64,000 nt of DNA from a virus. A program made the position numbers and the translations under genes. The notes beneath the pieces are model-generated. The model had not been told where the DNA came from. It did not search any database and was given only the letters and a program-made list of their open reading frames with translations. The stretch lies in the IMG/VR virus record IMGVR_UViG_3300009177_000006, positions 5,488 through 69,487 of that record; one strand, written 5' to 3'. Below, in pieces: positions 1 to 64,000 of this stretch; the stretch's first letter is position 1, and every line of letters starts with the position of its first letter.

Positions 1-15
1 ACAAGGAGCAAACTA

Positions 16-237
16 ATGGCACATGATATCAACGCTGACCGCGTTAAATTAACAGACGCATCGTCTATCCGACTTGACCGAGCGATACGTGCTTTCAAAC
101 GTAGCCTCGATGCCGATATGGCAAAGACGCGCGCCGATGCGAACCTGAATACTCAGGTCACATTTTTAACGACCGAGGAATTTGCGGTGTACGTCAAACG
201 CACCGAGAAAATGTCTCAGGCGCAGGGGAGGTCGTAA
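16..237 (+). CDS. hypothetical protein
   Basis: AAGGAG RBS upstream; stop overlaps next start. Confidence 0.7.
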   Translation: MAHDINADRVKLTDASSIRLDRAIRAFKRSLDADMAKTRADANLNTQVTFLTTEEFAVYVKRTEKMSQAQGRS

Positions 238-497
238 TGGCTAGAGAGGTCGTGATGACTGAGACGCCCAAACCGGCTGACCTTAACATACGTGGCTTAC
301 TCGATACGATAAAGGCACTCAGACGTTTTGAGGCAATGTGTCTTTTAGACTTGATGAAGTTCACGCCTGACCAAGTCGTAACGTTTAACTCGGCGGTCGG
401 CGCTATCAACTTAGACCGATTAAATGAACTGGCGGACAACATCTATAGTCAGCCAGACATAGACCTGCGACAACTAGGAGTAAAACATGGCAACTAA
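237..497 (+). CDS. hypothetical protein
   Basis: GGAGG RBS; TAATG translational coupling. Confidence 0.7.
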   Translation: MAREVVMTETPKPADLNIRGLLDTIKALRRFEAMCLLDLMKFTPDQVVTFNSAVGAINLDRLNELADNIYSQPDIDLRQLGVKHGN

Positions 498-1179
498 GAA
501 ACCAGCACCAGAACCGGCTCGCCGGTCACTATTCAAAATCGGTGAGGACATCGAAGGTCTACACGAGTATCTCTATGAGACTTTCGGCGATGTCACCGAT
601 GAGGACTTAAACGACAAGGTTGACCAGTGGCTTAGCGACCTGTCGATTGAGGAAACGGAAAAGATAGAGCAATACTGCTATGTCATCCGTAACAACGAAA
701 CACTCGGGAACGCCGCTGAGTCCGAGCAGAAACGCGTCAAAGCTTTAGCCGACCGGCGAAAGGCTCTTGTCAAACTTTTGAAAGACCGGCTCAAGTATTA
801 CTTTGAGCACGTTCGTTCGCCAAGTATCAAGTCATACGAAACGCCGATGTTCAAGTTGCTCGTCAAGGGTAACGGCGGCACACGCGCTCTCGTGCTTGAT
901 CCTCGTACCAATGACCAAACACATCTTGAGGAACACGTACCGGCGATTTACATCAAACAGATATACGTGCTTGATGTTGAGGCGGTACGTCAAGACCTTG
1001 AGCGAGTCGAAACGAGTCGAGCGCGTCTTGTACAAATGCGAGGCGATAACGCCTTGACAGGGCATCCGATTAATGGGGACCAAGAAAAGGAACTTGAAAA
1101 AACGATTGCCGATTTAGAGGCTCGTCTATCAGGTGTCGGTTATCTTGAGCCTCGCGGTACACACTTGGAAATCAAATAG
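487..1179 (+). CDS. Siphovirus Gp157-family protein
   Basis: Coiled coil EKIEQYCYVIRN..EQKRVKAL..LKDRLKY, then YETPMFKLLVKGNGG and C-terminal LEPRGTHLEIK typical of Gp157. Confidence 0.75.
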   Translation: MATKKPAPEPARRSLFKIGEDIEGLHEYLYETFGDVTDEDLNDKVDQWLSDLSIEETEKIEQYCYVIRNNETLGNAAESEQKRVKALADRRKALVKLLKDRLKYYFEHVRSPSIKSYETPMFKLLVKGNGGTRALVLDPRTNDQTHLEEHVPAIYIKQIYVLDVEAVRQDLERVETSRARLVQMRGDNALTGHPINGDQEKELEKTIADLEARLSGVGYLEPRGTHLEIK

Positions 1180-1237
1180 GTCTGTCTGGCGCGCCAGACA
1201 AAAATGCGCGCCAATCTTTTTATAGGAGCAAAACACT

Positions 1238-2368
1238 ATGGGACACGGATTGATTAGAAATTCTGTGACAGGCAAGTTCGATGCGATGATTCGCAAAGGT
1301 GCTTGGCATCATTTAGGTAATGTCGTGCAAGAGGCGCAGACCGCCGAGCAGACTATTATCGAGGCCGGTATGGACCATCTGATATCAAAGCGACAGCTTC
1401 AAATAAATGGTATCGATATTCCGGCTTGGGCGCTCTTTCGTGATGACATCTTTTATCACGATCCTCTAGCCGCACACATCGTCAACACAACCGAAGGTTT
1501 TCAGGTCATACAAAATCGGTTCATCTTTAGCTACCTCGATGCTCTGGTCGAAGGCGAAGGTAAGGCTCATTACGAGTCAGCCGGGATACTCAACAACGGC
1601 AAGCAGGTCTGGGCATTGGTTAACCTTGGCGTGTCGTTTGAAATCGGTGCGACCGGCGACCGCTTTGAGAACTACCTATGCTTCACCGAGGACCGCACAG
1701 GTCAACGCGCGGCTCAGTGCTTTATAACCTCGATACGTGTTGTCTGCGCTAACACCTACGAACGGGCATACGGTCAAGCCGGGACAGCCGTCAAATTCTA
1801 CCATCGAGGCGATATGACTCAGCGCATGATTGACGCCGCTGACTTGTTTACGGGCGTCACTCAGGACGTGAAGCTGTTAGAGGAAAAGCTAAACGTGTTG
1901 TCACATCGGTCGTTGAGTAAAGAGATGCTCGGTTCAGTGCTTGATGAGTTGTTCCCGCCGGTCAAAGACGAGACAAGCCGTCAGCAGAACAACCGTGAGA
2001 AAAAGCAACTCAACGTGTTAGACCTGTTCACCGACAACGATGGCAATATGTTTCCCGAGACAAAGGGAACGGCGTACAACCTGTTCAACGCTGTCACGAA
2101 CTACGTTGACCACGAAGCGCCTGTCAAGGTGACGGAAAATCGTATCGGTCGAACCGACAAGCAGATACGTGCCGAGTCCGCAATGTTTGGTGACGGTGCG
2201 AAATTCAAAATGTCGGCACTCGATTTGATCCTCGAAAAGACAGTCGGTGCAACGACTCGTACAGTCACGTACATCGACTTACACGGCAAGGAAATTAATG
2301 TTGAGGAACGAACGCTCGACAACTCGTCGCTCCTCGATGCCGTGCTTGAGAAAGGCGCTCAAGTCTAA
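1238..2368 (+). CDS. DUF932 / TIGR03299-like phage-plasmid protein
   Basis: AWHHLG, VIQN, YESAGILNNGKQVW, TSIRVVCANT, GTAYNLFNAVTNYVDH motifs. Confidence 0.85.
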   Translation: MGHGLIRNSVTGKFDAMIRKGAWHHLGNVVQEAQTAEQTIIEAGMDHLISKRQLQINGIDIPAWALFRDDIFYHDPLAAHIVNTTEGFQVIQNRFIFSYLDALVEGEGKAHYESAGILNNGKQVWALVNLGVSFEIGATGDRFENYLCFTEDRTGQRAAQCFITSIRVVCANTYERAYGQAGTAVKFYHRGDMTQRMIDAADLFTGVTQDVKLLEEKLNVLSHRSLSKEMLGSVLDELFPPVKDETSRQQNNREKKQLNVLDLFTDNDGNMFPETKGTAYNLFNAVTNYVDHEAPVKVTENRIGRTDKQIRAESAMFGDGAKFKMSALDLILEKTVGATTRTVTYIDLHGKEINVEERTLDNSSLLDAVLEKGAQV

Positions 2369-2448
2369 TCAAGCATAAACCGTCTGGCGTGTCGGCTCTA
2401 AGGCTTCTGTCTGGCGCGCCAGACAAATTTTTAACTAGGAGATTAACC

Positions 2449-2664
2449 ATGAAATACAGAGCGGAAGTTACAGGTAAAGGCGAGGACGTTTGGTCAGCCA
2501 ACGGCAAAGAGTACAACACCGAGCAAGAGGCAAAAGACTGGCTCGATGACTTAGGCTTTCGATGGACCGGCTACGATGCCTCGCGAGTTGTCACGGTCGA
2601 TACACCGCGACAAGAGGCGTTCGACGCGACTGATAGCCGTATCTATCAGAACTGGAGGCGATAA
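2449..2664 (+). CDS. hypothetical protein
   Basis: CTAGGAG RBS before ATG 2449 (downstream of the ORF-track start). Confidence 0.7.
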   Translation: MKYRAEVTGKGEDVWSANGKEYNTEQEAKDWLDDLGFRWTGYDASRVVTVDTPRQEAFDATDSRIYQNWRR

Positions 2665-2927
2665 TGTTTTTACCAACCTGCGCGTTTTTCAAAATCAGAC
2701 ACGGCGATTGGCATGGCGGCGTTGTCGTGTCAATCGTGCTCACCTTAGACAATCGTACCGCCACCGCCGAACGTCATATACCGGCTGAGCAATTACAGCT
2801 TTGGTTAGATATGAAAGCCGGGATAATGCACATGATGGATTTTCTGCAACGTAACCTCATGATGACGGCAATGGAAAAATGGTTGACTGACAATCAGCTT
2901 CGGCGCTACATCAAGGAGGTCGTGTAA
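2664..2927 (+). CDS. hypothetical protein
   Basis: Coupled to both neighbours (TAATG). Confidence 0.6.
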   Translation: MFLPTCAFFKIRHGDWHGGVVVSIVLTLDNRTATAERHIPAEQLQLWLDMKAGIMHMMDFLQRNLMMTAMEKWLTDNQLRRYIKEVV

Positions 2928-3205
2928 TGGCGCTCTTATTCAAATTGCAAATCTTACGTCCCGATGGTAATCAGGGGATACCACAAGACAGTCCCGATTG
3001 GCAGACGGTACGCGAGGCGGACAATGCGTTCGCCATACTCAAGGCACTCGTTGAGGATTTGAACGAGGACTTCCAAGACTGGCATGACGTTTACAAACGA
3101 GGCGACCTAAATACAATCGGTCAGGTCGTTCACACCGCAGACTTTTACTGGCGACTACAGGTTATCGATGAAAAAGAAAACTCAGTCTTTTACGGTTGTT
3201 CCTGA
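2927..3205 (+). CDS. hypothetical protein
   Basis: AAGGAGG RBS, coupled start. Confidence 0.65.
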   Translation: MALLFKLQILRPDGNQGIPQDSPDWQTVREADNAFAILKALVEDLNEDFQDWHDVYKRGDLNTIGQVVHTADFYWRLQVIDEKENSVFYGCS

Positions 3206-3491
3206 TTGGCCGGTTATCTGCTCAGAGATAGTTGACACCGACATATCAGATAAGGCGATTGTAAAACGTTACAAGCTTCCCGAGTTTGAGCGGATCGACC
3301 TTGACGGGTTTCTCAAAGACGCAGGTCTTAAACGAGGTTGTTGCGGTCGTTGGCACTGGTTAGACGAGAACTGTTATATCTGCGCTCTGACCGCTCCGAA
3401 TCTCAAGACTACGCATTACCATCTATGGCGGGTAAAACGTGGTCAAATCGCCTCTAATCGCCAGCAAACGGGTAATAAAGACGATGATTAA
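3168..3491 (+). CDS. hypothetical Cys-containing protein
   Basis: Fills gap in + operon; CCGRWH..CYIC motif. Confidence 0.5.
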   Translation: MKKKTQSFTVVPDWPVICSEIVDTDISDKAIVKRYKLPEFERIDLDGFLKDAGLKRGCCGRWHWLDENCYICALTAPNLKTTHYHLWRVKRGQIASNRQQTGNKDDD

Positions 3492-5070
3492 CACGGTGTT
3501 CGACTCAGATATTGGCATTGACGATGACTCGATAGACCTACAGCCTGACGCTCTAGGTCTGACCGGCTTTGGCGTTGACCTGTTTCGCTTTCAGCTTGAA
3601 GGAGTACGGTACGGTTTAGAGGCTCAGAACTTTATCAACGGCGACCAGATGGGACTCGGTAAAACGTTACAAGCCTTGGCAATCTGTTACTCGCTCGGGC
3701 TGAGCCGGTTTATCGTCATGTGTCCTGCCGCCGTGAAGCTTAATTGGTATCGAGAAATCAAACGGGCGAATCCTCTTTGGGTGACCTCGATTTGGGACGC
3801 TAAAAAGGGATCGAGCAATGCCAACGTCATAATCATCAATTACGACAATCTCAAAAAGCGAGTCATCGAGTTGATTGACTTTGACGCCGAGGCGATTGTG
3901 TTTGACGAGATTCATTATCTAAAGTCTGGCAAGGCTCAACGTACACAAGCCGCAAAGACCGTGGCGAAGCCGGTCACAACTCTAATCGGATTATCTGGGA
4001 CCGCGATGCTGTCACGACCGAGCGAGTTAATAGTCCCGTTAGATATCATCAAGCGGCTCGATGACTTCGGCGGTTGGTTCGCTTTCGCTAAGCGATATTG
4101 CCAACTCTATAAGCGAAAGGTATGGATCAAACCTAAAGGCAGACACGCCTTTCAAAAAGAGATTTGGGATTATACGGGCGCAGCGAATCTTAATGAGTTG
4201 CACGACCGGCTCACCGCTCGATGTTTCGTCAGGCGTCTTAAGACTGAGGTCTTATCTGATATGCCGGTTAAGCAACGAGCGCAGGTCACCTTTGAAATCA
4301 CGAACAAAGCTGAGTACAAAAAAGCCGCCGAGGACGTAGCCGGTTATCTTGCGCTCTGTGCGGTTGAGGAAAAGGCGTTTACCGAATCGCTCAAGTATCT
4401 ATCACCGAGCGAGCAACGTGACCGCATAGAGACTCGTAAGGCATCGGTTGAGGAAAAGACCAAAGCCGCCGAGAAGTTAATGCTGATTGAGACACTCAAG
4501 CAATTGGCGGTAGAAGGTAAGATGAGCGAGGCGAAAGAGTGGATTCAAAGTTTCATCGACGCAGGTGAGAAACTGGTCGTGTTCGTCAACCACATCAAGT
4601 TCCAAGACGAGTTGATTGCACACTTCCCGACAGCCGCGAGGATCGTCGCCAAAGACAGTTTACGCAACCGACAGATAAACATTGACAGTAAATTCAAAGT
4701 CGATGAAAATTGTCAGTTGATGATTGCATCCTTAAAAGCTGGCGGTACGGGAATTGATGGTTTGCAGGAGGTTTGTGCAAACTTAGCGTTCCTCGAATTT
4801 GATTGGGTTCCGGCTGTACACTTGCAAGCTGAGGACCGGCTACATCGTATGCTACAGGCTCGACAGGTCACGGCGTATTACCTCGTAGCCGAGAACACGA
4901 TTGAGGAAACGATACAAGATTTACTCGCCAAGAAACAAGCTGACTGCGATGCGGTCTTAGACGGTATGAGCGAGGCGATTACTACATCAGTCTTTGATGA
5001 CTTGATAGACGAATTAACGAGCAAGGGGAAGGTTACGAGCAAGGGAGGTAAACGAGTAAAGGGTAGGTGA
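3484..5070 (+). CDS. SNF2-family (SMARCAL1/HARP-like) DNA helicase
   Basis: GDQMGLGKT Walker A, FDEIH, LSGT, VRRLK, GGTGID, QAEDRLHR helicase motifs. Confidence 0.92.
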   Translation: MINTVFDSDIGIDDDSIDLQPDALGLTGFGVDLFRFQLEGVRYGLEAQNFINGDQMGLGKTLQALAICYSLGLSRFIVMCPAAVKLNWYREIKRANPLWVTSIWDAKKGSSNANVIIINYDNLKKRVIELIDFDAEAIVFDEIHYLKSGKAQRTQAAKTVAKPVTTLIGLSGTAMLSRPSELIVPLDIIKRLDDFGGWFAFAKRYCQLYKRKVWIKPKGRHAFQKEIWDYTGAANLNELHDRLTARCFVRRLKTEVLSDMPVKQRAQVTFEITNKAEYKKAAEDVAGYLALCAVEEKAFTESLKYLSPSEQRDRIETRKASVEEKTKAAEKLMLIETLKQLAVEGKMSEAKEWIQSFIDAGEKLVVFVNHIKFQDELIAHFPTAARIVAKDSLRNRQINIDSKFKVDENCQLMIASLKAGGTGIDGLQEVCANLAFLEFDWVPAVHLQAEDRLHRMLQARQVTAYYLVAENTIEETIQDLLAKKQADCDAVLDGMSEAITTSVFDDLIDELTSKGKVTSKGGKRVKGR

Positions 5071-5139
5071 CAGACTGGCGCGTCAGCTTTGGCATTGTCT
5101 GGCGCGCCAGACAAAAACTAAAATCTAGGAGCAAATAAA

Positions 5140-5601
5140 ATGAGCACATCAACTTTCATCGAAACGTATCTTGACTGCCGCATCACTTATCACGAATCGA
5201 GCGAGCAATTCGTATCATCGAACGGCTTTGAATCGCCGTCACTCAAAAAGCTTAAAAACAAAATCAAACAGAATCGCCTTAACGCCTTTGAGCCGGTTCC
5301 CGTTTACATGACTGGCGGTTATAAAGAAGGCGTATCGACTGGTATGCTCACGTCACTTGATCCCGGTACATATCAGTATTGCCGCGTGACCGATGACGAG
5401 AAACATAAATCGTTTCAGTGTAACGTTGACAACATCTATCCTCAGTCTGCCGAGAACCAAGAGATAGGTGACCAACTCTTAACGCTGACCATCGTGCTTG
5501 AGGAAACCGAGAAAGAGATTAAAGACTTGGTTAGTCAGCTTAAGCCGTTAGACATCGAGGCGCTCAAAGCGAGGTACAAAAACGGGAGGTCGAATGACTG
5601 A
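5140..5601 (+). CDS. hypothetical protein
   Basis: CTAGGAGCAAA RBS. Confidence 0.75.
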   Translation: MSTSTFIETYLDCRITYHESSEQFVSSNGFESPSLKKLKNKIKQNRLNAFEPVPVYMTGGYKEGVSTGMLTSLDPGTYQYCRVTDDEKHKSFQCNVDNIYPQSAENQEIGDQLLTLTIVLEETEKEIKDLVSQLKPLDIEALKARYKNGRSND

Positions 5602-6298
5602 GGAATTTTTTCTGGTCATCTTCTGGCTTGGTATCAGTTGGCTTATCGGTCGTGCGGTCGTACTAAGATATCGGGAGAACCGCGACCGCCGCGAGGAGGT
5701 TAAAGCTGTACTGCTACCACCGCCGAGAATGAATTTCTGTTTACAGCCTTCACAGACAAGCACGGCAGGCTTGTGCTGTGTCAGCGAGGTCGAAGTATCG
5801 TTTGCTCCTTCGGCCTCGCCTCTTTTCAACCCAGAGCGCCCACCTGATGACATACTGACGATTTTACGTGAGGAGTACGACAGACCGAAACCAAGACCTC
5901 GCCCGATGAACGCACATCATCGGCACATTTGTTTCGTCTGTCACGATACAGCGATTGATTGCTACATCGGCAACCGCATGACTGGTCACCTGATGGTATG
6001 TGGTAAGTGTCAATTCGACCTCATACAAGACGGACGCTTACAAGACCTGACGTATCAAGAAACGGTTGAAGCGATTTTCGAGTACGCCTTATCAAACCCG
6101 TTACGTAAAAAAAGGAAGATCGCCGGTCATGGCATCTTCCAATTCGTCGCTCGTGAGACTCACGTTGATTTCATCGATACGCAACGCTGTAAGATATGTA
6201 GCGAGGTCTATGTTGCTCACAGCGAGTGGCAGTATCAACGCGCCGAGTGTAGCGACTGTTTTACAGGCCGTGACCTAGTGCAATTCCCGCCGCAATAA
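5594..6298 (+). CDS. membrane-anchored Cys-rich (Zn-finger-like) protein
   Basis: N-terminal hydrophobic helix; CFVC, CGKC, CKIC, CSDC pairs. Confidence 0.6.
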   Translation: MTEEFFLVIFWLGISWLIGRAVVLRYRENRDRREEVKAVLLPPPRMNFCLQPSQTSTAGLCCVSEVEVSFAPSASPLFNPERPPDDILTILREEYDRPKPRPRPMNAHHRHICFVCHDTAIDCYIGNRMTGHLMVCGKCQFDLIQDGRLQDLTYQETVEAIFEYALSNPLRKKRKIAGHGIFQFVARETHVDFIDTQRCKICSEVYVAHSEWQYQRAECSDCFTGRDLVQFPPQ

Positions 6299-6716
6299 GT
6301 GCTATCTCTTTTAACGCCGTCAGGAACTTTTGAAGGCCGCTCTTAGGTTTATTAAGAGCGCCTTCTAAGTCTCCGATAAGTTTACCCTGCATCGCTACCA
6401 CGTCTTTCAACATCTGTATCACTTCGGCTTGTGATTTTTGAATCGAGGCATCGGTATCTATCAACGCTTTGTAGCGGTCGATGATATTCTGTACCGCCTG
6501 ACGCTCAGCTTGCCAAGTCGCACGTTCTAACGGGATCGCATCGGCTACAGCTTGCAATTTAGCAATCGTATCAAGAGCCGCTCGGTATCGGTCCGCGACA
6601 TCAGCGCATTTATCAATCGTTGCCTGTGGTACACATTGCGAGCCGGGAGCGCATTGAGCATCGCCTGATGCGTAAAGAGCGAGGAATAAAAGTGTCAGTA
6701 AAATTATCCGTTTCAT
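6261..6716 (-). CDS. exported coiled-coil protein, possible spanin partner
   Basis: Signal peptide MKRIILLTLLFLALYASGDA, coiled coil, end of lysis block. Confidence 0.55.
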   Translation of the reverse strand: MKRIILLTLLFLALYASGDAQCAPGSQCVPQATIDKCADVADRYRAALDTIAKLQAVADAIPLERATWQAERQAVQNIIDRYKALIDTDASIQKSQAEVIQMLKDVVAMQGKLIGDLEGALNKPKSGLQKFLTALKEIALIAAGIALGHGL

Positions 6717-7135
6717 AACCCTTTAAGTTTCTCCTGTAAGTCTTGAACGCTAACGTTCGTCTGGTTGGCGTTCTGAGCCTTTTGTAAATTAGCGACCGCC
6801 TGATTCGCTTCCTCAAGTTTTTGATCGGTCACGCCGACCTGTGCGTTAGTCGCTTGCTGAGTGTTGACGTAATCGTGAATCGCCGCATTGACGTTCGCCT
6901 TATCTTCGATTTGCTTTTGCTGTAAGTTAGCAATCACCGCCTCGCGATTGGCGACCGTTTCAAGCTTGGCGTTAATCGCCTCTTTCGCTCTCTCGCGTTG
7001 CGATTTAACGTGACAGCTTTCGGCGTACATCACGAGCCAGACCACGAGCGCAAGACCGGCTAGACAGCCAATGATAATCCAAGTGATACGATGAGTGACG
7101 GCAGTCTTAAGACCTGCCAAGATGGTTGCCCACAT
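6713..7135 (-). CDS. inner-membrane spanin-like protein
   Basis: Single N-terminal TM helix then Q/A-rich coiled coil. Confidence 0.55.
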   Translation of the reverse strand: MWATILAGLKTAVTHRITWIIIGCLAGLALVVWLVMYAESCHVKSQRERAKEAINAKLETVANREAVIANLQQKQIEDKANVNAAIHDYVNTQQATNAQVGVTDQKLEEANQAVANLQKAQNANQTNVSVQDLQEKLKGL

Positions 7136-7136
7136 A

Positions 7137-7934
7137 CTACTCTCCTGCTAAGACGTAATTGAAATGTGCAAATTGTTGAGCGTTAGTTGAGTCAACGGTA
7201 AGACTTATAAAATCGCCTTCACCAATGTTGCCGTGAAAGAACTTACTAAAACCCTGACCTGTAAGAATCGAGCCGGGACCGGCGAACTGATTAGACGCAC
7301 CGGGACTACCGCCGAACGGGACGATATTGATTGTTGATAGGTTGACCGAACCGCCAGTTCCGTTCATGTAGTTGATGCCGCATATGCCTATTTGCGGATT
7401 GTTAGCAACCGCGAGTGTAGTGAATTGCCCTATACAAAGCGTCTTGTTTGCCGGTACGGTAAAGAGCGTGTTAGCACCGTTAATCCAACCGCCATGCTTG
7501 TCGGCTCGGAAGAATGGAACGCTATCGGCAAACTCAACCACGTTAAGCCAGATCGTTAAACCGAGCGCAGACGTATTAACCGCAAATGTCTCGCCTGCGT
7601 TGAGAAGAATCGGCTGAGCATTATGTATCGCGTTCAGACCGTAGTTATGACCAAGACCGGCGGCGCCTTCGGTAACGCTCTGACCGATTTGCCAATACGT
7701 ACCGCCTATTTTTATCTTCGGGAAATGAGTGATACCGCCGCCTGTATTATTCGTGACGATGTAGTCACGCACTAGAGCCTTACGACCAGTGACCGGCGTA
7801 TACAGGTCATTATCGCCGTTAATGCTCGACGGTAGAAAGACGCGAGGATATACCGTCTTACGTAATACTCCCGGCGTAAAGGGATCGAGCGAGTTGAATA
7901 CATCGATGATAGCCTGACTTGATTCTAATTCCAT
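7137..7934 (-). CDS. hypothetical beta-rich virion-associated protein
   Basis: AGGAG RBS; two internally similar halves (LYTPVTGRK / LFTVPANKT). Confidence 0.6.
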   Translation of the reverse strand: MELESSQAIIDVFNSLDPFTPGVLRKTVYPRVFLPSSINGDNDLYTPVTGRKALVRDYIVTNNTGGGITHFPKIKIGGTYWQIGQSVTEGAAGLGHNYGLNAIHNAQPILLNAGETFAVNTSALGLTIWLNVVEFADSVPFFRADKHGGWINGANTLFTVPANKTLCIGQFTTLAVANNPQIGICGINYMNGTGGSVNLSTINIVPFGGSPGASNQFAGPGSILTGQGFSKFFHGNIGEGDFISLTVDSTNAQQFAHFNYVLAGE

Positions 7935-7944
7935 GTTGTTCTCC

Positions 7945-8631
7945 TTAACCGATTACGACTTCACCGCCTGACGTGACGAGTTCGCCCGAGTCGGTCAGAC
8001 CATTGATAATAGGATTGTAAAGACCTCGCACACCAGCCGCCATATTCCAACGGTTAGCACCTGCAAAGACCGCCTTGATACTTGAGATAAACCACACCTG
8101 ATTCTGTAACGCACCTTCGGTATCGACCGCCCAGAACAGCAAGACTTTCCGATGGTCAAGCCAAAACTGAATCAGTTCGTTTTTATCAATCAACATACGA
8201 TTATCCCAACCGTATACATAACCGATTTCCAGACCGCCGTCCTCACGAAAATATCGTGTGCGGTCCCGAGCAAGCTTTGTCTTAGTCTCGATGTCCCATT
8301 CAGTCTCAACGCCGACTTGTGGTTGTAACGGCATCGTACCGAACACGCTCAGGTTTTTCGTCGCACTATTTGGTACGGTATCGGTTGCCGTAATGATGAC
8401 AGCCTGCGTCTTGTTTTTAGGCGTATAGGACGCCGTTGTACTGTTCAGACCTGACAGGACGAACGTACCGCCAGCCCCGCCGTCATTCCACGTTACAAGA
8501 CCTGTATTGCCCACGGCTACGTATACAGGGTTTGGGATCGCACCGCGTATCCGAGAGATGTACGACACCGGCGCGTTTGAACCGGCTCGGTACGTGGTCA
8601 TGCCTGTTAGTTCTGAGATTGATATTGCCAT
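7945..8631 (-). CDS. putative virion protein (Ig-like N-half)
   Basis: GAGG RBS; YTP..VIITATD Ig-like strand pattern. Confidence 0.55.
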   Translation of the reverse strand: MAISISELTGMTTYRAGSNAPVSYISRIRGAIPNPVYVAVGNTGLVTWNDGGAGGTFVLSGLNSTTASYTPKNKTQAVIITATDTVPNSATKNLSVFGTMPLQPQVGVETEWDIETKTKLARDRTRYFREDGGLEIGYVYGWDNRMLIDKNELIQFWLDHRKVLLFWAVDTEGALQNQVWFISSIKAVFAGANRWNMAAGVRGLYNPIINGLTDSGELVTSGGEVVIG

Positions 8632-8664
8632 ACGTCCTCTCTTTTGTCTGGCGCGCCAGACAAT

Positions 8665-9132
8665 TTATGCGGTTGCCACTGGTATCGCTACGCCATTAGC
8701 CTTATCGACTTCTGCCTGACGTTTTACGTGCTCAGCGTAAGCGGATTCGGCAAGACCGGCAATCGTTGCGTCTTTTGGGTCTTTCGACATATCAGCAACA
8801 CGACGAAGGGCAAGCGCGCTGATGTTTAGCTGTGCTCCCCTGTCGGAGTTTACTAGCTTGTGAATCGTATCAAGTTTGCCATTAGTGTTAGCGTCGCTGT
8901 CTTTCAAAGTCGATGCGGTAGTTGTAACAGTCTCATCAAGCTTTTGAGCAGTCTCAATCGCCGCACTATCGACTTTCAAAAGCGTAAATAAATTCGCAGT
9001 AATGACACCGCAGAACCCGAGGATCGGAATCATAGATTCTGGTATCCTCGCAGAACCTATAATGCCGATGCCTACAGTCATAACGATAGCCGCCAGAACG
9101 TACACCTGAGTTTTACTGAACGTCAATACCAT
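8665..9132 (-). CDS. membrane protein (holin/antiholin candidate)
   Basis: Two N-terminal TM helices; lysis-module context. Confidence 0.55.
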   Translation of the reverse strand: MVLTFSKTQVYVLAAIVMTVGIGIIGSARIPESMIPILGFCGVITANLFTLLKVDSAAIETAQKLDETVTTTASTLKDSDANTNGKLDTIHKLVNSDRGAQLNISALALRRVADMSKDPKDATIAGLAESAYAEHVKRQAEVDKANGVAIPVATA

Positions 9133-9148
9133 AATGTGTGAGCCTCGC

Positions 9149-9766
9149 TTATGTTAAAGTTTTCATCATATCTTTCGTTTCCAGATATTCCCGATTGAGC
9201 ATCTCCCGATAGGCGTTAGTCTTGTCATCGATACCTGCCATGATTTGCTCGTAAGAATGACGGGTATACTCGGGCGCATCAATCGTGTGCTTGGTCAACA
9301 ATAATTGCATCTGGAAGATGATTGAGTTAAGCCGCTCACACTCGTTAAGGGCGTTATGCTTTTCCTCGCGAAGCTGAAAACTTTCGACTCGCTTATCAAG
9401 GTGTAGACGGGTAAGATATTTGACCTCTGTACCGTGTTGTTTTTTGATTTGGTCTAGCAAGTTGTACCACTCTTTTTGAGTGAGTTCTTCCATTGAGATT
9501 TGGTTCTTATCAAGTTCACCTTCTCTCAACGCCTGTTTCTCTTTACGCTTTGACCACGAGTCATAAAGACGTGCTCCGAATACAGTGATAACCGCAGTAA
9601 GAGCCGCCGCAAATACCGGCGATTCATACCACGGCGTTTCAATCGTATCGCCATTAGCGAACAGTATAGTTGTGCCGGTCACACTCCCGAGGATCGTGGC
9701 AAGCGACCAGAGCGCACCGGCTTTAAGGATTGATATTAGCATTGTTTCGAGTAAGGGAGTTATCAT
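9149..9766 (-). CDS. membrane protein with coiled coil
   Basis: Two hydrophobic segments then charged helix; lysis module. Confidence 0.55.
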   Translation of the reverse strand: MITPLLETMLISILKAGALWSLATILGSVTGTTILFANGDTIETPWYESPVFAAALTAVITVFGARLYDSWSKRKEKQALREGELDKNQISMEELTQKEWYNLLDQIKKQHGTEVKYLTRLHLDKRVESFQLREEKHNALNECERLNSIIFQMQLLLTKHTIDAPEYTRHSYEQIMAGIDDKTNAYREMLNREYLETKDMMKTLT

Positions 9767-10163
9767 AAGTCTGTATCCTCACGAAAGACTGAAATGCGAA
9801 CATCGCGAATACTAAGTACAGGTATCCGCTGATACGAAACATACTGCTCGATAGCGTACAGGTTGACAGAAAAACCCAAGCGCCGATATCGGTCAACGCA
9901 ACTTGTTTGCGTAACCAACGTACATTTCGTAATTGCAATATGGCTAAGTGAAGTAGACCGAGCGCTAAATACGCACAGCCCCAGAACCACATTGGCAAGA
10001 AAGACATATTGGCATATATCTGTTCATACCTTTCGTAAAGACCGCTTTGCGTGAGTGAGTTAAAGAGAAACAATAAGCCGACTGTCGCCGACAATATTGA
10101 ATCCTGCAACTCAATCAGGTATGTATCACGGACCATTGTCCGCTTGTACCACGTCCAAGGCAT
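9723..10163 (-). CDS. holin-like multi-TM protein
   Basis: About 4 TM helices immediately downstream of the endolysin. Confidence 0.55.
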   Translation of the reverse strand: MPWTWYKRTMVRDTYLIELQDSILSATVGLLFLFNSLTQSGLYERYEQIYANMSFLPMWFWGCAYLALGLLHLAILQLRNVRWLRKQVALTDIGAWVFLSTCTLSSSMFRISGYLYLVFAMFAFQSFVRIQTYDNSLTRNNANINP

Positions 10164-10165
10164 AT

Positions 10166-11410
10166 TTAACCTTTTCCCAACTCAACTGTATTCTTACTTT
10201 GGTTAGCCGCCGCTTCAATTTTTTGAGCGTTGAGTTTGTTTGAGCGTTCGGCTGACCTGTCATAAAAGACAGACGCAATCCAGATCAAAAAAACGCCTGC
10301 ACCGCATCCGAGTAACACGTAAATAATGATTGGGAGCATATCGAGAAGTACGGACCTATCCGCATTCTCAATCGCCTTATCTGCAATTTTAGTTTTGATA
10401 TCCTCGCCACCGCAGTAAGCCGTGGCTGATGTCAAGAGCGTACCGACAGCGACCTTGATAGCTGTCAACCATTTCGTAAAGGTTGACGGACCTTCTTTAT
10501 CGACCGTGACCGGCTGTGGCTCTGGCTTACCTGACTCTAAAGGCTCATTTGCTGGCGATTGTAGGTCATTTGACGGTGTTTTAGCCGGTTCTGGTGTGTT
10601 AGTATCCCCTGCCTCATTTGGCGCGGTCTGAGGACTGTCTGATGGTTCAGACTCGTCAGGCTCGTGCCAAGACGGTGTCCCGAGGTCAATGACCTCTTGT
10701 GGCGGTAGGTCTGAGGCTTTAGCCGCAACTACCTTACCAGATGTAGGACTGTTATAGAGCGCCGCAAAGTCTTGAGGCTCGCTCAGCTTAAAGCCGTCAG
10801 GTAACCACGCCATGACCTGATCGAAATACGCGATGCGGTCAGCGAGTCCGTTGTGACCGCCGTTAATCCTCTCGCATGACGTTTTCATATCACGCTTATC
10901 GGCAAGCTGATTACAACTCCGCATCTTAAACTCGTAGCAAGCAGACCAAGCGGCGAACCTAGGGACTTCGATTAACTCGGGATGAGTTTCGAGGTCAACG
11001 CCGATATGGTCACCTTCCTCTTTGTAGTTGCTTCGCCCTGTCGTTTGAAAGTCGCCACCGCCTCGAAATATCCAACCGTCATCCGTACCCTTTTGATTAC
11101 CCAGACGTGAACCGTAAACATAGTTCGCCAACGCCTTCGGATTGTGTGCGTACTGGTTAGCAATCGCGAGTGTCGGAAACCGCTTCGGCCAGACCGCGCG
11201 CAGTCTTGATGCCGAGTAATTAAGATTCTCCCGAGCAGACGTGAACCGCTGACATTCGACCATTGCATGACCGAACCAACAAGCAATACGCAACTCGGTA
11301 TTTATCTCGTACCGCCAGAAGTAAACGTTAAGCCACTTGAGATGCTCACGCCGTAATTGCTCACTGATTGACGGCGCAATCTTTTTGAAAATGTCGTATG
11401 TCAGTTCCAT
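10166..11410 (-). CDS. GH19 (chitinase-class) endolysin with C-terminal hydrophobic helices
   Basis: ENLNYS, ANYVYGSRLGN, DGWIFRGGGDFQTTGRSNY, INGGHNGLADR motifs of phage GH19 lysozymes. Confidence 0.9.
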   Translation of the reverse strand: MELTYDIFKKIAPSISEQLRREHLKWLNVYFWRYEINTELRIACWFGHAMVECQRFTSARENLNYSASRLRAVWPKRFPTLAIANQYAHNPKALANYVYGSRLGNQKGTDDGWIFRGGGDFQTTGRSNYKEEGDHIGVDLETHPELIEVPRFAAWSACYEFKMRSCNQLADKRDMKTSCERINGGHNGLADRIAYFDQVMAWLPDGFKLSEPQDFAALYNSPTSGKVVAAKASDLPPQEVIDLGTPSWHEPDESEPSDSPQTAPNEAGDTNTPEPAKTPSNDLQSPANEPLESGKPEPQPVTVDKEGPSTFTKWLTAIKVAVGTLLTSATAYCGGEDIKTKIADKAIENADRSVLLDMLPIIIYVLLGCGAGVFLIWIASVFYDRSAERSNKLNAQKIEAAANQSKNTVELGKG

Positions 11411-11449
11411 AAAATTCTCCCCGTTTTTGTCTGGCGCGCCAGACAGTTT

Positions 11450-11908
11450 TTAAGCACTCGCCTTAGTTGTCTGCTCGACCGGCTCGCGTGGTAAATCTAA
11501 TTGCTCTGGTATCGGTGCGACCGCCGGTTCTGTTTCATCGATTATCAACCAAGCGAGAAGATCCAGGTCATTGACCGAGATTGCCGCCGATGATAAAAAG
11601 TCTCTCATCTTAAATGGCTCGCCGGTCAGTTCAATATCGGTTGACGTTAAGGACGTATGCTCCTCGTTGATGACGGGAACGTTAGCCTTATCAAATTCCC
11701 AAATGCCTGATTCCTGATTCGCCACCGCGCCGTATTTCGTAAAAAGTTCATCGCGCAGCTTGTGATAGTCAGCCAACTTTTCGTTGACCTGTTTAGTGAT
11801 TTGCCTCAGTCGAAATGTTGTCTTAATCGGCATCGCCATTTCCATTAGCCGGTCAAGCGCCTTCGACTGCATTGCATTTACGAGTTGTGCCAGTTTGATT
11901 TTAATCAT
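11450..11908 (-). CDS. hypothetical protein (tail fibre assembly-like)
   Basis: Helical ORF downstream of tail fibre genes. Confidence 0.6.
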   Translation of the reverse strand: MIKIKLAQLVNAMQSKALDRLMEMAMPIKTTFRLRQITKQVNEKLADYHKLRDELFTKYGAVANQESGIWEFDKANVPVINEEHTSLTSTDIELTGEPFKMRDFLSSAAISVNDLDLLAWLIIDETEPAVAPIPEQLDLPREPVEQTTKASA

Positions 11909-11910
11909 AG

Positions 11911-12177
11911 TTACGTTAAGTCTCCCGGATCGACTACAGTTGCGACCGCCGCTTGAGCCGCCGCGTTCTGTGCTTGTTTGAGATAAATCGCCTTGAACTG
12001 CTTACCGAGATAAGCATGAGCAAAGTCTACTTTGGTTTGTGGGTTTGGGATTAACTGCGCCGTCTGAGGATCGAGAACCTGCGCCTGATATCCCCACTCT
12101 TTACAAAGAGCGTCAAGCATCTGCGCAGGTGTCACCGAACCCGGCAACGTGTAAGGAGCGATAGTGAATTGTGCCAT
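11911..12177 (-). CDS. hypothetical protein
   Basis: GGAGG RBS. Confidence 0.65.
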   Translation of the reverse strand: MAQFTIAPYTLPGSVTPAQMLDALCKEWGYQAQVLDPQTAQLIPNPQTKVDFAHAYLGKQFKAIYLKQAQNAAAQAAVATVVDPGDLT

Positions 12178-12214
12178 AAGCCTCCGTTGATTTTTGTCTG
12201 GCGCGCCAGACAGA

Positions 12215-12742
12215 TTAGAAAAACATTTTGCCTTCGCCGTAAGTCAAAACAACCTGACCGACTGAACCATTATTACCCGTTGAGCCAGCCGCGCCGTTAC
12301 CGCCAGAACCGATACCGTTCGTACCGACGCCACCTGCACCGCCCGAGCCAGAGCCGTTCGTACCGTTTGCACCGTTCGTGGTCGTGTCGCCAATGTTACC
12401 CGTTCCACCTGTACCGCCTGCCGCACCTGTCACTTGCCATTGACCGCCATGACCGCCAACACCTTTGACCGTACCCGATGTACTGAACCACGAGTCGCCA
12501 CCGTTACCGCCGTCAGTCGCACCGCCGACACCTGCCGCACCGACAGTGACCGTGTACGTTGTACCGGGAGTGACCGCGACATTCTTTTTCGCATAACCGC
12601 CTGCACCGCCACCGCCGCCTTCTACACCGGCATTACCTGCGCCACCTGCACCGCCACCGCCGTAACACTCGGCAAAGACGTGAGAGACTCCGACAGGACA
12701 GGTCCACGTACTCGTGACTAGAAACTTATCAACGTTCGACAT
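12215..12742 (-). CDS. glycine-rich tail-fibre-type domain protein
   Basis: WTCPVGV..YGGGGAGG..GGGGGAGGY..VTPGTTYTVTVGAAG..GGDSWF pattern; start MSNVDK right after the upstream stop. Confidence 0.8.
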   Translation of the reverse strand: MSNVDKFLVTSTWTCPVGVSHVFAECYGGGGAGGAGNAGVEGGGGGAGGYAKKNVAVTPGTTYTVTVGAAGVGGATDGGNGGDSWFSTSGTVKGVGGHGGQWQVTGAAGGTGGTGNIGDTTTNGANGTNGSGSGGAGGVGTNGIGSGGNGAAGSTGNNGSVGQVVLTYGEGKMFF

Positions 12743-12743
12743 A

Positions 12744-15700
12744 TTACTCTTGCGCAACGGCGATAACGTCCCACTTAGTATCCGTCGAATTATACTTAGT
12801 AAGAATGTAAAGGGTTTTACTAACCACTGTAGCAGTCGGGAGAGTGACGCCGATAGCCCTGAATATAGCATTGTACGCAATACTCCTTGATGTACCGTTA
12901 TCTTTGAATCTGTACCAGATTTGTTGCCCTTGTGTCGGTGTTCCCGTAGGCGCTCCTATTGTCGCACCAGCCGTCATTCCAGTCAATATAACAGCGTCAT
13001 CGGTATCGGCATTTGCAGTCGGTGTCGCAGATGAGGCCGCGACCTGACAACGAGGCTCAATCCTCGCTATGACCGATTTGCTAAACGTGTACTTCGGCGT
13101 ACCAGATGCCGCGACCAGATCGAACGTCACATTGGCGTTAGCGTCAATCGTAGCCTTGGCATAGTTTGACGCATCATACCGCTGTCGCACATCTGTCGCT
13201 GTAAAGAATAAAGTCAGAGCAGAAAAATCCCCAAGGATCAACGGCGTCGAGGTTGACGAGTTAGAGATGTACAGCTTATTAGAACCCGTCTCATTGAAAC
13301 CGGCTGAGTAACCGATAAATACGTTTAAGTCGCCAGTAACGTTACTCAGTCCTGCAAAAGTTCCTATGTTCGTGTTCTGTTGACCAGTCGTACAACTATA
13401 ACCTGATTGAAGGCCAATACCAACATTATATTGCCCTGTCGTGTTACTTAATAAAGACGTTCGACCTATCGCAGTATTATTGACGCCGGTGCATCCTCCG
13501 ACACCGCCGAATAAAGCCTGTGAACCGATAGCCACGTTGCCCGTTCCAAGTGCATATTGACCGGCTACGTATCCTATGTACACACAGAAATCGCCAGTCG
13601 AATTTACAGCACCAGCGGCGTTGCCTATAGCCACGTTGCCCGAGCCGGTTGTTAGGGCTTGCAATGCTCCGATGCCGATTGCTACGGCTCCGCTACCGGC
13701 CGTAATTGCCGCACCTGACAAATACCCGATGAGAACGTTTTGCTGTCCTGTCGTAATCGCGGAACCTGCTTGAATACCGATGCACACGTTGACAATTCCT
13801 GTCGTAATCGCACTTCCGGCTTGGTATCCTATGAGCGTGTTTGAACCGCCTGACGTAAGAGCCGCTCCCGCACCTACACCTATCGAAACATTGGCAGTCC
13901 CAGAATAGCTACCGCCGCTCGCCTGACCGTAAAACACAGAACTTGCATTCGGAGAATCTAAGATGCCGCCCGAGCCGACCTGTGCAATTTTAGGAAATAG
14001 CACATTGCCGTTTTGCTGAAAGTCGGCGGTTGGCGTTGCATTAGGTATAGGACCGCCGGTATTAGCAAAAGTGTAAATCTTAAAACCAAGTCCCGGTACG
14101 GCATAGTACATCGCAAGACGAGCGCCGATATTACCGAACGCGTCCTCAAAATCAACTCGCTCCTCATCACCGCTTGCCGCAGGTCCGCCGATAGGGAACA
14201 CTCCCCATCGATATTTTTGCAGAACCTGACTACCAGATGCGCCCTTCCATAAAACATCGAGGACGGGTGCGGTCGTATTCTCTACACGAAAACCGAACGA
14301 CGAAACCACAGGACCGCCGAACGTTACCCCGTTGCCAGACGATAGAGCGAGCGCTGGTGTTGTACTCAAACCGCCACGACCGGCACCGCCAACCGTTCCT
14401 GTAGTGTAAAACCTTAGACCGAAGTCACCTGCGCCAACCGGCTCATAGTATGAGGCGATCGAAGCAACGTTAGTACCGAAACTGTCCTCAATGAAATCAA
14501 TGTAATTTTCAGGCTGAGAACTATTTCGTTTATGAATAGCTATCGATGTTCGCGAGGTTGCCGCACCGTCACCAACACGTACCGTCATCAAGCCACTATC
14601 TAAAATTTGAAAGCGAGTCAAGGTTGTACTGTCTCGCGTCTCGATGATTGGCGCAGACTGTGAGGCCAGTCCTGATATTAGTAATCCGTATATACCGGCA
14701 GACGGAGGCGTAAGGTATAAAGCAACCGCAGGATTCGATGCAATATTGATACCAACGAAACCGCCTGCGCCGACCTGAATTATATCGAGATTGTTCGCTC
14801 GGATATTAACAGAGCTAACGCCATTTACATATGTCCCGATAGTGTTTGAAAGAATCGCATACTGAGTCGCCGATGTATGTTGCCAGTAAGCGAAACCAGA
14901 ACCGAAGTCGCCTGTCTTAGCCAGACCTGCCGTCAACGATGTACCGTCATAATTAAAGTCCGAGCCGGTCCACTTCAAACCTTTAGTCTGAGCACTATCG
15001 GCAACAATAAATCTGCCGTTCGCACCTACCGACTGAATAGCCGCCGCTGATGGTCCCGTCCCAACGAGCAAATCACCTTTAGCGAGCCAGACAGGATCGG
15101 CGGTAATCGGTACGATGTTTTTGTTGATGAATACGCCGTTCTGGTCTGTCGCTAACGTCTGACCGAGTACAGGATTAACAACGAGGAAAGCTGGAAAGTT
15201 TGAGGCATCGTTAAAGCCGCCGATTGTCGCAACCTGTTTCGTGCCAACCTCAGTAAACGCGATGCTCGATGACGGAGCGATAGCGGCGTTAGCGAGAAAG
15301 TGTCTACGGATATTGAGCGTGACCGGCGCGATGTCATGCCTAAATGACGCATCGATAATCAGTGACGCCGCCGCAAGTGTCGCGTCTGACCAACTGTCAG
15401 CCACACCGTTGCTACCAGTCAATCGAACGACAACATTGCCAGCTTCACGACCGATGAAAACCTTGGCATTCTGTAACGTAGCAAAGAACGTAAAGACTAC
15501 AGTCGTGCCATGTAAGATTTGGGCGTTACTAGCCGAGTGAATCTTTAACGAGTAATCGATATCAGCCGCCGTCTGGTTGCTGTCGATAATGTTTAGACCG
15601 ATAGCCAGTTCGCCAGTCGCGTTAAATATCCAACCGCCGTCAGTATGAGGCGGTAAAGCATCAGGGAACGATAGACCGCTAGAGCCGTCACCGCTACCGC

Positions 15701-18700
15701 CCGTTGACGTGGCAATGCCCGTTACGTTGTTATAGCTTGCGTTGACAAGATTCTGCGCCCTGTCCATCACTAACCCTTTGATTGGGATAGTCTCGGTTGA
15801 CCAACGCAGATCAATTTTAGAGATGACGCCTTGAGTCGTAACGACCAGAGCCGCATACCACGGCATCGGTCTATTACCGCCAGTACCAGTCGTATCAACC
15901 AGAGCGAGAAGTGTTTCGACTCCGTTGATGTCTCGCTTATAAGCGAATACCCAAGACGGCGTTCCGAGCAGAGCGTTCCTAAAGATGAACGTATCACCGA
16001 CAACGTATGTCCCGACTGACGTAGTTGTAACCGACAGGTTGTTGATAACATCAACCGTGCCGTCAGCTTTAAGGTGAAAGGCAAAAACAAACTGAGGAGC
16101 ACCGCCGCTTAAAGTCTGACTCTCAGCAACGCCGAAATACTGGTCAATGATTTTGTCTGGCGCGCCAGACAAATCGCTAAAGTTGATTGAACTAAGGTCA
16201 GTCAACATTGCCTGTGATAGCCAGACCGCAGAGTTCAAACCAGACGTGCCGGTTTTCGTAATCGAATTGTCAAGATTGATTTGACAGTTCGTCGGGTCAG
16301 ACCATTTCAGGCTTAAGGGTTTTACGAACGTGGCCTCGGCGTATGTGGCAGACAGAACGCCATTGTCACTAACTGCGTACACACGCCGAGTCACGGTATC
16401 GCCTCGGGCGGTTTCCGTCCAAAGCGAACTTGAAAGAACGTCACTAACAAAATTACCTGCGCCGTCAGTAATGCGATATCGATTGATGCCAAAGGTTGTC
16501 GAAGGTGTCCATGCCCAACGGATCGAAACGCCGTCAAAGACGTAAGCTAAACCAGTCGGAGGCGCCGGTATCGTCACAACACCGCTCACATTGAGCCGCC
16601 GAGTCAGTTGAGCAGTAAAGGCGATTGTTGAACCGGCTTGTGAGAAGGTCTGTACTCTAATCAGAGCGAGCGACTTGTTAGCCGGTATCAGTTCAAACGT
16701 GCCATGACCGTTGTCATCGGGAAAGACATCAATCAGCGTGTCAACCCAATCGGCAAATGCGTACAAGGCTAAGCCGGTCGATGCGTTCGCCGTGAACTCA
16801 GTAGTCGCCACACCGCCAATCGTCTTTGACAGCTTGAACGTTGAGCCTGACACGTTGACCACGTAATACGGAGTTTCAAAGCTTGCTCCCGGTACGTCAT
16901 TCCCATCGAGTGCCGCAACGACCAATAAAGGCGTTGAGCCTGACGGGATCAAAGACGGCGAGGCGACCGTAAAGAGATTCGTTGAGAACGTGTAACTGAT
17001 AACGTCAGTCAGCTTCGTTGTCAGGAACTTTCTAAAGACGCGACCTCGCCACGGTTGCACAAACTGAGGCAACGTTGAGATGAAATTGATATCGCCCGAT
17101 ATCGATGACACATAGCGGTTATCAGGCAACGGCTCAGTCGTTTCTACAAGCGTCATCGACTGCGCCGCACCGGGAGGCATATATTGATTCACCGCGACCG
17201 AGTTACTAGGAGGCATGACGCCACCGTGAGCCGTGTCGGAGTAGAAGTCTGGCGTGACGATTCTTAATTCGTAAGACCTCGTTTCGACATCACCAACGTT
17301 TAGTTTCTCGTCAGTGACTTGAGCCAAAGCAGGCGCTAAAGCTGTATACCCTGACTCGGGATCGATGACGTTAACAAACGCACCTTTACATACGGCAAGC
17401 GAGTCAAGAAACCCTTCCACCGTCCACCCAATATCGAGGTCAGCCGATAGAGTGGCGAACGTTTCGCCAATACGTTCCATTTGCGTTTGTTGCATAACGC
17501 CGTATTGGATTATCTGACCGAAGTCAATCAGCTTACCGCCGTTCGCTGCGCGCCTCGCTTTACGGTCGATGAACACATACTTCTTTTGTAAGTTCTCGTC
17601 ATCGTCATCACGGTAGACGTACCGCCAAAAGTTCGTGGTCAATCGGGCGTTCTGACGCTTCACCGTCATCTTGGCGACATTGACGGGACCGGCTGTAGGA
17701 TCGTTGTTAAAGGTAAAGCAAGGCGTCCTATCTGGCGAGGTCACGATACGTATCTGACCGTCAACATCGGCATACGCAACACCGGGACTCATACCGAGTT
17801 CCAGTTCAAACAAATCAGCCGCAGGTGTTGGCTGAGTAGCAACAAAGCCGCCCTGAAAACGTTTGACTGGTCGTGGCGGTACAGACGCCGCAGGTACAAG
17901 CTGTAACCCTTGTGACGGCGAGGACCACTTGAGTTGCATGAAGTACGGGTTAGAAATTGTCGATGTCGATTGTTGAACCTTAACCTCGATGTCGTATGAC
18001 GTACCGGCTACCAGATTCATCGTACCTGTCGGACTCGCAGGATATGCGCCAGACAAGATGAGTGAGCCGTTAATACGGACCTCTATCGTGTCATCGATGT
18101 TAGGCGCACTGAACGTGTATAACTCAGAGAATGACGGTACGATTGTCGCCGTAAATATTGCAGACCATCCCCACGGTGAAACACCGGCAAAGGGAGCCGT
18201 GCCGTTACCTGATAAATTGATGTTTGGGAACGTGGTTGCGACCGAGCCGGTTGTCCAGTTGACATCGCTGAAAAACTGACACGCCCACGATATCGGCAAG
18301 ACCGATGCGGCTACGCCTATCTGGTCAATGAAAGCTGAGGCGGTAAAGATGACAAAGTCAACGTAGAACGATGCAAATTTCTGAGTCTGGTTAATGCTGA
18401 CTGATGGTAAGGCAACGCCGTTTTTATACACGACGAATAGACCGGCCTCATAGACCATACGGACACGGTCACCGACAGCAACAGGAGCGATGACGGTATG
18501 TGTATTGCCGTCAGTGTACCAAAGTTGATTCGCTTCAAACTTAACGCCCTGACGGTTAGTCGGTGTACTCTCGCCACCGTTCGCCGTGTTAAAGTGCATC
18601 GCACAAGTCGTACCGTTCCAGACCAACTCACACGCCGCACGGCTCACACCGACGAACTGCGACGATACCGCCCACGCATCCCAAGCATTTGTTGCCGTGG

Positions 18701-19706
18701 TCTTAGTGATACGGTTTGTACCTGAATTGTATGTCGCGTTAGTGACCGTTGGAAACGATATCGGCGCAACTGGTTGAAAGTCGGTCTGCCAGTCGATGAA
18801 GCTGTCACACCTGTCGCGCCAGTCAACGAACGATTTATGATAGCGAGTTATCGGCGTCTTTTGGTCGTTAACTAAACCGTCAACCGACACTAAGGAGTTG
18901 TTAGGATCGTCACGAATGACGGCAGTATTGAAAGCAATAGTCTCGCCCGATACCTGAATGTCATAGACCTTCTTGCCCTGCATGATGACTTTCAGATTTG
19001 TCGGCTCATCAGTACCGTTCGACAAGTTGGCAGGCAAGAGAATCTCAAGATACGCGATACCTGAGAAGGTGATGGTCACACCGCCGAAGAAAGTTGGTCT
19101 GCCTTGTACGGGATCAAAATAATAAGCGTTGTTAGCTTTGTACACGAACAGCCGGTCAAGATGAGTTCCCGATGTCGTGATGTCAAAGGCGTTCGTGATT
19201 AACGGTGTGCCTGTTACTTGGTTAAGGATTTTGATGTGGTCGTTATCGACTTTCCAAACCAAGTATTGCGTGTGTGTTTTAATCGCCGGTACGGAGGCAG
19301 GGATAACGACATCTGTACCTCGCTGATGTAACGCAACGAAGTCGCCAGTGACCATACCATGAGCCGGTATGTTCCAGTCATTAGTCGATGTATTGACAGA
19401 CGGTATCGCCTGATAGACCGGCGGGTTAGTTATCGTACCGGGATGAAATTGCCAGTTACGAGCGCCGTCTTGAAATTCGGGTATCTCAAAACCGGCGTAC
19501 AGGACTTTGATTATCTTTGAGCAACCTAGAGGATCGCTTCGTTCACGCGCTCCCTGAGCGAGCAATACGAGCATCGAGGTTCGACCGCCGTTGTCGCCAG
19601 TGTTGTAAACGACAGTTCGACCTTGCGTAATGCCTTTACCGTACAGACGCGCCATGTACGGATTATCAACGGTGTTCTCGTCACGAAGTACAAATTTACT
19701 CGGCAT
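12744..19706 (-). CDS. giant tail tip / host-specificity fibre protein (2320 aa)
   Basis: Follows tape measure and tail-tip genes; PA14-like segment (YTFSAPNIDDTIEVRING), Fn3-like segment (PAPPTGL), NxxIGxxAG beta-roll repeats near the C-terminus. Confidence 0.8.
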   Translation of the reverse strand: MPSKFVLRDENTVDNPYMARLYGKGITQGRTVVYNTGDNGGRTSMLVLLAQGARERSDPLGCSKIIKVLYAGFEIPEFQDGARNWQFHPGTITNPPVYQAIPSVNTSTNDWNIPAHGMVTGDFVALHQRGTDVVIPASVPAIKTHTQYLVWKVDNDHIKILNQVTGTPLITNAFDITTSGTHLDRLFVYKANNAYYFDPVQGRPTFFGGVTITFSGIAYLEILLPANLSNGTDEPTNLKVIMQGKKVYDIQVSGETIAFNTAVIRDDPNNSLVSVDGLVNDQKTPITRYHKSFVDWRDRCDSFIDWQTDFQPVAPISFPTVTNATYNSGTNRITKTTATNAWDAWAVSSQFVGVSRAACELVWNGTTCAMHFNTANGGESTPTNRQGVKFEANQLWYTDGNTHTVIAPVAVGDRVRMVYEAGLFVVYKNGVALPSVSINQTQKFASFYVDFVIFTASAFIDQIGVAASVLPISWACQFFSDVNWTTGSVATTFPNINLSGNGTAPFAGVSPWGWSAIFTATIVPSFSELYTFSAPNIDDTIEVRINGSLILSGAYPASPTGTMNLVAGTSYDIEVKVQQSTSTISNPYFMQLKWSSPSQGLQLVPAASVPPRPVKRFQGGFVATQPTPAADLFELELGMSPGVAYADVDGQIRIVTSPDRTPCFTFNNDPTAGPVNVAKMTVKRQNARLTTNFWRYVYRDDDDENLQKKYVFIDRKARRAANGGKLIDFGQIIQYGVMQQTQMERIGETFATLSADLDIGWTVEGFLDSLAVCKGAFVNVIDPESGYTALAPALAQVTDEKLNVGDVETRSYELRIVTPDFYSDTAHGGVMPPSNSVAVNQYMPPGAAQSMTLVETTEPLPDNRYVSSISGDINFISTLPQFVQPWRGRVFRKFLTTKLTDVISYTFSTNLFTVASPSLIPSGSTPLLVVAALDGNDVPGASFETPYYVVNVSGSTFKLSKTIGGVATTEFTANASTGLALYAFADWVDTLIDVFPDDNGHGTFELIPANKSLALIRVQTFSQAGSTIAFTAQLTRRLNVSGVVTIPAPPTGLAYVFDGVSIRWAWTPSTTFGINRYRITDGAGNFVSDVLSSSLWTETARGDTVTRRVYAVSDNGVLSATYAEATFVKPLSLKWSDPTNCQINLDNSITKTGTSGLNSAVWLSQAMLTDLSSINFSDLSGAPDKIIDQYFGVAESQTLSGGAPQFVFAFHLKADGTVDVINNLSVTTTSVGTYVVGDTFIFRNALLGTPSWVFAYKRDINGVETLLALVDTTGTGGNRPMPWYAALVVTTQGVISKIDLRWSTETIPIKGLVMDRAQNLVNASYNNVTGIATSTGGSGDGSSGLSFPDALPPHTDGGWIFNATGELAIGLNIIDSNQTAADIDYSLKIHSASNAQILHGTTVVFTFFATLQNAKVFIGREAGNVVVRLTGSNGVADSWSDATLAAASLIIDASFRHDIAPVTLNIRRHFLANAAIAPSSSIAFTEVGTKQVATIGGFNDASNFPAFLVVNPVLGQTLATDQNGVFINKNIVPITADPVWLAKGDLLVGTGPSAAAIQSVGANGRFIVADSAQTKGLKWTGSDFNYDGTSLTAGLAKTGDFGSGFAYWQHTSATQYAILSNTIGTYVNGVSSVNIRANNLDIIQVGAGGFVGINIASNPAVALYLTPPSAGIYGLLISGLASQSAPIIETRDSTTLTRFQILDSGLMTVRVGDGAATSRTSIAIHKRNSSQPENYIDFIEDSFGTNVASIASYYEPVGAGDFGLRFYTTGTVGGAGRGGLSTTPALALSSGNGVTFGGPVVSSFGFRVENTTAPVLDVLWKGASGSQVLQKYRWGVFPIGGPAASGDEERVDFEDAFGNIGARLAMYYAVPGLGFKIYTFANTGGPIPNATPTADFQQNGNVLFPKIAQVGSGGILDSPNASSVFYGQASGGSYSGTANVSIGVGAGAALTSGGSNTLIGYQAGSAITTGIVNVCIGIQAGSAITTGQQNVLIGYLSGAAITAGSGAVAIGIGALQALTTGSGNVAIGNAAGAVNSTGDFCVYIGYVAGQYALGTGNVAIGSQALFGGVGGCTGVNNTAIGRTSLLSNTTGQYNVGIGLQSGYSCTTGQQNTNIGTFAGLSNVTGDLNVFIGYSAGFNETGSNKLYISNSSTSTPLILGDFSALTLFFTATDVRQRYDASNYAKATIDANANVTFDLVAASGTPKYTFSKSVIARIEPRCQVAASSATPTANADTDDAVILTGMTAGATIGAPTGTPTQGQQIWYRFKDNGTSRSIAYNAIFRAIGVTLPTATVVSKTLYILTKYNSTDTKWDVIAVAQE

Positions 19707-19872
19707 ACTGGTTTTTTGTCTGGCGCGCCAGACATATCAAAGCTTTAAGGTGAAAAGAGCCTGATTGCCAACCGTCTGACGTGTCGATTGCTCGCGTTTA
19801 GAGGTCATCTGACCGTCTTTTGACGGGTTTTCGACCTATGACAAGGCTTGTCTATATCGAGCCGTCTACGGA

Positions 19873-21084
19873 CTAATATTGCGTGACCTGTTGAGCGATT
19901 GCTTTTGTATTGTGGTTCTCAAGATACTTACCCTTTTCCATACCGCAGTCATACATATTTGGAAACGTGGTATGTATCCGTAAAACCCAACCGGCTCGTA
20001 TAGGCGTGAATAGATAATTCTTATGCTCATCCTCGTCATATCTTTTCACAAGTTGCCTGATATTGCGAACCCGAGCGACAAGGTCATGCTTGGCAAAGTT
20101 AATCTCACTTGCCGCACGTCCTTTCTCATCGTCTAAGCCGGTCAGAAAATGATGTGATGCCGAGTTGCGTAGACCTACGCCGATGCCGGTCTGTACCTCA
20201 TACCGATACTCTGCCCAGACCTTTAACACTTCCTCAACTATGACCGGCGTTTCTCGGTTCATTAAGATATCGCCTCGCTTGAGTTGCTTGGCGTGTATGT
20301 CGCCGTCATCAGACCTGAACCAAGTCGTTTCATAGTCTGGGCAATCGCGACCTGTACCCGTATCCCAAGGACCGCCACCGCCGTCTGGCGGTAATGGTCC
20401 CGAGTAACCAGTAATCAAACCAGTCGGATTGATGTAGCCGACACCGTTGAACACGCCTCCCCAAAAAATACAACCGGCATCGGCGTCATCTTGCAACTTT
20501 GAACAGACCGCATTAATCGGAAGGTTGTTAACACTGCACCAAGCATCGCCCAGATCGTTAACGCACCGTTGCGTTACTTCTTTGCCGAGCATACCCGTCT
20601 TGATAGCGATGTCAGATTGATTGGCAAAGGTTGCCTCTAAGTCATCACCTGACAAGTCAGACAGCTTGCCGATAAAGTACGTCATCCCTTCGTATGTGCC
20701 AGACGGTTTAGGGAAGCATAGATAAATCGTGATGTCGGCGTTGTCGTATAGCCTCGCAGGATCGGGTATCGCTTGAGTGACGATGTAGTCAAGATTGATG
20801 ACACGAATTTCTGAGGCGTCCATAACCTTACCTTGACTGTGCCGAATCTCAGGCGCACCAGATATCCGTGATGTAAAGACGAGCGGAGTTATCGCGACCG
20901 AGGACGTACCCACTGATAACGTATCGACCGTAATAGCGTCAGTTGCCCAATACAGCTTCGTTCCGTTATTGAGCGTCACGACCATCGCTATTTCGGTGTT
21001 GTACGCACGGCTATTGAGCGTCGCTTTCGTCGCAAAGTAATTCGTGATGTACGCCGACATTGGGCGAGAGAAAGGAACTGACAT
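19873..21084 (-). CDS. minor tail protein (lambda gpL/BR0599-like Cys cluster) with C-terminal Hint domain
   Basis: QRCVNDLGDAWC..CSK..GC Cys cluster; C-terminal 145 aa run from Cys to His-Asn-Thr with Hint-like blocks. Confidence 0.7.
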   Translation of the reverse strand: MSVPFSRPMSAYITNYFATKATLNSRAYNTEIAMVVTLNNGTKLYWATDAITVDTLSVGTSSVAITPLVFTSRISGAPEIRHSQGKVMDASEIRVINLDYIVTQAIPDPARLYDNADITIYLCFPKPSGTYEGMTYFIGKLSDLSGDDLEATFANQSDIAIKTGMLGKEVTQRCVNDLGDAWCSVNNLPINAVCSKLQDDADAGCIFWGGVFNGVGYINPTGLITGYSGPLPPDGGGGPWDTGTGRDCPDYETTWFRSDDGDIHAKQLKRGDILMNRETPVIVEEVLKVWAEYRYEVQTGIGVGLRNSASHHFLTGLDDEKGRAASEINFAKHDLVARVRNIRQLVKRYDEDEHKNYLFTPIRAGWVLRIHTTFPNMYDCGMEKGKYLENHNTKAIAQQVTQY

Positions 21085-21086
21085 AA

Positions 21087-24000
21087 TTAACCGTCCACTA
21101 ATTTCTGAGTAATAGTATCCATCAGACCAGAATCGTTGCCGTTGTGTACGCCCATACGTACTTTCATTGCTACACCGTGAGGCGATGCCTTTGCTATCAA
21201 GTCATCAGCCGCGTTCTCGTCATAGACCGCAACGACTGTGATATTAGGCGTGTTACCGCCACCTGTCGGCACACCGTTCACCGTAGGTCTACGCACGGTT
21301 GAATTGTAATTGTCTGGCGCGCCAGACAAATTGATGCCCGGGACTCCGACATCACGCAATCGCCTGTAGCCGCCAAGCGCCATTATCTGCGATTGATTAA
21401 TGACCGCCTCGTTACCATGTACAACTATTGGCATCGCTCCCGAGGTCATACCCGTAAACATCGATACGCCACCTGTCGCAAATGTCGGCACGACTTTCTC
21501 GTCAAGAGCCGTAGCCGCCGCTTGAGCCATATCAGCCTTTTGACCTTCTTGCTTCAACGTATCGAGCAATGCGTTTATCTGACCGAGTTTCTCTTGAGCA
21601 AGACGTTTACCCGGACCTGTTTTCAGCGCCGCGACTTGTTGCGAATATTGATCCCTGATTGCCGTACCTTGTTGCAACGCCGATGCACCGTCTATCTTGT
21701 ACGTCTTGACTTGGTCGATGAGTTGCTGTATCTGCGTCATCGCATCGCCTGACAATTGGTTGACCTGCTTCTTTTCCTGCGCTCGGCGTTTAGACCGACC
21801 GAACAGATAAGACGCGAGCATCAGACCGCCAGCAATCGCAAGACCGATACCAAACGTTGCCGCACCTGACAAACCGAATAGACCGGCTGTCGAACCAAAG
21901 ATACCGCCCGTTGTCGCACCTGATACCGAGCCTGATGTAATCAAGCCGGTCAACAACGTTCCACCTATCGCACCGCCAACACCGCCAAGCACCTGACCGC
22001 CTATCGACTGACCGCCAAGACCGACACCAAGCGAGCCGCCAACCATCGCACCGGCAAGCTGAGTCTGAAAAGCTTTGCTCGATAACAGACCTCGTATGCC
22101 GGTCAACTGACGCGCGCCACCGCCAAGCGTCTGCATACCGCCCATACCGATACTGAACGGACCTGCGCCGATTGATGTCGGAGCACCGCCTAGCGAGATA
22201 TCACTAGAGCCGATACCGCTCAGACCACCGCCAAGACCAAGTAAACCGCCAAGACCGCCACCGCCACCGTAACCTGATGTTGACGGACCGCCAAAGATAT
22301 TGCCGCCGCCGATACCGACACCGCCAAAGCCTGACAATGACGGTACGACCGCACCGGCTGATGACAAGAGAGAACCGCCGCCAGACGATACAGACGAACC
22401 CGCGAGGTTAGAGCCGTTCATACCGCCGAATAGAAAGTTGGTGAACATATTACCGATGCCACCGCCGCCACCTGACCTCGCACCGCCAGACGATAAGGCA
22501 GGCGTGTCTAAGCCGAATAACGCTCGAAAGCCTTTGTTGACGATTAGCTTAATGAACGAGGACAGTAAATCGTGAACGGCATTAGTGAGCAGTCCCATCT
22601 TCGGCAAAATCTTATCAAGACCTTTGTCAATGACATCGTAGCCCGACTGGATCAATCCTACCTTGAAATCGCCCATCGCCTCAGTCACACCTTTTTGTGA
22701 CGCCATGAACTCAAGCACCTTTGTATCGGCTTGAGACGCCGAATATTTAGTTTGCTCTTGTATGTCTAGTATCGCCTTGTTTCGGGCAATGATTGCGTCA
22801 CTCTCTTTGTATCGGAGGTCAACGATATCTTTCAGTAATGCGGCCTGTATACGTAACTCTTGATTAACGTCAACGGTCGAATACTCGTCTTGTAACGCCG
22901 TGATTTGCTTCTCAAGATTGAACCGCTCACTGACCGCCTCGTTACGTCTACGCTCGGTCACAAAACCGGCATCGGAGTTCTGCTGTTCCAAGACAGACAG
23001 GTCACGCTCGATATCTTTACGCTCGTTGACCTGCTCGGTGTACGATTGTTGCAGTTTTACGTATGCCTCTTGCTCGGTGTTACGCTTACGGGCAACTTCC
23101 AAGTCAATCGCGTTCTGTGTCTGAGCCTTAGTTAGCAAGGCGATTTGGTGTTGAACGATTGTACTGATTTCCTCATCGGCATTTCGTTGTTGCAGGATCG
23201 TGTCGGTTATCAACTCCTCAGTATTGAGCGAGTCTTTCAGACGGGCGATGTATTGCTGGTCAAGGTTAGGACGTAGACCTACGCTCGTGCCAAGCTGTGC
23301 AGGCTGAGCCGTGAGGTCTGAGCGATAGGTATCACCGATACGCTTGACGAGAGCCGTAGCCCGAAGCTTACGTTCTTCCTCTGCGAAGTCGTTGATATCG
23401 ATACCGCCAATTGACGTTTTAATATTCGACTCTGCACCGCCGAAAAACTTGGTCAACGCTTGAGTACGAGCATTACCCGTCATCCGCAACAAGTGTTGAG
23501 CAATCGTGCCGTGCTGGTCTTTAGCCGTTAAGGGTACGTTCGGGTTACCGCCTAAGACCGTGCGATACAGGTCTGCTAATGATGCACCGGCTGTCTGCTT
23601 GCCAACCTGACCGAATCGGTCTTGTAGAAACGGCACGACCGAGTTCATCAACTGACTTGAGAACGTGAGATTCTGACCAACGTGATACTTGCTGTACTCC
23701 TCAGGACCGAACTGCACTAAGCCGGTATACGCATCGCCTGCACCGCCTTTAATGGTTGGCGAGAAAGTACCCTTAGTTTCGTAAGCGATGATTGTTGCGA
23801 GGTCAAGCGGTTTGATTCCCAGACGAGCCGCCGCTTCGATGAGTGTTTTAGCATCACCACTCGGCTCGAAAATCTTTTTAGCTTTCTTCGCCGCATCGCC
23901 TTCCAAGTCCTCAGTGTTACCCGGATTTTTTAGACCTAGAAACGGATTGTCACCTTGCGGCTGATTGGTAACAGCGGCACGGTTAGTAGCAAAGTCTTGC

Positions 24001-25529
24001 CACCGCTGATTAGCCCTATCGTAACCTTCGTTATGCTTAAAGACCGACTTCCACCACTGACTACGAGCGTCCATCGCGCCGGTCAACGCACCTTGCACAT
24101 CGGTATCAGACGCACCTTTGAAAGTCGGAAACTGATACTGTGAACCGAACGTTGGCGATCCCGGTATTTGTGCCGCTACTGTCAACACCAGATTAGCGCC
24201 GTCAACGATTTTATTGATACCGTTCATTACTGCCAAGACATCAAAGTTAACGCCCTGAACAATAGTGTTCATCATCTTGCCAATCATCTCTGAGAAGTTG
24301 GTGTACTCCTGAGAAACGATGTCTATAAAGTTGACGGTTGACACCGTCATCTTGGCGAAAGACGATACCCACGAATCGGCGGTCTTGTGTGCCTGATTTT
24401 CGTTCTTAGATAACGCGGTCGTATTTTTATTAAGCAGGTTAGTGACCGACTCGATAGCCGCAATGACATCGGGATTCTGCTCAAGGATACGACCAACGGA
24501 AATCTTGAGCCGGTCCCAAGCATCGCTCACATTCTCAACCGCCAGACCTGCGCTGTTAAATTGCGGATTGATTTTTTGCATTGTCTCAATCAGCTTTTCT
24601 AAGAACTGCTGAGGACCGCCTGCTTTCTTAACTGTTTCCTCGTTGAGATGACCAAACTCTTTCGTCATCAACTGGATCAAAGCTGGCATATGGTTAGCCA
24701 GTTCCCTAAAGATGATGCCGACCTTTTCACCGCCCGCCGAGAACTTGGCGAGTTCGGTAATCATTATGTCGAAGTCTTGCTGTGATGTGTTCGACAAGAC
24801 TCGGACCTTGGCGAGTCCTTCAAGTAATGATGTTGCCTTATCGGCTTGGAAGCCGACAGCCTCAAGTCTAAGTTGACCTTGTACCGCCGAGTCGAATCGG
24901 AGTCCCGGCGTCTTGTTAGCAACGTCAATCAACTTAGCAACACGGTCGTTAGCTTTCTCGACACTCCCTTCAAATTGAGCGAGCGCTTTGATTTGACTAT
25001 CGAGGTTGAGCGCCTTGTCGAATGAGTCTTTAACAAAGTCAACAATCATGCTCGGTATCTGGGCAAGCTTCGCCATGAAGTTAGCGGCGATGTTACCCGC
25101 GAGCGTTCCCCAAAACGTAGCCGAGAATATACCGTTGCTAGACTTTGCTTTCTCAGCCGCTTTCTGACCGGCTGACACGTACTCCTTTTCAATCTGATTC
25201 ATCGACGCCTTAAACGCCGAGACTCGATTGTCCCGTTGTACCTCAGACTCTTTCGCCAGTTGTTTAGATAGGTCAGCTTCCATCTTAAACCTCTGACGTT
25301 GCATCTGCTGTATATCCTGCATCGCCTTTTGCATCGCAGGATCATTTTTACCAGTACCGCCACCGCCAAACATACCGCCACCGACAGTCGCGAAGATACC
25401 TTTCATCTCACGCGCCCACTTCGTAGCGTCTGACTTCATTCGGTCTAACGCCCGATTGAAATCCGCAGACACATTTCCGGCTGACGTGCGAATTAAGATA
25501 TCGACCGCGGCTGTGGTATTGGCATCCAT
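21087..25529 (-). CDS. tape measure protein with lysozyme-like domain
   Basis: About 1480 aa helical A/G-rich protein after the chaperone; IIAYETKGTFSP..YTGLVQFG muralytic-type motif; start set at MDANT after the palindrome. Confidence 0.9.
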   Translation of the reverse strand: MDANTTAAVDILIRTSAGNVSADFNRALDRMKSDATKWAREMKGIFATVGGGMFGGGGTGKNDPAMQKAMQDIQQMQRQRFKMEADLSKQLAKESEVQRDNRVSAFKASMNQIEKEYVSAGQKAAEKAKSSNGIFSATFWGTLAGNIAANFMAKLAQIPSMIVDFVKDSFDKALNLDSQIKALAQFEGSVEKANDRVAKLIDVANKTPGLRFDSAVQGQLRLEAVGFQADKATSLLEGLAKVRVLSNTSQQDFDIMITELAKFSAGGEKVGIIFRELANHMPALIQLMTKEFGHLNEETVKKAGGPQQFLEKLIETMQKINPQFNSAGLAVENVSDAWDRLKISVGRILEQNPDVIAAIESVTNLLNKNTTALSKNENQAHKTADSWVSSFAKMTVSTVNFIDIVSQEYTNFSEMIGKMMNTIVQGVNFDVLAVMNGINKIVDGANLVLTVAAQIPGSPTFGSQYQFPTFKGASDTDVQGALTGAMDARSQWWKSVFKHNEGYDRANQRWQDFATNRAAVTNQPQGDNPFLGLKNPGNTEDLEGDAAKKAKKIFEPSGDAKTLIEAAARLGIKPLDLATIIAYETKGTFSPTIKGGAGDAYTGLVQFGPEEYSKYHVGQNLTFSSQLMNSVVPFLQDRFGQVGKQTAGASLADLYRTVLGGNPNVPLTAKDQHGTIAQHLLRMTGNARTQALTKFFGGAESNIKTSIGGIDINDFAEEERKLRATALVKRIGDTYRSDLTAQPAQLGTSVGLRPNLDQQYIARLKDSLNTEELITDTILQQRNADEEISTIVQHQIALLTKAQTQNAIDLEVARKRNTEQEAYVKLQQSYTEQVNERKDIERDLSVLEQQNSDAGFVTERRRNEAVSERFNLEKQITALQDEYSTVDVNQELRIQAALLKDIVDLRYKESDAIIARNKAILDIQEQTKYSASQADTKVLEFMASQKGVTEAMGDFKVGLIQSGYDVIDKGLDKILPKMGLLTNAVHDLLSSFIKLIVNKGFRALFGLDTPALSSGGARSGGGGGIGNMFTNFLFGGMNGSNLAGSSVSSGGGSLLSSAGAVVPSLSGFGGVGIGGGNIFGGPSTSGYGGGGGLGGLLGLGGGLSGIGSSDISLGGAPTSIGAGPFSIGMGGMQTLGGGARQLTGIRGLLSSKAFQTQLAGAMVGGSLGVGLGGQSIGGQVLGGVGGAIGGTLLTGLITSGSVSGATTGGIFGSTAGLFGLSGAATFGIGLAIAGGLMLASYLFGRSKRRAQEKKQVNQLSGDAMTQIQQLIDQVKTYKIDGASALQQGTAIRDQYSQQVAALKTGPGKRLAQEKLGQINALLDTLKQEGQKADMAQAAATALDEKVVPTFATGGVSMFTGMTSGAMPIVVHGNEAVINQSQIMALGGYRRLRDVGVPGINLSGAPDNYNSTVRRPTVNGVPTGGGNTPNITVVAVYDENAADDLIAKASPHGVAMKVRMGVHNGNDSGLMDTITQKLVDG

Positions 25530-25567
25530 AGTGTTTTGTTTTTTGTCTGGCGCGCCAGACAATGCTC

Positions 25568-27054
25568 TTACTTACGCTTCAAGTTGTTTTCCTGCATATA
25601 ATCGAAAATCGCACTAAAGGCTCCCGAGTCGCCCTTACCTTTTAAGGCTAGATTGTTCTCTTTATCTTCGCCTTGATTTTCATGATGCTCTTGCTCAACT
25701 TGTTGCATGACTGAGTTGGCGACCATATAAGCCATGATTGCCCAATGCGGATACAGTGATTCGTAAAGATTGAGTTTGCCTTCTCGACGCATCCTCAAGA
25801 TTGATACAGCTTGAATGAAACCTCGAAACTCTAAAGGCGTTACATTTTTCTTAGTAAAGTACAGCTTGCAACCATTCGCTTCGCCGTGACAATGCTGTTC
25901 TAACGTAACGCCTCGCCTCGCACACTCGCCCTGTATTTTATCTGATGTACAAAAGTCCTCGCCGGGACATCGCTCACTCGTCTTTAATTCGTAGATCGCT
26001 CGTGTGCGTTTGAGTAGGTATTCCTCAAACGCCTCTAAACGTTTCCCATTGAGTTCGCTTCACGGAAGATTTGTACGACCACATTCTTTTTGATTTGTAG
26101 CGGTACAAGAGCGAGTAAGGCGTCACGTTGTTTGTTGGCGCTCTGGTCAGAACTGATAGCCGGTATATCGATAGCCTGACCGTACAGCGATGCGCCTTCG
26201 ATTTTGGTAATCAGCTTGTCAAAAAGCTTGCTGACCGTATCGAGGTTGTAATACGTTTCGGCACGTTGACCGCCACCTTTCAGACCGACCGCGTAACCCT
26301 TTTGACCTTTCATCTCCCAACGTGAAAAGTCCTCTGCCTCAGGATCGTTCGCAAAGTATCGTATGACGTGTGTCGGCTCAGTAAAGCGACCAGTGTTGCC
26401 GACCTGCTCAATGCCGAGTGATTGACGAACGATAATCGTTCGCTCAAGAGACAGCGAATAGACCTGCTGAGCCTGTTCCTGCTTAGCAATCTCTTTCTGC
26501 ATATCGAACTCGTCATCAGAGCCGAACGGGTCAGACACATCGCCTTCGTCCTCAACCTCTGGTTTCTCGACCTCGATTTTTCCCGAGTACAAACGAGCCG
26601 CCGCCGCTTTACGAATAGCAGGCGAAAGCATATCGACATATCTAGCCGGTTTACCTTGGCGGTTAACCTTACCGTCAACCAGATCGAGCGCTTTGAAGAA
26701 CGTACCGTTCTGGTCAACGCCGTCTAATTGTACGCCGCCAAATTCATCAATCATCAACTCGTAATAGGCGAGAAGTGACTTTGTAAAATCGGTCTTTACA
26801 TCTAGCGGATTCTCGCCGTGTATCTGGGCAGGTGATGTGACCACGATGGACTTTAGCAAGTCCTCTCTCCGCTTCTCAGCCGCGAGCGACCACATCTTAA
26901 AGCGGTGTACTGTACCGTTCGGCAACCTCACTGTAACAGGTGCATCGAACGGAAATAGGGGATAGGAAACACCGTCTAAATCCCAAGACGGCGTTGACGT
27001 AGCGGGAGAAATTTGTGTGTCAGTGTTTTGTGTGTCAGTAGTTTCGGCGTTCAT
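25568..27054 (-). CDS. tail assembly chaperone pair G / G-T by -1 frameshift (G = 26035..27054)
   Basis: In-frame slippery G GGA AAC at 26047-26041 just before the G stop; -1 frame open to 25568. Confidence 0.8.
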
Positions 27055-27121
27055 GTTTTAAGTTACTCCTTAAAATAGTTAAAGCGGCCTTGTTTTTATC
27101 CGTCAGGCCGCGACTCGGAAA

Positions 27122-27571
27122 TTAGACTGGAACATCAGTGTTACTATCTGGCGGAACTGTACCGTAATCGCCGGGAGGTATCGGCATAGTGTGTAAGCCG
27201 TGTTCTGGTTGCGGCGATGTGTTCGGGTCTTTCGTCTGACCTTCTTTCTGCTGATTCTCATACGGCGCGTTCAGGTCAATCGGCTCGGGAGTCGGGGGAT
27301 CGCCTAAGACCGCCTCAGACTCAGCCTTAAAAGCGGCGTCTAATTCAGCATCGACAAGGACGTTGTTCTCGTCCCAAATCGGCGTTGGCGATTGTGGCGG
27401 CTCAGCCGTTCCACCTACCGCCTCAGTGTCTTTAACCTCAGACTCTTTCGGTGCTGGTTGACTCGGCGTTGACTGCGTAATTGATTTGTCTGGCGCGCCA
27501 GACAAACTTGACGAACTGCTTGGCGATGCTGTCGGCTCGAAATCGCCCGTTGATTCATTTTCTACTGCCAT
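27122..27571 (-). CDS. acidic, Pro/Ser-rich disordered protein
   Basis: GGGAGG RBS before ATG 27571. Confidence 0.65.
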   Translation of the reverse strand: MAVENESTGDFEPTASPSSSSSLSGAPDKSITQSTPSQPAPKESEVKDTEAVGGTAEPPQSPTPIWDENNVLVDAELDAAFKAESEAVLGDPPTPEPIDLNAPYENQQKEGQTKDPNTSPQPEHGLHTMPIPPGDYGTVPPDSNTDVPV

Positions 27572-27587
27572 GATTTTATATCCTCCC

Positions 27588-28679
27588 TTAAGTGATAGCG
27601 ATGCTGACGCCGTTGATGACCTCGATGCTGTACACACCGTAATAAGCGGCGTGAACTAACGGGAATATCGTAAACGTTTTCGTTGACAGGTTGTTCGATT
27701 CACCGGCTGACGGCGTTCGCAAATTAAACTTCGGTATCACGACCGCGACCGAGTATTTGTTCGTGACTGACGCACCGACATAATCACCGAGCATGGTCCA
27801 CTTCCAGTTGGTATACACGAGGTTCTTTTCTTCGGCGTCTTTGATGTTGTACGTTGAGTCCATGCCCATCGTCCACTCGGCGCTGACCTCACGGTCACCG
27901 AAGTACAAAAAGTCACGATACCAACCACGTTGCGGCGTAGTCGCATCGATTGGCGGCATACCGGCTCGTGTATCGCCCGTATTCAGATTGTTGTTCGCTG
28001 AGAACGTCTGGCTACGAAGCTTGTGTGACGGTGTAGTCAAGTTCTGAGTTGCCGCGAGGTCATCGGTATACGTCATCTGAGACTGCGGACCGTACATATA
28101 AGCGTCTTGTGGCGGTAGAGCCATTGCTCCAAATGACGGATAATCGACCGATATACGCTTGCGATTGCCTGACGTGACGATTGCCATTGTGTATGACGGG
28201 TCAGCCGCGCCCTGCTGTGTAAACTGTAACGTCGAACCCACACCGCCCGTTAACAGATAGTCGTACTCATTCAATGAGTAAACGCAAGACGATGACGGCA
28301 ACTGTAACCCGTCAACGTCAGGATCGGCTTCTTTGAACGTGTGCTTAAACGCGATTGCGGCTTCGACCGTTGTCGGTGTCGTACCGGCTTTGCCCATATA
28401 CCGGCGAAGTAACGGTGCAAGCGTTGTCGCTTGTGCCATATCGGTAAACTCGAAACCGATAGGCTGAGCGAAACCAGATCGTTGAAAAGTCGGATACATC
28501 GCCGTCTTTCGACCGATAACGCCACGGTCATCTGTTTTCTCGGTTTGCGGTACAGGAAATGCTCTGGCTCGCGTAACCATCGGCGTAAACAATGACGCCG
28601 TAACAGGGTTTACACCGTAGGTCGATTCTGGTGCGGTCGAATAGGCAATGACTGTTTGCGATAATAGAGATTCGGCCAT
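27588..28679 (-). CDS. major tail tube protein
   Basis: ESTYGV N-terminus, FKHTF, beta-rich; position after tail terminator. Confidence 0.8.
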   Translation of the reverse strand: MAESLLSQTVIAYSTAPESTYGVNPVTASLFTPMVTRARAFPVPQTEKTDDRGVIGRKTAMYPTFQRSGFAQPIGFEFTDMAQATTLAPLLRRYMGKAGTTPTTVEAAIAFKHTFKEADPDVDGLQLPSSSCVYSLNEYDYLLTGGVGSTLQFTQQGAADPSYTMAIVTSGNRKRISVDYPSFGAMALPPQDAYMYGPQSQMTYTDDLAATQNLTTPSHKLRSQTFSANNNLNTGDTRAGMPPIDATTPQRGWYRDFLYFGDREVSAEWTMGMDSTYNIKDAEEKNLVYTNWKWTMLGDYVGASVTNKYSVAVVIPKFNLRTPSAGESNNLSTKTFTIFPLVHAAYYGVYSIEVINGVSIAIT

Positions 28680-28695
28680 AACTTAAACTCCTTTG

Positions 28696-29277
28696 TTAGT
28701 GTTGAAGTGCTTCTGAGATAACCGCAAACATCGAACCCGATGCGACGATTACATTGCTCCCGTCAGAAAACGGAGTAGGTGACAGATTGCTAAATTCTAA
28801 AGGTCGTATTTCACGCAAGTATTGATTACTGCTTACCATAACATCAGCGTTACGCCAAAGGGAAGCTGAGACTAAGCGAGCCTCGTCTAACGCCGCCCGT
28901 TGAGTTCCAGACTTACCATCATTTTCAAAGAATCCCCAGACATCAAGTTTAATCTGCCAAGACCATTGCCCGTTGCGGCTACCGATGGTATCAGGAACGC
29001 CCGATGGTCCTTTGATAAAGAGCGCTTCGGCTATCCCGATGGTCCAGCAATGCACGAGGTTATTCTCGGCTGAGCCTACCTTATCGACCTTTAAGATATT
29101 GGTCAGCCTGCCGAGTAACGTTAAGCTGTCAATCTCATAAACCCAATATGGGAAAATGCGGACGCCTCGTGAGCCGTCATTATCGACCGTGAACTTGATA
29201 CAGTCGGCAAGCGTCTGACAAAGGTCACCGAACGAATAATGAGAATCGGCTGATATGTCGATGAACGATAGTGGCAT
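28696..29277 (-). CDS. tail terminator-like protein
   Basis: Synteny and size. Confidence 0.55.
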   Translation of the reverse strand: MPLSFIDISADSHYSFGDLCQTLADCIKFTVDNDGSRGVRIFPYWVYEIDSLTLLGRLTNILKVDKVGSAENNLVHCWTIGIAEALFIKGPSGVPDTIGSRNGQWSWQIKLDVWGFFENDGKSGTQRAALDEARLVSASLWRNADVMVSSNQYLREIRPLEFSNLSPTPFSDGSNVIVASGSMFAVISEALQH

Positions 29278-29831
29278 TAACTCACCTTGACAATACCGCG
29301 AGCGATGTTAGCCGCCGCGTGTTGCGTGAACTGGTTGATAGACGGCTGAGCCATACCGAGCGCAAGCTTTGGCACGTTACGAGGTTTAATGCCACGCTCT
29401 TTGATTGCTCGTAGGATCGGAAACCACGCCGACTTCGGTATTGCTAAAAACGTGAACCATCTGAGCATCTCTGGCAACGGCTCAAATATCTTACCGCCTC
29501 GTGGTCCTGTGCCGACCATTCTGACCGGCATCTTAGCACCTGCTTTACGTCCCGAGATGATAAATTTCAAAGAGGCGTCACCAACGACACGGCGTTGCAC
29601 TAAGCCGGTCTGCGCGACACCAAACAAAGCGAGACGGCGTGACGTGACGAACTCGCCTCTAATTGCTCGGTAGTTCCGACCAGTGGCGATTGCACCTAGC
29701 GTCATTAACGCATTTTTGGTGTAACCGACTAACGCCTCTTGAATGTTAAGCGCCAACTTATCAGCTTCGGTATTGACGAGCGGATAGTTGATTGCAATCT
29801 TTGGAAATTTAACGTCTACCTCAATCATCAA
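29277..29831 (-). CDS. neck / tail completion protein (HK97 gp10-like)
   Basis: Basic; ATGR..AI and RAIKERGIKPR motifs; synteny. Confidence 0.6.
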   Translation of the reverse strand: MMIEVDVKFPKIAINYPLVNTEADKLALNIQEALVGYTKNALMTLGAIATGRNYRAIRGEFVTSRRLALFGVAQTGLVQRRVVGDASLKFIISGRKAGAKMPVRMVGTGPRGGKIFEPLPEMLRWFTFLAIPKSAWFPILRAIKERGIKPRNVPKLALGMAQPSINQFTQHAAANIARGIVKVS

Positions 29832-30229
29832 TCTAGTTGCGGTTTCTTATCATTAAACGCCACGTGTATAGCGAATACGAATCGCTGTTCGTCAACGATA
29901 GGATTGCCTTCGGTCGATAGCTTGTAACGTTGACGGCTACCCGTTGTCAGACTACGCAAATCGAATCCCCAAGCCTTGGCGAACTCGGTAGGATCGAGCG
30001 GCGCGTTCGTGTTGACATCAAGAGCATATTGAGCATCAACGGTCAGTAGCCATTCGGCGGCTCCCTGTGATGTATCGGTATTACGCCCAACGTAAAAATG
30101 TGAATCGACAAGAGCGATAAGTGTAAGGCCTTGACCGCCGTCAGCAAGCTTGTACAACTTGATTTGCTGATTAGGATGAAAGCGTTTCCTAAATCTGTCG
30201 ATTTGACTATTTTTAAGACCTGCTGACAT
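29828..30229 (-). CDS. head-tail joining (stopper-like) protein
   Basis: Synteny. Confidence 0.5.
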   Translation of the reverse strand: MSAGLKNSQIDRFRKRFHPNQQIKLYKLADGGQGLTLIALVDSHFYVGRNTDTSQGAAEWLLTVDAQYALDVNTNAPLDPTEFAKAWGFDLRSLTTGSRQRYKLSTEGNPIVDEQRFVFAIHVAFNDKKPQLD

Positions 30230-30269
30230 AAAGGTTCATTAGTGACTGTTTGTCTGGCGCGCCAGACAA

Positions 30270-30698
30270 TTACCATCGTGGCGGACAACGCCGATGAGCC
30301 AGACCAAAGAAATTCGGATTGACTAAATCCTCGGTCGTAGCATCATCGCCCTGTATTGCTGTGATTGCATCGTTCGCATTTTGAAGTAACAGAGCCGATT
30401 GCTTCGCGAGGTCTTGCGGCTCGTACTTAAGAAAACCGGCTGGTAACTTTTCTTCTGATATCAGGCGTAATGTCGGTGCGACAAGACCTGCAATGTAAAG
30501 CGTGGCGGCGTAGTCGGCTGATGACGCTTGGTCTGTCCATTGTTCCTCAGTTAGATTACTCATAATCCAACGCTCAGCCTCGCCTTCGTAGATGTTCATT
30601 GCCAAGACCTCGTCAGGCAATAGAGTCTCATCTACTTCTGTACCGATAGCCGCTCGGACCTCTGGAAACTTTTCGTCTGGAAACGTATACGCCGCCAT
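30270..30698 (-). CDS. head-tail adaptor protein
   Basis: EVRAAIG..LPDEVL helical adaptor pattern; synteny. Confidence 0.6.
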   Translation of the reverse strand: MAAYTFPDEKFPEVRAAIGTEVDETLLPDEVLAMNIYEGEAERWIMSNLTEEQWTDQASSADYAATLYIAGLVAPTLRLISEEKLPAGFLKYEPQDLAKQSALLLQNANDAITAIQGDDATTEDLVNPNFFGLAHRRCPPRW

Positions 30699-30710
30699 TT
30701 GTTACCTCGC

Positions 30711-31178
30711 TTATTTTTTCTCCGTGCTTGCCTCAAAGATCGCTTCGGCAAGTTCGGTCTTATTCGGATGCTGAGTCGCATCAATGCCGTACTCATCAGC
30801 CAGTACGTTTAGCTGTTCACGAGTATAACGCTTCTCGATGTCAGCCGCTGTATCGCCTTGATTGAGAGTCGGTTTTGAAATGTCAGCGAGTCCCGGCTCG
30901 AAAGTATCGCCTGCTTTCTCATCGGCACCGGCTTCAACAAGCCGTTGGTCTGCCAATGCTCTCATCACCGCGCCGGTCTTTGGTACGTTGTGTACCTTGT
31001 CATCAGCGATAAAGACTTCGCCGTCCATAATCGCTGAATCGGCAAAGACCTTTGTCCCGTCTGACTCGGTCTTAATGACCTCGCCAACGTACTCGTCGCT
31101 CTTATCATGTAAGGCGACAGGGTAACCACCTTCCGAGGTTTTTCCCAGATTGCTTTTTACTGCTACTGTATCTGCCAT
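30711..31178 (-). CDS. capsid-associated protein with C-terminal HeH/LEM-like motif
   Basis: TREQLNVLADEYGID..NKTELAEAI. Confidence 0.6.
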   Translation of the reverse strand: MADTVAVKSNLGKTSEGGYPVALHDKSDEYVGEVIKTESDGTKVFADSAIMDGEVFIADDKVHNVPKTGAVMRALADQRLVEAGADEKAGDTFEPGLADISKPTLNQGDTAADIEKRYTREQLNVLADEYGIDATQHPNKTELAEAIFEASTEKK

Positions 31179-31285
31179 ATCCTACTCCTTGTAGTATCGA
31201 TTGCTGACGTTTAGAGGCCGTTTGACCTCGTTTCGACCGCAAGTCTATGGGTTTACATACCCGTATAATGTAAACCCGTCTAAGC

Positions 31286-32524
31286 TTAAGCCGCGAGGTT
31301 GAGAATCTGGTTAGCGTTACCGCCTTCCATGATGTCGTACCCTTCGACCTCTGACAGAATCAGCGAGTTGATTTGCTGTTTTACATCACGGTCCGACTCT
31401 TGAATGTTGGCGCCGATTTCAAACACTCGCTCAACCGCAAATCGTCTGTCGATGCCTACGAGTTTTGACGCAGGCGCAGACGCCAACCAACCGTACCGCT
31501 CGCCACCTGCCAACGTTTGGTTAATCGGAGTCATCGACATAATTTGACTGCCCGGGATACCGCCCATCATTACGAGCGGAATGTTTGTCGAGCCGGTATT
31601 AAGCATTAGAAGCTTGAGGACCGATGTCGACTGACCGAGTACGTGTGTCATCTGGAACGGATTTAAGAATTTCATCTTAAACGCGAGCCATGCCGCAACG
31701 GTCAAGTTGTTTGCCGTTGTCGCGGGATCGAGCGCAGTCAAGTTGTAAGACGTAGCCGATGTGCCAGAGTTACCATCGCCGTTGACGATAATGCCCATGA
31801 CCGTATCGACCTTGTCAGTTTCGACCTTGATAGCAATACGCTGTACATAGATTGACATCAGGTCAATCGGGATACGGCGCAACGCCTCATACGTCACGTC
31901 AAGACGGCGACCGAATTTAGTCAGCGTGATGCTGTGTTCCGTGGTCGATATACGAACCGCTGGAATCTCTGCGGCCTCAGACACGCGAGCAGTCGCCTTC
32001 TGCACGTCCTGTATGTAGAACGGCTTGTAGTAATTGCTGTTAATGCCGGTTGTTTGACCGATGAGTTCTGCCAACGGGATTGCTGGCTGTAGTGGAACGC
32101 CTCGAGGAGTACCGGGATACTGCCATTGATTTATCATCGTCCCGGGTACGCCTTCGCCAGACGCTACCGTCACACGAGAACCGCCGTGTATCGAGCGACG
32201 ATAGGCGCGACTAAAAATCTCGATTGCCAGATGTCTAGCAACAGGATGATTGACAACGTCCTCAAGCGTCGATGCACTGATGCCGAGTTCTGGGTTTGAC
32301 GATGTACGAATGCCACACGCCGCCAACACTCGGTTGAACGCGTCTGAGCGCGTACCCACTGGATGCTGTGACGTTGGGTCAGCCGCTTCCAGATAACGGG
32401 ATACGTTCATGCCGTTATCGTAAGCTTCTTTGGTCAAGCCGCCGCGAATGACCTTTACCAAGTCTTTCGCGATAGCCATTGCTCGCTGTGACGGCTTTTT
32501 CTTACGAATTACTTTTAATTCCAT
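31286..32524 (-). CDS. major capsid protein (HK97 fold)
   Basis: ARVSEAAEIP, LTKFGRRLDVTYEALRR; synteny; AAGGAG RBS. Confidence 0.88.
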   Translation of the reverse strand: MELKVIRKKKPSQRAMAIAKDLVKVIRGGLTKEAYDNGMNVSRYLEAADPTSQHPVGTRSDAFNRVLAACGIRTSSNPELGISASTLEDVVNHPVARHLAIEIFSRAYRRSIHGGSRVTVASGEGVPGTMINQWQYPGTPRGVPLQPAIPLAELIGQTTGINSNYYKPFYIQDVQKATARVSEAAEIPAVRISTTEHSITLTKFGRRLDVTYEALRRIPIDLMSIYVQRIAIKVETDKVDTVMGIIVNGDGNSGTSATSYNLTALDPATTANNLTVAAWLAFKMKFLNPFQMTHVLGQSTSVLKLLMLNTGSTNIPLVMMGGIPGSQIMSMTPINQTLAGGERYGWLASAPASKLVGIDRRFAVERVFEIGANIQESDRDVKQQINSLILSEVEGYDIMEGGNANQILNLAA

Positions 32525-32581
32525 ATTCAACTCCTTAAGTGAACAAATTGATTTGCCTTAATCCGAAGATCAACGACCGGC

Positions 32582-32992
32582 TTAGCCTAAGTCAGCGATA
32601 AGCCTGTTAGCGACGCTATCGGCTTTAATAGCCCGAGCACGTCTTACAGCCGCCGTTGCCGCCACCGCCGCCGCTACTGTCACATTGCCAGCCGCCGCGC
32701 CGCCTACAATTGCATTGTTAACCGCCGTGTATGTCGGTGAACCGTCATACGGGAGGTCACAATAACCACGGTCTTGAACAGTCGCCACGTTATCGGCTTC
32801 GACCTTAATCAGCTTGCCGAAAACCTCGTGACCTGTCGCACATAACCCGACAGTACCTGCCGCCACTAACTCGACCGCCTTGCCGACTTGGTTAGAGCCA
32901 AACTGCGCCGTAGCCAAGTAAGTAATTGACGTGCCGTCAATGAGAAAGGTCGTGTATCTAGCATGTACCTCGTAATATTCTGGTGATGCCAT
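32582..32992 (-). CDS. head decoration / cement protein
   Basis: Small A/G/V-rich beta protein between protease and capsid. Confidence 0.7.
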   Translation of the reverse strand: MASPEYYEVHARYTTFLIDGTSITYLATAQFGSNQVGKAVELVAAGTVGLCATGHEVFGKLIKVEADNVATVQDRGYCDLPYDGSPTYTAVNNAIVGGAAAGNVTVAAAVAATAAVRRARAIKADSVANRLIADLG

Positions 32993-33051
32993 AACTTTTA
33001 CTCCTGTGAAGTCCTAAAGCCTCAATTCAATTGGCAATCGCGCTGTTGAGA

Positions 33052-34338
33052 TTACACGCCCGCGCCAGCTTCTACCGCCTCGAAACCTTCGGTGATTTCC
33101 TCGCCTTCGGTTTCGTCTGGATCGTCATCACTCTCTACCTCATCGAGTGACGTGCGACCTTTACCCGCAAAGGTTTTGTCACCGATGCCTTTCCAAGACG
33201 CCCGAAGCGATTGAACTGATTCGACCGGCATCGCCTCAAGCATTGCTCTTTGCGCGACCTCGTCAAAATCATCCCCGTTCGCCCTGACACCTTCTTTCAC
33301 CGCATCGTCAACCAACGCCTTGCGCAGTTTGACACCGTCTGCCGCGTCTTTCTCAAGACCACGCAAACGAGTGATTTCAGTCCTTGCCTCTGACAGCAAT
33401 TCCATGACATCGTTTTGCGTACCGACACGCACCGTCTTTAAGCCGAAGTCGCGAGCAAAGCTACGCATCTCGGCGTAAATCTCGGAATTGTCTGGCGCGC
33501 CAGACAAAGTCTTGTCTTTCGTCTCGTCTTTTTCTCCCATTTCATTCTCCTTTGTTTGTCTATCGCCAGACAGGATCGCTGGCTCTTTGAACTTAACCCG
33601 ATACTGCGTCTCTAGAAAACGCTGAGTGGCCGGTTTAAGTCGGCCAGCTTCTAATTCACGGCGCGCCTTGGTAATCATCGCGTTCGGTGTTGCGCCGTCA
33701 AACACCGCCGATACTTCTGATAATCGGGCGTCCTCAATCCAAGCGAAACACAAAATCTCGCGTGTGGTTTGCTCGTCTGGGTCAGCCTCGGGATTATCAA
33801 TCACTTCGTACATCACTCCCGGTATGTGCGGACAATCCCAATCCCACATATCGCAACCGCATACTGAGCAGACGTATTCGCCTCGTGAGAATCCGATCGA
33901 AACGTCACGCACGATGCCGTACTGTACCGAGTTGATGAACTGATTTGTATCTAAACCTGTAATGTTGAGATTGCGGACCGTGTAAAAGTCAGCCATGACA
34001 CGAGGAAAATTCTCGTCATCACTTGCGCCTTCCTCGTATGTCGCATTTATCGAGTAGCCGATTGGCAGTTCGCCGTGTCGATGACTATTCAAAAAGGCGA
34101 TACCGGCATTAGCATCAGCCGCATAATTCTTGAGCGAGGACGCCGCCATTTTCGTAAAGTACGAATCGAGTTGGCTATTTGATATCTCAGCCGTGAACGT
34201 GAATATGTCCTCGTCTGGCACATCGGCAAGAGCCGGTTGATTCGCCCTGACCTGTTTAAGTAGTTGAGCGCGTGTTCTGTCAGAATCAACGACTCGTGCC
34301 GTAAACTCCTGCGCTACCATATTGTCATCTTGTTTCAT
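33052..34338 (-). CDS. prohead protease / scaffold
   Basis: FLNSH, DVSIGF, CSVCG..CPHIPG, EVSAVFDGATPNA; acidic helical C-terminus. Confidence 0.85.
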   Translation of the reverse strand: MKQDDNMVAQEFTARVVDSDRTRAQLLKQVRANQPALADVPDEDIFTFTAEISNSQLDSYFTKMAASSLKNYAADANAGIAFLNSHRHGELPIGYSINATYEEGASDDENFPRVMADFYTVRNLNITGLDTNQFINSVQYGIVRDVSIGFSRGEYVCSVCGCDMWDWDCPHIPGVMYEVIDNPEADPDEQTTREILCFAWIEDARLSEVSAVFDGATPNAMITKARRELEAGRLKPATQRFLETQYRVKFKEPAILSGDRQTKENEMGEKDETKDKTLSGAPDNSEIYAEMRSFARDFGLKTVRVGTQNDVMELLSEARTEITRLRGLEKDAADGVKLRKALVDDAVKEGVRANGDDFDEVAQRAMLEAMPVESVQSLRASWKGIGDKTFAGKGRTSLDEVESDDDPDETEGEEITEGFEAVEAGAGV

Positions 34339-34731
34339 GGTTTGTTTACCTTCACGTTCGGTCTGGCACTGTGAGGTCTGTTCGCCATTGGTTTGACCTC
34401 GCGCCGGTCGTACAGCTTACGGACCTTATGCTTGATTCTCTGACCGGCTTCACGTTGCAAGTCATCGTCAACTATCTCGTTTAACTCATCGGCGCTGTGA
34501 CCGATATACTTGTTGATTTTTAGGGACATAAAATAGAAAACGCTCCGCAAGCCGGTTAAGACTTACGGAGCGCGAAACTTCCGTCAACTGAAATCGCCTA
34601 CGCATGACACCTTGAAGAAAACGTAACGCCCGATTGGCAACGAAGCGTGGTACTAAAACAACAAGGTTACAGGCAATTCCTATCGCTGGATTTTCAAAGC
34701 GTGATGTTGGTCACGGTTACCACGCGGAAGC

Positions 34732-34761
34732 AGATTAACACGATGTTAAAATTCGTGTCAA
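34732..34761 (-). promoter_or_regulatory. sigma70-like promoter upstream of capsid genes
   Basis: TTGACA-18-TAATCT with extended -10 TG. Confidence 0.5.
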
Positions 34762-34775
34762 GCGCCGCGTTAAAT

Positions 34776-35126
34776 TTAGTCAGTAACAGGCGCCGGGATA
34801 TCCTCAGCCGGTCCAGCCTGAATCTCAGACACGAACGCCTCGCCCTGAGTAACGACATAGTCAAGCGTCGAAACGAGGACGCGAGTCTGGTCAGCATCGG
34901 GATCGCCGTCAGCCGTGCATGATGCTACGCCAGCCGCATTTGCCGAACCGTCTGTACCGTTAAGGAACGCCTTGGTTTCGTCGTTGGGATCGACCTCAAG
35001 CGAGGCGATATCGGGATTTGAATTATCCCATTTAACCGTACCGGCTTCGTGAGTTGCCGGATGACCGTTGGCCGTTTTGAAATTGGCCTGTAGCGGAATA
35101 CGTTGACCTTCTCTAAGTTCTGCCAT
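34776..35126 (-). CDS. Ig-like domain protein
   Basis: AAGGAG RBS before MAELREG; VKWDNSNPDIASL Big-domain pattern. Confidence 0.65.
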   Translation of the reverse strand: MAELREGQRIPLQANFKTANGHPATHEAGTVKWDNSNPDIASLEVDPNDETKAFLNGTDGSANAAGVASCTADGDPDADQTRVLVSTLDYVVTQGEAFVSEIQAGPAEDIPAPVTD

Positions 35127-35313
35127 TTCTATATCTCCTTTAATTGTGATGCCGTTTAGGCTGATTATCCATCCACCTTTTGCCGTCTGCGGACATTCAT
35201 CACAAGGCGTCTGTATGTCGTACGCCAAAGCGAGTAAAGCCGCATAGACCTTGAGTAGATACCGTAAACAGGCTTTAGATGAATTTGACATTTTCTTCCC
35301 CCTGTCACTGTTC

Positions 35314-35342
35314 ATATTAACGCCCTAAATTCGGCGCGTCAA
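35314..35342 (-). promoter_or_regulatory. sigma70-like promoter
   Basis: TTGACG-17-TAATAT. Confidence 0.45.
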
Positions 35343-35357
35343 TCGCTTAATAAAAAA

Positions 35358-35597
35358 TTAAGTTCTAGGCTCAAACACGTTCTTCGCCAGACAAGATACG
35401 CACCGAAAAACTGTGCGATTTGTCATCATCATATTACCGTTGATAAGGTTTCTCTTTTCGATGATACCGATACAACGAGTACAGCAACGGCAACGGGCAA
35501 TGTTACCGTCTACCACAATCGGCGCTGGCATATCAGGCCGAATGTTTTTGTCTGGCGCGCCAGACAATTTCGGGACGTTGTTTACACGAGAATCCAT
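35358..35597 (-). CDS. small Zn-ribbon protein (Com-like)
   Basis: RCRCCTR..RCVSC..N. Confidence 0.55.
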   Translation of the reverse strand: MDSRVNNVPKLSGAPDKNIRPDMPAPIVVDGNIARCRCCTRCIGIIEKRNLINGNMMMTNRTVFRCVSCLAKNVFEPRT

Positions 35598-36248
35598 TTA
35601 CACTAACTCGCTTGTAGGAGTTTTCCTAAATTCAAATACACATCGACACCGCGCGCCGCATTGACTGTCGCCTATACGTCTTAATGCTCCCATCGGTTGC
35701 CAACCTTGACCGGCTTCAACGATACAGTCATTACATGAGCGTCCCGAATTTATAACTCGCCGCTCTTGGTCCATACCGGCGACCTGTTCACGCATACGTA
35801 AGCCGTTCTGGTACGTATTGAATCCTGCCTCGCCGTACATCGAGGCTCTATCAGCGAACCGACCGTTAAAGGGAACTTGCCCGACTACCGCGCCGAAAAT
35901 AAATTGATCCCAATACCTCAGTTGCGAGGCTATCGCGGCGTCTGCATCTGCCCAGACACTCGCGTTCGATGTCGAAAACTCAATCGCAGCTTTCTTACCG
36001 CCAAGGGCAATGACCGTATACGCCGTGTGCATATCCTTGATGAGTTGTCGTGTCTCGGTTGCCCACGCTATAAACTTCTCATTGGTGAAGTTGTCAATCA
36101 TCGCCTGCGTATTCTGTTTGATTTGAGCGGCGAATTTATTAGACGAGTTCTCAACGTGGCTCGTGATGGTCTTTTGAGCAACGAAGCGACCTGACGCATC
36201 CCGATAGCGCCTGACGTTGTGATACCACTGATATTTCGGCTTAGGCAT
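35598..36248 (-). CDS. head morphogenesis / minor capsid protein (gpF-like)
   Basis: C-terminal SCNDC..CGARCRC motif. Confidence 0.7.
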   Translation of the reverse strand: MPKPKYQWYHNVRRYRDASGRFVAQKTITSHVENSSNKFAAQIKQNTQAMIDNFTNEKFIAWATETRQLIKDMHTAYTVIALGGKKAAIEFSTSNASVWADADAAIASQLRYWDQFIFGAVVGQVPFNGRFADRASMYGEAGFNTYQNGLRMREQVAGMDQERRVINSGRSCNDCIVEAGQGWQPMGALRRIGDSQCGARCRCVFEFRKTPTSELV

Positions 36249-36583
36249 TAGACTATTTGGATACAGAAGAATTCTTTGCCCGTCACGTTAGTCGGAAACG
36301 TCTTTACTTGCGTGTTGGGATACGTGACCTGTAATCGGGCATCATAAACGCCTATCGGTAAGGTGTTAGCCGGGACCGAGAACGTGTATGACACTTTACC
36401 AGTCGCCGCATCAACGATTGCGACAGGATCGCCGCTTATTAAAACTGTATGATGGTCACGAGATTGCCAGATAGATATCGTAATGACACAGCCGGTTAAT
36501 ATCTCGGGAACACCGTTACGAAAGAGTTGCATTAAGAGCGGCTCGGAATCGCCTCGTGCGTGGTAATACTTCGGATATGCCAT
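36248..36583 (-). CDS. BppU-N-like Ig domain protein
   Basis: DAATGKVSY..GVYDARLQVTYP..KTFP. Confidence 0.65.
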   Translation of the reverse strand: MAYPKYYHARGDSEPLLMQLFRNGVPEILTGCVITISIWQSRDHHTVLISGDPVAIVDAATGKVSYTFSVPANTLPIGVYDARLQVTYPNTQVKTFPTNVTGKEFFCIQIV

Positions 36584-37600
36584 TTAGTGAACTCCCGTAA
36601 TACCGTTATAAACTAAGAACATTTGAGTCTTGCCGTCTACCTGTATCGTCAACACCGTTAGACCATCTGACAGGAACAAAACATCAAGAGTGTCGTTGTC
36701 GGCTAAGATACCTGTCATCTCGCCAATACCGGCTATATTGCCACTCAATAACCTAGCGATTACGAGCGATCCTAGGCCGTTTGAGACACTTTGAACGTGA
36801 CCTGATAGGTTACGCTCAACTCGTAAATTGCCCACGGTCAGAGCGAGGCCGTTCGGGTGTCCTGACAAGATAACGTTATTACCTGCGCCGATACCGCCAA
36901 GCACCGTTGAGTGACCGGCTGGCGTTCCTGTCAGATAACGAGTCAATAAGATTAACCCGTTAGTGATACCGTGACTGTCTGGCGCGCCAGACAAATATCG
37001 TTCAACCCTGATGACGCCTGATACAAGTCCCTGACCTATCGGATGACCAGTTAGATTGCGTGTCAGCTTTATGACGCCGCCACAATTACCTAGCCCCGCA
37101 ATCGAGCCCGACAAGTTACGTTGAACCAGTAAACCGCCGCTTGCCGAGCCGATTGCGTTCGCCTGACCGAGCAACTTACGGGTAATCTGGCATGAGCCTG
37201 ACACAGTACCCAAACCAGACGGAGCGCCGGTCAAGACTTTGAGGATAATAAAACTTCCGCTAACGCTACCAGAGCCAGCCACCGTGCCTAGTAGTTTTCG
37301 TGTGACGTTGAGACTGCCTTGAGCGTTAGCGGATGCGAGTACATTACTAGTCAACCTTCGTTCAACCCTGACTGTACCAGCGACTATGCTCGTGCCGGTT
37401 GGTTGACCAGTAATGACGCGCCGAACATTCAAAGAACCGCCGACCGTTGACGTGCCGGTTATTGATCCCGATAAAAGCTTTGTACTCGGCGCCTCGAAAA
37501 ACTCGTTGGCAACGATGTACGTGTTATCGCCTGCCGAGTGTTTGACAAGCGATGAACTGGTTAATGTAAACGATGGTTCACGGCGAAAGAAACTAGCCAT
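36584..37600 (-). CDS. repeat-containing virion fibre protein
   Basis: About 20-aa repeats (L-G---G---V-G-L-V-R). Confidence 0.65.
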   Translation of the reverse strand: MASFFRREPSFTLTSSSLVKHSAGDNTYIVANEFFEAPSTKLLSGSITGTSTVGGSLNVRRVITGQPTGTSIVAGTVRVERRLTSNVLASANAQGSLNVTRKLLGTVAGSGSVSGSFIILKVLTGAPSGLGTVSGSCQITRKLLGQANAIGSASGGLLVQRNLSGSIAGLGNCGGVIKLTRNLTGHPIGQGLVSGVIRVERYLSGAPDSHGITNGLILLTRYLTGTPAGHSTVLGGIGAGNNVILSGHPNGLALTVGNLRVERNLSGHVQSVSNGLGSLVIARLLSGNIAGIGEMTGILADNDTLDVLFLSDGLTVLTIQVDGKTQMFLVYNGITGVH

Positions 37601-38390
37601 TTGCTATCTCAATCATTAACTCTGGGATACCCGTTGACGTTGAGTCAGCCGAGAATACAGGGAATAACGCCGAGTCGGTCCACACTTCGACTAAGCCGGT
37701 CTTTAACATATCGTGTACGTCACCTGCGTTCACGAGGTTAACGCGACCTGACCATAACGGGCGCAGTACGAGCACGTTGAACGTCCCGGCTGATGCGACC
37801 GAGCCGACAACGTTTTCTATTTTCTGTACGCCCGAATCACCTGCGGCTAACGGTAGTTGCCACATACGACCGACAGTCGGAGCCGCACCGATACCAGTTG
37901 CGCCGGTTGTCTTACCTGTCGTGCCAGCTTGGTTCGTATACGTCACGTTGACAGCTTGGTTAAGTGTTGCCGCCGTGACCTGCTCAACCCAAATCTGCAA
38001 GCCGGTATAATCCGTACCGCTTGGTATACGTGACGAGTAAGCCGGTTGAGATGTCAATGCCACACTCGCGTTAAAGGCGTATGCACCGGCTTTGAATAGA
38101 CAGTCGTAAAGATCGAGCCAACCGGCTACAGTGTTAGCGAACTCAACCTTGGAAATGTAACCTCGTGCCGCACCGCCAAAAGCGTTGATGATAGGAAAAC
38201 CGGCGACCGAGTCATCAGGCTTAACACCGTTCGCCGTGTTAGCCCCTGCCAACACTCCCGCTCCCGGTTGACCGGCTAGATCGAACATCGAGAACGGGAA
38301 AGCGGCGACTGAGGTCCGCGAGGCTGATTTGAAATATTGCACACGCTGTTTCGGCGCGGCAATCAAACCGTCTAACGTGGTAATAGACAT
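37593..38390 (-). CDS. putative virion structural protein
   Basis: VTYTNQAGTTGKT, LPLAAGDSGVQKI; A/G/T-rich. Confidence 0.65.
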   Translation of the reverse strand: MSITTLDGLIAAPKQRVQYFKSASRTSVAAFPFSMFDLAGQPGAGVLAGANTANGVKPDDSVAGFPIINAFGGAARGYISKVEFANTVAGWLDLYDCLFKAGAYAFNASVALTSQPAYSSRIPSGTDYTGLQIWVEQVTAATLNQAVNVTYTNQAGTTGKTTGATGIGAAPTVGRMWQLPLAAGDSGVQKIENVVGSVASAGTFNVLVLRPLWSGRVNLVNAGDVHDMLKTGLVEVWTDSALFPVFSADSTSTGIPELMIEIANG

Positions 38391-38392
38391 AG

Positions 38393-38788
38393 TTAGTCCT
38401 CGCTGATTGTGAGCGTACCCGACAGGAACTTAACAACATCGTCCTGTACGATAGGTTTATTCGGCGTCTGTGCGTTGTAATAAAGCTGATTACCTGCACC
38501 GTATGTACCGTTATCGACAATCGCCCAACCGACGACCGTTCCCCACGAACCCGTAGGATTTGGGAAAGTGACATCGGCGTTATTTGATATCGAGCCGCCA
38601 GACGGCGCGGCGAAGTTGACTGCGGTCCGAGCATAGCCGTTAGCGTTGGCACACTCGGTAACGGTCGATGTTTCGCCGTTGGTCACGACCGTAAAGAGCG
38701 CAATGTAGCATTGAGCGATTGCGCTGATTGCCGTATTACGTAGGACGTTCAAGACGGCGTTCTCATAATAGTCAGTTTTGCTTCCCAT
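38393..38788 (-). CDS. small virion (fibre-associated) protein
   Basis: YENAVLN, YIALFT, GYAR, SWGTV motifs common in phage structural genes. Confidence 0.7.
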   Translation of the reverse strand: MGSKTDYYENAVLNVLRNTAISAIAQCYIALFTVVTNGETSTVTECANANGYARTAVNFAAPSGGSISNNADVTFPNPTGSWGTVVGWAIVDNGTYGAGNQLYYNAQTPNKPIVQDDVVKFLSGTLTISED

Positions 38789-38790
38789 GA

Positions 38791-38982
38791 TTACGCCTCC
38801 TTCGGTGCGTACCAGTCATTCGTACTGGCTTGACGCTCATACGTGACGCCTTGAAATTCGATAAGCCGTGTAGCATTGGCTGTCGGCAACTCAAGGGTTA
38901 CTTTCAGCTTGCCGTCTGCACGGTAAAGATTACACTTGACGGTTTCAGGCGGTACGAACGCCTGACCATTTTGTTCTGCCAT
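38791..38982 (-). CDS. hypothetical protein
   Basis: AGGAG RBS. Confidence 0.6.
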   Translation of the reverse strand: MAEQNGQAFVPPETVKCNLYRADGKLKVTLELPTANATRLIEFQGVTYERQASTNDWYAPKEA

Positions 38983-39026
38983 TGGTTGTTCTCCTGTGGT
39001 TGAAATTTGTCTGGCGCGCCAGACAT

Positions 39027-40778
39027 CTACTGAATGACTGTGGTCGTGTCCTCAGGCTCAGCCGGGACATTGTCGGCGTCATAAAGATTAGTAAGCAACT
39101 CGTCATCAATCGAGTCTAAGAATTTCTCGGCGTCATCGAGTTCGCCAAGTGTCGGTTGACGCTTCTTAAAAAAGATGTCAGCGAGCAATGTACGGATCGA
39201 CCGACCTTCGCCGGGATTTGGGTTTTCCTGTAAGGCGTTGTTTGCGGCAATGGCTGTACCGGGAGCCATTTGGGTAACTCGCGGTTCTGGTTGGTCTGCC
39301 ACTTCTTTGTCTGCGCCAAGCTGTGCGGCCTCGTCTTGAGATATCCAGCCACGGTCATACTCAAGCGCCGCTCGTTGTGCTCTCATCAACGCGACTTGCT
39401 CATCACGCATTTGTTCAGCCGCTCGGAACTGAGCGAACCTTGCCTCAACGTCAACGAGATACCCGTAAGCTTGCATCGCCAAGGTAAATAAATCCTCTAA
39501 GGCGTTTTCGACAGGATGCTGTACAGACTCGATACCTTTGGCGTATATCTCCCACTCGCGATTAGCTTGCGTTTCTGAGCGTGATTGGTCAGTGCCCATT
39601 AGGATCGGCATCGTCTTTAACGCCCTGACCGCCATACGCTCGATACACTTAAAGAGCGCGTCTATCGCGCCGAGTGAATCAGACGTGACCGAGCCGACCG
39701 GCTTATTGACCTTAACCGTATCAGGATGCACATATGTATCGTCAGGCTCTAGTGAGGCATACGCCGCCGTGACATCGTCAACGAGCGATTGCATCCACTC
39801 AGTAACTTTTTTCGGATTGCCTTCAATGTCTGTCGGCATTGTCTCGCGCAACTTGTCAAACAGAATTTCGACATCGAGGCGCAAGTAGCCTTGATGCTGT
39901 ACGACACGTTTCGTATCGCGCAACACTGCCATTAAAAAGACGGCGAGGAAAAAGGCAGATGAGCAAAGACTATGACCTTCAATCGAGTCAGGGTTAGGAT
40001 GAACCGGCACGTAGCGTACCGTTGGGATATTAAGACTCACAAAGCCGCCAAGACGCGGTCCGCTCGTCATGCCGTCTTTTAATTGCCGTTGACCGAAGTC
40101 CCAACACTGACCTCGTAACTCGTCAAACTTGCGCCGGTAGGTAAGCGTTGCGGGATCGGGAGTCGCGATGTCTACGAATTCATACCCTGCGTCATCTAAC
40201 ACGAGTTCCATTAAAAACGAGCCACGCAGAAAAATCGTTTTATAGACACGGTCGAAGAACACACTCAACGCGCCGTTGTACGCCGACAGCTTCGCCAGTA
40301 TGACATCGTCCATATACGCCTGAGCGACTTCGTCAAGGTCTTTCGTGCCGGGATGAAAACATTTGACCTCAAAGCCGGGATTACACAACAAGAGAAAGTC
40401 CCAGAGCGCCTTTGATATCTCGGGCGAGATGTCCGCAAGTATCTCGGACATCTGCTCAAAGGTCATATTGCGAAAGCTGTTAAAGTCAAGCGTCTGCCCA
40501 AAACCAAAACGCTGTACCCAACGTTGCTTGGCAACAATGTCCCATTCTGTAAAGTTTGGAAAGGTGTCTAAGGTTTCGACGGACTGGCGACCGCCGGTCA
40601 GGTCTTTCTTGGCGACTGCACCGGCCGGTGCGTTTGGTGTGTCTCGGGAACTGTCTGGCGCGCCAGACAAACCTTTAACAACGGCTTGAGGAAAACGCGG
40701 CGCTGTCTCTGATTGCTCAGCCGATGAAGCTTTATCTTTGCGTGATAGTGTGATGCCGAATGGCAGACGTATTTCCAT
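39027..40778 (-). CDS. portal protein
   Basis: 583 aa directly after TerL; YDRGWISQDEAA C-terminal portal motif. Confidence 0.85.
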   Translation of the reverse strand: MEIRLPFGITLSRKDKASSAEQSETAPRFPQAVVKGLSGAPDSSRDTPNAPAGAVAKKDLTGGRQSVETLDTFPNFTEWDIVAKQRWVQRFGFGQTLDFNSFRNMTFEQMSEILADISPEISKALWDFLLLCNPGFEVKCFHPGTKDLDEVAQAYMDDVILAKLSAYNGALSVFFDRVYKTIFLRGSFLMELVLDDAGYEFVDIATPDPATLTYRRKFDELRGQCWDFGQRQLKDGMTSGPRLGGFVSLNIPTVRYVPVHPNPDSIEGHSLCSSAFFLAVFLMAVLRDTKRVVQHQGYLRLDVEILFDKLRETMPTDIEGNPKKVTEWMQSLVDDVTAAYASLEPDDTYVHPDTVKVNKPVGSVTSDSLGAIDALFKCIERMAVRALKTMPILMGTDQSRSETQANREWEIYAKGIESVQHPVENALEDLFTLAMQAYGYLVDVEARFAQFRAAEQMRDEQVALMRAQRAALEYDRGWISQDEAAQLGADKEVADQPEPRVTQMAPGTAIAANNALQENPNPGEGRSIRTLLADIFFKKRQPTLGELDDAEKFLDSIDDELLTNLYDADNVPAEPEDTTTVIQ

Positions 40779-40782
40779 ATGA

Positions 40783-42474
40783 TTACCAGCCTTTCGCTTT
40801 GCCCGAAGGTAGGGCGGTTATACTGATGCCTTTTGGTCTTTGTGAACATTGCCACAGAGCCATGCTTTGACACACGGCTAGATCAATCGGCTTGGCATTA
40901 GCACCTGTACCTTTGACTATGCGGATTACGGTTGTGTTGGCGTCTGTCTGCACATCGGCTTTCGCCGCGTCTAGGTGCGATTCTAAATCACTATTATCGA
41001 GGTTGTCAATCTTAAACGCCTGATACTGTTGAAGCATGAACGTATCGGATTTTTTACGCTCAGTTGTTTGTCCGAACTCAGCCATTAACAGGCGGTGCTC
41101 TTTACGTAAATCCATAGCGACTTGATGCATCTGGTAAGGATCGTACCAAACGTCAATAGGCGTCAATCGCTCGCTCTCAATCGCTTTTTTCTCGCCTGCC
41201 CTTGCCTCACGTCGAAGGACAAGTCCTGAGCGATACAACCTCAGTAGTTCGGCAATGACAGTCTCTTTAAGGTCGATGTCTTTACCGCCGGGATTCCACG
41301 CCTTTGCGAAGCCGGTCTTGTACTGACCTTTATCCTCGTATACACCGCACAGACCAACGCAGTCTTTACGCATCGCGGCGTCAATCGCAAACGTCATCGC
41401 TCGGGACGCGCTGACTAGAGCCTTATTACGAAAGCTTGCGGCGAGTATCTCGGATGAGAGTAGTCGCGCCTCAGTCTTTTGCCAACGGTTCTCAAGTAAC
41501 CGCAATATGTTCGTCTCAAGCATACCGAGTCCGACTGTCTCTTGTCGGTGAGCCTCGGCGTTCTCGCCAACCTGCCACGTCATACGGTTGTCATGGTCGT
41601 TGTAATAAAAGAGTCCCTTACTTGGAACTTCATAGCAGGTTGGTATCGGCTCACCTTTGGCGTTCGTGGTCTGTATATCTATCAACTCAGGGACCGGCTG
41701 CGCGCCGACCTTTAGTTCAGTCTCGGTCGTGTCGGTGAAAATGGTTGTGTACAACTCATAGAGTAAATCAGACGAGTCCTCGAAACCGGCATACGTAACG
41801 ATAAAGCGAATTGATATGTTGCGTGTGAGAATCGGCATCAACTCATCCCACAGCAAGCGAGCGCGGTCAGATTTATATGCCCACAGTTCGTCCCAGACCG
41901 TCAGCCCGTATGTACCGCCTGCCTCGCTCTCGGGATCGCTCGTTGCGGCCTGTACGATTGAGCCGTTCGACAATATCTTTTTGAATCGTGTCTCATACTG
42001 TTTAGCCCCGAGCGCGGTCAGAGTCGGTTTAGCAAAACCATAGACACGACCAGATGATTGCTCACGGTCGTTGGCGAGTATGTATATTGAGTTCGGCGTT
42101 TCGACGTTTGCGGCAAACCAACAAGCGACCATCGAGCCGGTCGTTGACTTACCAGATTTTTTCGGACAGCTATAGACGATAGTGCGATATGGAAAGCGCC
42201 CGGTCTTAGGATCGAGCGTCAGGCATTTACGTAAGATACGTTTTTGATGCGGCGCTAATTTTACTTTCGGGACTCCGGTGAAATCGAGTGTGTTCGGGTT
42301 ACAGAATTGCGGGTCATAAAAGTTCGACTCGCACCAGTCGGCAATGTCTGGGATAGCGACTGACTTGGCAATATTTGCTTTACGTTTACTGAGTAATTTG
42401 TGTCGAAGTTTCGCCTCTAAGATTTGACGCTCGACAGGATCGAGCGCCCGTAATTGGTCTAAAGCCGGTAACAT
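40783..42474 (-). CDS. terL: terminase large subunit
   Basis: LAPHQ, PKKSGKST Walker A, VWDELW Walker B, AIDAA..D, YDPYQ, IDLAV nuclease motifs. Confidence 0.93.
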   Translation of the reverse strand: MLPALDQLRALDPVERQILEAKLRHKLLSKRKANIAKSVAIPDIADWCESNFYDPQFCNPNTLDFTGVPKVKLAPHQKRILRKCLTLDPKTGRFPYRTIVYSCPKKSGKSTTGSMVACWFAANVETPNSIYILANDREQSSGRVYGFAKPTLTALGAKQYETRFKKILSNGSIVQAATSDPESEAGGTYGLTVWDELWAYKSDRARLLWDELMPILTRNISIRFIVTYAGFEDSSDLLYELYTTIFTDTTETELKVGAQPVPELIDIQTTNAKGEPIPTCYEVPSKGLFYYNDHDNRMTWQVGENAEAHRQETVGLGMLETNILRLLENRWQKTEARLLSSEILAASFRNKALVSASRAMTFAIDAAMRKDCVGLCGVYEDKGQYKTGFAKAWNPGGKDIDLKETVIAELLRLYRSGLVLRREARAGEKKAIESERLTPIDVWYDPYQMHQVAMDLRKEHRLLMAEFGQTTERKKSDTFMLQQYQAFKIDNLDNSDLESHLDAAKADVQTDANTTVIRIVKGTGANAKPIDLAVCQSMALWQCSQRPKGISITALPSGKAKGW

Positions 42475-42603
42475 TATGCCTCTTTGTCTGGCGCGCCAGA
42501 CATTTTTTGAATATTTTTTCGGGCGCTAAAACCTTGATTTACTTCATTTATAACATTATTAAAAAAAAATGTGCAAATTAACGCCTTTTTACCCTTAAAA
42601 CAG

Positions 42604-42632
42604 TTGACATCTCTGTTAAGTACGCGTAGATT
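42604..42632 (+). promoter_or_regulatory. sigma70 early promoter of the ribozyme cassette
   Basis: TTGACA-17-TAGATT with AT-rich UP-like region upstream. Confidence 0.7.
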
Positions 42633-42760
42633 AAGTATTGTTAGGTTGATATTTGATAACTTAAGTCGGCATACATAGATTGGAATTGCCGACAGGACAT
42701 CGAAGGTACAATCAAGTATCCGATGCAAGCTTGAGGTTGACACGCACCGCAGTCAACCAA

Positions 42761-42811
42761 GACCGAAACCGGCTCAGCCGGTCTAAGCGTAAGGCGCTTA
42801 CTGATGAGGTC
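42761..42811 (+). ncRNA. type II hammerhead ribozyme HH1 (cleavage after C42783)
   Basis: GACC-GAAA-CCGGC(TCA)GCCGG-TC-TAAGCG(TAAGG)CGCTTA-CTGATGA-GGTC: complete core and three stems. Confidence 0.92.
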
Positions 42812-42836
42812 AGAATCAAAACTAGGAGCAAACAAA

Positions 42837-43049
42837 ATGGCAAAGATAATCAAACGAGTTAATGGAATGGTAGTCGCGGCGTTGACCGATAAAGAGATGA
42901 CAGACGCTAACGAGTTAGACCGATACGCAGTCTTTACTCAAGACGAATGGGAACAGGGCGCAGGTAATCGATACGCTGATATGTGTTTCGGTATGGCCGA
43001 GCACGCGATAAGCTTTGCGGTACATTACAACGACGAGGTAGATGACTAA
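42837..43049 (+). CDS. early hypothetical protein
   Basis: ACTAGGAGCAAA RBS after HH1. Confidence 0.75.
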   Translation: MAKIIKRVNGMVVAALTDKEMTDANELDRYAVFTQDEWEQGAGNRYADMCFGMAEHAISFAVHYNDEVDD

Positions 43050-43129
43050 TGTTGCTAACAATCCTACACATCATCACTGACGAGGTCGTTGTCGAATCAA
43101 TCGTGGTTTTCCTAATGGCGATACTGTAA

Positions 43130-43183
43130 GACCGAAACCGGCTCACGCCGGTCGCAACGTGAATTCGTTGCCTGACGATGGTC
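43130..43183 (+). ncRNA. type II hammerhead ribozyme HH2 (cleavage after C43153)
   Basis: GACC-GAAA-CCGGC(TCAC)GCCGG-TC-GCAACG(TGAATT)CGTTGC-CTGACGA-T-GGTC; one extra U after A9. Confidence 0.85.
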
Positions 43184-43209
43184 AGACTAAATCACTAGGA
43201 GCAAATACA

Positions 43210-43506
43210 ATGAAAAACGTAAACACCAAAACAACCGCAACCGTCAACGCAACCAAGGTCCGAGACAACATCTATCGGATGAAAGTCGGAGCCGGTCAGT
43301 CGTTCCAGATCGAACTCGAAAAGGGCGTCGCCAATGTCTTTAAGTTCTCACCTGCTCAGCGCCGATTCAAGTTCGTCGGCGAGGCCGGTAATCTTAAAGC
43401 CGCCGAAGTCGATATCCGAACTGGTAAGTATGCCAAGCTTTTCAAGTCTGAGAAGATGAGAGCGTACAAGGCTGACGGAACGTTCGTAGTTCGCAAGGCT
43501 TACTAA
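43210..43506 (+). CDS. early basic hypothetical protein
   Basis: CTAGGAGCAAA RBS after HH2. Confidence 0.75.
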   Translation: MKNVNTKTTATVNATKVRDNIYRMKVGAGQSFQIELEKGVANVFKFSPAQRRFKFVGEAGNLKAAEVDIRTGKYAKLFKSEKMRAYKADGTFVVRKAY

Positions 43507-43511
43507 GCCTA

Positions 43512-43602
43512 AGTCGAAACCGGCTGGTATCTGTGAGGCGGCAAACAGTCCGCAAACCATGACGCCAGCCGGTCTAACCGTGATGCGGTTACTGATGAGA
43601 CT
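43512..43602 (+). ncRNA. type II hammerhead ribozyme HH3 with 37-nt stem III insertion (cleavage after C43574)
   Basis: AGTC-GAAA-CCGGCTGG[insert]CCAGCCGG-TC-TAACCG(TGATG)CGGTTA-CTGATGA-GACT. Confidence 0.88.
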
Positions 43603-43625
43603 AAATCTAGGAGAGTGAACACACA

Positions 43626-43883
43626 ATGGCAACAATACAAGTCAAACGATTAAAGGCAATCTTAAAAGAATTGGGCATCACCGAGAACGTACACCTTACT
43701 AAGTATCGCCGCACATGGAAAAATCCCGAGACAGGCAAGACCGAGAGATTCAACGAGTACGGACCGGCTTTCTCGGTAGTCGGTAAACGACATCTGTCGC
43801 CCGAACAGTTGGCGAGTCTCAAGGCTCACGAGCATCTGACGGTCACACACGAAACCGATAATTTCATTCACGTTAAAAGCTAA
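43626..43883 (+). CDS. early hypothetical protein
   Basis: CTAGGAG RBS after HH3. Confidence 0.75.
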   Translation: MATIQVKRLKAILKELGITENVHLTKYRRTWKNPETGKTERFNEYGPAFSVVGKRHLSPEQLASLKAHEHLTVTHETDNFIHVKS

Positions 43884-43884
43884 A

Positions 43885-43937
43885 GACCGAAACCGGCGCC
43901 GAGCCGGTCTTGACGTTAATCGTCAACTGACGAGGTC
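43885..43937 (+). ncRNA. type II hammerhead ribozyme HH4 (cleavage after C43909)
   Basis: GACC-GAAA-CCGGC(GCCGA)GCCGG-TC-TTGACG(TTAAT)CGTCAA-CTGACGA-GGTC. Confidence 0.92.
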
Positions 43938-43961
43938 AGACTAAAAACTAGGAGCAAAATT

Positions 43962-44306
43962 ATGACAACCAAATACATCATTCAACGCGTAATCAACTTT
44001 GACGGCACGACTCGTCACTTTCTCGCTTACAACTCAACGGTCGTAGCCGAGTATGACGGACCGCTACACTCTATCGGTGAGCGAGCGTTCGGTAGGGCAG
44101 ACGGCAACGTCTGGTCATACGCCTCGGACTTACACGTTGCCAACGAGCGTGACAGTCAGATGCTTGACCACATCGCCGAAGCGACCGCCGGTCTGCGTAA
44201 GTCGCTTGATGAACTTGAGGAGTTGCGCCGAACGATAATCACGAGCGGCTACGCCTCAACCAAACCGTTGACCATCGAGAAGCTTGAAAAGATGATATCG
44301 AAATAG
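43962..44306 (+). CDS. early hypothetical protein
   Basis: ACTAGGAGCAAA RBS after HH4. Confidence 0.75.
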   Translation: MTTKYIIQRVINFDGTTRHFLAYNSTVVAEYDGPLHSIGERAFGRADGNVWSYASDLHVANERDSQMLDHIAEATAGLRKSLDELEELRRTIITSGYASTKPLTIEKLEKMISK

Positions 44307-44362
44307 TCGAAACCGGCTCAGAGCCGGTCTGGTACAGGTTGACCGCTTGCCACTGATGAGAC
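44306..44362 (+). ncRNA. type II hammerhead ribozyme HH5 (cleavage after C44329)
   Basis: GTC-GAAA-CCGGC(TCAGA)GCCGG-TC-TGGTA(..TGACC..)TGCCA-CTGATGA-GAC; loop I TGACC can pair with the 3' tail GGTCA. Confidence 0.85.
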
Positions 44363-44383
44363 AGGTCACTAGGAGTGAACATT

Positions 44384-44770
44384 ATGACACGTAAAGAAGC
44401 TATAGATTTTCTATGTAACAAGTATTCCAACGATGACACCGAAGGGTACATTGACGCGGCAGACGGTGAAGGCGATAAGTATTGGGATCAGTTCCCAACT
44501 ACTAACGAGTTAGACGCCGATTTTACACTGTACCGTGATGCGATTGACAGCGATGATATCGCCGATGACGGCTTGACTTTTACACTTGAGAATTCAGCTT
44601 ATGCTCAGGCGACTGCTAAGACGGTTGAGCAAGGTACGGCGAAGGCGTTAGTCAGTATGATTATCGGCGACATTCTCACTCGTGACGAGGATGACGATGA
44701 CGTGCCGGACAGTCTGCTCGATATTGACGAGCCTGACTATGACTATGAGTACGACGATTTAGGAGACTGA
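44384..44770 (+). CDS. very acidic early protein (DNA-mimic candidate)
   Basis: CTAGGAG RBS after HH5; 38 D/E vs 8 K/R in 128 aa. Confidence 0.75.
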   Translation: MTRKEAIDFLCNKYSNDDTEGYIDAADGEGDKYWDQFPTTNELDADFTLYRDAIDSDDIADDGLTFTLENSAYAQATAKTVEQGTAKALVSMIIGDILTRDEDDDDVPDSLLDIDEPDYDYEYDDLGD

Positions 44771-44771
44771 T

Positions 44772-44954
44772 ATGACAGACCGAGAGAGATTGATTAACAG
44801 TGCCGAGCGTGAACGGTGTTACAGCCGGTTACGCTCACTTGAAAAACGGTTGCCAAAGCCGTTATGTTGGAAGAATATCAAGTCATCGCCAGTCCGACAT
44901 CTGACGATGCTGATTGCGGTGTATGAGAAACGCCTTAAGGTAAAGGCGGTATAG
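44772..44954 (+). CDS. small basic hypothetical protein
   Basis: TAGGAG RBS. Confidence 0.6.
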   Translation: MTDRERLINSAERERCYSRLRSLEKRLPKPLCWKNIKSSPVRHLTMLIAVYEKRLKVKAV

Positions 44955-44964
44955 GAGTCAAATT

Positions 44965-45444
44965 ATGAGCGAAACTAAAACAGTAGGTGATAAGGTTTTC
45001 ATTACTCAGCAATGGTTGTATACAGGTCAGACCGAAGGCGTTGCCAGTAAAACGGTTGAACGGTTTACGGTATTAGACGAGAACGGCGATATGACCGATG
45101 AGACACGATGTTTCAAAAAGCCGAAAGGCTCGTATCTAGTGCCGGGATATGTCTATGATGCGACGATTGAGCAATTACCCGAGAACCGTATATCGTTAAT
45201 CGGCTCGCCAGCCTTTAGACACGTCTATCCTAATCAGGAGGTCGTTGACCGGCTACGTGCCGAGTCATCGGCTCGTGCTCAGCTTATCAGGTCTGAGGCT
45301 CAAGCCAAAAAAGCGGCTGGCGAATGGTTTGATACGTGGGACCGTCTGGTTACGGCGTACAAGAACCTGTCAAGCTTTGGTGACCAGTTAGGATTTGAAG
45401 CCGCTGTAATCGCCCGTATGCGTAAGGACGCTAGGCGTAAATAA
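44965..45444 (+). CDS. hypothetical protein
   Basis: TAGGAG RBS. Confidence 0.7.
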   Translation: MSETKTVGDKVFITQQWLYTGQTEGVASKTVERFTVLDENGDMTDETRCFKKPKGSYLVPGYVYDATIEQLPENRISLIGSPAFRHVYPNQEVVDRLRAESSARAQLIRSEAQAKKAAGEWFDTWDRLVTAYKNLSSFGDQLGFEAAVIARMRKDARRK

Positions 45445-45448
45445 CATC

Positions 45449-45479
45449 GAGCCGGTCACACGACCGGCTTTAACCTTTT
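45449..45479 (+). terminator. putative intrinsic terminator closing the early cassette
   Basis: AGCCGGTC(ACAC)GACCGGCT hairpin then T-rich tail. Confidence 0.55.
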
Positions 45480-45515
45480 CGTGTCTGGCGCGCCAGACAA
45501 AATCGGAGGATCGAA

Positions 45516-45896
45516 ATGAGAAAAACAATTATCGAAATCGTTGTCATTTTCGTCATCGCTCTGGCGATGTGTCTGGCGTTGTTTATCGAGGCGTCTAACG
45601 CGCAGGTCACGACCGTATCAGGTCGTGTGTATCGTGAGGTCTACGGACTGCAAATCCCCGTCAGTCGCACGTATGTCGCTCTGTACGATAGTCACGGTCT
45701 ACAGGCCGCAACGTACACGTCAACCTTTGGTTACTATCAACTCAACGTGCCGAACTATGATTACTACGTGGTTGTGGCAACGAGCCGGTTATATCTATTT
45801 GAGCCGGGAGCCGTGGTCTTTAACAGCGCCTTTGACGATGGTCACGGTTTTCACTTTGACTTCGTCGGTGTGCCGCCGCCAACGCGAGGTCGTTGA
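45516..45896 (+). CDS. exported carboxypeptidase-regulatory-like (beta-sandwich) domain protein
   Basis: Signal peptide; VSGRV..VALYD..TSTFGYYQL..YYVVVA pattern. Confidence 0.7.
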   Translation: MRKTIIEIVVIFVIALAMCLALFIEASNAQVTTVSGRVYREVYGLQIPVSRTYVALYDSHGLQAATYTSTFGYYQLNVPNYDYYVVVATSRLYLFEPGAVVFNSAFDDGHGFHFDFVGVPPPTRGR

Positions 45897-46189
45897 CTTA
45901 CATACTCTTTCAAATCGTGTGACCAAAATACCACACGAACGCCGGTTGCAAAACCGGCTTTTTTTGTGTACGTGACAAAGCCGCACATACCGTCCGACCA
46001 CTGTACGACATAGCGCCCGTCTTTAGTCGGCATACGGTCGATGTACTTAACCCATTTGCGGTAACCTTCGGGTTCTACCCACTCAACAATTTTAACGCCT
46101 CGCGCATTACGAGGTTTGCCGTTAAAGCTGTTAACGCGCCATTGCTGTTCCTGCGGTATACCGCGACGATTCATATCTTTACGATTCAT
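45851..46189 (-). CDS. hypothetical protein
   Basis: Coupled to upstream minus-strand gene; tail overlaps the convergent gene. Confidence 0.45.
   Translation of the reverse strand: MNRKDMNRRGIPQEQQWRVNSFNGKPRNARGVKIVEWVEPEGYRKWVKYIDRMPTKDGRYVVQWSDGMCGFVTYTKKAGFATGVRVVFWSHDLKEYVSQRPRVGGGTPTKSK
45941..45965 (+). terminator. intrinsic terminator
   Basis: GCCGGTT(GCAA)AACCGGC followed by T7. Confidence 0.75.
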
Positions 46190-46583
46190 GTTGTTTTATT
46201 GCCCTTGTTAGTATCACCGACTGCTCCCAGAGGCAGTGACCGATAAGTGGCGCCGTGACCTCTGGAAATACCTCTCTAAGAATCTCGTAATACTTGCGGC
46301 TCCCGATGTAAAGAACCGGCTGATGTGCAATCATCATACGCTGTGCTTGGTTGCGTATTACAGCGCTTGTGACGGTCTTTTCTCGCGGACCTATGTCATA
46401 AGGTTCGATGACATCAGTTAAGCGCAGTAGACCGTGTTTAGCACTGACGATGAATATCTGAGGATCGCTGAACTTGGTTTGCAGATATCGCCTCGTCATC
46501 CGATGATACGCACCGTTGTACATATCAATTGCCGCCGAGGTTGTCTTGAGTTTACGTGTACCGCAACTACATATCCCAATCAT
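46179..46583 (-). CDS. DUF6884 / YaaA-like protein
   Basis: ICSCGTRK..AIDMYNG..IVSAKHGLL..IEPYD motifs; start moved to the ATG after the palindrome. Confidence 0.7.
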   Translation of the reverse strand: MIGICSCGTRKLKTTSAAIDMYNGAYHRMTRRYLQTKFSDPQIFIVSAKHGLLRLTDVIEPYDIGPREKTVTSAVIRNQAQRMMIAHQPVLYIGSRKYYEILREVFPEVTAPLIGHCLWEQSVILTRAIKQHES

Positions 46584-46605
46584 AATTTGTCTGGCGCGCC
46601 AGACA

Positions 46606-46923
46606 TCAATACGCGACTTGTTTGATGATGTGATAACACCGACCGGCTGATACAAACGAGCCGACCAGTTCCATACGCCAGCCTGACGCCTTCGGCCACG
46701 GATCGCCAGCCGCGATTCTGTGAAAGTTTAACCAGTCATCCTCTGTACTCGATAACGGTGCGGCATAATCAAGGTACGTCAAGTTGCCGAGTGTGTACAC
46801 ATTGAGTAACCGGCTGTGCATCGGTAGTCGTAAGCTGAAAATTCGTCGGTCAGGAATGGCCGTCCTTAAGACCTGCTCAGTTGCGTCTACGAGCCTCGTT
46901 TCGGTGTGGTTGACCTTATCCAT
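46606..46923 (-). CDS. hypothetical protein
   Basis: AGGAGG RBS. Confidence 0.65.
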   Translation of the reverse strand: MDKVNHTETRLVDATEQVLRTAIPDRRIFSLRLPMHSRLLNVYTLGNLTYLDYAAPLSSTEDDWLNFHRIAAGDPWPKASGWRMELVGSFVSAGRCYHIIKQVAY

Positions 46924-47450
46924 CGTCTTTACCTCCTAAACCTCGTCAAATCGCCTCTAAACGCGAGTAATCGCTATGTCTTACTCGTGGAAAGGATACT
47001 AATTTTCTCTTTAAGATCGTTTATGCCTACCTCATGTAATGCCGCCTCATAACCCGCCTTAAAACCTCGCCTCAAACCATTACGATAAGCATTGATAACA
47101 GGATGGTCAGCCGGGAGCGTCTTACCGACAGCTTTAGCAATCTCAACCTGTCGCCTCAACTCATTCTCAATGAATGTATCTCTTGCCTCGTCTAATGTCA
47201 TACACGTCCTCGCTTTACTGTATACGTTCTGACTGTCTGACCGACAGCCGGTTGATGTTGGGCGCGCCTGACCACGAACACGCAATCGCTGATATCCTCT
47301 GGCACGTATTGGTCCCACTCATCGTCAGCCCTGCGCCAGACATTGTTCGGCCAGTCATAGCAAAGGTCATCAGGTAAAAGACAGCCAGAGCGCACCTGTG
47401 CGTAACCTTCGGGTATCGAGTTAGACGCCCGTTGCCACGGTGTGTCAATC

Positions 47451-47840
47451 CTAGTCGGTTTCCTGTTTGGTCTTTGGCTCGCTAATTTCATTGCCGAATC
47501 TATCGAGTACAGGCGCAAGCTTCTTCTTTCGCCGGTCAGGTATAAACGCACGGTCAGGAACGTACTGGCGATAGACCGGCTCATTGGTAAACTGTGCGTG
47601 AGGATCGATAGCCATGATGACCGCCTTGATACCGTGAGAGATGCAAAACAACTCTTGCTCAGGCATTTGCTCAATCGAGTCAGGCGCTTCGTTCGACATA
47701 GCGAACAGGTCGTTGACAATCGAGCGAGTCATTGACCAGTTAAACGGCGCGTCACGTTGCACGTAAGCACGATAGTATTTATTGCACAAGTCTGTCAGGT
47801 CGTAAGTCATAATTCTTTGTCGCGGTAGTATTCTGCCCAC
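47451..47840 (-). CDS. hypothetical protein
   Basis: ORF in minus-strand operon; start uncertain. Confidence 0.5.
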   Translation of the reverse strand: MGRILPRQRIMTYDLTDLCNKYYRAYVQRDAPFNWSMTRSIVNDLFAMSNEAPDSIEQMPEQELFCISHGIKAVIMAIDPHAQFTNEPVYRQYVPDRAFIPDRRKKKLAPVLDRFGNEISEPKTKQETD

Positions 47841-47937
47841 TCGTCAACGCTTGGTTGCTCGTAAGGCGTCGCTCGTAGTAATCGAACGATGTACCAGACG
47901 TACCAGACGAACAACACTATCAATATCGGTAACAGCA

Positions 47938-48393
47938 TTACTCCTCCGTTTTGTCTGGCGCGCCAGACACACCGTTCACCGAATTGTCATACGACAATCG
48001 CGCGTGTTCCATTTTCCTCGCTGACCTGACCTCAGAGGTCAGCCGCTCCGAACAAAGGTCACAGACGGGCGCATACGGCTCGCGTGAGCACGTACAGCCT
48101 TGAGCCTTACGAGCCGCTAACTCAAGTTCCAGAGATACCGTAGCCGGGACTTTAACAACGCCGCCGTAATCGACCATGCCTTTAGGACCGATGCTGGCGA
48201 GGTTATAAGTAGACCGTTTGACGCGGCGCGTTATCATCGTGGTCTGAATCGGACCGTTAACCTCAAAACGATAACCTAACAGCATTCCCATCAGGTAACG
48301 TTCGACTGATTGATGATTACTAAAAATACGTGTGACATCGTTTTGAATATCGGGATCGTCAGTCTCTATCTGAATGTATATCTGCGTACTCAT
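47938..48393 (-). CDS. hypothetical protein
   Basis: AAGGAG RBS; CTC..CDLC. Confidence 0.65.
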   Translation of the reverse strand: MSTQIYIQIETDDPDIQNDVTRIFSNHQSVERYLMGMLLGYRFEVNGPIQTTMITRRVKRSTYNLASIGPKGMVDYGGVVKVPATVSLELELAARKAQGCTCSREPYAPVCDLCSERLTSEVRSARKMEHARLSYDNSVNGVSGAPDKTEE

Positions 48394-48537
48394 TTTTTAA
48401 TTGCTCCTTTAGATATCTACGCCTCGCTCGTCTGGTTTGACGTTTATCAAACGGCGTCAGACCGGGACAGCGACCTTTACAACTCCGGCAATGATAGGTC
48501 CACTCGTTGTTACTTATCGGCTTCATCGAACTTCGTT

Positions 48538-48664
48538 GCGGCGCTGTGCAGTGCTTAGCGGCGCTGTGCAGTGCTTAGAACTTCTTAGAACTTCTTTGCG
48601 GTGCTAAAAGCGATGCTAAGAACTTCTGAGCGGTGCTTAGCGGTGCTTAGCGGCGCTAAGAAGT
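48538..48664. repeat. intergenic mosaic of short tandem repeats
   Basis: GCGGCGCTGTGCAGTGCTTA x2, TTAGAACTTC x2, GCGG(T/C)GCTTA units with about 10-bp period. Confidence 0.75.
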
Positions 48665-49048
48665 TCAGATACCTATCATATCAGTTTCGTACATACATCG
48701 ACACGAGATAACCGTGCCAAGTGATTGAGCGATACTACACCAATCACAGTTCTTAACGGGATGAACACGAACTCGGCGTCTAGCCGGTCGATAGTGGCCG
48801 TTGACTATTATACCTAAATGTTTATCCTCACATTCTTGACTGCAAAAGTCTTGAGACTTAATCGGACCAAGATCACTTTCACACGTCAGGAAAATAGTCT
48901 CACATTGGGCGCATACGGCTTGCCGGTTTCTCATATCATCCTCTTTGTCGCACGTTCCATAGTAAGTGCATAACGGATAGCGTTCGTGACCTCGATGATA
49001 CTCAATCCAGTAATCAACGAACGTGAAGTCAGCCGTATGTCGTGACAT
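48665..49048 (-). CDS. Cys-rich hypothetical protein
   Basis: CAQC, FCSQEC, CDWC motifs. Confidence 0.55.
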   Translation of the reverse strand: MSRHTADFTFVDYWIEYHRGHERYPLCTYYGTCDKEDDMRNRQAVCAQCETIFLTCESDLGPIKSQDFCSQECEDKHLGIIVNGHYRPARRRVRVHPVKNCDWCSIAQSLGTVISCRCMYETDMIGI

Positions 49049-49764
49049 TACTCAGTGCCTTCTAGTTGTTGTTTACGCATCGCCGCCAGTTCGTCGATGT
49101 ACTTGAGCATCTGCTCCTCGCTCATCGAATCGAGGTCAACGTTCTCGTCAAGCAGACTGACATTCTCGGTAGACATATCGGCAGACATACGTTGCAACTT
49201 AATACCGGCTTCGATGAAGCCTTTGGCGTCTCTCGGATGCTGTATAAAGTTGAGGATCGTCAACGTGTCAATAACCTCGCCTGACTTTGCGGTGACCTGC
49301 GCTCTGACCTCACGATTGAGTACGGGTAACTCTAAAAGCTTTTTGCCTCGCTCAATCAAAGCTGCGCCGACCGAGTAACCTTCTTCTCTGATATCTAGTC
49401 GGCGCTTGGTCCACTCACGCGTTCGCTCTTTGATGAGTTTAGCTTCTTCTCGCTCAGCCATCATCTCAAGCTGATTTTGATAAAGCCGATATCGCTCTTT
49501 CCAGTCGTGCCGGTCGTGCCAACGGTAGATGAGCGATGAACTCTTTTTCAACTGTCTTGCGACCTCATTAGCACCGCCTTCTTTACGAGATGCCAGTTCG
49601 CAATACAGCTTAAAAGCCTCGTATGCTTCGACCGATTCTTTTTCTCGGCGCTCAAGTGGAGTGATGTCTGGGACAGCCTTTAGATTCGGGCGATTTTCCA
49701 CCGCTGTTTCGTCATCCGTGATTGATTGTTTTTTGTCTGGCGCGCCAGACATTTCCTTATTCAT
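49048..49764 (-). CDS. putative terminase small subunit (HTH)
   Basis: ESVEAYEAFKLY..VARQLKKS..IYRW..HDWKER pattern of phage TerS-like HTH; LDSMSEEQM C-terminus. Confidence 0.55.
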   Translation of the reverse strand: MNKEMSGAPDKKQSITDDETAVENRPNLKAVPDITPLERREKESVEAYEAFKLYCELASRKEGGANEVARQLKKSSSLIYRWHDRHDWKERYRLYQNQLEMMAEREEAKLIKERTREWTKRRLDIREEGYSVGAALIERGKKLLELPVLNREVRAQVTAKSGEVIDTLTILNFIQHPRDAKGFIEAGIKLQRMSADMSTENVSLLDENVDLDSMSEEQMLKYIDELAAMRKQQLEGTE

Positions 49765-50176
49765 GTTGAGAGTTTAATTCCTGTAGATGAGTAATGAACT
49801 GTGATGCGCCGCGTTTAGATAACTCGTCAAAGTTACAGTGCATGACAGCCTTACATTCATTCCGTAGGTCGATGTTAAGTGTTCGACCTAACGCTTTAAT
49901 CATGCCAAGCTGTTTACCTGTTACGAGGTCACCTAACGACTTGGCAACGTGGTCAGTTACCGATTTAGGCGGCATGACTGATACCGGCTCAGATTCGCTC
50001 GGATGATACATGCCAGACGAGTCTTTTTTATAGCCGAGAGAATCGGCAAGTTGGTCAGTGAACGGCGTCTCTGTTTTTGGTTGACCGGCTCGGTTAACGG
50101 TTAGCTGATTGTCGATTGCCTCGATGCCTTGTAGCAGTAATGCTCTTAGGGCTACGAGTGTTGATTCGTTACTCAT
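49757..50176 (-). CDS. hypothetical protein sharing a domain with the Rad52 C-terminus
   Basis: LVTGKQLGMIKAL..EC..C..ELSKRGASQFITHL. Confidence 0.65.
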   Translation of the reverse strand: MSNESTLVALRALLLQGIEAIDNQLTVNRAGQPKTETPFTDQLADSLGYKKDSSGMYHPSESEPVSVMPPKSVTDHVAKSLGDLVTGKQLGMIKALGRTLNIDLRNECKAVMHCNFDELSKRGASQFITHLQELNSQHE

Positions 50177-50640
50177 TACTCAACCTCCTTTAACTCACGA
50201 TAAAGCTGATTGTTTATAAAACGCTCAGCGACCGTCTGAGTTGTGATAACCGCGCTGTTATCGGTTGCGTTCTCACGCTCAAAGAGTAATTGCCTTCGTC
50301 GTGCCTCGTTATAGCTGACACGCTCAGCGAGTACGGCGTGTGATGATATCAACGCCCAGATTGGTTCGCTCAATTCTGATTGTTCCATAATTCGTTTTAG
50401 ATCGAAGTTGCTTAATCGGTTGAGCCGTTCGGCAAACTTGGTTTTTAATTTAGCTAGAGCCGTTTTCTCGATGTACTGAATATTCCTGACGTGACAACCG
50501 CAAGCGTCTGCTATCTCTTGAGCCGTGCGAGTCTGACCGTAAGGCGTTATCGCCTCAAGCAGAAGGAGGCCAGCCGGGATCGAGCCGTCCTCTGGGTTAT
50601 CAAACTCGCGCCAAGGATTTGTATTCGGGCTACCACGCAT
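50176..50640 (-). CDS. sigma70 region-4-like HTH protein
   Basis: RTAQEIADACGCHVRNIQYIEKTALAKLK. Confidence 0.65.
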   Translation of the reverse strand: MRGSPNTNPWREFDNPEDGSIPAGLLLLEAITPYGQTRTAQEIADACGCHVRNIQYIEKTALAKLKTKFAERLNRLSNFDLKRIMEQSELSEPIWALISSHAVLAERVSYNEARRRQLLFERENATDNSAVITTQTVAERFINNQLYRELKEVE

Positions 50641-51023
50641 TAAGTCTTTCTCGGTCCTAAGACCGCGTCAGCTATTTTCTCGCCTTCCCGACTGGCGTCT
50701 AAATACCAGTTAGCAGTCAGTGGCCGATTGTTGTCTGGCGCGCCAGACATTTCGACTTTCATACGGTCGTGTATGGCATTGATAAACTTCTCTGCCTGAT
50801 ATTGACGGCGAAAGTAAAAATGGTCAGGTTGACCGGCGTACTTTGGTAACTCGGTGAAGTCAAGCGTTGCGTCTTGCCGATAGAGTTTAATAGCATTCTC
50901 GGCGGCGTTACGGACCTCCTCAAGTATCTTGATAAATCGTTTCTTATATCCCGGCGCCATTGGTTGCCAGTCAATCGTATGTTGCAAGTTATTGATTAGC
51001 TGATTGATTTGTAGCATCGACAT
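50640..51023 (-). CDS. hypothetical protein
   Basis: GGAGG RBS; coupled. Confidence 0.6.
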   Translation of the reverse strand: MSMLQINQLINNLQHTIDWQPMAPGYKKRFIKILEEVRNAAENAIKLYRQDATLDFTELPKYAGQPDHFYFRRQYQAEKFINAIHDRMKVEMSGAPDNNRPLTANWYLDASREGEKIADAVLGPRKT

Positions 51024-51387
51024 TTATTGTATCCTCCGTCATCTCGTCATCGGCTATCCATCGCCAATTAAACCCTGCCTCAGTCAACACCTTGCCGATG
51101 TCTTTGACCGGCGTCTTACCCAACACCTTACGTAAGTAGGGCGCCATATCAAACACCTTCCAATCCTCGCCGTTCTCTTTCTCAAAGATGATACCGGCGA
51201 TTACCCAATTACTCGGACCGTGTATCTCGATGTGACCGTACTGCTTCGGCTTTTGCTCCCGAGTGGCAAGTAAGAACTTTATCTTTTTCATTGTCTCAAG
51301 ATGCAACACGCGCTCAACGTTAAGAGCCGTGCGTGAAAAGAGTCCGATTGTCTCAAGTGTGTTAGTCGATAACATCTGTATCCTCAT
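50989..51387 (-). CDS. hypothetical protein
   Basis: Operon continuity; start uncertain. Confidence 0.55.
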   Translation of the reverse strand: MRIQMLSTNTLETIGLFSRTALNVERVLHLETMKKIKFLLATREQKPKQYGHIEIHGPSNWVIAGIIFEKENGEDWKVFDMAPYLRKVLGKTPVKDIGKVLTEAGFNWRWIADDEMTEDTINVDATNQSANQ

Positions 51388-51808
51388 CCTCGTACACTCG
51401 GCTATTTAACCCTGAGTTTCCGAGTATGTATTTTTTAATGTCTGCCCACGTTAAGCGTGGCTCGGCATCGTCATCAAGGGAGCGCCAGATAAGCCAAGCA
51501 ATCTCGCCCGAGGTCCGTCCCTTAAGATCGGCGCCCAAACTCCATTGATGAGTTGTAACGCCATCGGAAAATTCGACACGAAATCGGCGTAGACCTTTTT
51601 GCCAAAGCGAATCGTTCCCGTTTTGCGCGGCATAATCCAACGCCCTGAGCATTTGTTCGGCGGGTATATCTTCGATATCCGCGTAGTCGAGAAACACCGA
51701 CAATTCAAACTCCTCGAAAAGCGATACTTCCTGCTGATAGGCATCATTAAACGCATACTCCTCCTCTGCGATTTCCTCAACCGTTGTTTGATGTAGCCGC
51801 ATTGACAT
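51362..51808 (-). CDS. acidic hypothetical protein
   Basis: Operon continuity. Confidence 0.55.
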   Translation of the reverse strand: MSMRLHQTTVEEIAEEEYAFNDAYQQEVSLFEEFELSVFLDYADIEDIPAEQMLRALDYAAQNGNDSLWQKGLRRFRVEFSDGVTTHQWSLGADLKGRTSGEIAWLIWRSLDDDAEPRLTWADIKKYILGNSGLNSRVYEDEDTDVID

Positions 51809-51956
51809 AGGTCGTGACGTAGTTCACTGATTACTCATCACCTGTGAACCGGCTCTTGATGTACTTGACGAGTTCAAGTAACACGATGACGAGGAACGCG
51901 ATTAACGCCGCCTCAAGTAACAGATCGATTAAATGGTTTACAACATGACTCATACT

Positions 51957-52370
51957 TTACTCCTTTTTGTCTGGCGCGCCAGACATTGTTACCGATGACC
52001 TCAGTCCGCGATAAAACGGATTATTGCCGCGATGAGTTGGTAAAACGATGGTAGGATTTTCCGCCTCGTCTTTTTGCTGTGCCTCACGCTTTGCAAGAAT
52101 TGATGCCTTGTGTAACTCATACAATTTTAACTCCTCAATGAGATGTTGAACTGACGAATGACACGCACACTTTAGACAAATGCGTTGCAACCTATCGTCA
52201 ACGGTTGACAGTATACTCCCCTGTACGCCGCACCGCTTACCTTTACGTATTGGTACAGGGCAAGGTGACGTTGGCATTTCCGGTCGAAAGGTCACGACCG
52301 GCTCGGGTTTAGACCGGCTTAGTACAGCCCGTATTCGTTCAATAATCGCTTTGATGATTTTCCGGTACAT
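51957..52370 (-). CDS. hypothetical protein
   Basis: GAGG RBS; Cys cluster. Confidence 0.55.
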   Translation of the reverse strand: MYRKIIKAIIERIRAVLSRSKPEPVVTFRPEMPTSPCPVPIRKGKRCGVQGSILSTVDDRLQRICLKCACHSSVQHLIEELKLYELHKASILAKREAQQKDEAENPTIVLPTHRGNNPFYRGLRSSVTMSGAPDKKE

Positions 52371-52843
52371 TGCGGCCTCACAAATTGATACTTGCCGATG
52401 TCGGCAACGGTCAGTACATACACGATGAACGGATAGCCGGTCACCTGTTTTGTATTCGGGTTAGGATCGTGCGCGACAGTGATACGTGAACCGCCTCGCT
52501 CAATCTCAACGACCACAGCGTGAACCGAGTTCTTAAACGTTGGCGATTTGTAACCAGCGATTGCGTATGTCTTGCTAGTCATCACACCGAACGCAAAGTT
52601 ACGCCGTAAGGGTAACTTGAAACTGACCATTGCTAGACCTCGCTCGGTGAGCCAGTCGTTGACTTTACTCAAGTCTCCGTCACGTTGGGCGAACTTCGGT
52701 ATGTCTGCCAGATTGCATTCAAGTATCGAGGCGAGACAGGCTGAGAAGCAATCGCCTTTATTTGGGTCAATTATCTCTTGGAATACTGGTTTCATAGTCG
52801 TTTTATTGTGCGATTGCTCGCGTTTAGAGGCGATTTGAGACAC
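52319..52843 (-). CDS. papain-like (GDCFSAC..H..HDP) phage protein
   Basis: GDCFSACLASIL, HAVV, AHDPNP triad-like motifs; likely start MKPVFQ. Confidence 0.6.
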   Translation of the reverse strand: MSQIASKREQSHNKTTMKPVFQEIIDPNKGDCFSACLASILECNLADIPKFAQRDGDLSKVNDWLTERGLAMVSFKLPLRRNFAFGVMTSKTYAIAGYKSPTFKNSVHAVVVEIERGGSRITVAHDPNPNTKQVTGYPFIVYVLTVADIGKYQFVRPQCTGKSSKRLLNEYGLY

Positions 52844-52891
52844 TTTTGGGTGCTATTGGTAGGTCTGAGCAGGGTTAGCCCAGACGAGCCG

Positions 52892-53527
52892 TCAAATCGC
52901 GTTACCAGACCTAAACCGAAGGAACTCGGCTCTTGCTCGTTGGTCTGAGTAAATAACACCTTTCAAAGCTGACGTTGTCATACGAGCATGTGACTTTTTA
53001 ACGCCACGACAGGTCATGCACTGATGAGTCGCGTCAATGATGACGCCGACACCTTTAGCGGCTAGGTGTGTCTCGATAGCTTGTGCTATCTGTTCGGTCA
53101 ATCGCTCTTGTATCTGTAGCCGGTTGGCAAAGCAATCAACTAACCTCGCAAGTTTTGATAGACCGACAACGCCGCGCTCAGGATTTGGGATATAGCCGAC
53201 AGTCGCATGACCGTAGAACGGGAGTAGGTGATGCTCACACAAGCTAAAGAAGTCGATGTCCCGTAAGATAATCATTTCGTCATACGACTGCTCGAACTCG
53301 GTTGAGAGGATCAGCGCGGCATCTTGAGAGTAACCCTTTGTTTGCTCTTTGAATGCTCGTAAGACTCGATGCGGCGTTTCATCTAAACCGTCCCGAGTGG
53401 CGTCCTCGCCAAGCAATGTAAACAAAGCTTCGATGCCCTGCTTAAATAACAACTCAAGCGAGCGCCTCGTTTCGTTGCCGAGAACGGCCGGTTTGATATT
53501 GTCGATAGTAACGATGTCATTCGCCAT
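52892..53527 (-). CDS. folE: GTP cyclohydrolase I
   Basis: [42 protein letters not shown]. Confidence 0.96.
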
Positions 53528-53852
53528 TGTCAGGTATATGCTCCTTGCCGATACCGGCCACAATCTCGCCAATCTCTTTCTCGGTCTGGTCAATCATAAT
53601 GATTAAGTCGTTGATATCTTCGACCTCGCCAGAGTTAACCTTGTCACGAAGGCGCAGGTCAACATACCACATCAAGGCTGTGCGTAATGTCGGATGATAT
53701 GAAAAGCTTTTTGAGAATGTCGGGTTACCGTCTTTATCAACACCTTGCTTGCCGGTGTTAGGATTGACCGTTGGTTCGACCTTGACGAGATTCCAAGACG
53801 CTACGTCAACCTCGATTGAATACAGGTCATCAAGTTTCAATACTTTGCTCAT
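53517..53852 (-). CDS. hypothetical protein
   Basis: ACTAGGAGCAAA RBS before MSKVL. Confidence 0.65.
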
Positions 53853-54015
53853 GTGTTTTGCTCCTAGTATTTTTGTCTGGCGCGCCAGACACGCATTCAA
53901 GACATCGGTAACGAGATTCGGATTCTCGGTACAGGCGCTTAAAAGATTTACAGCCTTGGCAGTAGCCGTCTAGTTCGACCGGCTCGGGTAATTTTTTCAT
54001 CATCTCACGTTCCAA
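53830..54015 (-). CDS. small Zn-finger protein
   Basis: CQGC..RCLEC. Confidence 0.5.
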   Translation of the reverse strand: MEREMMKKLPEPVELDGYCQGCKSFKRLYRESESRYRCLECVSGAPDKNTRSKTHEQSIET

Positions 54016-54602
54016 AACTTATGCTGTTGTACGCTCAATCGCCACTTGGGATTTTGCTTGACGAGGTCGATGCAATGAGCAAGAGAACGTCTGTCAATTG
54101 TACCATCAGGATTGAACTTTGGCGACAATAAATAATTCTTAGACTTGACGCTTGGCTTCGGGATTCCCTGACCTTCATGGCGCACGTATTTGACTTCGTC
54201 GGCGTACTCTAAGCGTAAGGTATGCTCAGCCGATTTCGGTGAACAGCATACCCAATCGATGCCGTCAGGTAACGGCGTTGTCCCGTTGGTTTCGATTGCG
54301 ATGTGATACGAAAAACCTATCAGCATCGTTATCAACTCTTTATCAATCTGCAATGACGGCTCACCGCCTGTTAGGATCACGTTGCGACTCTTGCTCGTAT
54401 CAGCCGCCGCAATCTCTCGCATCAATCTGTCACGGTCCATCGACACGCCAGATGTAAACTCGGTATCACAGTCGAAGCCGCTGTCAGGATCGTCAACGGC
54501 ACATTTGAGATTGCAACCAGAGAAACGCACAAAGACGTTGGCGGTCCCGGCTCGTATACCTTCGCCCTGTATCGAGTAAAAGATTTCGTTAATTCTGTAC
54601 AT
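54000..54602 (-). CDS. queE: 7-carboxy-7-deazaguanine synthase (radical SAM)
   Basis: EIFYSIQGEG, FVRFSGCNLKC..CDT, LTGGEP, IETNGT, SPK, SVQQHK. Confidence 0.95.
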   Translation of the reverse strand: MYRINEIFYSIQGEGIRAGTANVFVRFSGCNLKCAVDDPDSGFDCDTEFTSGVSMDRDRLMREIAAADTSKSRNVILTGGEPSLQIDKELITMLIGFSYHIAIETNGTTPLPDGIDWVCCSPKSAEHTLRLEYADEVKYVRHEGQGIPKPSVKSKNYLLSPKFNPDGTIDRRSLAHCIDLVKQNPKWRLSVQQHKFWNVR

Positions 54603-54987
54603 TGGGTTTTATCGTACTCCTCTCTATCACGCCAGCCGGTGAAAAGTACGCCTCAGTTTTTTCAGTCTCTTTGACGATGACGCCAGACAGCATCGGCCAC
54701 ATAGCCGAAAAGACATCGTAGAAAAACCGCGCGAGGTTTTCGGCAGTCGGATTAAACTCAACCACGTTGTTGATGTGACGATGTTCAAAGTTCTCGTCAA
54801 GATAGGTCTTGATGTTATCGAGTTCGCCGTAATCAACGACCATGCCGTTATCATCGAGAAACGGCATACCGAGAATTACAATCACTTGATAGTTATGACC
54901 GTGTAGGCGGGCGCATTTATGTCCTTCGGGTAAGCCAGACAGTTGATGACTGGCGCTAAAATCAAATCGTTTTTGAATTATGTACAT
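54589..54987 (-). CDS. queD: 6-carboxytetrahydropterin synthase
   Basis: FSASH, CARLHGHNY, PTAENLA, VKET. Confidence 0.95.
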   Translation of the reverse strand: MYIIQKRFDFSASHQLSGLPEGHKCARLHGHNYQVIVILGMPFLDDNGMVVDYGELDNIKTYLDENFEHRHINNVVEFNPTAENLARFFYDVFSAMWPMLSGVIVKETEKTEAYFSPAGVIERSTIKPNVQN

Positions 54988-54989
54988 AG

Positions 54990-55316
54990 TTAGAATCCTG
55001 TCGGTCCGAGTTTTATCCGACTGTCGCCGAGTTGCTCTTGTAACTCTTTCTCAAAGGCGTTAGCTTCCATTTCCATTCCGTCAGCCAACGCGTTCAGATA
55101 TTCATCCTCAGTAATGACGCCTTTAGCGATGAGTAAACGAGCGAGCGAGCCTTGGTCAGCTTTGGTTATATCAACGCCAACGCGGAGATGCTTCGGCTCA
55201 GCCGCACCGTAATCGGCTTTACCACACGCCGCCAGTTCCATGAGCCATTTAATACCCGACTGCACACGCCGAGAGTGAAGCATATATTTAGCTTTCGCCT
55301 CTGCTGGTAACATCAT
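54990..55316 (-). CDS. hypothetical protein within the preQ0 cluster
   Basis: AGGAGG RBS. Confidence 0.65.
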   Translation of the reverse strand: MMLPAEAKAKYMLHSRRVQSGIKWLMELAACGKADYGAAEPKHLRVGVDITKADQGSLARLLIAKGVITEDEYLNALADGMEMEANAFEKELQEQLGDSRIKLGPTGF

Positions 55317-56095
55317 AACAATCCTCCTAGGTTTCCTTCTGATTTGTCTGGCGCGCCAGACATTTTTGACTCCGCGTAATTCTCGGTCACGTCACGCCAA
55401 TAGTCGGCGTCATCGTATACCGTAGGATCGTCAACGATACCGGCATTGTGTATCGCCTCTAATCGCTCAACACACGTACCGCAACGACCACAGTGATTCT
55501 CACCGCCTTTGTAGCATGACCACGTCATATCAAGCGGTAAGCCGACAGTCGCCGCACAACTCGCAATCAAAGTCTTATCGTAACAGGCGAACGGTGCGAG
55601 GAGGTTGAGCCGGTTGTAATCGCATAACTCTAACGCCGCATCGAGCGCGTTAATGAACGACTCTCGGCAATCGGGATAAATCGCATGGTCGCCAACGTGA
55701 GCCGCAAACGCTACGTTCTCGATGCCGTTTGACAATGCGTACCCGCCAGCTATCGCCAACATAATCATATTCCGATTCGGCACGACAGTCTGCTTCATGT
55801 TGTCTTGACTGTAATGACCTTCGGGTACGGCTTGGTCAGATGTCAGCGAGGACCGGCTGAGGATCGATGCCAAGTTACTGAGGTCAACGACCGTATTCTT
55901 GACCTTGAAAAACTCGGCAACCTTTTTCGCCGCGAGTAACTCTTTCGAGTGACGTTGACCATAGTCGAACGATATCGTTTCAACCTCGTTATGGTTGTGT
56001 AGTAAGACGCCGACCATTGCAGATGAGTCAAGACCGCCCGATAAAAGAGCCAGGACTTTTTGATTCTTAACCATCAACCTTGTGTTCCAGACCAT
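55313..56095 (-). CDS. queC: 7-cyano-7-deazaguanine synthase
   Basis: SGGLDS, FDYGQRH, VPNRN, YPDCR, TWSCY..HCGRCGTC. Confidence 0.96.
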   Translation of the reverse strand: MVWNTRLMVKNQKVLALLSGGLDSSAMVGVLLHNHNEVETISFDYGQRHSKELLAAKKVAEFFKVKNTVVDLSNLASILSRSSLTSDQAVPEGHYSQDNMKQTVVPNRNMIMLAIAGGYALSNGIENVAFAAHVGDHAIYPDCRESFINALDAALELCDYNRLNLLAPFACYDKTLIASCAATVGLPLDMTWSCYKGGENHCGRCGTCVERLEAIHNAGIVDDPTVYDDADYWRDVTENYAESKMSGAPDKSEGNLGGLL

Positions 56096-57008
56096 AATTT
56101 TCTCCTAGTATGAACGCCGTCAACGTTGCCACGTCTGAGATGTTTTCGGCGTTGCTAAAGTAAACCTTGATATCCTGTTGCCAGTATTGAGTGAGCCATA
56201 AAGAAGCTTGCGCCCACGCGACACCGTCAACTAGACACGCATAAACCCGCTTGTACTTTTCCTTGTCAACAAACCACTCGGGATCAAGACCGAGCGCACG
56301 GAAACGTTTGCCGTGTTTATAGACACTCGCCTTATCCCAGAGCGTCGCTTTCATAAACTCGCCTTTACCGTCAAAGAAAACTAATCGCCCGTATATCGCA
56401 CCGGCGTTCCAACTCGAGGAGTCAACCGAGTGCCAAGGGAAGCTTTTAAGTAACTTCCAATTCGTCATGCCAAAGCCGTGAAACTTACAGCCGGTTGTCT
56501 GAGCCATTTTGAAACAGGTGATGAAGTAAGACATCAGATTCTTACGGTCAGTAGCGAACGGCACAAGACCGCCGAGCGCAATGTAATCGTAATCCTTCAT
56601 CAGCTTATCGAGTATCTTAAAATCAGCGCCCACATGAAAGACCGGCAAAGGCGTCAGGTCATACGCATTCTCAAGATACTCTTGATTCTTAGCGGTCTGT
56701 TTCTCGTTGCCGATGACATCGAAATTAGCATAGGTCAGAAAGTGCTTTTTGTGTTTTGTTAACCATCGAGCGTAATCATCGATATCAATCTGCGCGCCTT
56801 GAGTTGCCGCTGAGAACGCACCGGAGTCCGCAAAGAGTTTAGGCGCACCGAGCGGAAACAGCTTCGGCAACTGCTTATCGAAATCGAAGTCACGAAAGTA
56901 ATGGTATGAGGTCAGCGAGTAAGGTTGAAAGCCTTTAAGCATGACCTGTACAGGCGTTGTCATATCTCTGATGTTTAAGAGGACCGTGTTTGAGATAAAG
57001 CTAATCAT
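56067..57008 (-). CDS. dpdA: TGT-fold 7-deazaguanine DNA transglycosylase (DpdA-like)
   Basis: FADSGAFS, NFDVIG, PVFH, ALGGLV, FHGFG, SVDSSSW; adjacent to queC. Confidence 0.75.
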   Translation of the reverse strand: MISFISNTVLLNIRDMTTPVQVMLKGFQPYSLTSYHYFRDFDFDKQLPKLFPLGAPKLFADSGAFSAATQGAQIDIDDYARWLTKHKKHFLTYANFDVIGNEKQTAKNQEYLENAYDLTPLPVFHVGADFKILDKLMKDYDYIALGGLVPFATDRKNLMSYFITCFKMAQTTGCKFHGFGMTNWKLLKSFPWHSVDSSSWNAGAIYGRLVFFDGKGEFMKATLWDKASVYKHGKRFRALGLDPEWFVDKEKYKRVYACLVDGVAWAQASLWLTQYWQQDIKVYFSNAENISDVATLTAFILGENYGLEHKVDG

Positions 57009-57718
57009 GCTTGCTTGGTCTTACGCTTCGGCAGTAACGCCTTAACTCGCTCCTCGTCAGTCGTACCGAGAGACTCCCAAAACGTCACGAACTTTTTATA
57101 GAGGAGTAGCGGTAACGTGATAGCAAAGACCTTTGAGAATACGTTAGCGTCATCGGCCGCACCGTGCATCGCCGCGAGGTCATCGAGTGACGGCGGTTGT
57201 TTATCGAGCAAGGCTAACAGGTGAGTAAGATCGTCACTCGTGAAGCCCGTCCCGGCTAACGACTCAGCCGGTAGACCGTTGAGATAACCGGCTAGTCGTT
57301 GCGTGTTCCACTCAGACGTTTCGCCTGCTCGATTGTCAACGATTTTAAGCCGCTCTTTTTGCTCAGGTGTTAAGTTCTTACGGCGTACCGCAACGACTTG
57401 GTCACCTTCGGCATCGATGATTAAAACTTTCTTTAGACCGGCTGACAGTGAACCGCGTGTTGCGCCTTCACCGGCTATCAACTGGTTGTTCTCATCGACC
57501 ACAATAGACCGAGCAAACCCTAAGTCTTGAATTGAGTTGGTTATGATAGCAAGGTTATCCTCAGGATGGTCCCGGTAGTTGTTAGGATCGAACGTAATCG
57601 AATCGATATCAATTGTTTCGACCTCAATAGTTGTTTTCGCTTTTCCGTTTTTACTCATAGATGATAGTACGAGGCGGTTAGACTTACCTCGCCTGCTAAC
57701 CGCCTCTAAGACAGTCAT
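57005..57718 (-). CDS. ParB N-terminal-like domain protein
   Basis: DPNNYRDH..SIQDLGF..IVVDENNQLIAGEG..DNR; start uncertain. Confidence 0.8.
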   Translation of the reverse strand: MTVLEAVSRRGKSNRLVLSSMSKNGKAKTTIEVETIDIDSITFDPNNYRDHPEDNLAIITNSIQDLGFARSIVVDENNQLIAGEGATRGSLSAGLKKVLIIDAEGDQVVAVRRKNLTPEQKERLKIVDNRAGETSEWNTQRLAGYLNGLPAESLAGTGFTSDDLTHLLALLDKQPPSLDDLAAMHGAADDANVFSKVFAITLPLLLYKKFVTFWESLGTTDEERVKALLPKRKTKQA

Positions 57719-57751
57719 TGAGTTCGTGCAGGGAATTTTCTCAACGACTGT

Positions 57752-58060
57752 CTATCTAAACTTTAGTAGTTTTTTCCGCTCGATGACATCCTTAGCGAGT
57801 TCGTACTCATCAAGACAGTTTCGGCAAAACTGGTCAGCAACGCCGAGCCTGATTTTACATTGCAACACGGTATCACATTGCACGACAGGATATAAAAAAG
57901 CGCCGTGCAGAGCCATGTACCAGACCTTACCGAAGTGAGCCTGACCAAGCGCGGCATCGCACAGATGCCAGAGTATCGATGACTCAGAGTCTTTCGCAAA
58001 AAAGATACGAGTGCTCACTGAGCCGGGATTCTCAATCGGGAAATTCTCTTTTAGGTTCAT
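57752..58060 (-). CDS. hypothetical protein
   Basis: Coupled to upstream gene. Confidence 0.5.
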   Translation of the reverse strand: MNLKENFPIENPGSVSTRIFFAKDSESSILWHLCDAALGQAHFGKVWYMALHGAFLYPVVQCDTVLQCKIRLGVADQFCRNCLDEYELAKDVIERKKLLKFR

Positions 58061-58329
58061 CGCCTACCTTTGTCTGTTTGATATTGCTCGATATCCCAGA
58101 TGACCGCTGTCAGGTTGTCGCGTTGCTCATCTGTCAGCTTTTCATCGAACGCAACGATGCGTTGGACTCGGTCTTGAAAGTCATCGAGTAAGGTGTCAGG
58201 ATCGATGCCGACCGAGCGCAGGTAAGCGGCTGTCTTTTCCTCAGACCACTTAGCGACCTCGTCAACGATTGCGTTACAACTGTCTGGCGCGCCAGACAAA
58301 TCTACCGGCTTATGTGGTCCCAAAACCAT
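58057..58329 (-). CDS. hypothetical protein
   Basis: ORF in minus-strand operon. Confidence 0.55.
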   Translation of the reverse strand: MVLGPHKPVDLSGAPDSCNAIVDEVAKWSEEKTAAYLRSVGIDPDTLLDDFQDRVQRIVAFDEKLTDEQRDNLTAVIWDIEQYQTDKGRR

Positions 58330-58468
58330 GATGGTAATTGAAAGAAAGATTTAACGATGTAGATGAAAAATAACAACACAGCAAACGTGACGAACAACTC
58401 TAACCAGTCCCGGCTATGGTCAGGGGTTACACTCACACTCTTTTTGCCGACAGATAAGACAGTACATA

Positions 58469-58819
58469 TTACTCACCTCGATAGTGTTGTAGAAAAGAAT
58501 CGATATCCCAGAGCGTGTTGACGCCGTCAGTCTTGATGAAATTCTTAAACGGCTCTTTGGTTGAGTAATTCCACATCGTTACACGGTTGACCGTGAAACC
58601 GGCGGCGCTCATCTCTTTCTCAAATTGGTCCCAACGTACCCAATGAGTTTTCAATATCTGTTCGGCTCGCGCGACTTCGGCGCGAATCAATTGTGTAACC
58701 GCCTTTTCTAATGTCTGACCGTTGACAATACGAACGATATTAAATCGCTCGTACAGGTCTTTGACATCGTCAGGAACGGGAAAGGTGATACGGTTTGGTT
58801 TTAAGCTTTTTGATCCCAT
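58469..58819 (-). CDS. putative DNA-binding regulator
   Basis: First gene of the leftward transcript; RITFPVPDDV ribbon-like start and HTH-like C-terminus. Confidence 0.5.
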   Translation of the reverse strand: MGSKSLKPNRITFPVPDDVKDLYERFNIVRIVNGQTLEKAVTQLIRAEVARAEQILKTHWVRWDQFEKEMSAAGFTVNRVTMWNYSTKEPFKNFIKTDGVNTLWDIDSFLQHYRGE

Positions 58820-58836
58820 GGTTCTTGTGTTGATAA

Positions 58837-58907
58837 CCGAGGCGAAGGGAGTCGAACCCTTATCCCCTGACATCGTCAGGATTTTGACCGCCCGAAACTA
58901 CATCTCG
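58837..58907 (-). ncRNA. tRNA-like element / pseudo-tRNA (abnormal anticodon arm, no CCA)
   Basis: Acceptor CGAGATG/CGCCTCG, T8A9, T arm AAGGG-TTCGACT-CCCTT, anticodon arm CCTGA(CGATG)TCAGG. Confidence 0.6.
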
Positions 58908-58954
58908 GATAGCATCTTACATTTTTAATTCAGACGCTAGTTGCAACGTTGACC

Positions 58955-58983
58955 AGTATAAACGTAGATAGCAAGTGTGTCAA
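58955..58983 (-). promoter_or_regulatory. leftward sigma70 promoter
   Basis: TTGACA-17-TATACT. Confidence 0.75.
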
Positions 58984-59030
58984 ACCTAATGTTTATCGAC
59001 CTCGAAACACAGAATACAACTCATTAACGA

Positions 59031-59069
59031 ATGACGAAAAATCGTCATCGAATGACGAAAAAGCGTCAT
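59031..59069. promoter_or_regulatory. tandem palindromic operator pair ATGACG-N6-CGTCAT
   Basis: 59031-59048 and 59052-59069, 21-bp period, between divergent promoters. Confidence 0.6.
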
Positions 59070-59168
59070 GCTACTTAATATAGGTATTAACATATATATA
59101 AACATATACTGTCGTTCGTTTTCTTTTTTAAGACCGCTCCGCGAGGTCAGCCGGTCAGCTTAACGGAA

Positions 59169-59197
59169 TTGATTTATGTTTTAATCTGCGGTACAAT
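59169..59197 (+). promoter_or_regulatory. rightward sigma70 promoter
   Basis: TTGATT-17-TACAAT. Confidence 0.6.
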
Positions 59198-59222
59198 ATT
59201 CGTCGGGAGTCATCTACGAGCA

Positions 59223-59543
59223 ATGCTGATATTCACAGCCCTTAATCAACTTGATGCGGCGCGCAAAAGATTGATGAAAGCTAAGCCGCGCATTGACCTG
59301 ATTTGTTTTGGCGAATACACCGTCATCGGATCGAAAGGCGATGAATATAAAGTCATATGTAAGACTGACGCCAGTAATAAACGAATCGTGTTTTGCACCT
59401 GCGAAGATAAGTATCCTCGTAAACTAAATGACGTGTGTTACCACATTGCAGGCGCTCTCTCTTTACATCTTTATCTTTGCGAAGGTCGTGTGTTGACCTT
59501 TGGTAAAGACCGACCGGAAAAGCTATGGATAACCAACCTATAA
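59223..59543 (+). CDS. SWIM zinc-finger protein
   Basis: YTVIGSKGDEYKV..CTC..CYHIAG. Confidence 0.75.
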   Translation: MLIFTALNQLDAARKRLMKAKPRIDLICFGEYTVIGSKGDEYKVICKTDASNKRIVFCTCEDKYPRKLNDVCYHIAGALSLHLYLCEGRVLTFGKDRPEKLWITNL

Positions 59544-59860
59544 TTTTTGCCAACCTCAATGAAGTTAAACCCGAGCATGGTTGGTGTATGTTTACGTCAA
59601 TCGGAATCTTTACGATGAACATCAAGATAAAACTTGACGCCTTCAAGTTAGAGAACGGTTCTCGTGGTTACGTTAAATGCAACTTCCACAATCCCGATTA
59701 CTATCAGCTTGCTACTCAGTCAGGTCCGTCAATCGTTTGCGTCTACGCACTCGGGATCAAACTGTTCCCGATACTCACAGACCTAAAAAAGATGAACGAC
59801 CAGTCACGCCCAGAGACTTACTGGCACAACTATTGGAAGAACTTTCATGACTTAAAATAA
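59525..59860 (+). CDS. hypothetical protein
   Basis: Operon continuity. Confidence 0.55.
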   Translation: MDNQPIIFANLNEVKPEHGWCMFTSIGIFTMNIKIKLDAFKLENGSRGYVKCNFHNPDYYQLATQSGPSIVCVYALGIKLFPILTDLKKMNDQSRPETYWHNYWKNFHDLK

Positions 59861-60063
59861 TGTCTGGCGCGCCAGACAAAAACTAGGAGCAAATCAATGT
59901 TATTAAAAATCTGTAAAGAATGTTTACCGTACTGGCCGTTTGAGTCACGAGTTAAGCAAATCGTCCCGGCTGAGCAATGTGAATGCTCGATGCACGAAGC
60001 TAAGCAAACGTCAACCGATGACGAGGTTGAACACGTCACACCAGACAACGCGACACGAGTATT

Positions 60064-60297
60064 TTGATGCCGAACTGCATCAAGTGTAAAAACCTTTACA
60101 TCGTCTTACGTGACTGGCAGACCGGCGTGACCGTACCGCTCGATTGGCAACCGACTTGGCACGGCTCATACGTGGTTTACTCACCTGACGATGCCCAATG
60201 TAAGCACCTGACGCCAGAGGAGATTGTGCAGGCTCGACAGCTTGGCGTTTTCCTCTTTACGTCACACAACGACACTTGCCGAGGTTACAGAGAATGA
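60064..60297 (+). CDS. small Cys/His protein
   Basis: CIKC..SHNDTC. Confidence 0.5.
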   Translation: MMPNCIKCKNLYIVLRDWQTGVTVPLDWQPTWHGSYVVYSPDDAQCKHLTPEEIVQARQLGVFLFTSHNDTCRGYRE

Positions 60298-60524
60298 AAA
60301 ATAAACCACTGGTGACATTCAAAGACGAAGGCGATACAGGACCAGTTACATCGTACACAACTGATGCACGACCGCCGGTGAACGAACGCGGTATGTTAGT
60401 TATACCGTTAGTTGAATATGGCACGGTTGACTTAGATAACGGCGTTACAGAACACGGTTGGCTAACCATCGAACAAGCCGCTCGTTTAGCTGTTAACCTA
60501 GGCGCCGATTTTATGGAGTTGTAA
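60276..60524 (+). CDS. hypothetical protein
   Basis: Coupled to next gene; start probably MKNKP. Confidence 0.5.
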   Translation: MPRLQRMKNKPLVTFKDEGDTGPVTSYTTDARPPVNERGMLVIPLVEYGTVDLDNGVTEHGWLTIEQAARLAVNLGADFMEL

Positions 60525-61033
60525 TGAATCGTAAACGTCAATCGAAGATCAAAAAGTTTTTAGACAATCAACCGACTGTCGCTTGCCGTGGTCTATGTCA
60601 TGGAAGTTGTACCGTGATTGGCATGACACCGACCGAGTTCGTACAGTTAACGCGAGTATCAGGTAAAGAGCCGAAGGTCACGCCTGATATGAAATGTAAT
60701 TACCTTGTCGATAACCGTTGCTCAGTCTACGAGTACCGACCGATGGTCTGCCGTCAGTTTGGTACGACCGAAAGGTTACCGTGTCCGTATGGCTGTGTAC
60801 CGTCCCGGCTGATGACTGAGGTCGAAGGCTACGAGCAGTTACGTAAATTCTCAGAGTTGTGCGGTGACGATCCTTACGCAGTCAAGTACAACGGTACACG
60901 TAAACAGATTTACGATAACTACATTGCCGAAGGTATCCCGGCTGACATCGCTCAATCGATGTTGCCGCCATTAAACCATGAGGAGAATCAAGAACTATGC
61001 GAGTCGATAATAAACCAGATGAGAAAGTCTTAA
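60524..61033 (+). CDS. YkgJ-family Cys cluster protein
   Basis: CRGLCHGSC..CNYL..RCSVYEYRPMVCRQFG. Confidence 0.85.
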   Translation: MNRKRQSKIKKFLDNQPTVACRGLCHGSCTVIGMTPTEFVQLTRVSGKEPKVTPDMKCNYLVDNRCSVYEYRPMVCRQFGTTERLPCPYGCVPSRLMTEVEGYEQLRKFSELCGDDPYAVKYNGTRKQIYDNYIAEGIPADIAQSMLPPLNHEENQELCESIINQMRKS

Positions 61034-61635
61034 GCATTATCAAAGCCGGTTGTACGAAAGAGTTCTTTCTAAAAAACCTTAAGCGTTGTGATATCCGTGA
61101 CGAGCAAAAAGATGTGTATGACATCTACGTTAGCGCAGACCTCGATATTGACGATTACATCGACCGTTTCCGTCATCGTAGCGTTAACCCTGTCTCGCCT
61201 GAGAAAGCCGCTGAGATGGCTTGGAATCGCTTGGAATCGATACTACAGCGTAAAGGTCAGGTCAATATGCACGGCGTATACATAACCGGCTACGAGTCCG
61301 TCCCGGTCTACACGCGCTCAAAGAAACCGCTTGCGTGGCAAGAGGATTACGCCACGGTTGTCTTATGCCTCGATAGCTTTACCGAACTGTGGATGGGCGC
61401 TGGCGGTATCATGTTACCGAGCGAGTGTGGTTCTGGTCTTAACTACTTTAGCACTCACCTTGATAACGTACAGTTCGCCAACAAGCGGTTAGCGATTGAC
61501 GAAGGTCTACGTCAAATCAACCTCAAGTTACAGAACACGCGCTCAGGATCGAAACAAGACGAGGCGGTAATAAAGCGTTTTCCAAAAGAGATGCAAACGT
61601 TTTTGAACCGGCTCAATCTTGGTGTCTACACCTAA
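60997..61635 (+). CDS. hypothetical protein
   Basis: 212 aa ORF; operon continuity. Confidence 0.65.
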   Translation: MRVDNKPDEKVLSIIKAGCTKEFFLKNLKRCDIRDEQKDVYDIYVSADLDIDDYIDRFRHRSVNPVSPEKAAEMAWNRLESILQRKGQVNMHGVYITGYESVPVYTRSKKPLAWQEDYATVVLCLDSFTELWMGAGGIMLPSECGSGLNYFSTHLDNVQFANKRLAIDEGLRQINLKLQNTRSGSKQDEAVIKRFPKEMQTFLNRLNLGVYT

Positions 61636-61707
61636 TGTCTGGCGCGCCAGACAAACTTGCCAAAGGGGATATAATTTAACCGGCTAACAGCCTAGGAGAA
61701 AAACAGA

Positions 61708-62796
61708 ATGCCACGTAAAAAGAAAGATGAGGTCACACCGAGCGTTGACGCCGCCGAGCAAGCGAAAGAGTTTCTCGCTAAACACGGCGCAGACGTTGAC
61801 ACGTATGAAGGTCAGATAACCAACGAGCCTGACGGCAACGACTTGTTGAACGATTTGTTTGAGGATGCCGAGAACGACTTTCGCGATAAGCTTATGGCGT
61901 TCCAAGAGCCGATACCGAAAGAGAAAATCAAGTCGCGTGTCGGTTGGTCTGACCGTAGCGGTAACGAGCACAGAGTTGACTATGTCGAATGGCATTATGT
62001 CGCAGACCGGCTCGATGTCATTGCGCCGCTGTGGTCAAGCGAGATTAAGTCACTCACGTTCTCAAACGGTATGGCTATCTGTATACTCGCTCTGACGATT
62101 GACGGCGTTACTCGTGAAGGTTTGGGTATCGGAGGCGCTGACTCTGAAACGGGACTTAAGAAAGCTGAACACGATGCGCTCAAACGAGCCGCAGTAAAGT
62201 TCGGCGTCGCTCGTGAGTTGTACAGCAAAGAAGGCGAGATAGATGAGAGAGCCGGTGAACCGACTGGTTATCGTCAACGAGGTTCACGGTTCGCCGAAAA
62301 TGACCCGAACACGCCACCGAGCAATCCTGTTGCCGCGAGCGCAGGCGAGATACTCACCGATAAACAGGAAGGTGCGATTGCCGCGATATGTCGCGGTCTG
62401 GGCATCAATCCTGACGAGGAGTGTCAAGCGGTTTTGAAGTGCGAGGTCAAGCAGTTGTCACGTAAGTCGGCGTCATGGTTTATTACCTACCTCGATAAGC
62501 CTGCGCTCACACCGCGACCTCGCTCAGCCGTATCGCCAGACGTGGCAGATGTGATACCGACACAACCGGCTCAACCGGCGTCTGTCAATCAAGGTCGAAT
62601 GATCGAAATGCGACAGGTCAACTCACTTCGGATGCTGTGCAACAAGCTGTCGTTGAGTGAAGGCGAACAGGTCTTAAAGTTCACCGCCAATCGTACCAAC
62701 CAAATCAAGGATATGTCGGTTGCCGAAGGTCAGGCGATGTTTGAAGCATTGTCGGTCAGTGACCAGACGGTTGTACCGATGAGGCAGACAGCCTAA
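61708..62796 (+). CDS. Rad52/Rad22-family (Sak-like) ssDNA annealing protein
   Basis: YVEWHYVADRLD, LTIDGVTREGLG, KKAEHDALKRAAVKFGVARELY. Confidence 0.9.
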   Translation: MPRKKKDEVTPSVDAAEQAKEFLAKHGADVDTYEGQITNEPDGNDLLNDLFEDAENDFRDKLMAFQEPIPKEKIKSRVGWSDRSGNEHRVDYVEWHYVADRLDVIAPLWSSEIKSLTFSNGMAICILALTIDGVTREGLGIGGADSETGLKKAEHDALKRAAVKFGVARELYSKEGEIDERAGEPTGYRQRGSRFAENDPNTPPSNPVAASAGEILTDKQEGAIAAICRGLGINPDEECQAVLKCEVKQLSRKSASWFITYLDKPALTPRPRSAVSPDVADVIPTQPAQPASVNQGRMIEMRQVNSLRMLCNKLSLSEGEQVLKFTANRTNQIKDMSVAEGQAMFEALSVSDQTVVPMRQTA

Positions 62797-62832
62797 ATTT
62801 TTCCTGACGTAGTTTGCTCCTATGTCAAAAGC

Positions 62833-62871
62833 AAAAAGCCGGTCGAACCTTTTACGGTCTGACCGGCTTTT
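62833..62871. terminator. bidirectional intrinsic terminator
   Basis: AAAAAGCCGGTC...GACCGGCTTTT. Confidence 0.7.
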
Positions 62872-62959
62872 CGTTTACCCTTTCTTACCCTAGGAGGTTG
62901 GCTGGAAAGATGTCAGTCGAAGTAGCGGAGAAAATCAAAAACACTGACCATCTACGAGC

Positions 62960-62988
62960 AAAATAGCAGATATTTTTTCGTGCGTCAA
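62960..62988 (-). promoter_or_regulatory. leftward promoter facing the terminator (sRNA candidate)
   Basis: TTGACG-17-TATTTT with extended -10 TG. Confidence 0.45.
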
Positions 62989-63066
62989 GTATTGATTTTA
63001 CCTAGGTTTTGTCTGGCGCGCCAGACAAATTACGAGGATCACTGACGGCTCTAACCCTTAATACGG

Positions 63067-63094
63067 TTGACATCTGGTTTAATATCCGTATAAT
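63067..63094 (+). promoter_or_regulatory. consensus sigma70 promoter
   Basis: TTGACA-16-TATAAT. Confidence 0.75.
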
Positions 63095-63146
63095 CGATGT
63101 GTTAACCAACGGTTAACGTGAGATAAAAACTAGGAGCAAATTACAA

Positions 63147-64000
63147 ATGACAAAGACAGAAATCACCGCAGGAAACATCGTTCGTTTAACCAGTAAGCCA
63201 GAAGTCGGCTCAATCGTTGTTAAGGTATTGAGCGTCAAAGGTGACAAGGCTGAGGTTCAATTCGGCTTGGTTCACGACAATCAATTCGCCGCTCGTATTC
63301 ACTACTCAAAGACAGACCGTAAAACTGCCGTGCGCGGTATGACGGTTAAGCTGTCTGATATCAGTTCGATTATTCTAAAAGGAGAAAAACCAGAAATGTC
63401 TAAAGACGTAAAACCGTTACTTAAACCATCACAGCAAAAGGCCGCAAAGTCCGGCGGTGCTAAGACAGGTGACAAACCTCAGACTCAGGCTGAGATAGAC
63501 GCCGATGCCGCCTTGAAAGATGCCGAGAAAAATCTCAAGAAGGCTCAAGCTGACAAAAAAGCTAAAGACGCCAAAGAGGCAAAAGAAAAGGCTGCACAGA
63601 AAATCAAAGACGAGAAAAAGGCAAAGGCCGAGAAAGAGAGGATCGCCAAAGAAAAGACCGAGGCTAAGGACCGAGCCAAGGCGCTCAAGGAGCAGATGAA
63701 GCCGACAACTCTTGTCGAAGCTGATGTAGCTAAAGAGGCGTCAGCCGGTCGTGCGACTGTGCCAGTTGCCGAAGGTTCGACTGAGATGCAAGTCCCGGTC
63801 GAAACGTTTCTTGAGTTGACCAAGTCCGAAGCTAAAGAGGCGGGTAAGGTCATCGCCAAGGCGGTCAAGAAGTTGAAAGATGACCAAGCGTTGGCGCTCA
63901 AGACAAACCTGTCAGCCGAGGAGGAGGTCGAACGTAAGAAACTCGAAAAGACCGTTCGTGACAACCTTGGCAAGTTCAACTCAGCCGCGATGGAAATCGG
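63147..64000 (+). CDS. K/A/E-rich protein, truncated by window end (absent from the ORF track)
   Basis: ACTAGGAGCAAA RBS, ATG 63147 (MTKTEITAG...), no stop seen in frame. Confidence 0.75.
   Translation, partial: MTKTEITAGNIVRLTSKPEVGSIVVKVLSVKGDKAEVQFGLVHDNQFAARIHYSKTDRKTAVRGMTVKLSDISSIILKGEKPEMSKDVKPLLKPSQQKAAKSGGAKTGDKPQTQAEIDADAALKDAEKNLKKAQADKKAKDAKEAKEKAAQKIKDEKKAKAEKERIAKEKTEAKDRAKALKEQMKPTTLVEADVAKEASAGRATVPVAEGSTEMQVPVETFLELTKSEAKEAGKVIAKAVKKLKDDQALALKTNLSAEEEVERKKLEKTVRDNLGKFNSAAMEI

Follow-up and report, generated by a model that had tools for sequence, protein, structure and literature searches.

A perfect 18-bp palindrome, TGTCTGGCGCGCCAGACA, recurs at even intervals throughout a phage genome, and we lean towards reading this array as a set of double-stranded DNA docking sites for a two-fold symmetric, sequence-specific phage protein. 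The window analyzed here, 64,000 nt long, comprises bases 5488-69487 of a circularly assembled virus record of 69,487 bp with a 123-bp terminal repeat; the source is an uncultured ~69-kb soil phage. An exact count reproduced the 30 mismatch-free copies listed in the original prediction (start positions 1183 to 63010), against the ~0.02 expected by chance and a maximum of 1 in 100 dinucleotide shuffles, and the complete record holds 32, with the two copies beyond the window at genome positions 1594 and 4543. Searches of the whole genome and the window found no variants with 1-3 mismatches. Places in the whole genome with 0 to 6 mismatches to the 18-mer number 32/0/0/0/2/3/27, so that copies are either perfect or absent. 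This invariance exceeds any structural need and counts in favor of docking sites; the total absence of degenerate copies, unusual for operator arrays, counts against them.

The palindrome does not appear to be an adapter or assembly artifact, a scenario raised in the original prediction. Logan's own assembly of run X1 contains a single 69,394-bp contig that shows 0 differences across the 19.9 kb compared, and run X2, from a different study, holds identical pieces, one of which (46275-46685) spans the copy at 46588. X1 is possibly the source sample, and thus independent evidence comes only from X2 and the relatives described below. As far as contigs can show, X1, X2 and the relatives together rule an artifact out.

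Copies had been described as evenly spaced about every 2 kb, and a spacing test bears this out. Circular gaps between the 32 copies average 2168 bp (sd 907, minimum 767, maximum 4233), giving a CV of 0.42, whereas random placement gives a mean CV of 0.97 and produced nothing as regular in 200,000 trials; the probability of a largest gap <= 4233 bp under random placement is 4e-5. The copy at 16154, inside a 7-kb gene, sits midway between its neighbors, 3959 and 3563 bp off. If the copies are docking sites, each would serve the surrounding 1-2 kb, and selection would therefore hold the gaps even (0.77 kb to 4.2 kb).

Frame analysis of the window recovered the earlier division into 16 intergenic and 14 intragenic copies, and confirmed the portal, protease/scaffold, tape-measure, queC and 2320-aa fiber-like genes among the hosts. 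All 14 intragenic copies are read in one frame, as SGAPD (Ser-Gly-Ala-Pro-Asp), and the tape-measure copy is a clean 6-codon (18-bp) insertion relative to the ortholog in relative G002. Where a leucine codon precedes the motif it is TTG in 8 cases and CTG in 0 (codon usage predicts 56% TTG; P 0.01); therefore the DNA word, and not only the peptide, limits codon choice. The tendency to A-runs 3' of the site on the coding strand, also noted earlier, is borne out by base counts: +1 is A in 29/32 copies and +2 in 26/32, and all 18 intergenic copies have A at both. That this AA flank tracks transcription direction (29/32) counts against docking sites, as a symmetric reader needs no such flank, unless stop codons simply take precedence over an upstream TT. 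For 22/32 copies, a start codon follows at 4-54 nt and the preceding stop or gene end adjoins, meaning that the copy starts 0-6 nt past the previous stop or lies within the previous gene's last 15 codons. We rejected a promoter array and, because no U-run follows the copies, a terminator array. A single copy (61636) has TATAAT 16 nt after it. A local genetic switch at 58873-59170 uses another inverted repeat, not TGTCTGGCGCGCCAGACA. We suppose that new sites would come from the insertion of ready-made 18-bp copies, which would last only where 18 bp are tolerated: immediately past a stop codon but upstream of the following ribosome-binding site or, alternatively, in frame in flexible protein parts.

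Palindrome copies in the window, with the candidate reader and DpdA-like genes; distances from copies to stops and starts were read by eye.
Feature	Coordinates	Strand	Remarks
Copy, intergenic	1183..1200		3 nt past stop of 487-1179 (Gam-like); 37 nt ahead of ATG of 1238-2368
Copy, intergenic	2408..2425		SD + ATG 23 nt downstream; N-terminal only if GTG 2389 is the start
Copy, intergenic	5096..5113		After helicase gene 3439-5070; ATG 26 nt downstream
Copy, intergenic, minus-strand genes	8645..8662		2 nt past stop; 13 nt ahead of ATG of 7945-8631
Copy, intergenic	11428..11445		4 nt past stop; 17 nt ahead of ATG 11410
Copy, intergenic	12195..12212		2 nt past stop; 17 nt ahead of ATG 12177
Copy in 2320-aa fiber-like gene (12744-19706, minus)	16154..16171		LSGAPD; SGAPD at residue 1180
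Copy, intergenic	19717..19734		10 nt ahead of 2320-aa gene's ATG
Copy in tape-measure gene	21311..21328		LSGAPD; exact 6-residue insertion vs G002 ortholog
Copy, intergenic	25544..25561		6 nt past stop; 14 nt ahead of tape-measure ATG
Copy in 171-aa ORF 27122-27637 (minus), Ser/Pro-rich linker	27487..27504		LSGAPD
Copy, intergenic	30251..30268		1 nt past stop; 11 nt ahead of ATG; kept in relative L026
Copy in protease/scaffold-like gene 33052-34338 (minus)	33489..33506		LSGAPD at residue 279
Copy in codons 10-16 of 79-aa gene 35358-35597 (minus)	35549..35566		
Copy in 338-aa gene 36584-37600 (minus)	36976..36993		LSGAPD
Copy, intergenic	39008..39025		1 nt past portal stop; 25 nt ahead of next ATG
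Copy in portal gene 39027-40778 (minus)	40652..40669		Residues 37-42
Copy in final 8 codons of 89-aa ORF 42474-42743 (minus)	42485..42502		10 nt ahead of large-terminase ATG
Copy, intergenic, plus-strand genes	45482..45499		After terminator-like hairpin; ATG 16 nt downstream
Copy, intergenic	46588..46605		Adjoins TGA stop; ATG 4 nt downstream; covered by X2 contig
Copy in final 9 codons of 151-aa ORF 47938-48393 (minus)	47952..47969		SGAPD frame; ATG 13 nt downstream
Copy in codons 5-10 of 238-aa gene 49048-49764 (minus)	49734..49751		Gene weakly matches PHROGs for a terminase small subunit and a DNA-binding protein
Copy in 127-aa gene 50640-51023 (minus)	50732..50749		MSGAPD
Copy in final 8 codons of 137-aa ORF 51957-52370 (minus)	51968..51985		ATG 14 nt downstream
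Copy, intergenic	53874..53891		SD + ATG 21 nt downstream
Copy in final 15 codons of queC (55313-56095, minus)	55345..55362		
Copy in codons 11-16 of 90-aa gene 58057-58329 (minus)	58281..58298		
Copy, intergenic	59861..59878		Adjoins TAA stop; ATG 18 nt downstream
Copy, intergenic	61636..61653		Adjoins TAA stop; sole copy with TATAAT 16 nt after
Copy, intergenic	63010..63027		
DpdA-like DNA transglycosylase	56067..57008	-	PHROG 887, 1.9e-50; start overlaps end of ParB-like gene
Candidate reader, 237-aa ParB/KorB-fold protein, first gene of DpdA/preQ0 operon	57005..57718	-	PHROG 620, 3.4e-26

The motif search that the original prediction had proposed shows the motif, or the peptide it encodes, conserved at orthologous places in relatives whose proteins are 39-86% identical. 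At metagenome locus L026 the exact 18-mer lies between homologs of both genes flanking the 30251 copy, the proteins being 39% identical; the portal SGAPD occupies the same spot of a variable N-terminus in 12/16 nearest homologs, and the protease/scaffold SGAPD falls at residues 275-294 in 14/19. More distant relatives carry evenly spaced palindromes of their own. That of G003 has 46 sites with <=2 mismatches (22 exact and about 24 variants; CV 0.56, 0/20,000 random placements as even), that of G002 has 10, mostly intragenic (CV 0.47, P 0.009), and further palindromes were found in G005, L043, L061 and L076. The words of G000, G002 and G003 have a GTC-N10-GAC architecture in common, and the clade-wide core of the site is probably the 16-mer GTCTGGCGCGCCAGAC. 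Lineage-specific words sharing one architecture are what would be expected of a co-evolving reader. In G003, where gene direction is clear for 33 sites, 18 of these have CA and 15 have TG as the central step; as CA and TG are one base-pair step seen from either strand, this fits a symmetric reading of double-stranded DNA in G003.

An alternative places the function of the copies in RNA. The copies would then be hairpins of 7-8 bp, GC-rich and followed by AA, that insulate, process or stabilize the cistrons of long polycistronic mRNAs, the hairpin shielding the upstream message's 3' end and keeping the next ribosome-binding site single-stranded; hammerhead ribozymes would play the same role in one operon of the phage. 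The stop-to-start placement of 22 copies and the sense-strand AA of 29 speak for this, as do a predicted hairpin of about -10 kcal/mol that leaves the SD unpaired, a conserved ribosome-binding block, AAAACTAGGAGCAAA, preceded by either a palindrome or an element resembling a ribozyme (family D10), one Hammerhead_II match (44305-44370, E 4.7e-4, under the gathering score) and, in relative G008, hairpin repeats with GAAA, GCGA and GAGA loops. However, a hairpin needs neither 18 fixed bases nor a fixed self-complementary CGCG center, nor does it need identity among relatives at 39-55% protein identity, and there would be no rationale for the kb-scale evenness, the copy placed midway along a 7-kb gene or the mostly intragenic G002 sites. 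The G003 center, CA or TG whatever the gene direction, amounts to two RNA loops but a single DNA step, and the missing U-runs argue against termination. We consider an RNA element unlikely.

We give very little credence to either of two further explanations. The original prediction had offered the copies as recombination joints for module shuffling. On this view, identical 18-bp islands at the borders of genes and domains would let diverged co-infecting relatives swap modules via an Erf-like annealing protein. The phage does encode an Erf-like SSAP, a RusA-like resolvase and a Gam-like protein, copies lie at gene borders and protein linkers, relatives have the identical word, and, when low-complexity regions were filtered by default, the fiber-like protein aligned to G002 only as far as residue 1170, just short of the copy at 1180. 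With filtering off, however, that alignment continues beyond the copy; copies are orthologous, both flanks are homologous at the sites compared (L026, portal, protease), and no gene-content breakpoint could be linked to a copy. Copies at 42485 and 45482, singled out earlier as bracketing a ribozyme cassette, do flank the ribozyme-bearing operon, but their 3.0-kb gap is ordinary for the array. Few if any Cluster O mycobacteriophage repeats lie at rearrangement points, according to their authors in the available text (PMC4351075). Moreover, a gain to future recombinants is second-order selection, which cannot account for the fixity of all 18 bases or explain the even spacing. A selfish miniature palindromic insert, spreading by copy-and-paste with no benefit to the phage, would account for the clean 18-bp insertion that at least one copy represents when compared with an ortholog and for copies being perfect or absent, and the single frame could stem from purging of the two protein-disrupting frames. 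Such an insert gives no reason to expect evenly spaced copies with a minimum gap of 767 bp, nor places kept across deep divergence with no decayed copy, and no transposase or RAYT-like (REP-associated tyrosine transposase) gene was found among the ~70 proteins scanned.

Returning to a docking protein, the product of 57005-57718 is the sole ParB/KorB-fold protein of the phage genome. Its structure model (64-sequence alignment; pLDDT 86) aligns with ParB (VIA) at Z 8.3 over residues 34-108 and with KorB (VIA) at Z 7.7 (rmsd 2.5 Å, 101 residues aligned over 37-172). In the model, a ParB N-domain precedes a helical domain like that of KorB. Searches with a profile built from the candidate's subfamily returned a single member from G002 and from G003 (hhalign probability 91% in either case) and another from G005; the Pfam ParB_N and HTH_ParB models matched neither the G002 nor the G003 protein. 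Among 16 portal relatives the subfamily was matched in 5/6 with an array (>=6 copies) versus 3/10 without (Fisher one-sided P 0.06, two-sided 0.12), a weak association in a set of related genomes, many of whose records are 60-85% complete, where the search of G002 and G003 was less stringent than that of the rest. G008 carries repeats but gave no subfamily match. In Rosebush the corresponding operon encodes a homolog with 29% identity, and no iterated palindrome occurs in the first 50 kb searched. We tentatively put this protein forward as the leading candidate reader of TGTCTGGCGCGCCAGACA, with the balance somewhat against it; its location in the DpdA/preQ0 operon suggests a DpdB-like job instead.

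That location raises the question of whether the ParB-like/DpdA pair might use the copies as targets or for loading, with sparse, even 7-deazaguanine marks read as 'self' by a tracking enzyme. The overlapping ParB-like and DpdA genes lead a complete preQ0 operon (FolE, QueE, QueD, QueC) whose gene order is identical to Rosebush gp1-gp6. Bacterial DpdA requires the ParB-fold ATPase DpdB and modifies G within a palindrome at ~1 in 1000 nucleotides, as set out in the available text (PMC10164549); the 64 half-sites per 139 kb of single strands give a similar density, and a maximum-gap constraint would suit a tracking reader. By contrast, the phage DpdA enzymes described so far in the available sources have motifs of 2-3 bases, and Rosebush has the operon but lacks the array in its first 50 kb. 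Arrays occur without DpdA in G002, G003, G005 and G012, so we rejected a tie between array and DpdA among relatives, and we regard DpdA marks as distinctly improbable.

The nearest published parallel is a 17-bp dyad repeat in Cluster O mycobacteriophages, present as 34 invariant repeats; a dimeric protein is predicted to bind them, according to the authors in the available text (PMC4351075). Like this phage, Corndog (34 sites on our recount) combines about 34 copies with invariant arms in a 70-kb siphophage genome, with copies between genes, at gene 5' ends and inside genes and no tie to promoters (PMC4351075, available text). The half-sites are also alike, TGTTCGG in Corndog and TGTCTGG here. 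Unlike those of this phage, Corndog copies are uneven (CV 1.07), crowding the right arm, and have a variable 3-bp center, whereas the copies here are invariant; the available text on Corndog reports no reading-frame rule or insertion (PMC4351075). At a cutoff of E <= 1e-3 the proteins of this phage have no match in Corndog, nor does the ParB-subfamily profile find one there.

Plasmid RK2 carries 12 KorB operators; the sites in this phage are three times as numerous, and many are intragenic. In RK2, too, palindromic sites are dispersed over a ~60-kb replicon, and KorB acts on a kb-scale neighborhood, as we infer for the sites here. KorB is a ParB-family CTP-dependent sliding clamp that uses palindromic operators as loading sites and slides over as much as 1.5 kb, according to the available text (PMC11790492). 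The candidate resembles it in its modeled ParB-type N-domain and helical domain, but its box-II motif is GEGATRG, not the arginine-rich ParB form; without this CTP motif, KorB-like sliding is doubtful. Searches of this phage found no KorA-like or ParA-like partner. Cluster A (L5) stoperators occur in tens of copies genome-wide, mostly in short intergenic gaps adjoining stops and starts. The comparison with them made in the original prediction fits only loosely: tens of dispersed copies and one flank feature that tracks transcription direction are shared, but the core here is a perfect palindrome and neither an integrase nor an L5-type repressor was found in the phage genome. The available discussion of the Cluster O paper describes stoperators as asymmetric, with an orientation that follows transcription (PMC4351075).

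Taken together, the invariance, the lineage-specific versions, the G003 symmetry and the ParB/KorB-fold subfamily make a genome-wide site for a dimeric protein, first suggested as parS-, NBS- or operator-like, the best-supported reading, if short of proof. Our preferred guess is that its reader would act as a KorB-like or stoperator-like coat or roadblock, silencing or organizing the whole phage chromosome.

The palindrome TGTCTGGCGCGCCAGACA occurs 30 times in the window, against a chance expectation of 0.02 copies (shuffles), and this exact count confirmed the 30 copies of the original prediction at their positions; the whole record holds 32. That record (69,487 bp, of which the window is bases 5488-69487) is taken as a circular assembly because it has a 123-bp terminal repeat. 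Relaxing the search to 1, 2 or 3 mismatches added no match in the window, and the genome-wide tally for 0 to 6 mismatches reads 32, 0, 0, 0, 2, 3 and 27 places: any copy is perfect, or else it is absent. At the contig level we could also reject an adapter or assembly artefact. The Logan assembly of sequencing run X1, which may itself be the source sample of the record, is a single 69,394-bp contig with 0 differences across the 19.9 kb compared, and run X2, from a second study, contains identical low-depth pieces, one of which spans the copy at 46588. The run listing labels the holders as rhizosphere metagenomes. Relatives from other data sets share the 18-mer, and they are a stronger argument against an artefact than the contigs of either run. 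Every apparent contig joint has a palindrome copy or repeat D8 at its start or end, and we read these joints as alignment jumps between repeats.

Gene calls came from a crude longest-ORF scheme with correction by eye, and copies were oriented by the direction of the local genes. On this basis 18 of the 32 copies in the record are intergenic and 14 are intragenic, and frame analysis reproduced the 16 intergenic and 14 intragenic copies predicted for the window. Intergenic copies start 0-6 nt past the preceding stop codon or lie within a longer gap, with a start codon 4-54 nt downstream (mostly 10-27 nt; distances by eye). The intragenic copies all fall in one shared frame, reading (L/M/V)-S-G-A-P-D in 14/14 cases (chance, 6e-7). 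Four sit in the final 8-15 codons of their genes (the ORF upstream of terminase, 47938-48393, 51957-52370 and queC), three within codons 5-16, and one encodes portal residues 37-42; the other six are internal, in the fibre-like and tape-measure genes, a Ser/Pro-rich linker, the protease/scaffold gene and two genes with products of 338 and 127 aa. Compared with its ortholog in relative G002, the tape-measure protein has the six residues of the motif as an exact insertion ('...GINLSGAPDNYNS...' versus '...GASI------YSPS...'), so at least some sites arose as inserts of a ready-made 18-bp unit. Where Leu precedes the peptide its codon is TTG in eight cases and CTG in none, with 56% TTG expected from codon usage (P = 0.01); thus the DNA word extends past the peptide. 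On the sense strand the 3' flank carries A at +1 in 29/32 copies and at +2 in 26/32, both being present in 18/18 intergenic copies, and the mirror-image upstream T's are only mildly enriched (15/32 and 14/32). Because the upstream flank is mostly taken up by a stop codon or coding sequence, this asymmetry may reflect context and not a strand-specific reader.

The predicted even spacing withstood a regularity test. The 32 circular gaps average 2168 bp (sd 907, minimum 767, maximum 4233) with a CV of 0.42; random placement gave a mean CV of 0.97, none of 200,000 trials was equally regular, and the probability of so small a largest gap was 4e-5. Within the 7-kb fibre-like gene a copy lies near mid-gene, 3959 and 3563 bp from the neighbouring copies, indicating that evenness belongs to the array and is not a by-product of gene size.

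In collection scans that left out this phage's own record, the exact 18-mer was rare and never multi-copy. It was found on one unrelated contig in viral_contigs (where the 16-bp core discussed below gave eight single matches), at 13 loci in the species genomes of genome_contigs, including two that lie 1.3 kb from each other on a single contig, and at 23 loci in metagenome_contigs, one copy each. Eight of these loci (L009, L011, L014, L020, L028, L032, L037 and L041) are high-GC bacterial contigs, including metagenome-assembled genomes of Gammaproteobacteria and Burkholderiales, in which the exact 18-mer stands directly behind a terminator hairpin and continues into a shared GGATGAATCTGGGCACTGG-like tail. 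Rfam at gathering score gave no match in L009, L020, L028 or L037. This bacterial element may be a mobile-element end or an operator, and it seems unrelated to the phage array.

In the search of relatives that had been proposed with the original prediction, some of the metagenome fragments with the word proved to be genuine relatives. L026 (1134 bp) has it between homologs, each 39% identical, of the genes flanking the copy at 30251; L030 combines one copy with a 42% homolog of another gene; and the motif is present in both L036 and L040, which share 82% DNA identity. L024 carries one standard copy and, at 180-197, a variant in which the outer G/C (the second base and its partner) is exchanged, CTCTGG...CCAGAG. 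Its palindromy is intact, as expected of quasipalindrome correction or selection for symmetry. The peptide is retained as well. In the portal, SGAPD stands at the same N-terminal point in 12 of the 16 nearest homologs (46-55% identity), within an N-terminus that is otherwise unalignable, and in none of 103 more distant homologs among those listed; in the protease/scaffold it occupies residues 275-294 in 14 of the 19 nearest homologs (45-86% identity). The residue preceding S in the homologs is L, M, V, T, K, Q, S or A, all of which have a G-ending codon, so the clade-wide core, as read from the peptides alone, is probably the 16-mer GTCTGGCGCGCCAGAC. By these comparisons the sites are old and have kept their places, which rules out a recent mobile-element burst. 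A search with the large terminase returned no locus in viral_contigs and one weak match among 50,697 phage records.

Distant relatives carry palindromes of their own. A portal alignment search returned 66 IMG/VR loci, none with the 18-mer at <=3 mismatches. One of these relatives, G003 (95.9 kb, complete), has 22 exact copies of GTCACGTYRACGTGAC and 46 sites at <=2 mismatches, with a mean gap of 2.1 kb and a CV of 0.56 (0/20,000 random trials equally regular). G002 (69.1 kb, complete) has ten sites of GTCGGACGCGTCCGAC at <=2 mismatches (CV 0.47, P = 0.009), and its intragenic copies read S-D-A-S/P-D in the same register as SGAPD. G005 (72.1 kb) contains 13 TTCCGCC-NN-GGCGGAA sites versus 0 for a control pattern, further palindromes were found in L043, L061 and L076, and a frame GTC-N10-GAC is common to the words of G000, G002 and G003. 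The sole asymmetric part of the G003 word is its central dinucleotide: 18 sites read CA in the sense orientation, and 15 read TG. CA and TG are one base-pair step on double-stranded DNA, and two different loops in RNA; this is our main reason for placing the reader on double-stranded DNA, with two-fold symmetry. A repeat of what looks like a different kind, an RNA-level element, occurs in G008 (L091 13731-19715) as 6-8 copies of a GGGAGCCCGG-N-GACGGGCTCCC hairpin with GAAA, GCGA or GAGA loops, clustered and unevenly spaced.

Several familiar classes of dispersed repeat could be rejected. Only the copy at 61636 has a TATAAT at 16 nt and that at 19717 a weaker TAAATT, the other 30 of 32 being without any -10 box at promoter distance, so the copies are not sigma-70 promoters. 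Nor are they intrinsic terminators, because A's and not U's come after the GC hairpin (+1 A in 29/32, no U-run). They are not operators of a local switch: the divergent control region has its own repeat pair and is probably a local genetic switch separate from the array. The gene adjoining it (58469-58873, minus) encodes an N-terminus that by eye is ribbon-helix-helix-like. REP/RAYT or MITE-like mobile palindromes would have imperfect, exclusively intergenic copies and a cognate transposase; here every copy is perfect, 14 of the 32 are intragenic and the protein scan turned up no transposase. A host repeat or uptake sequence was rejected on the single-copy occurrence of the exact 18-mer in genome and metagenome contigs. 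The suggestion of sites like the stoperators of phage L5 stands as far as dispersal goes and fails on asymmetry, as the core is a perfect palindrome and only the AA flank is oriented.

Other repeats and genes share the genome with the array (table). Gene content includes HK97-type head genes, a DnaB-like helicase, initiator-like, RusA-like, Erf-like and Gam-like proteins, an HNH endonuclease and a SNF2-type helicase; among about 70 proteins scanned (many ORFs had no match) we found neither an integrase nor an RNA polymerase. Intergenic elements of one rightward operon have hammerhead-like cores, CTGATGAG or CTGACGAG. One of them matches Rfam Hammerhead_II at 32.7 bits (E 4.7e-4), under the gathering score of 37, at which the window has no Rfam match. 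These elements share the position of the palindromes, past a stop and before an RBS, and the D10 ribosome-binding block is preceded by a palindrome copy or else by a ribozyme-like element. The D8/D15/D16 motif could represent a class of promoters; one of its copies lies in the gap directly upstream of the fibre-like gene. The D12 cluster resembles iterons and could be an origin.

Repeat families and other features of the window
Feature	Position	Strand	Remarks
Divergent control region	58873-59170		two ATGACG-N6-CGTCAT inverted repeats
Intergenic elements with hammerhead-like cores	42761-44370	+	
Repeat family D9, hammerhead-like	42776, 43567, 43902	+	
Rfam Hammerhead_II match	44305-44370		
Ribosome-binding block, family D10	5116, 42813, 43186, 43939, 59874, 63121		AAAACTAGGAGCAAA(T/C)
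Second dispersed motif, D8/D15/D16	3435, 10546, 19785, 31198, 36756, 46938, 52811		asymmetric, ~30-38 bp
Family D12	48528-48664		short tandem and interleaved repeats in a non-coding gap
Complete preQ0 operon	52892-57718	minus	ParB-like, DpdA, QueC, 108-aa ORF, QueD, QueE, small ORF, FolE
ParB-like gene	57005-57718	minus	237-aa product

Among the genome's proteins, only the ParB-like one has a fold for which genome-wide reading of palindromes is known. PHROG ParB-like families match it at 3e-26, and its structural model reached a pLDDT of 86 with a 64-sequence alignment (37 from the single sequence). Foldseek matched this model best to ParB, KorB or Noc throughout, and VIA-align superposed it on ParB over residues 34-108 (Z 8.3) and on KorB over 101 residues across 37-172 (Z 7.7, rmsd 2.5 A), both Z values being middling by the tool's own caution; the KorB alignment takes in the N-domain and the helical domain. 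ParB/KorB/Noc arrays have palindromic sites of 13-18 bp, comparable to the 18-bp perfect palindrome here, and the replicons with such arrays encode a protein with a ParB-fold N-domain plus a DNA-binding domain, as is predicted here too. KorB operators are plasmid-located and fewer than the copies in this phage. Unlike those systems, the phage protein lacks the arginine-rich CTP-binding motif (box II), with GEGATRG versus GERRYRA in Spo0J and a subfamily consensus of AGNG..EAA. Pfam ParB_N and HTH_ParB gave no match in G002 or G003. A subfamily profile nevertheless found one clear member in each (G003 19137-19859, E 6e-8; G002 64768-65637, E 6e-6; hhalign probability 91% and E 1e-6 for both) and one in G005, so the Pfam blanks are not decisive. 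The G002 gene (L111:4768-5637, minus) itself holds one copy of the G002 palindrome, read as TSDASD in a linker. Across 16 portal relatives the subfamily was matched in 5/6 with an array (at least six copies) and 3/10 without, a suggestive association (Fisher one-sided P = 0.06) among genomes that are related, in several cases incomplete, and searched by differing methods. Counting against the candidate, its gene heads the DpdA/preQ0 operon; moreover, phage Rosebush encodes a 29%-identical ParB-like homolog, yet the first 50 kb of its genome contain no iterated palindrome. We name the ParB-fold protein as reader of the 18-mer tentatively, as a possibility that we would put at somewhat below an even chance.

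On balance we lean towards the copies being double-stranded DNA docking sites for a symmetric dimer of a phage protein. A site of this kind acting genome-wide was the leading proposal of the original prediction and is the best supported by invariance, evenness and symmetric reading, the binding itself being predicted. Each occupied site would act on its kb-scale surroundings, which would account for the lower as well as the upper limit of the gaps. Of the models worked out so far the nearest is KorB, which is described as loading at palindromic operators and reaching promoters up to 1.5 kb away (PMC11790492). Given the missing CTP motif, the protein might equally well form a static coat, bridge or roadblock, and its effect could be silencing, compaction, protection or marking. 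That the copies instead form an RNA hairpin insulating cistrons is unlikely: they do occupy the position that hammerhead-like elements hold in the operon at 42.7-44.4 kb, both being followed by the same ribosome-binding block, but such a hairpin leaves the fixed sequence, the even spacing and the G003 centre unexplained. Recombination joints, also raised in the original prediction, and a selfish insert are both very improbable accounts of the array.

A further possibility involves the preQ0 operon, whose order of named genes is that of Mycobacterium phage Rosebush gp1-gp6 and which predicts 7-deazaguanine in the phage DNA. Bacterial DpdB has been described as a ParB-fold ATPase partner of DpdA (PMC10164549), and DpdA and a ParB-fold partner are both encoded here, as expected if the palindromes were the target or mark of such a pair. 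However, DpdA is absent from the array-bearing relatives G002, G003, G005 and G012, indicating that arrays are independent of DpdA, and we consider this reading quite unlikely. A two-part machine, in which the ParB-fold protein docks at the copies and hands DpdA over so that evenly placed 7-deazaguanine marks serve as a self tag, strikes us as slightly less plausible still. It would predict about one 7-deazaguanine mark per kb of strand, and a tracking nuclease or helicase would read the self-identity tag. If true, these marks would be the phage equivalent of sparse Dpd marking in bacteria, in contrast to the bulk substitution known from phages.

The closest printed description we found concerns a 17-bp dyad repeat in Cluster O mycobacteriophages (Corndog), reported as 34 copies with invariant arms in 70 kb, between and inside genes; in the account given there, the authors predicted a dimeric binder and left the function unassigned (PMC4351075). 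As in Cluster O, tens of dyad copies have invariant arms (here 32 exact and none with 1-3 mismatches) and lie between genes, at gene starts and within genes without being tied to promoters (a -10 box in 1/32 here). Our recount of Corndog likewise gave 34 copies, unevenly spaced with a CV of 1.07, and tblastn of the phage proteins found no match at E <= 1e-3 that would point to shared descent with Corndog. The same source describes the stoperators of Cluster A (L5-type) as asymmetric and aligned with the direction of transcription (PMC4351075). In the literature, supplementary site lists aside, we found no description of the 18-mer or of evenly spaced phage palindromes. New here are the quantified evenness common to three diverged lineages, the absolute invariance, the single reading frame, the insertion origin, the clade-wide positional conservation and the recurring stand-alone ParB-fold subfamily as candidate reader.

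Publications have described dispersed phage dyad repeats since at least 2015 without assigning them a function. This phage offers an unusually clean, testable case: one 18-bp word in 32 identical copies, measurable evenness, a single candidate reader and relatives with differing words. The reading-frame rule illustrates a way in which a DNA-level signal can be written through proteins, as SGAPD in 14 unrelated ones, and a signature of this type can be used to find similar arrays elsewhere. If a ParB-fold protein does tile the phage chromosome from sites at even intervals, this would constitute a new layer of phage chromosome biology, be it silencing, compaction, protection or marking, and long-range action of the ParB/KorB type would reach beyond plasmids to viruses.

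Follow-up and report, generated by a model that had tools for sequence, protein, structure and literature searches.

Five type II hammerhead ribozyme motifs, one before each of five small genes, in an accessory cassette of a free phage genome

Introduction

Prophages are known to carry clusters of hammerhead ribozymes on either side of individual genes or short gene blocks (Perreault et al., 2011, PLoS Comput Biol, PMC3088659). According to the parts of that paper drawn on here, tandem prophage hammerheads cleave in vitro in transcripts of about 2 kb, and cleavage of one triple set was also shown in E. coli; they are proposed to divide a long phage transcript into mRNAs the length of an operon or of a single gene. 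Which genes they flank varies (one triple set flanks an anti-restriction gene), fast cleavage of the majority type II form depends critically on a pseudoknot between loop I and the 3' tail, and spliced or circular products of the tandem hammerheads were sought and none was detected (data not shown there). Three type II hammerheads of Desulfovibrio vulgaris cleave in vivo, as established by cyPhyRNA-seq, with 5'-OH and 2',3'-cyclic phosphate ends (Olzog et al., 2021, PMC8782182).

The DNA studied here, hereafter the window, is a stretch of 64,000 nucleotides from the complete 69.5-kb genome of an uncultured phage, with direct terminal repeats and with phage genes for terminase, portal, endolysin and tail; it is a free phage, not a prophage. 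An initial annotation had proposed that an early operon of this phage is punctuated by five type II hammerheads, and knew of no described one-per-gene array. Such arrays do have a precedent in the prophage sets that Perreault et al. describe (PMC3088659), and we found 35 other viral loci with 2–11 copies. As far as that paper is drawn on here, the five-hammerhead layout is therefore a clean but ordinary example of an arrangement known in phages since 2011. The closest relative found is a metagenome contig, L130, whose terminase is 65% identical.

Results

Layout of the cassette

The features of the cassette, in order along the window, are the following.

42604..42632, + strand: promoter-like site P1, TTGACA-17-TAGATT, 10 of 12 consensus positions
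42653..42681, + strand: promoter-like site P2, TTGATA-17-TAGATT, 9 of 12
42639..42783, + strand: structured 5' leader that HH1 could remove; start inferred from P1, end at C17 of HH1
42761..42811, + strand: HH1, type II hammerhead motif; stem II GACC/GGUC, stem III of 6 bp, stem I of 7 bp, UAAGG loop; 54.4 bits; predicted cut after C42783
42837..43049, + strand: orf1, 70 aa, no family
43049..43129, + strand: possible hydrophobic mini-ORF of 26 codons, overlapping the orf1 stop (TAATG); read from the sequence alone
43130..43183, + strand: HH2, type II hammerhead motif; C7 variant, extra U before stem II, stem I hairpin of 18 nt; 47.5 bits; predicted cut after C43153
43210..43506, + strand: orf2, 98 aa, no family; 47% identical homologue in L130, likewise preceded by a hammerhead
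43512..43602, + strand: HH3, type II hammerhead motif; stem II AGUC/GACU, long stem III insertion; 49.7 bits; predicted cut after C43574
43626..43883, + strand: orf3, 85 aa, no family
43885..43937, + strand: HH4, type II hammerhead motif; C7 variant; 52.3 bits; predicted cut after C43909
43962..44306, + strand: orf4, 114 aa; weak PHROG match to phrog_1402 (unknown function), E 0.0034
44305..44363 (to 44368 with tail), + strand: HH5, type II hammerhead motif of the putative pseudoknot kind; stem II of 3 bp; 56.7 bits; predicted cut after C44329
44384..44770, + strand: orf5, 128 aa, orphan with a very acidic C-terminus
44772..44954, + strand: orf6, 60 aa; no hammerhead in front, start overlapping the orf5 stop (TGATATG)
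44965..45444, + strand: orf7, 159 aa; no hammerhead in front, 25% identical homologue in L130
45450..45469, + strand: G+C-rich hairpin after orf7, weak as a + strand terminator
45482..45499, no strand assigned: copy of an 18-bp palindrome, 16 nt before the orf8 start
45516..45896, + strand: orf8, 126 aa; hydrophobic N-terminus, sub-threshold CarboxypepD_reg match (17.4 bits against 32.3)
45941..45958, + strand: terminator-like hairpin with T run, probable end of the + strand unit

The pattern TTGAYA-N16-18-TAGATT occurs in the window only at P1 and P2, 0.03 occurrences being expected, and by reading, a similar hexamer pair, its spacer beginning similarly, stands at the position of P1 in L130. 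A sigma70 promoter-like site is present, as had been annotated, although as two tandem sites and not as one. The 5' leader (42639–42783) has a minimum free energy (MFE) of −44.7 kcal/mol (z −3.80), and none of 200 shuffled sequences folded as well. As for the single terminator-like hairpin of the initial annotation, a G+C-rich hairpin does exist at 45450–45469, but the terminator scan lists it for the − strand only, and the clear + strand site lies one gene later, at 45941–45958. When the ORFs of the cassette were compared with Pfam and PHROG, no significant family was found, the two weak sub-threshold matches listed above being the only ones, and the search for relatives of orf5 among 21 candidates of 70–224 residues matched only orf5 itself. 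Any host-takeover or anti-defence role of these orphan genes, as first suggested, would be conjectural.

Core and stems of the hammerhead motifs

All five motifs lie on the + strand at the coordinates first proposed, HH5 extending over 44305–44363 instead of 44306–44362. A type II parser (GAAA, stem III hairpin, U-H, stem I hairpin, CUGANGA, and a stem II formed with the upstream flank) gave exactly five matches on both strands of the 64-kb window, all of them inside the cassette; 100 first-order Markov simulations averaged 0.03 matches per window and never gave more than 1. The partial pattern CCGGTC-N12-40-CTGANGA matched six times in the window (0.28 expected), and five of these matches were the hammerheads. 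With a covariance model (R1) trained on 110 hammerheads from viral contigs other than the window, the five scored 47.5–56.7 bits (E 3e-12 to 4e-15), the contribution of stem III not being independent since the training sequences were fetched with a pattern taken from the stem III of the window; the sixth-best match in the window reached 11.8 bits. No further hammerhead was found in the whole genome.

The core claimed for the elements is complete in every copy. The strand C3-U4-G5-A6-N7-G8-A9 is present in 5/5, N7 being U in HH1, HH3 and HH5 (CUGAUGA) and C in HH2 and HH4 (CUGACGA), and so are G12-A13-A14, the A15.1-U16.1 pair and the GUC triplet, in the order GAAA, stem III, GUC. C17 falls at 42783, 43153, 43574, 43909 and 44329, the cleavage positions that had been given. 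The three helices have the type II permutation, with stems I and III closed by loops and stem II open, and are supported by covariation. Stem I (5–7 bp) has a different sequence in each copy and pairs in all of them; stem III has 6–10 bp; stem II has 4 bp in HH1–4, where GACC/GGUC covaries with AGUC/GACU as had been noticed, and only 3 bp in HH5. HH2 has one additional U between CUGACGA and stem II.

The array holds five copies in 1.6 kb, each between a stop codon (or the promoter) and a Shine-Dalgarno-preceded ATG. The spacing also agrees with what had been reported: stops end 0–5 nt before HH2–HH5, the TAG stop of orf4 overlaps stem II of HH5, and an ATG preceded by CTAGGAG follows each element 20–26 nt downstream. 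HH1, HH2 and HH4 have identical flanks (5' AAGACCGAAACCGGC; 3' GGTCAGA...ACTAGGAGCA), the identical stretches being of only about 15–25 nt.

Covariation and folding

In the eight copies of the window and L130, 95.9% of cells were paired in an alignment fitted to the model (12.6–40.4% in slid controls), and 12 of the 16 pairs were changed on both sides. Among the 110 other phage copies, 92.9% were paired, against 62.9% in shuffles. A non-circular check was provided by 147 matches to a pattern that leaves both stem I and stem II free: 136 of them have a stem I of 4 bp or more (shuffle control, 6) and 134 a stem II of 3 bp or more (control, 16). The 13 catalytic positions are invariant while the stems vary with compensatory changes.

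With 100 nt of flank, a nearest-neighbour model that ignores tertiary contacts gave stem II a pairing probability of 0.00–0.19, and in HH2 and HH4 the minimum-energy fold under the same model is a competing hairpin, CUGAC...GUCAG. The stem III insertion of HH3 has 41 nt where the covariance model has 4; the MFE structure of isolated HH3 is the hammerhead fold (z −3.47). Across phage hammerheads stem III has 3–14 bp and variable loops.

The five motifs have the same core and circular permutation as Rfam family RF02276 (Hammerhead_II), and HH5 matches it over the full model, including the region of the pseudoknot-forming tail. However, the Rfam search suggested in the initial annotation gave no support at the curated threshold, 0/5 reaching the gathering score in the window, a cut-off of 37 bits that is a curation rule for one model and not a biochemical criterion. 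In E-value mode only HH5 was reported (32.7 bits), HH1–4 being absent even at E up to 10 in a 3.3-kb search. RF02276 matched 25 copies of the pseudoknot type in other loci, and none in seven loci that hold short-loop copies (L004, L005, L082, L045, L031, L089 and L095).

A short-loop subclass

HH1–4 appear to belong to a pseudoknot-free, short-loop type II subclass, of which the parser set contains 51 distinct copies. Their apical loop is conserved (G6 in 50, U7 in 49, A9 in 43, G11 in 45 and C12 in 50 of the 51), HH2 and HH4 deviating from this consensus, and A residues flank stem II in 49/51 and, after the stem, in 40/51. N7 is C in 18/51, so C7 is a common variant. Neither a conserved complement to CU nor loop-flank covariation was detected in these copies, and the competing hairpin is not a common feature of them. 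Inspection by eye showed no complementarity of 4 bp or more between loop I and the tail in HH1–4; HH5 has a possible pseudoknot of 5 bp, read from the sequence, between loop I (44340–44344, UGACC) and the tail (44364–44368, GGUCA). The subclass (HH1–4 and the 51 copies), which current Rfam models do not detect, may use an undescribed tertiary contact.

Comparison with described systems

Like the sets of Perreault et al. (PMC3088659), the window has type II hammerheads that share one orientation, lie together in a stretch of a few kb and separate small phage genes of varying identity, and its five + strand copies flank single genes or short blocks. In the parts of that work drawn on here, the tested sets have three copies and not five, the sets differ from the window in that HH1 lies in a 5' UTR behind a promoter, the source genomes are prophages and not a free phage genome with terminal repeats, and the majority type II form has the loop I/tail pseudoknot, whereas HH1–4 appear to lack it and have the conserved short apical loop. 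Larger arrays or the short-loop subclass may already appear in the figures or supplements of that paper. The D. vulgaris hammerheads (PMC8782182) are likewise of type II and near hypothetical and phage-like genes, two of them about 300 nt apart; however, they are chromosomal, at most two are adjacent, and the portion of the report used here describes neither a per-gene array nor a standard leader for them.

The elements of the window are three-way junctions with the hammerhead core, not the long imperfect duplex hairpins of RNase III-type sites. In phage T7 the promoter-proximal polycistronic early transcript is cut between genes by RNase III, a host protein, giving hairpin-ended mRNAs with 5'-phosphate and 3'-OH. 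The likeness is one of function and not of membership: here the RNA would cut itself and leave 5'-OH and cyclic phosphate. In synthetic insulators of the RiboJ type, a self-cleaving ribozyme before the ribosome-binding site removes variable 5' sequence and leaves a hairpin and a fixed leader. HH1, behind two promoter-like sites, has a RiboJ-like layout; RiboJ, however, is engineered with a ribozyme of another origin, and the natural array of the window repeats the device before each gene.

Hammerheads in L130 and other viral contigs

The arrangement is conserved in L130 and in many other phages. As a search of related contigs proposed in the initial annotation had anticipated, L130 carries three hammerheads in the corresponding cassette, divergent from terL, with compensatory stem changes and intact catalytic positions (3/3), and its ORFs between orf2 and orf6 differ. 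It has syntenic homologues of orf2, orf6 and orf7, and its counterpart of HH2 (1743–1795, − strand) keeps the UGAAUU loop with compensatory changes in all three stems. The homologue of orf6 (40% identical) has a hammerhead in front, which orf6 of the window lacks. Between orf2 and orf6 the window has HH3-orf3-HH4-orf4-HH5-orf5 and L130 a hammerhead, orfC and a hammerhead, the inserted ORFs being unrelated.

The 35 other multi-copy loci of the viral-contig scan are all co-oriented. An ORF starts 5–45 nt downstream in 154/190 non-window hammerheads (median 26 nt) against 268/975 random positions, and a stop lies at −4 to 30 nt upstream in 164/190 against 222/975. By our own tally, the ORFs downstream of such ribozymes include anti-restriction, RusA, clamp-loader and exonuclease families.

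Discussion

Proposed self-processing of the cassette transcript

The best explanation of this locus, to which we give a probability of roughly three in four, is that the five hammerheads cut one polycistronic phage transcript into separate mRNAs. Self-processing had been suggested before; the motifs do stand one per gene unit and co-directional behind sigma70-like promoters, and the processing itself is best supported by analogy with the cleavage reported in the parts of PMC3088659 and PMC8782182 drawn on here. Cleavage of the five predicted ribozymes would be expected from such published work on other hammerheads, and we infer both the early timing and the benefit. Several observations speak against this reading: the Rfam scores below the gathering threshold, the low pairing probability of stem II in context with its competing hairpin in HH2 and HH4, the apparent lack in HH1–4 of the pseudoknot needed for fast cleavage in the majority form, and the deviation of HH2 and HH4 from the short-loop consensus. 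A ribosome terminating at the neighbouring stop codon would also cover stem II, so that translation might compete with cleavage.

The + strand unit (42604–45965) would be a small accessory-gene operon, divergent from the terminase gene and with one or two sigma70-like promoters. Each hammerhead would fold once the polymerase completes it and then cut itself after C17. Cleavage would release a structured leader some 145 nt long together with four short mRNAs (42784–43153, 43154–43574, 43575–43909 and 43910–44329) and a longer one from 44330 with orf5–orf7 and perhaps orf8. Each downstream product would have a 5'-OH, followed by the stem I hairpin and a leader that is nearly standard (CTAGGAG, with the ATG 20–26 nt past the ribozyme); each upstream product would retain its stop codon, and its 3' end would be the G+C-rich stem III hairpin, bearing a 2',3'-cyclic phosphate. 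Since nothing but the open stem II of 3–4 bp joins the two products, they should separate at once. The likely benefit would be defined, context-independent ends for each gene, whose stability and translation would no longer depend on neighbouring genes or on which promoter is used. RNA with a 5'-OH is a poor substrate for RNase E, and this half of the earlier proposal that the ends would resist RNases E and J is sound. The other half is doubtful: RNase J1 reportedly degrades the 5'-OH product of the glmS ribozyme in Bacillus, and a stabilising effect would therefore depend on the host.

Alternatives to this reading were considered. The hammerhead and leader units could be mainly DNA-level module boundaries, whose short shared sequences promote cassette exchange between phages, RNA cleavage being secondary. 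The differing orf2–orf6 interval with its unrelated ORFs, the orf6 homologue preceded by a hammerhead only in L130, the identical flanks of HH1, HH2 and HH4, and the inconstant flanked genes described by Perreault et al. (PMC3088659, as drawn on here) are all in its favour. However, with compensatory stems and 13 invariant catalytic positions, selection appears to act on RNA structure and not on DNA identity, and the shared stretches are short (about 15–25 nt). We consider this unlikely as the main role, and the two roles are compatible with each other.

Slightly less likely still is conditional cleavage, with the ribozymes as switches governed by translation of the upstream ORF, by Mg2+ or by a ligand or factor that binds stem III of HH3. 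Stops abut or overlap stem II, other hairpins compete with it in HH2 and HH4, and the stem III insert of HH3 is long and structured. Nevertheless, the competing hairpin is not common to the short class (A after stem II in 40/51, no conserved CU complement), stem III length is free across phage hammerheads (3–14 bp), and the Rfam search matched no aptamer family anywhere in the window.

RtcB-type ligases join 5'-OH and 2',3'-cyclic phosphate ends, the chemistry that hammerheads would leave, and four segments of 335–421 nt are flanked on both sides, so a host ligase of this type might join hammerhead-flanked segments into circular or spliced RNAs. This is very improbable, as nothing in the sequence requires ligation and no such products of tandem hammerheads were detected according to the text of PMC3088659 used here. 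Finally, that the elements are inactive relics or plain intergenic hairpins, with stem III or I as stabilisers or terminators, is hardly credible in spite of the sub-threshold Rfam scores and the marginal stem II in context, given the intact catalytic positions (5/5 in the window, 3/3 in L130), the chance expectation of 0.03 and the compensatory changes that keep all three stems.

Palindrome and gene-start leader

The 18-bp palindrome found before orf8 is one of 30 exact copies genome-wide, 12 of which lie 10–37 nt before a Shine-Dalgarno sequence and start, and a variant of it is found before terL at the same place in L130. Speculatively, and at long odds, there may be two interchangeable gene-start devices before one leader (A-rich, CTAGGAGCAAA, ATG), namely the hammerhead in the fast-turnover accessory cassette and the 18-bp palindromic hairpin elsewhere. 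If so, the ribozyme would have its protein-dependent counterpart in the palindrome, a signal that forms or protects RNA ends, and the ribozyme-leader-ORF units would be exchangeable modules.

Genomic context of the hammerhead cassette

The record, of which the window covers bases 5488-69487, is 69,487 bp long, has direct terminal repeats and was rated complete. PHROG matches comprised the terminase large subunit and also portal, endolysin, virion and tail proteins, a helicase, an Erf-like annealing protein and a queuine-tRNA-ribosyltransferase-like protein, and therefore the genome is that of a tailed phage. Between 6261 and 58873 nearly all long ORFs lie on the minus strand, the sole exception being a plus-strand island (42604-45965) that is oppositely oriented to the terminase gene and has its beginning 130 nt from the start of that gene. 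The features of this region, including the five type II hammerheads (HH1-HH5), are the following:

40783-42474, minus strand, terminase large subunit (PHROG match)
42604-42632 and 42653-42681, plus strand, two tandem sigma70-like sites (promoter-like matches; their common pattern is absent elsewhere in the window)
42761-42811, plus strand, HH1
43130-43183, plus strand, HH2
43512-43602, plus strand, HH3
43885-43937, plus strand, HH4
44305-44363, plus strand, HH5
43049-43129, plus strand, possible 26-codon mini-ORF
45450-45469, G+C-rich hairpin
45482-45499, one copy of a genome-wide palindrome
45941-45958, terminator-like hairpin with a T run

The island holds eight ORFs (orf1-orf8) of 60-159 aa with ribosome-binding sites of the CTAGGAG/GGAGG type. 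HH1-HH5 precede orf1-orf5, and orf6-orf8 have no hammerhead. The initial annotation had assigned one sigma70 promoter to this cassette, where two tandem sigma70-like sites are present instead. The second of them sits within the leader ahead of HH1 (42639-42760), in which four hairpins were predicted (z -3.80; 0 of 200 shuffles folded equally well). A cut at HH1 would free a structured RNA of about 145 nt with a cyclic phosphate end, and no such leader exists in L130, the metagenome contig that was the nearest relative found. Beyond the cassette, the minus-strand gene at 46179-46655 matched DUF6884 (PF21818, E 1.4e-17) and phrog_5935.

The five hammerhead elements

Each element presents, in this order, a stem II strand, GAAA, the stem III hairpin, GUC, the stem I hairpin, CUGA(U/C)GA and the second stem II strand, an order that defines the hammerhead as type II. 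When both strands of the window were searched with a parser based on generic hammerhead anatomy, five hits were obtained, all of them in the cassette, the chance level being a mean of 0.03 hits and a maximum of 1 (100 simulations with the same dinucleotide make-up). C17 was located at 42783, 43153, 43574, 43909 and 44329, precisely the cut sites that the initial annotation had predicted. Its description of stem I as variable yet paired was also borne out, as the sequence is different in each of the five copies and pairing is kept in all. Stem II reads GACC/GGUC in HH1, HH2 and HH4 and AGUC/GACU in HH3; in HH5 it consists of GUC/GAC alone.

Within 43525-43568, stem III of HH3 bears a long insertion, which appears as 41 nt in the covariance-model alignment where the model has 4. 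The predicted fold of the isolated element remains that of a hammerhead, in which stem III is lengthened to 10 bp. Since stem III inserts in other phage copies are often long and variable (e.g., in locus L012 of the contig scans), the insert alone is not a sign of an allosteric ribozyme. HH5 could form a 5-bp pseudoknot in which loop I (44340-44344) pairs with the tail that follows stem II (44364-44368), and this is the design described for the majority type II form by Perreault et al. (PMC3088659). Two further candidates were discarded: a sixth exact CGAAACCGGC at 41781, which lies inside the terminase gene with no hammerhead core after it, and a sixth CCGGTC...CTGANGA match at 56597 on the minus strand, which did not satisfy the parser.

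Covariance model and pairing tests

Viral contigs were scanned with a loose pattern derived from the window, consisting of the stem III arms and CUGANGA and requiring neither stem I nor stem II, and at least 120 loci were obtained. Stem I of at least 4 bp was present in 136 of the 147 pattern matches listed, versus 6 in the shuffle control, and stem II of at least 3 bp in 134 of them, versus 16; both stems were found in 125 of these 147. From the 174 distinct parsed copies of up to 75 nt among the matches listed, 110 non-window hammerheads were picked at random and aligned (alignment A2), helices were assigned by majority vote and a covariance model (R1) was built. The structure of A2 was 92.9% paired, compared with 62.9% in shuffles, and since the parser had selected for pairing, the stem I and II counts over the 147 pattern matches are the fairer test.

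With filters off, R1 assigned 47.5-56.7 bits (E 3e-12 to 4e-15) to the five elements of the window and 11.8 bits to the next match, the stem III part of the score not being independent because the training set shares the stem III sequence of the window by construction. No further R1 copies were detected in the whole genome. The spans given by R1 agreed with the coordinates first assigned to HH1-HH4, and that of HH5 was one base longer (to 44363).

A short-loop subclass missed by Rfam

HH1-HH4 belong to a compact class in which the stem I hairpin measures 17 nt, stem II has 4 bp and there is no pseudoknot. Among the 51 distinct short-class copies in the matches listed, an A precedes stem II in 49 and follows it in 40. 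Within the stem I hairpin of these 51 copies, G6 is conserved in 50, U7 in 49, A9 in 43, G11 in 45 and C12 in 50, giving a conserved G-U-N-A-N-G-C apex. HH1 and HH3 conform to this class throughout. In HH4, G11 is replaced by U. HH2 differs by a loop of 6 nt and also by an extra U before stem II, a variant shared by 12 of the 51 short-class copies among the matches listed. A hidden pseudoknot was sought in the short class through covariation between loop I and the flanks and no convincing signal was obtained, the top mutual-information values stemming from rare variants.

The Rfam models by which the initial annotation had proposed to verify the elements gave no hits at gathering score over the whole window. 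In E-value mode (42400-45700), HH5 was the only one of the five to be recovered (RF02276, 32.7 bits versus a cut-off of 37). A partial Hammerhead_3 alignment over HH1 (16.8 bits) was rejected as a mis-permuted match. On a test set of 14 loci, Rfam detected 25 pseudoknot-type copies, and at gathering score RF02276 detected none in the seven loci that hold short-class copies (L004, L005, L031, L045, L082, L089 and L095). The short-loop subclass is generally missed by standard Rfam annotation. Since Rfam was silent here at gathering score and is blind to the short class, such arrays are under-annotated in viral metagenomes.

Module turnover in a related phage

Comparison of region 42400-46000 with 50,697 phage records by blastn gave no match, and a terminase-based pattern search of IMG/VR viral contigs found no close relative. 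The terminase query against metagenome contigs yielded 13 loci. Only L130, whose terminase is 65% identical, contained hammerheads at E up to 0.01; none were found in the other 12 terminase loci or in L129, including L131 (42% identity, 5.8 kb upstream). L130 has three hammerheads (48.4-55.6 bits) upstream of the terminase and likewise divergent from it. Homologues of orf2 (47%), orf6 (40%) and orf7 (25%) are kept there in the same order, and the ORFs between them bear no relation to those of the window.

The ribozyme before the orf2 homologue of L130 retains the unusual 6-nt loop of HH2, and its differences from HH2 are paired changes in each of the three stems. When the eight copies of the window and L130 were aligned by fitting to the model, 95.9% of the cells were paired, versus 12.6-40.4% in slid controls, and both-side changes occurred in 12 of 16 pairs. 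From its promoter-like site to its first gene, L130 has neither a ribozyme nor a long leader. Its orf6 homologue has a ribozyme in front, whereas orf6 of the window is coupled to orf5, and the genes that vary between window and L130 carry their own ribozyme. Judged by these differences, ribozyme-leader-ORF units therefore behave as modules subject to gain and loss.

Layout in other viral contigs

The parser identified 190 copies in 108 of the 120 loci listed. At least 35 listed loci had two or more copies, co-oriented in all 35, and at least 18 had three or more. Two listed loci (L105 and L012) had 11 copies each within about 8 kb, and the median spacing between hammerheads was 587 nt in the loci listed. 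Together with L025 (7 copies) and L060 (6), L105 and L012 (11 each) are co-oriented type II arrays of about 3-8 kb with one hammerhead per gene. The stem III loops of L012 contain a repeated short CAAGCGGCAC-like word, which recurs in leaders too.

An ORF start was found 5-45 nt downstream in 154 of the 190 listed copies, compared with 268 of 975 random positions (median distance after listed copies 26 nt; 137 with an SD), and a stop at -4 to 30 nt upstream in 164 of the 190, compared with 222 of 975. Therefore the distances in the window, 20-26 nt to the start and 0-5 nt to the stop, are typical. The ORFs downstream of listed copies had a median length of 110 aa. A PHROG scan of 150 of the 162 downstream ORFs matched 63 families, most of them without known function. 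Those with a name (RusA, clamp loader, exonuclease VIII, Ku-like, HNH, transposase and anti-restriction) correspond to replication, recombination and accessory functions, and no virion proteins were present among the 25 of the 63 families listed. The families downstream of listed hammerheads weakly suggest an early or accessory setting.

Proposed processing of the transcript

HH1-HH5 possess the hammerhead motif, a regular placement, covarying stems and a conserved arrangement, and by analogy with published hammerheads that cleave they probably process the transcript of the cassette. A transcript from 42604 would give rise to a leader, to four mRNAs with one gene each, the mini-ORF perhaps accompanying the first, and to one mRNA with several genes. 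The 5' ends so created would each bear a 5'-OH, with the stem I hairpin and then a near-standard leader behind it, and each 3' end created, about 23 nt beyond the stop codon, would be the stem III hairpin bearing a cyclic phosphate. The open stem II of 3-4 bp would allow the products to separate. Since HH1 would remove the leader at the 5' end, the array seems to serve the generation of defined ends (insulation) and not gene separation alone.

How a 5'-OH influences stability depends on which nucleases the host has; RNase E disfavours 5'-OH ends, and the 5'-OH product of the glmS ribozyme is reportedly degraded by RNase J1. The predicted probability of stem II in context was low (0.00-0.19), and in HH2 and HH4 the minimum-energy fold was a competing hairpin. 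A role as a conserved switch was rejected for this hairpin (CUGAY-GAG-GUCAG, in HH1, HH2 and HH4), since the tail that it needs is not conserved in the class. Ribosomes halting beside stem II may also interfere with the ribozyme.

According to PMC3088659, tandem prophage hammerheads cleave efficiently in transcripts of about 2 kb, and cleavage in E. coli is described there for one triple set; PMC8782182 describes in vivo cleavage of type II copies. The initial annotation knew of no described one-per-gene array in an early operon; both the arrangement and its proposed role are already in print in Perreault et al. (PMC3088659), and a 2019 review repeats the processing idea and states that the purpose is still to be defined (PMC6765202). 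In the main text of openly accessible papers, no dissection of the function of a phage hammerhead array was found beyond PMC3088659, PMC6765202 and PMC8782182. The locus is a real, clean and modest-sized example of a known phenomenon. Its contributions are an orthologous comparison in which module turnover is seen, a 5' UTR copy, an array that mixes two structural subclasses and a documented blind spot of Rfam. In addition, it is a convenient test bed, with five ribozymes in 1.6 kb, predictable fragment sizes, two structural subclasses adjacent to each other, a 5' UTR copy that tests insulation rather than gene separation, and a relative allowing the same gene (orf6) to be compared with or without a ribozyme before it.

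Cassette gene products

No family was found in PHROGs or Pfam for orf1-orf3 and orf5-orf7, and orf4 and orf8 gave weak sub-threshold matches only. In the protein atlas, the best hits of orf7 were below 0.9 with TM below 0.5, and were uninformative. The product of orf5 (44384-44770) has 128 aa and a strongly acidic C-terminal third; a search of 5.8 billion proteins (lengths 70-224 residues) returned only itself and, being word-based, could miss distant relatives. As a guess, an acidic protein encoded behind a hammerhead might recall the DNA-mimic anti-restriction proteins.

A repeated 18-bp palindrome

A perfect 18-bp palindrome, TGTCTGGCGCGCCAGACA, occurs in 30 exact copies between 1183 and 63027 of the window, and none with 1-2 mismatches. 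Most copies are preceded by a T run and followed by an A run, and two (42485-42502 and 45482-45499) flank the cassette. Twelve of the 30 lie, on one strand, 10-37 nt before an SD and start, with leaders like those after the hammerheads (e.g., AAAACTAGGAGCAAATCAATG). In IMG/VR, TGTCTGGCGCGCCAGACA was present in one other contig only, once. L130 contains a variant, CTCTGGCGCGCCAGAG, twice in 6.2 kb (678 and 2361), one copy in the same place before terL and the other in frame in the orf7 homologue. The site is therefore natural, and its copies change together in a lineage, TGTCTGGCGCGCCAGACA being the form in the window and CTCTGGCGCGCCAGAG that in L130.
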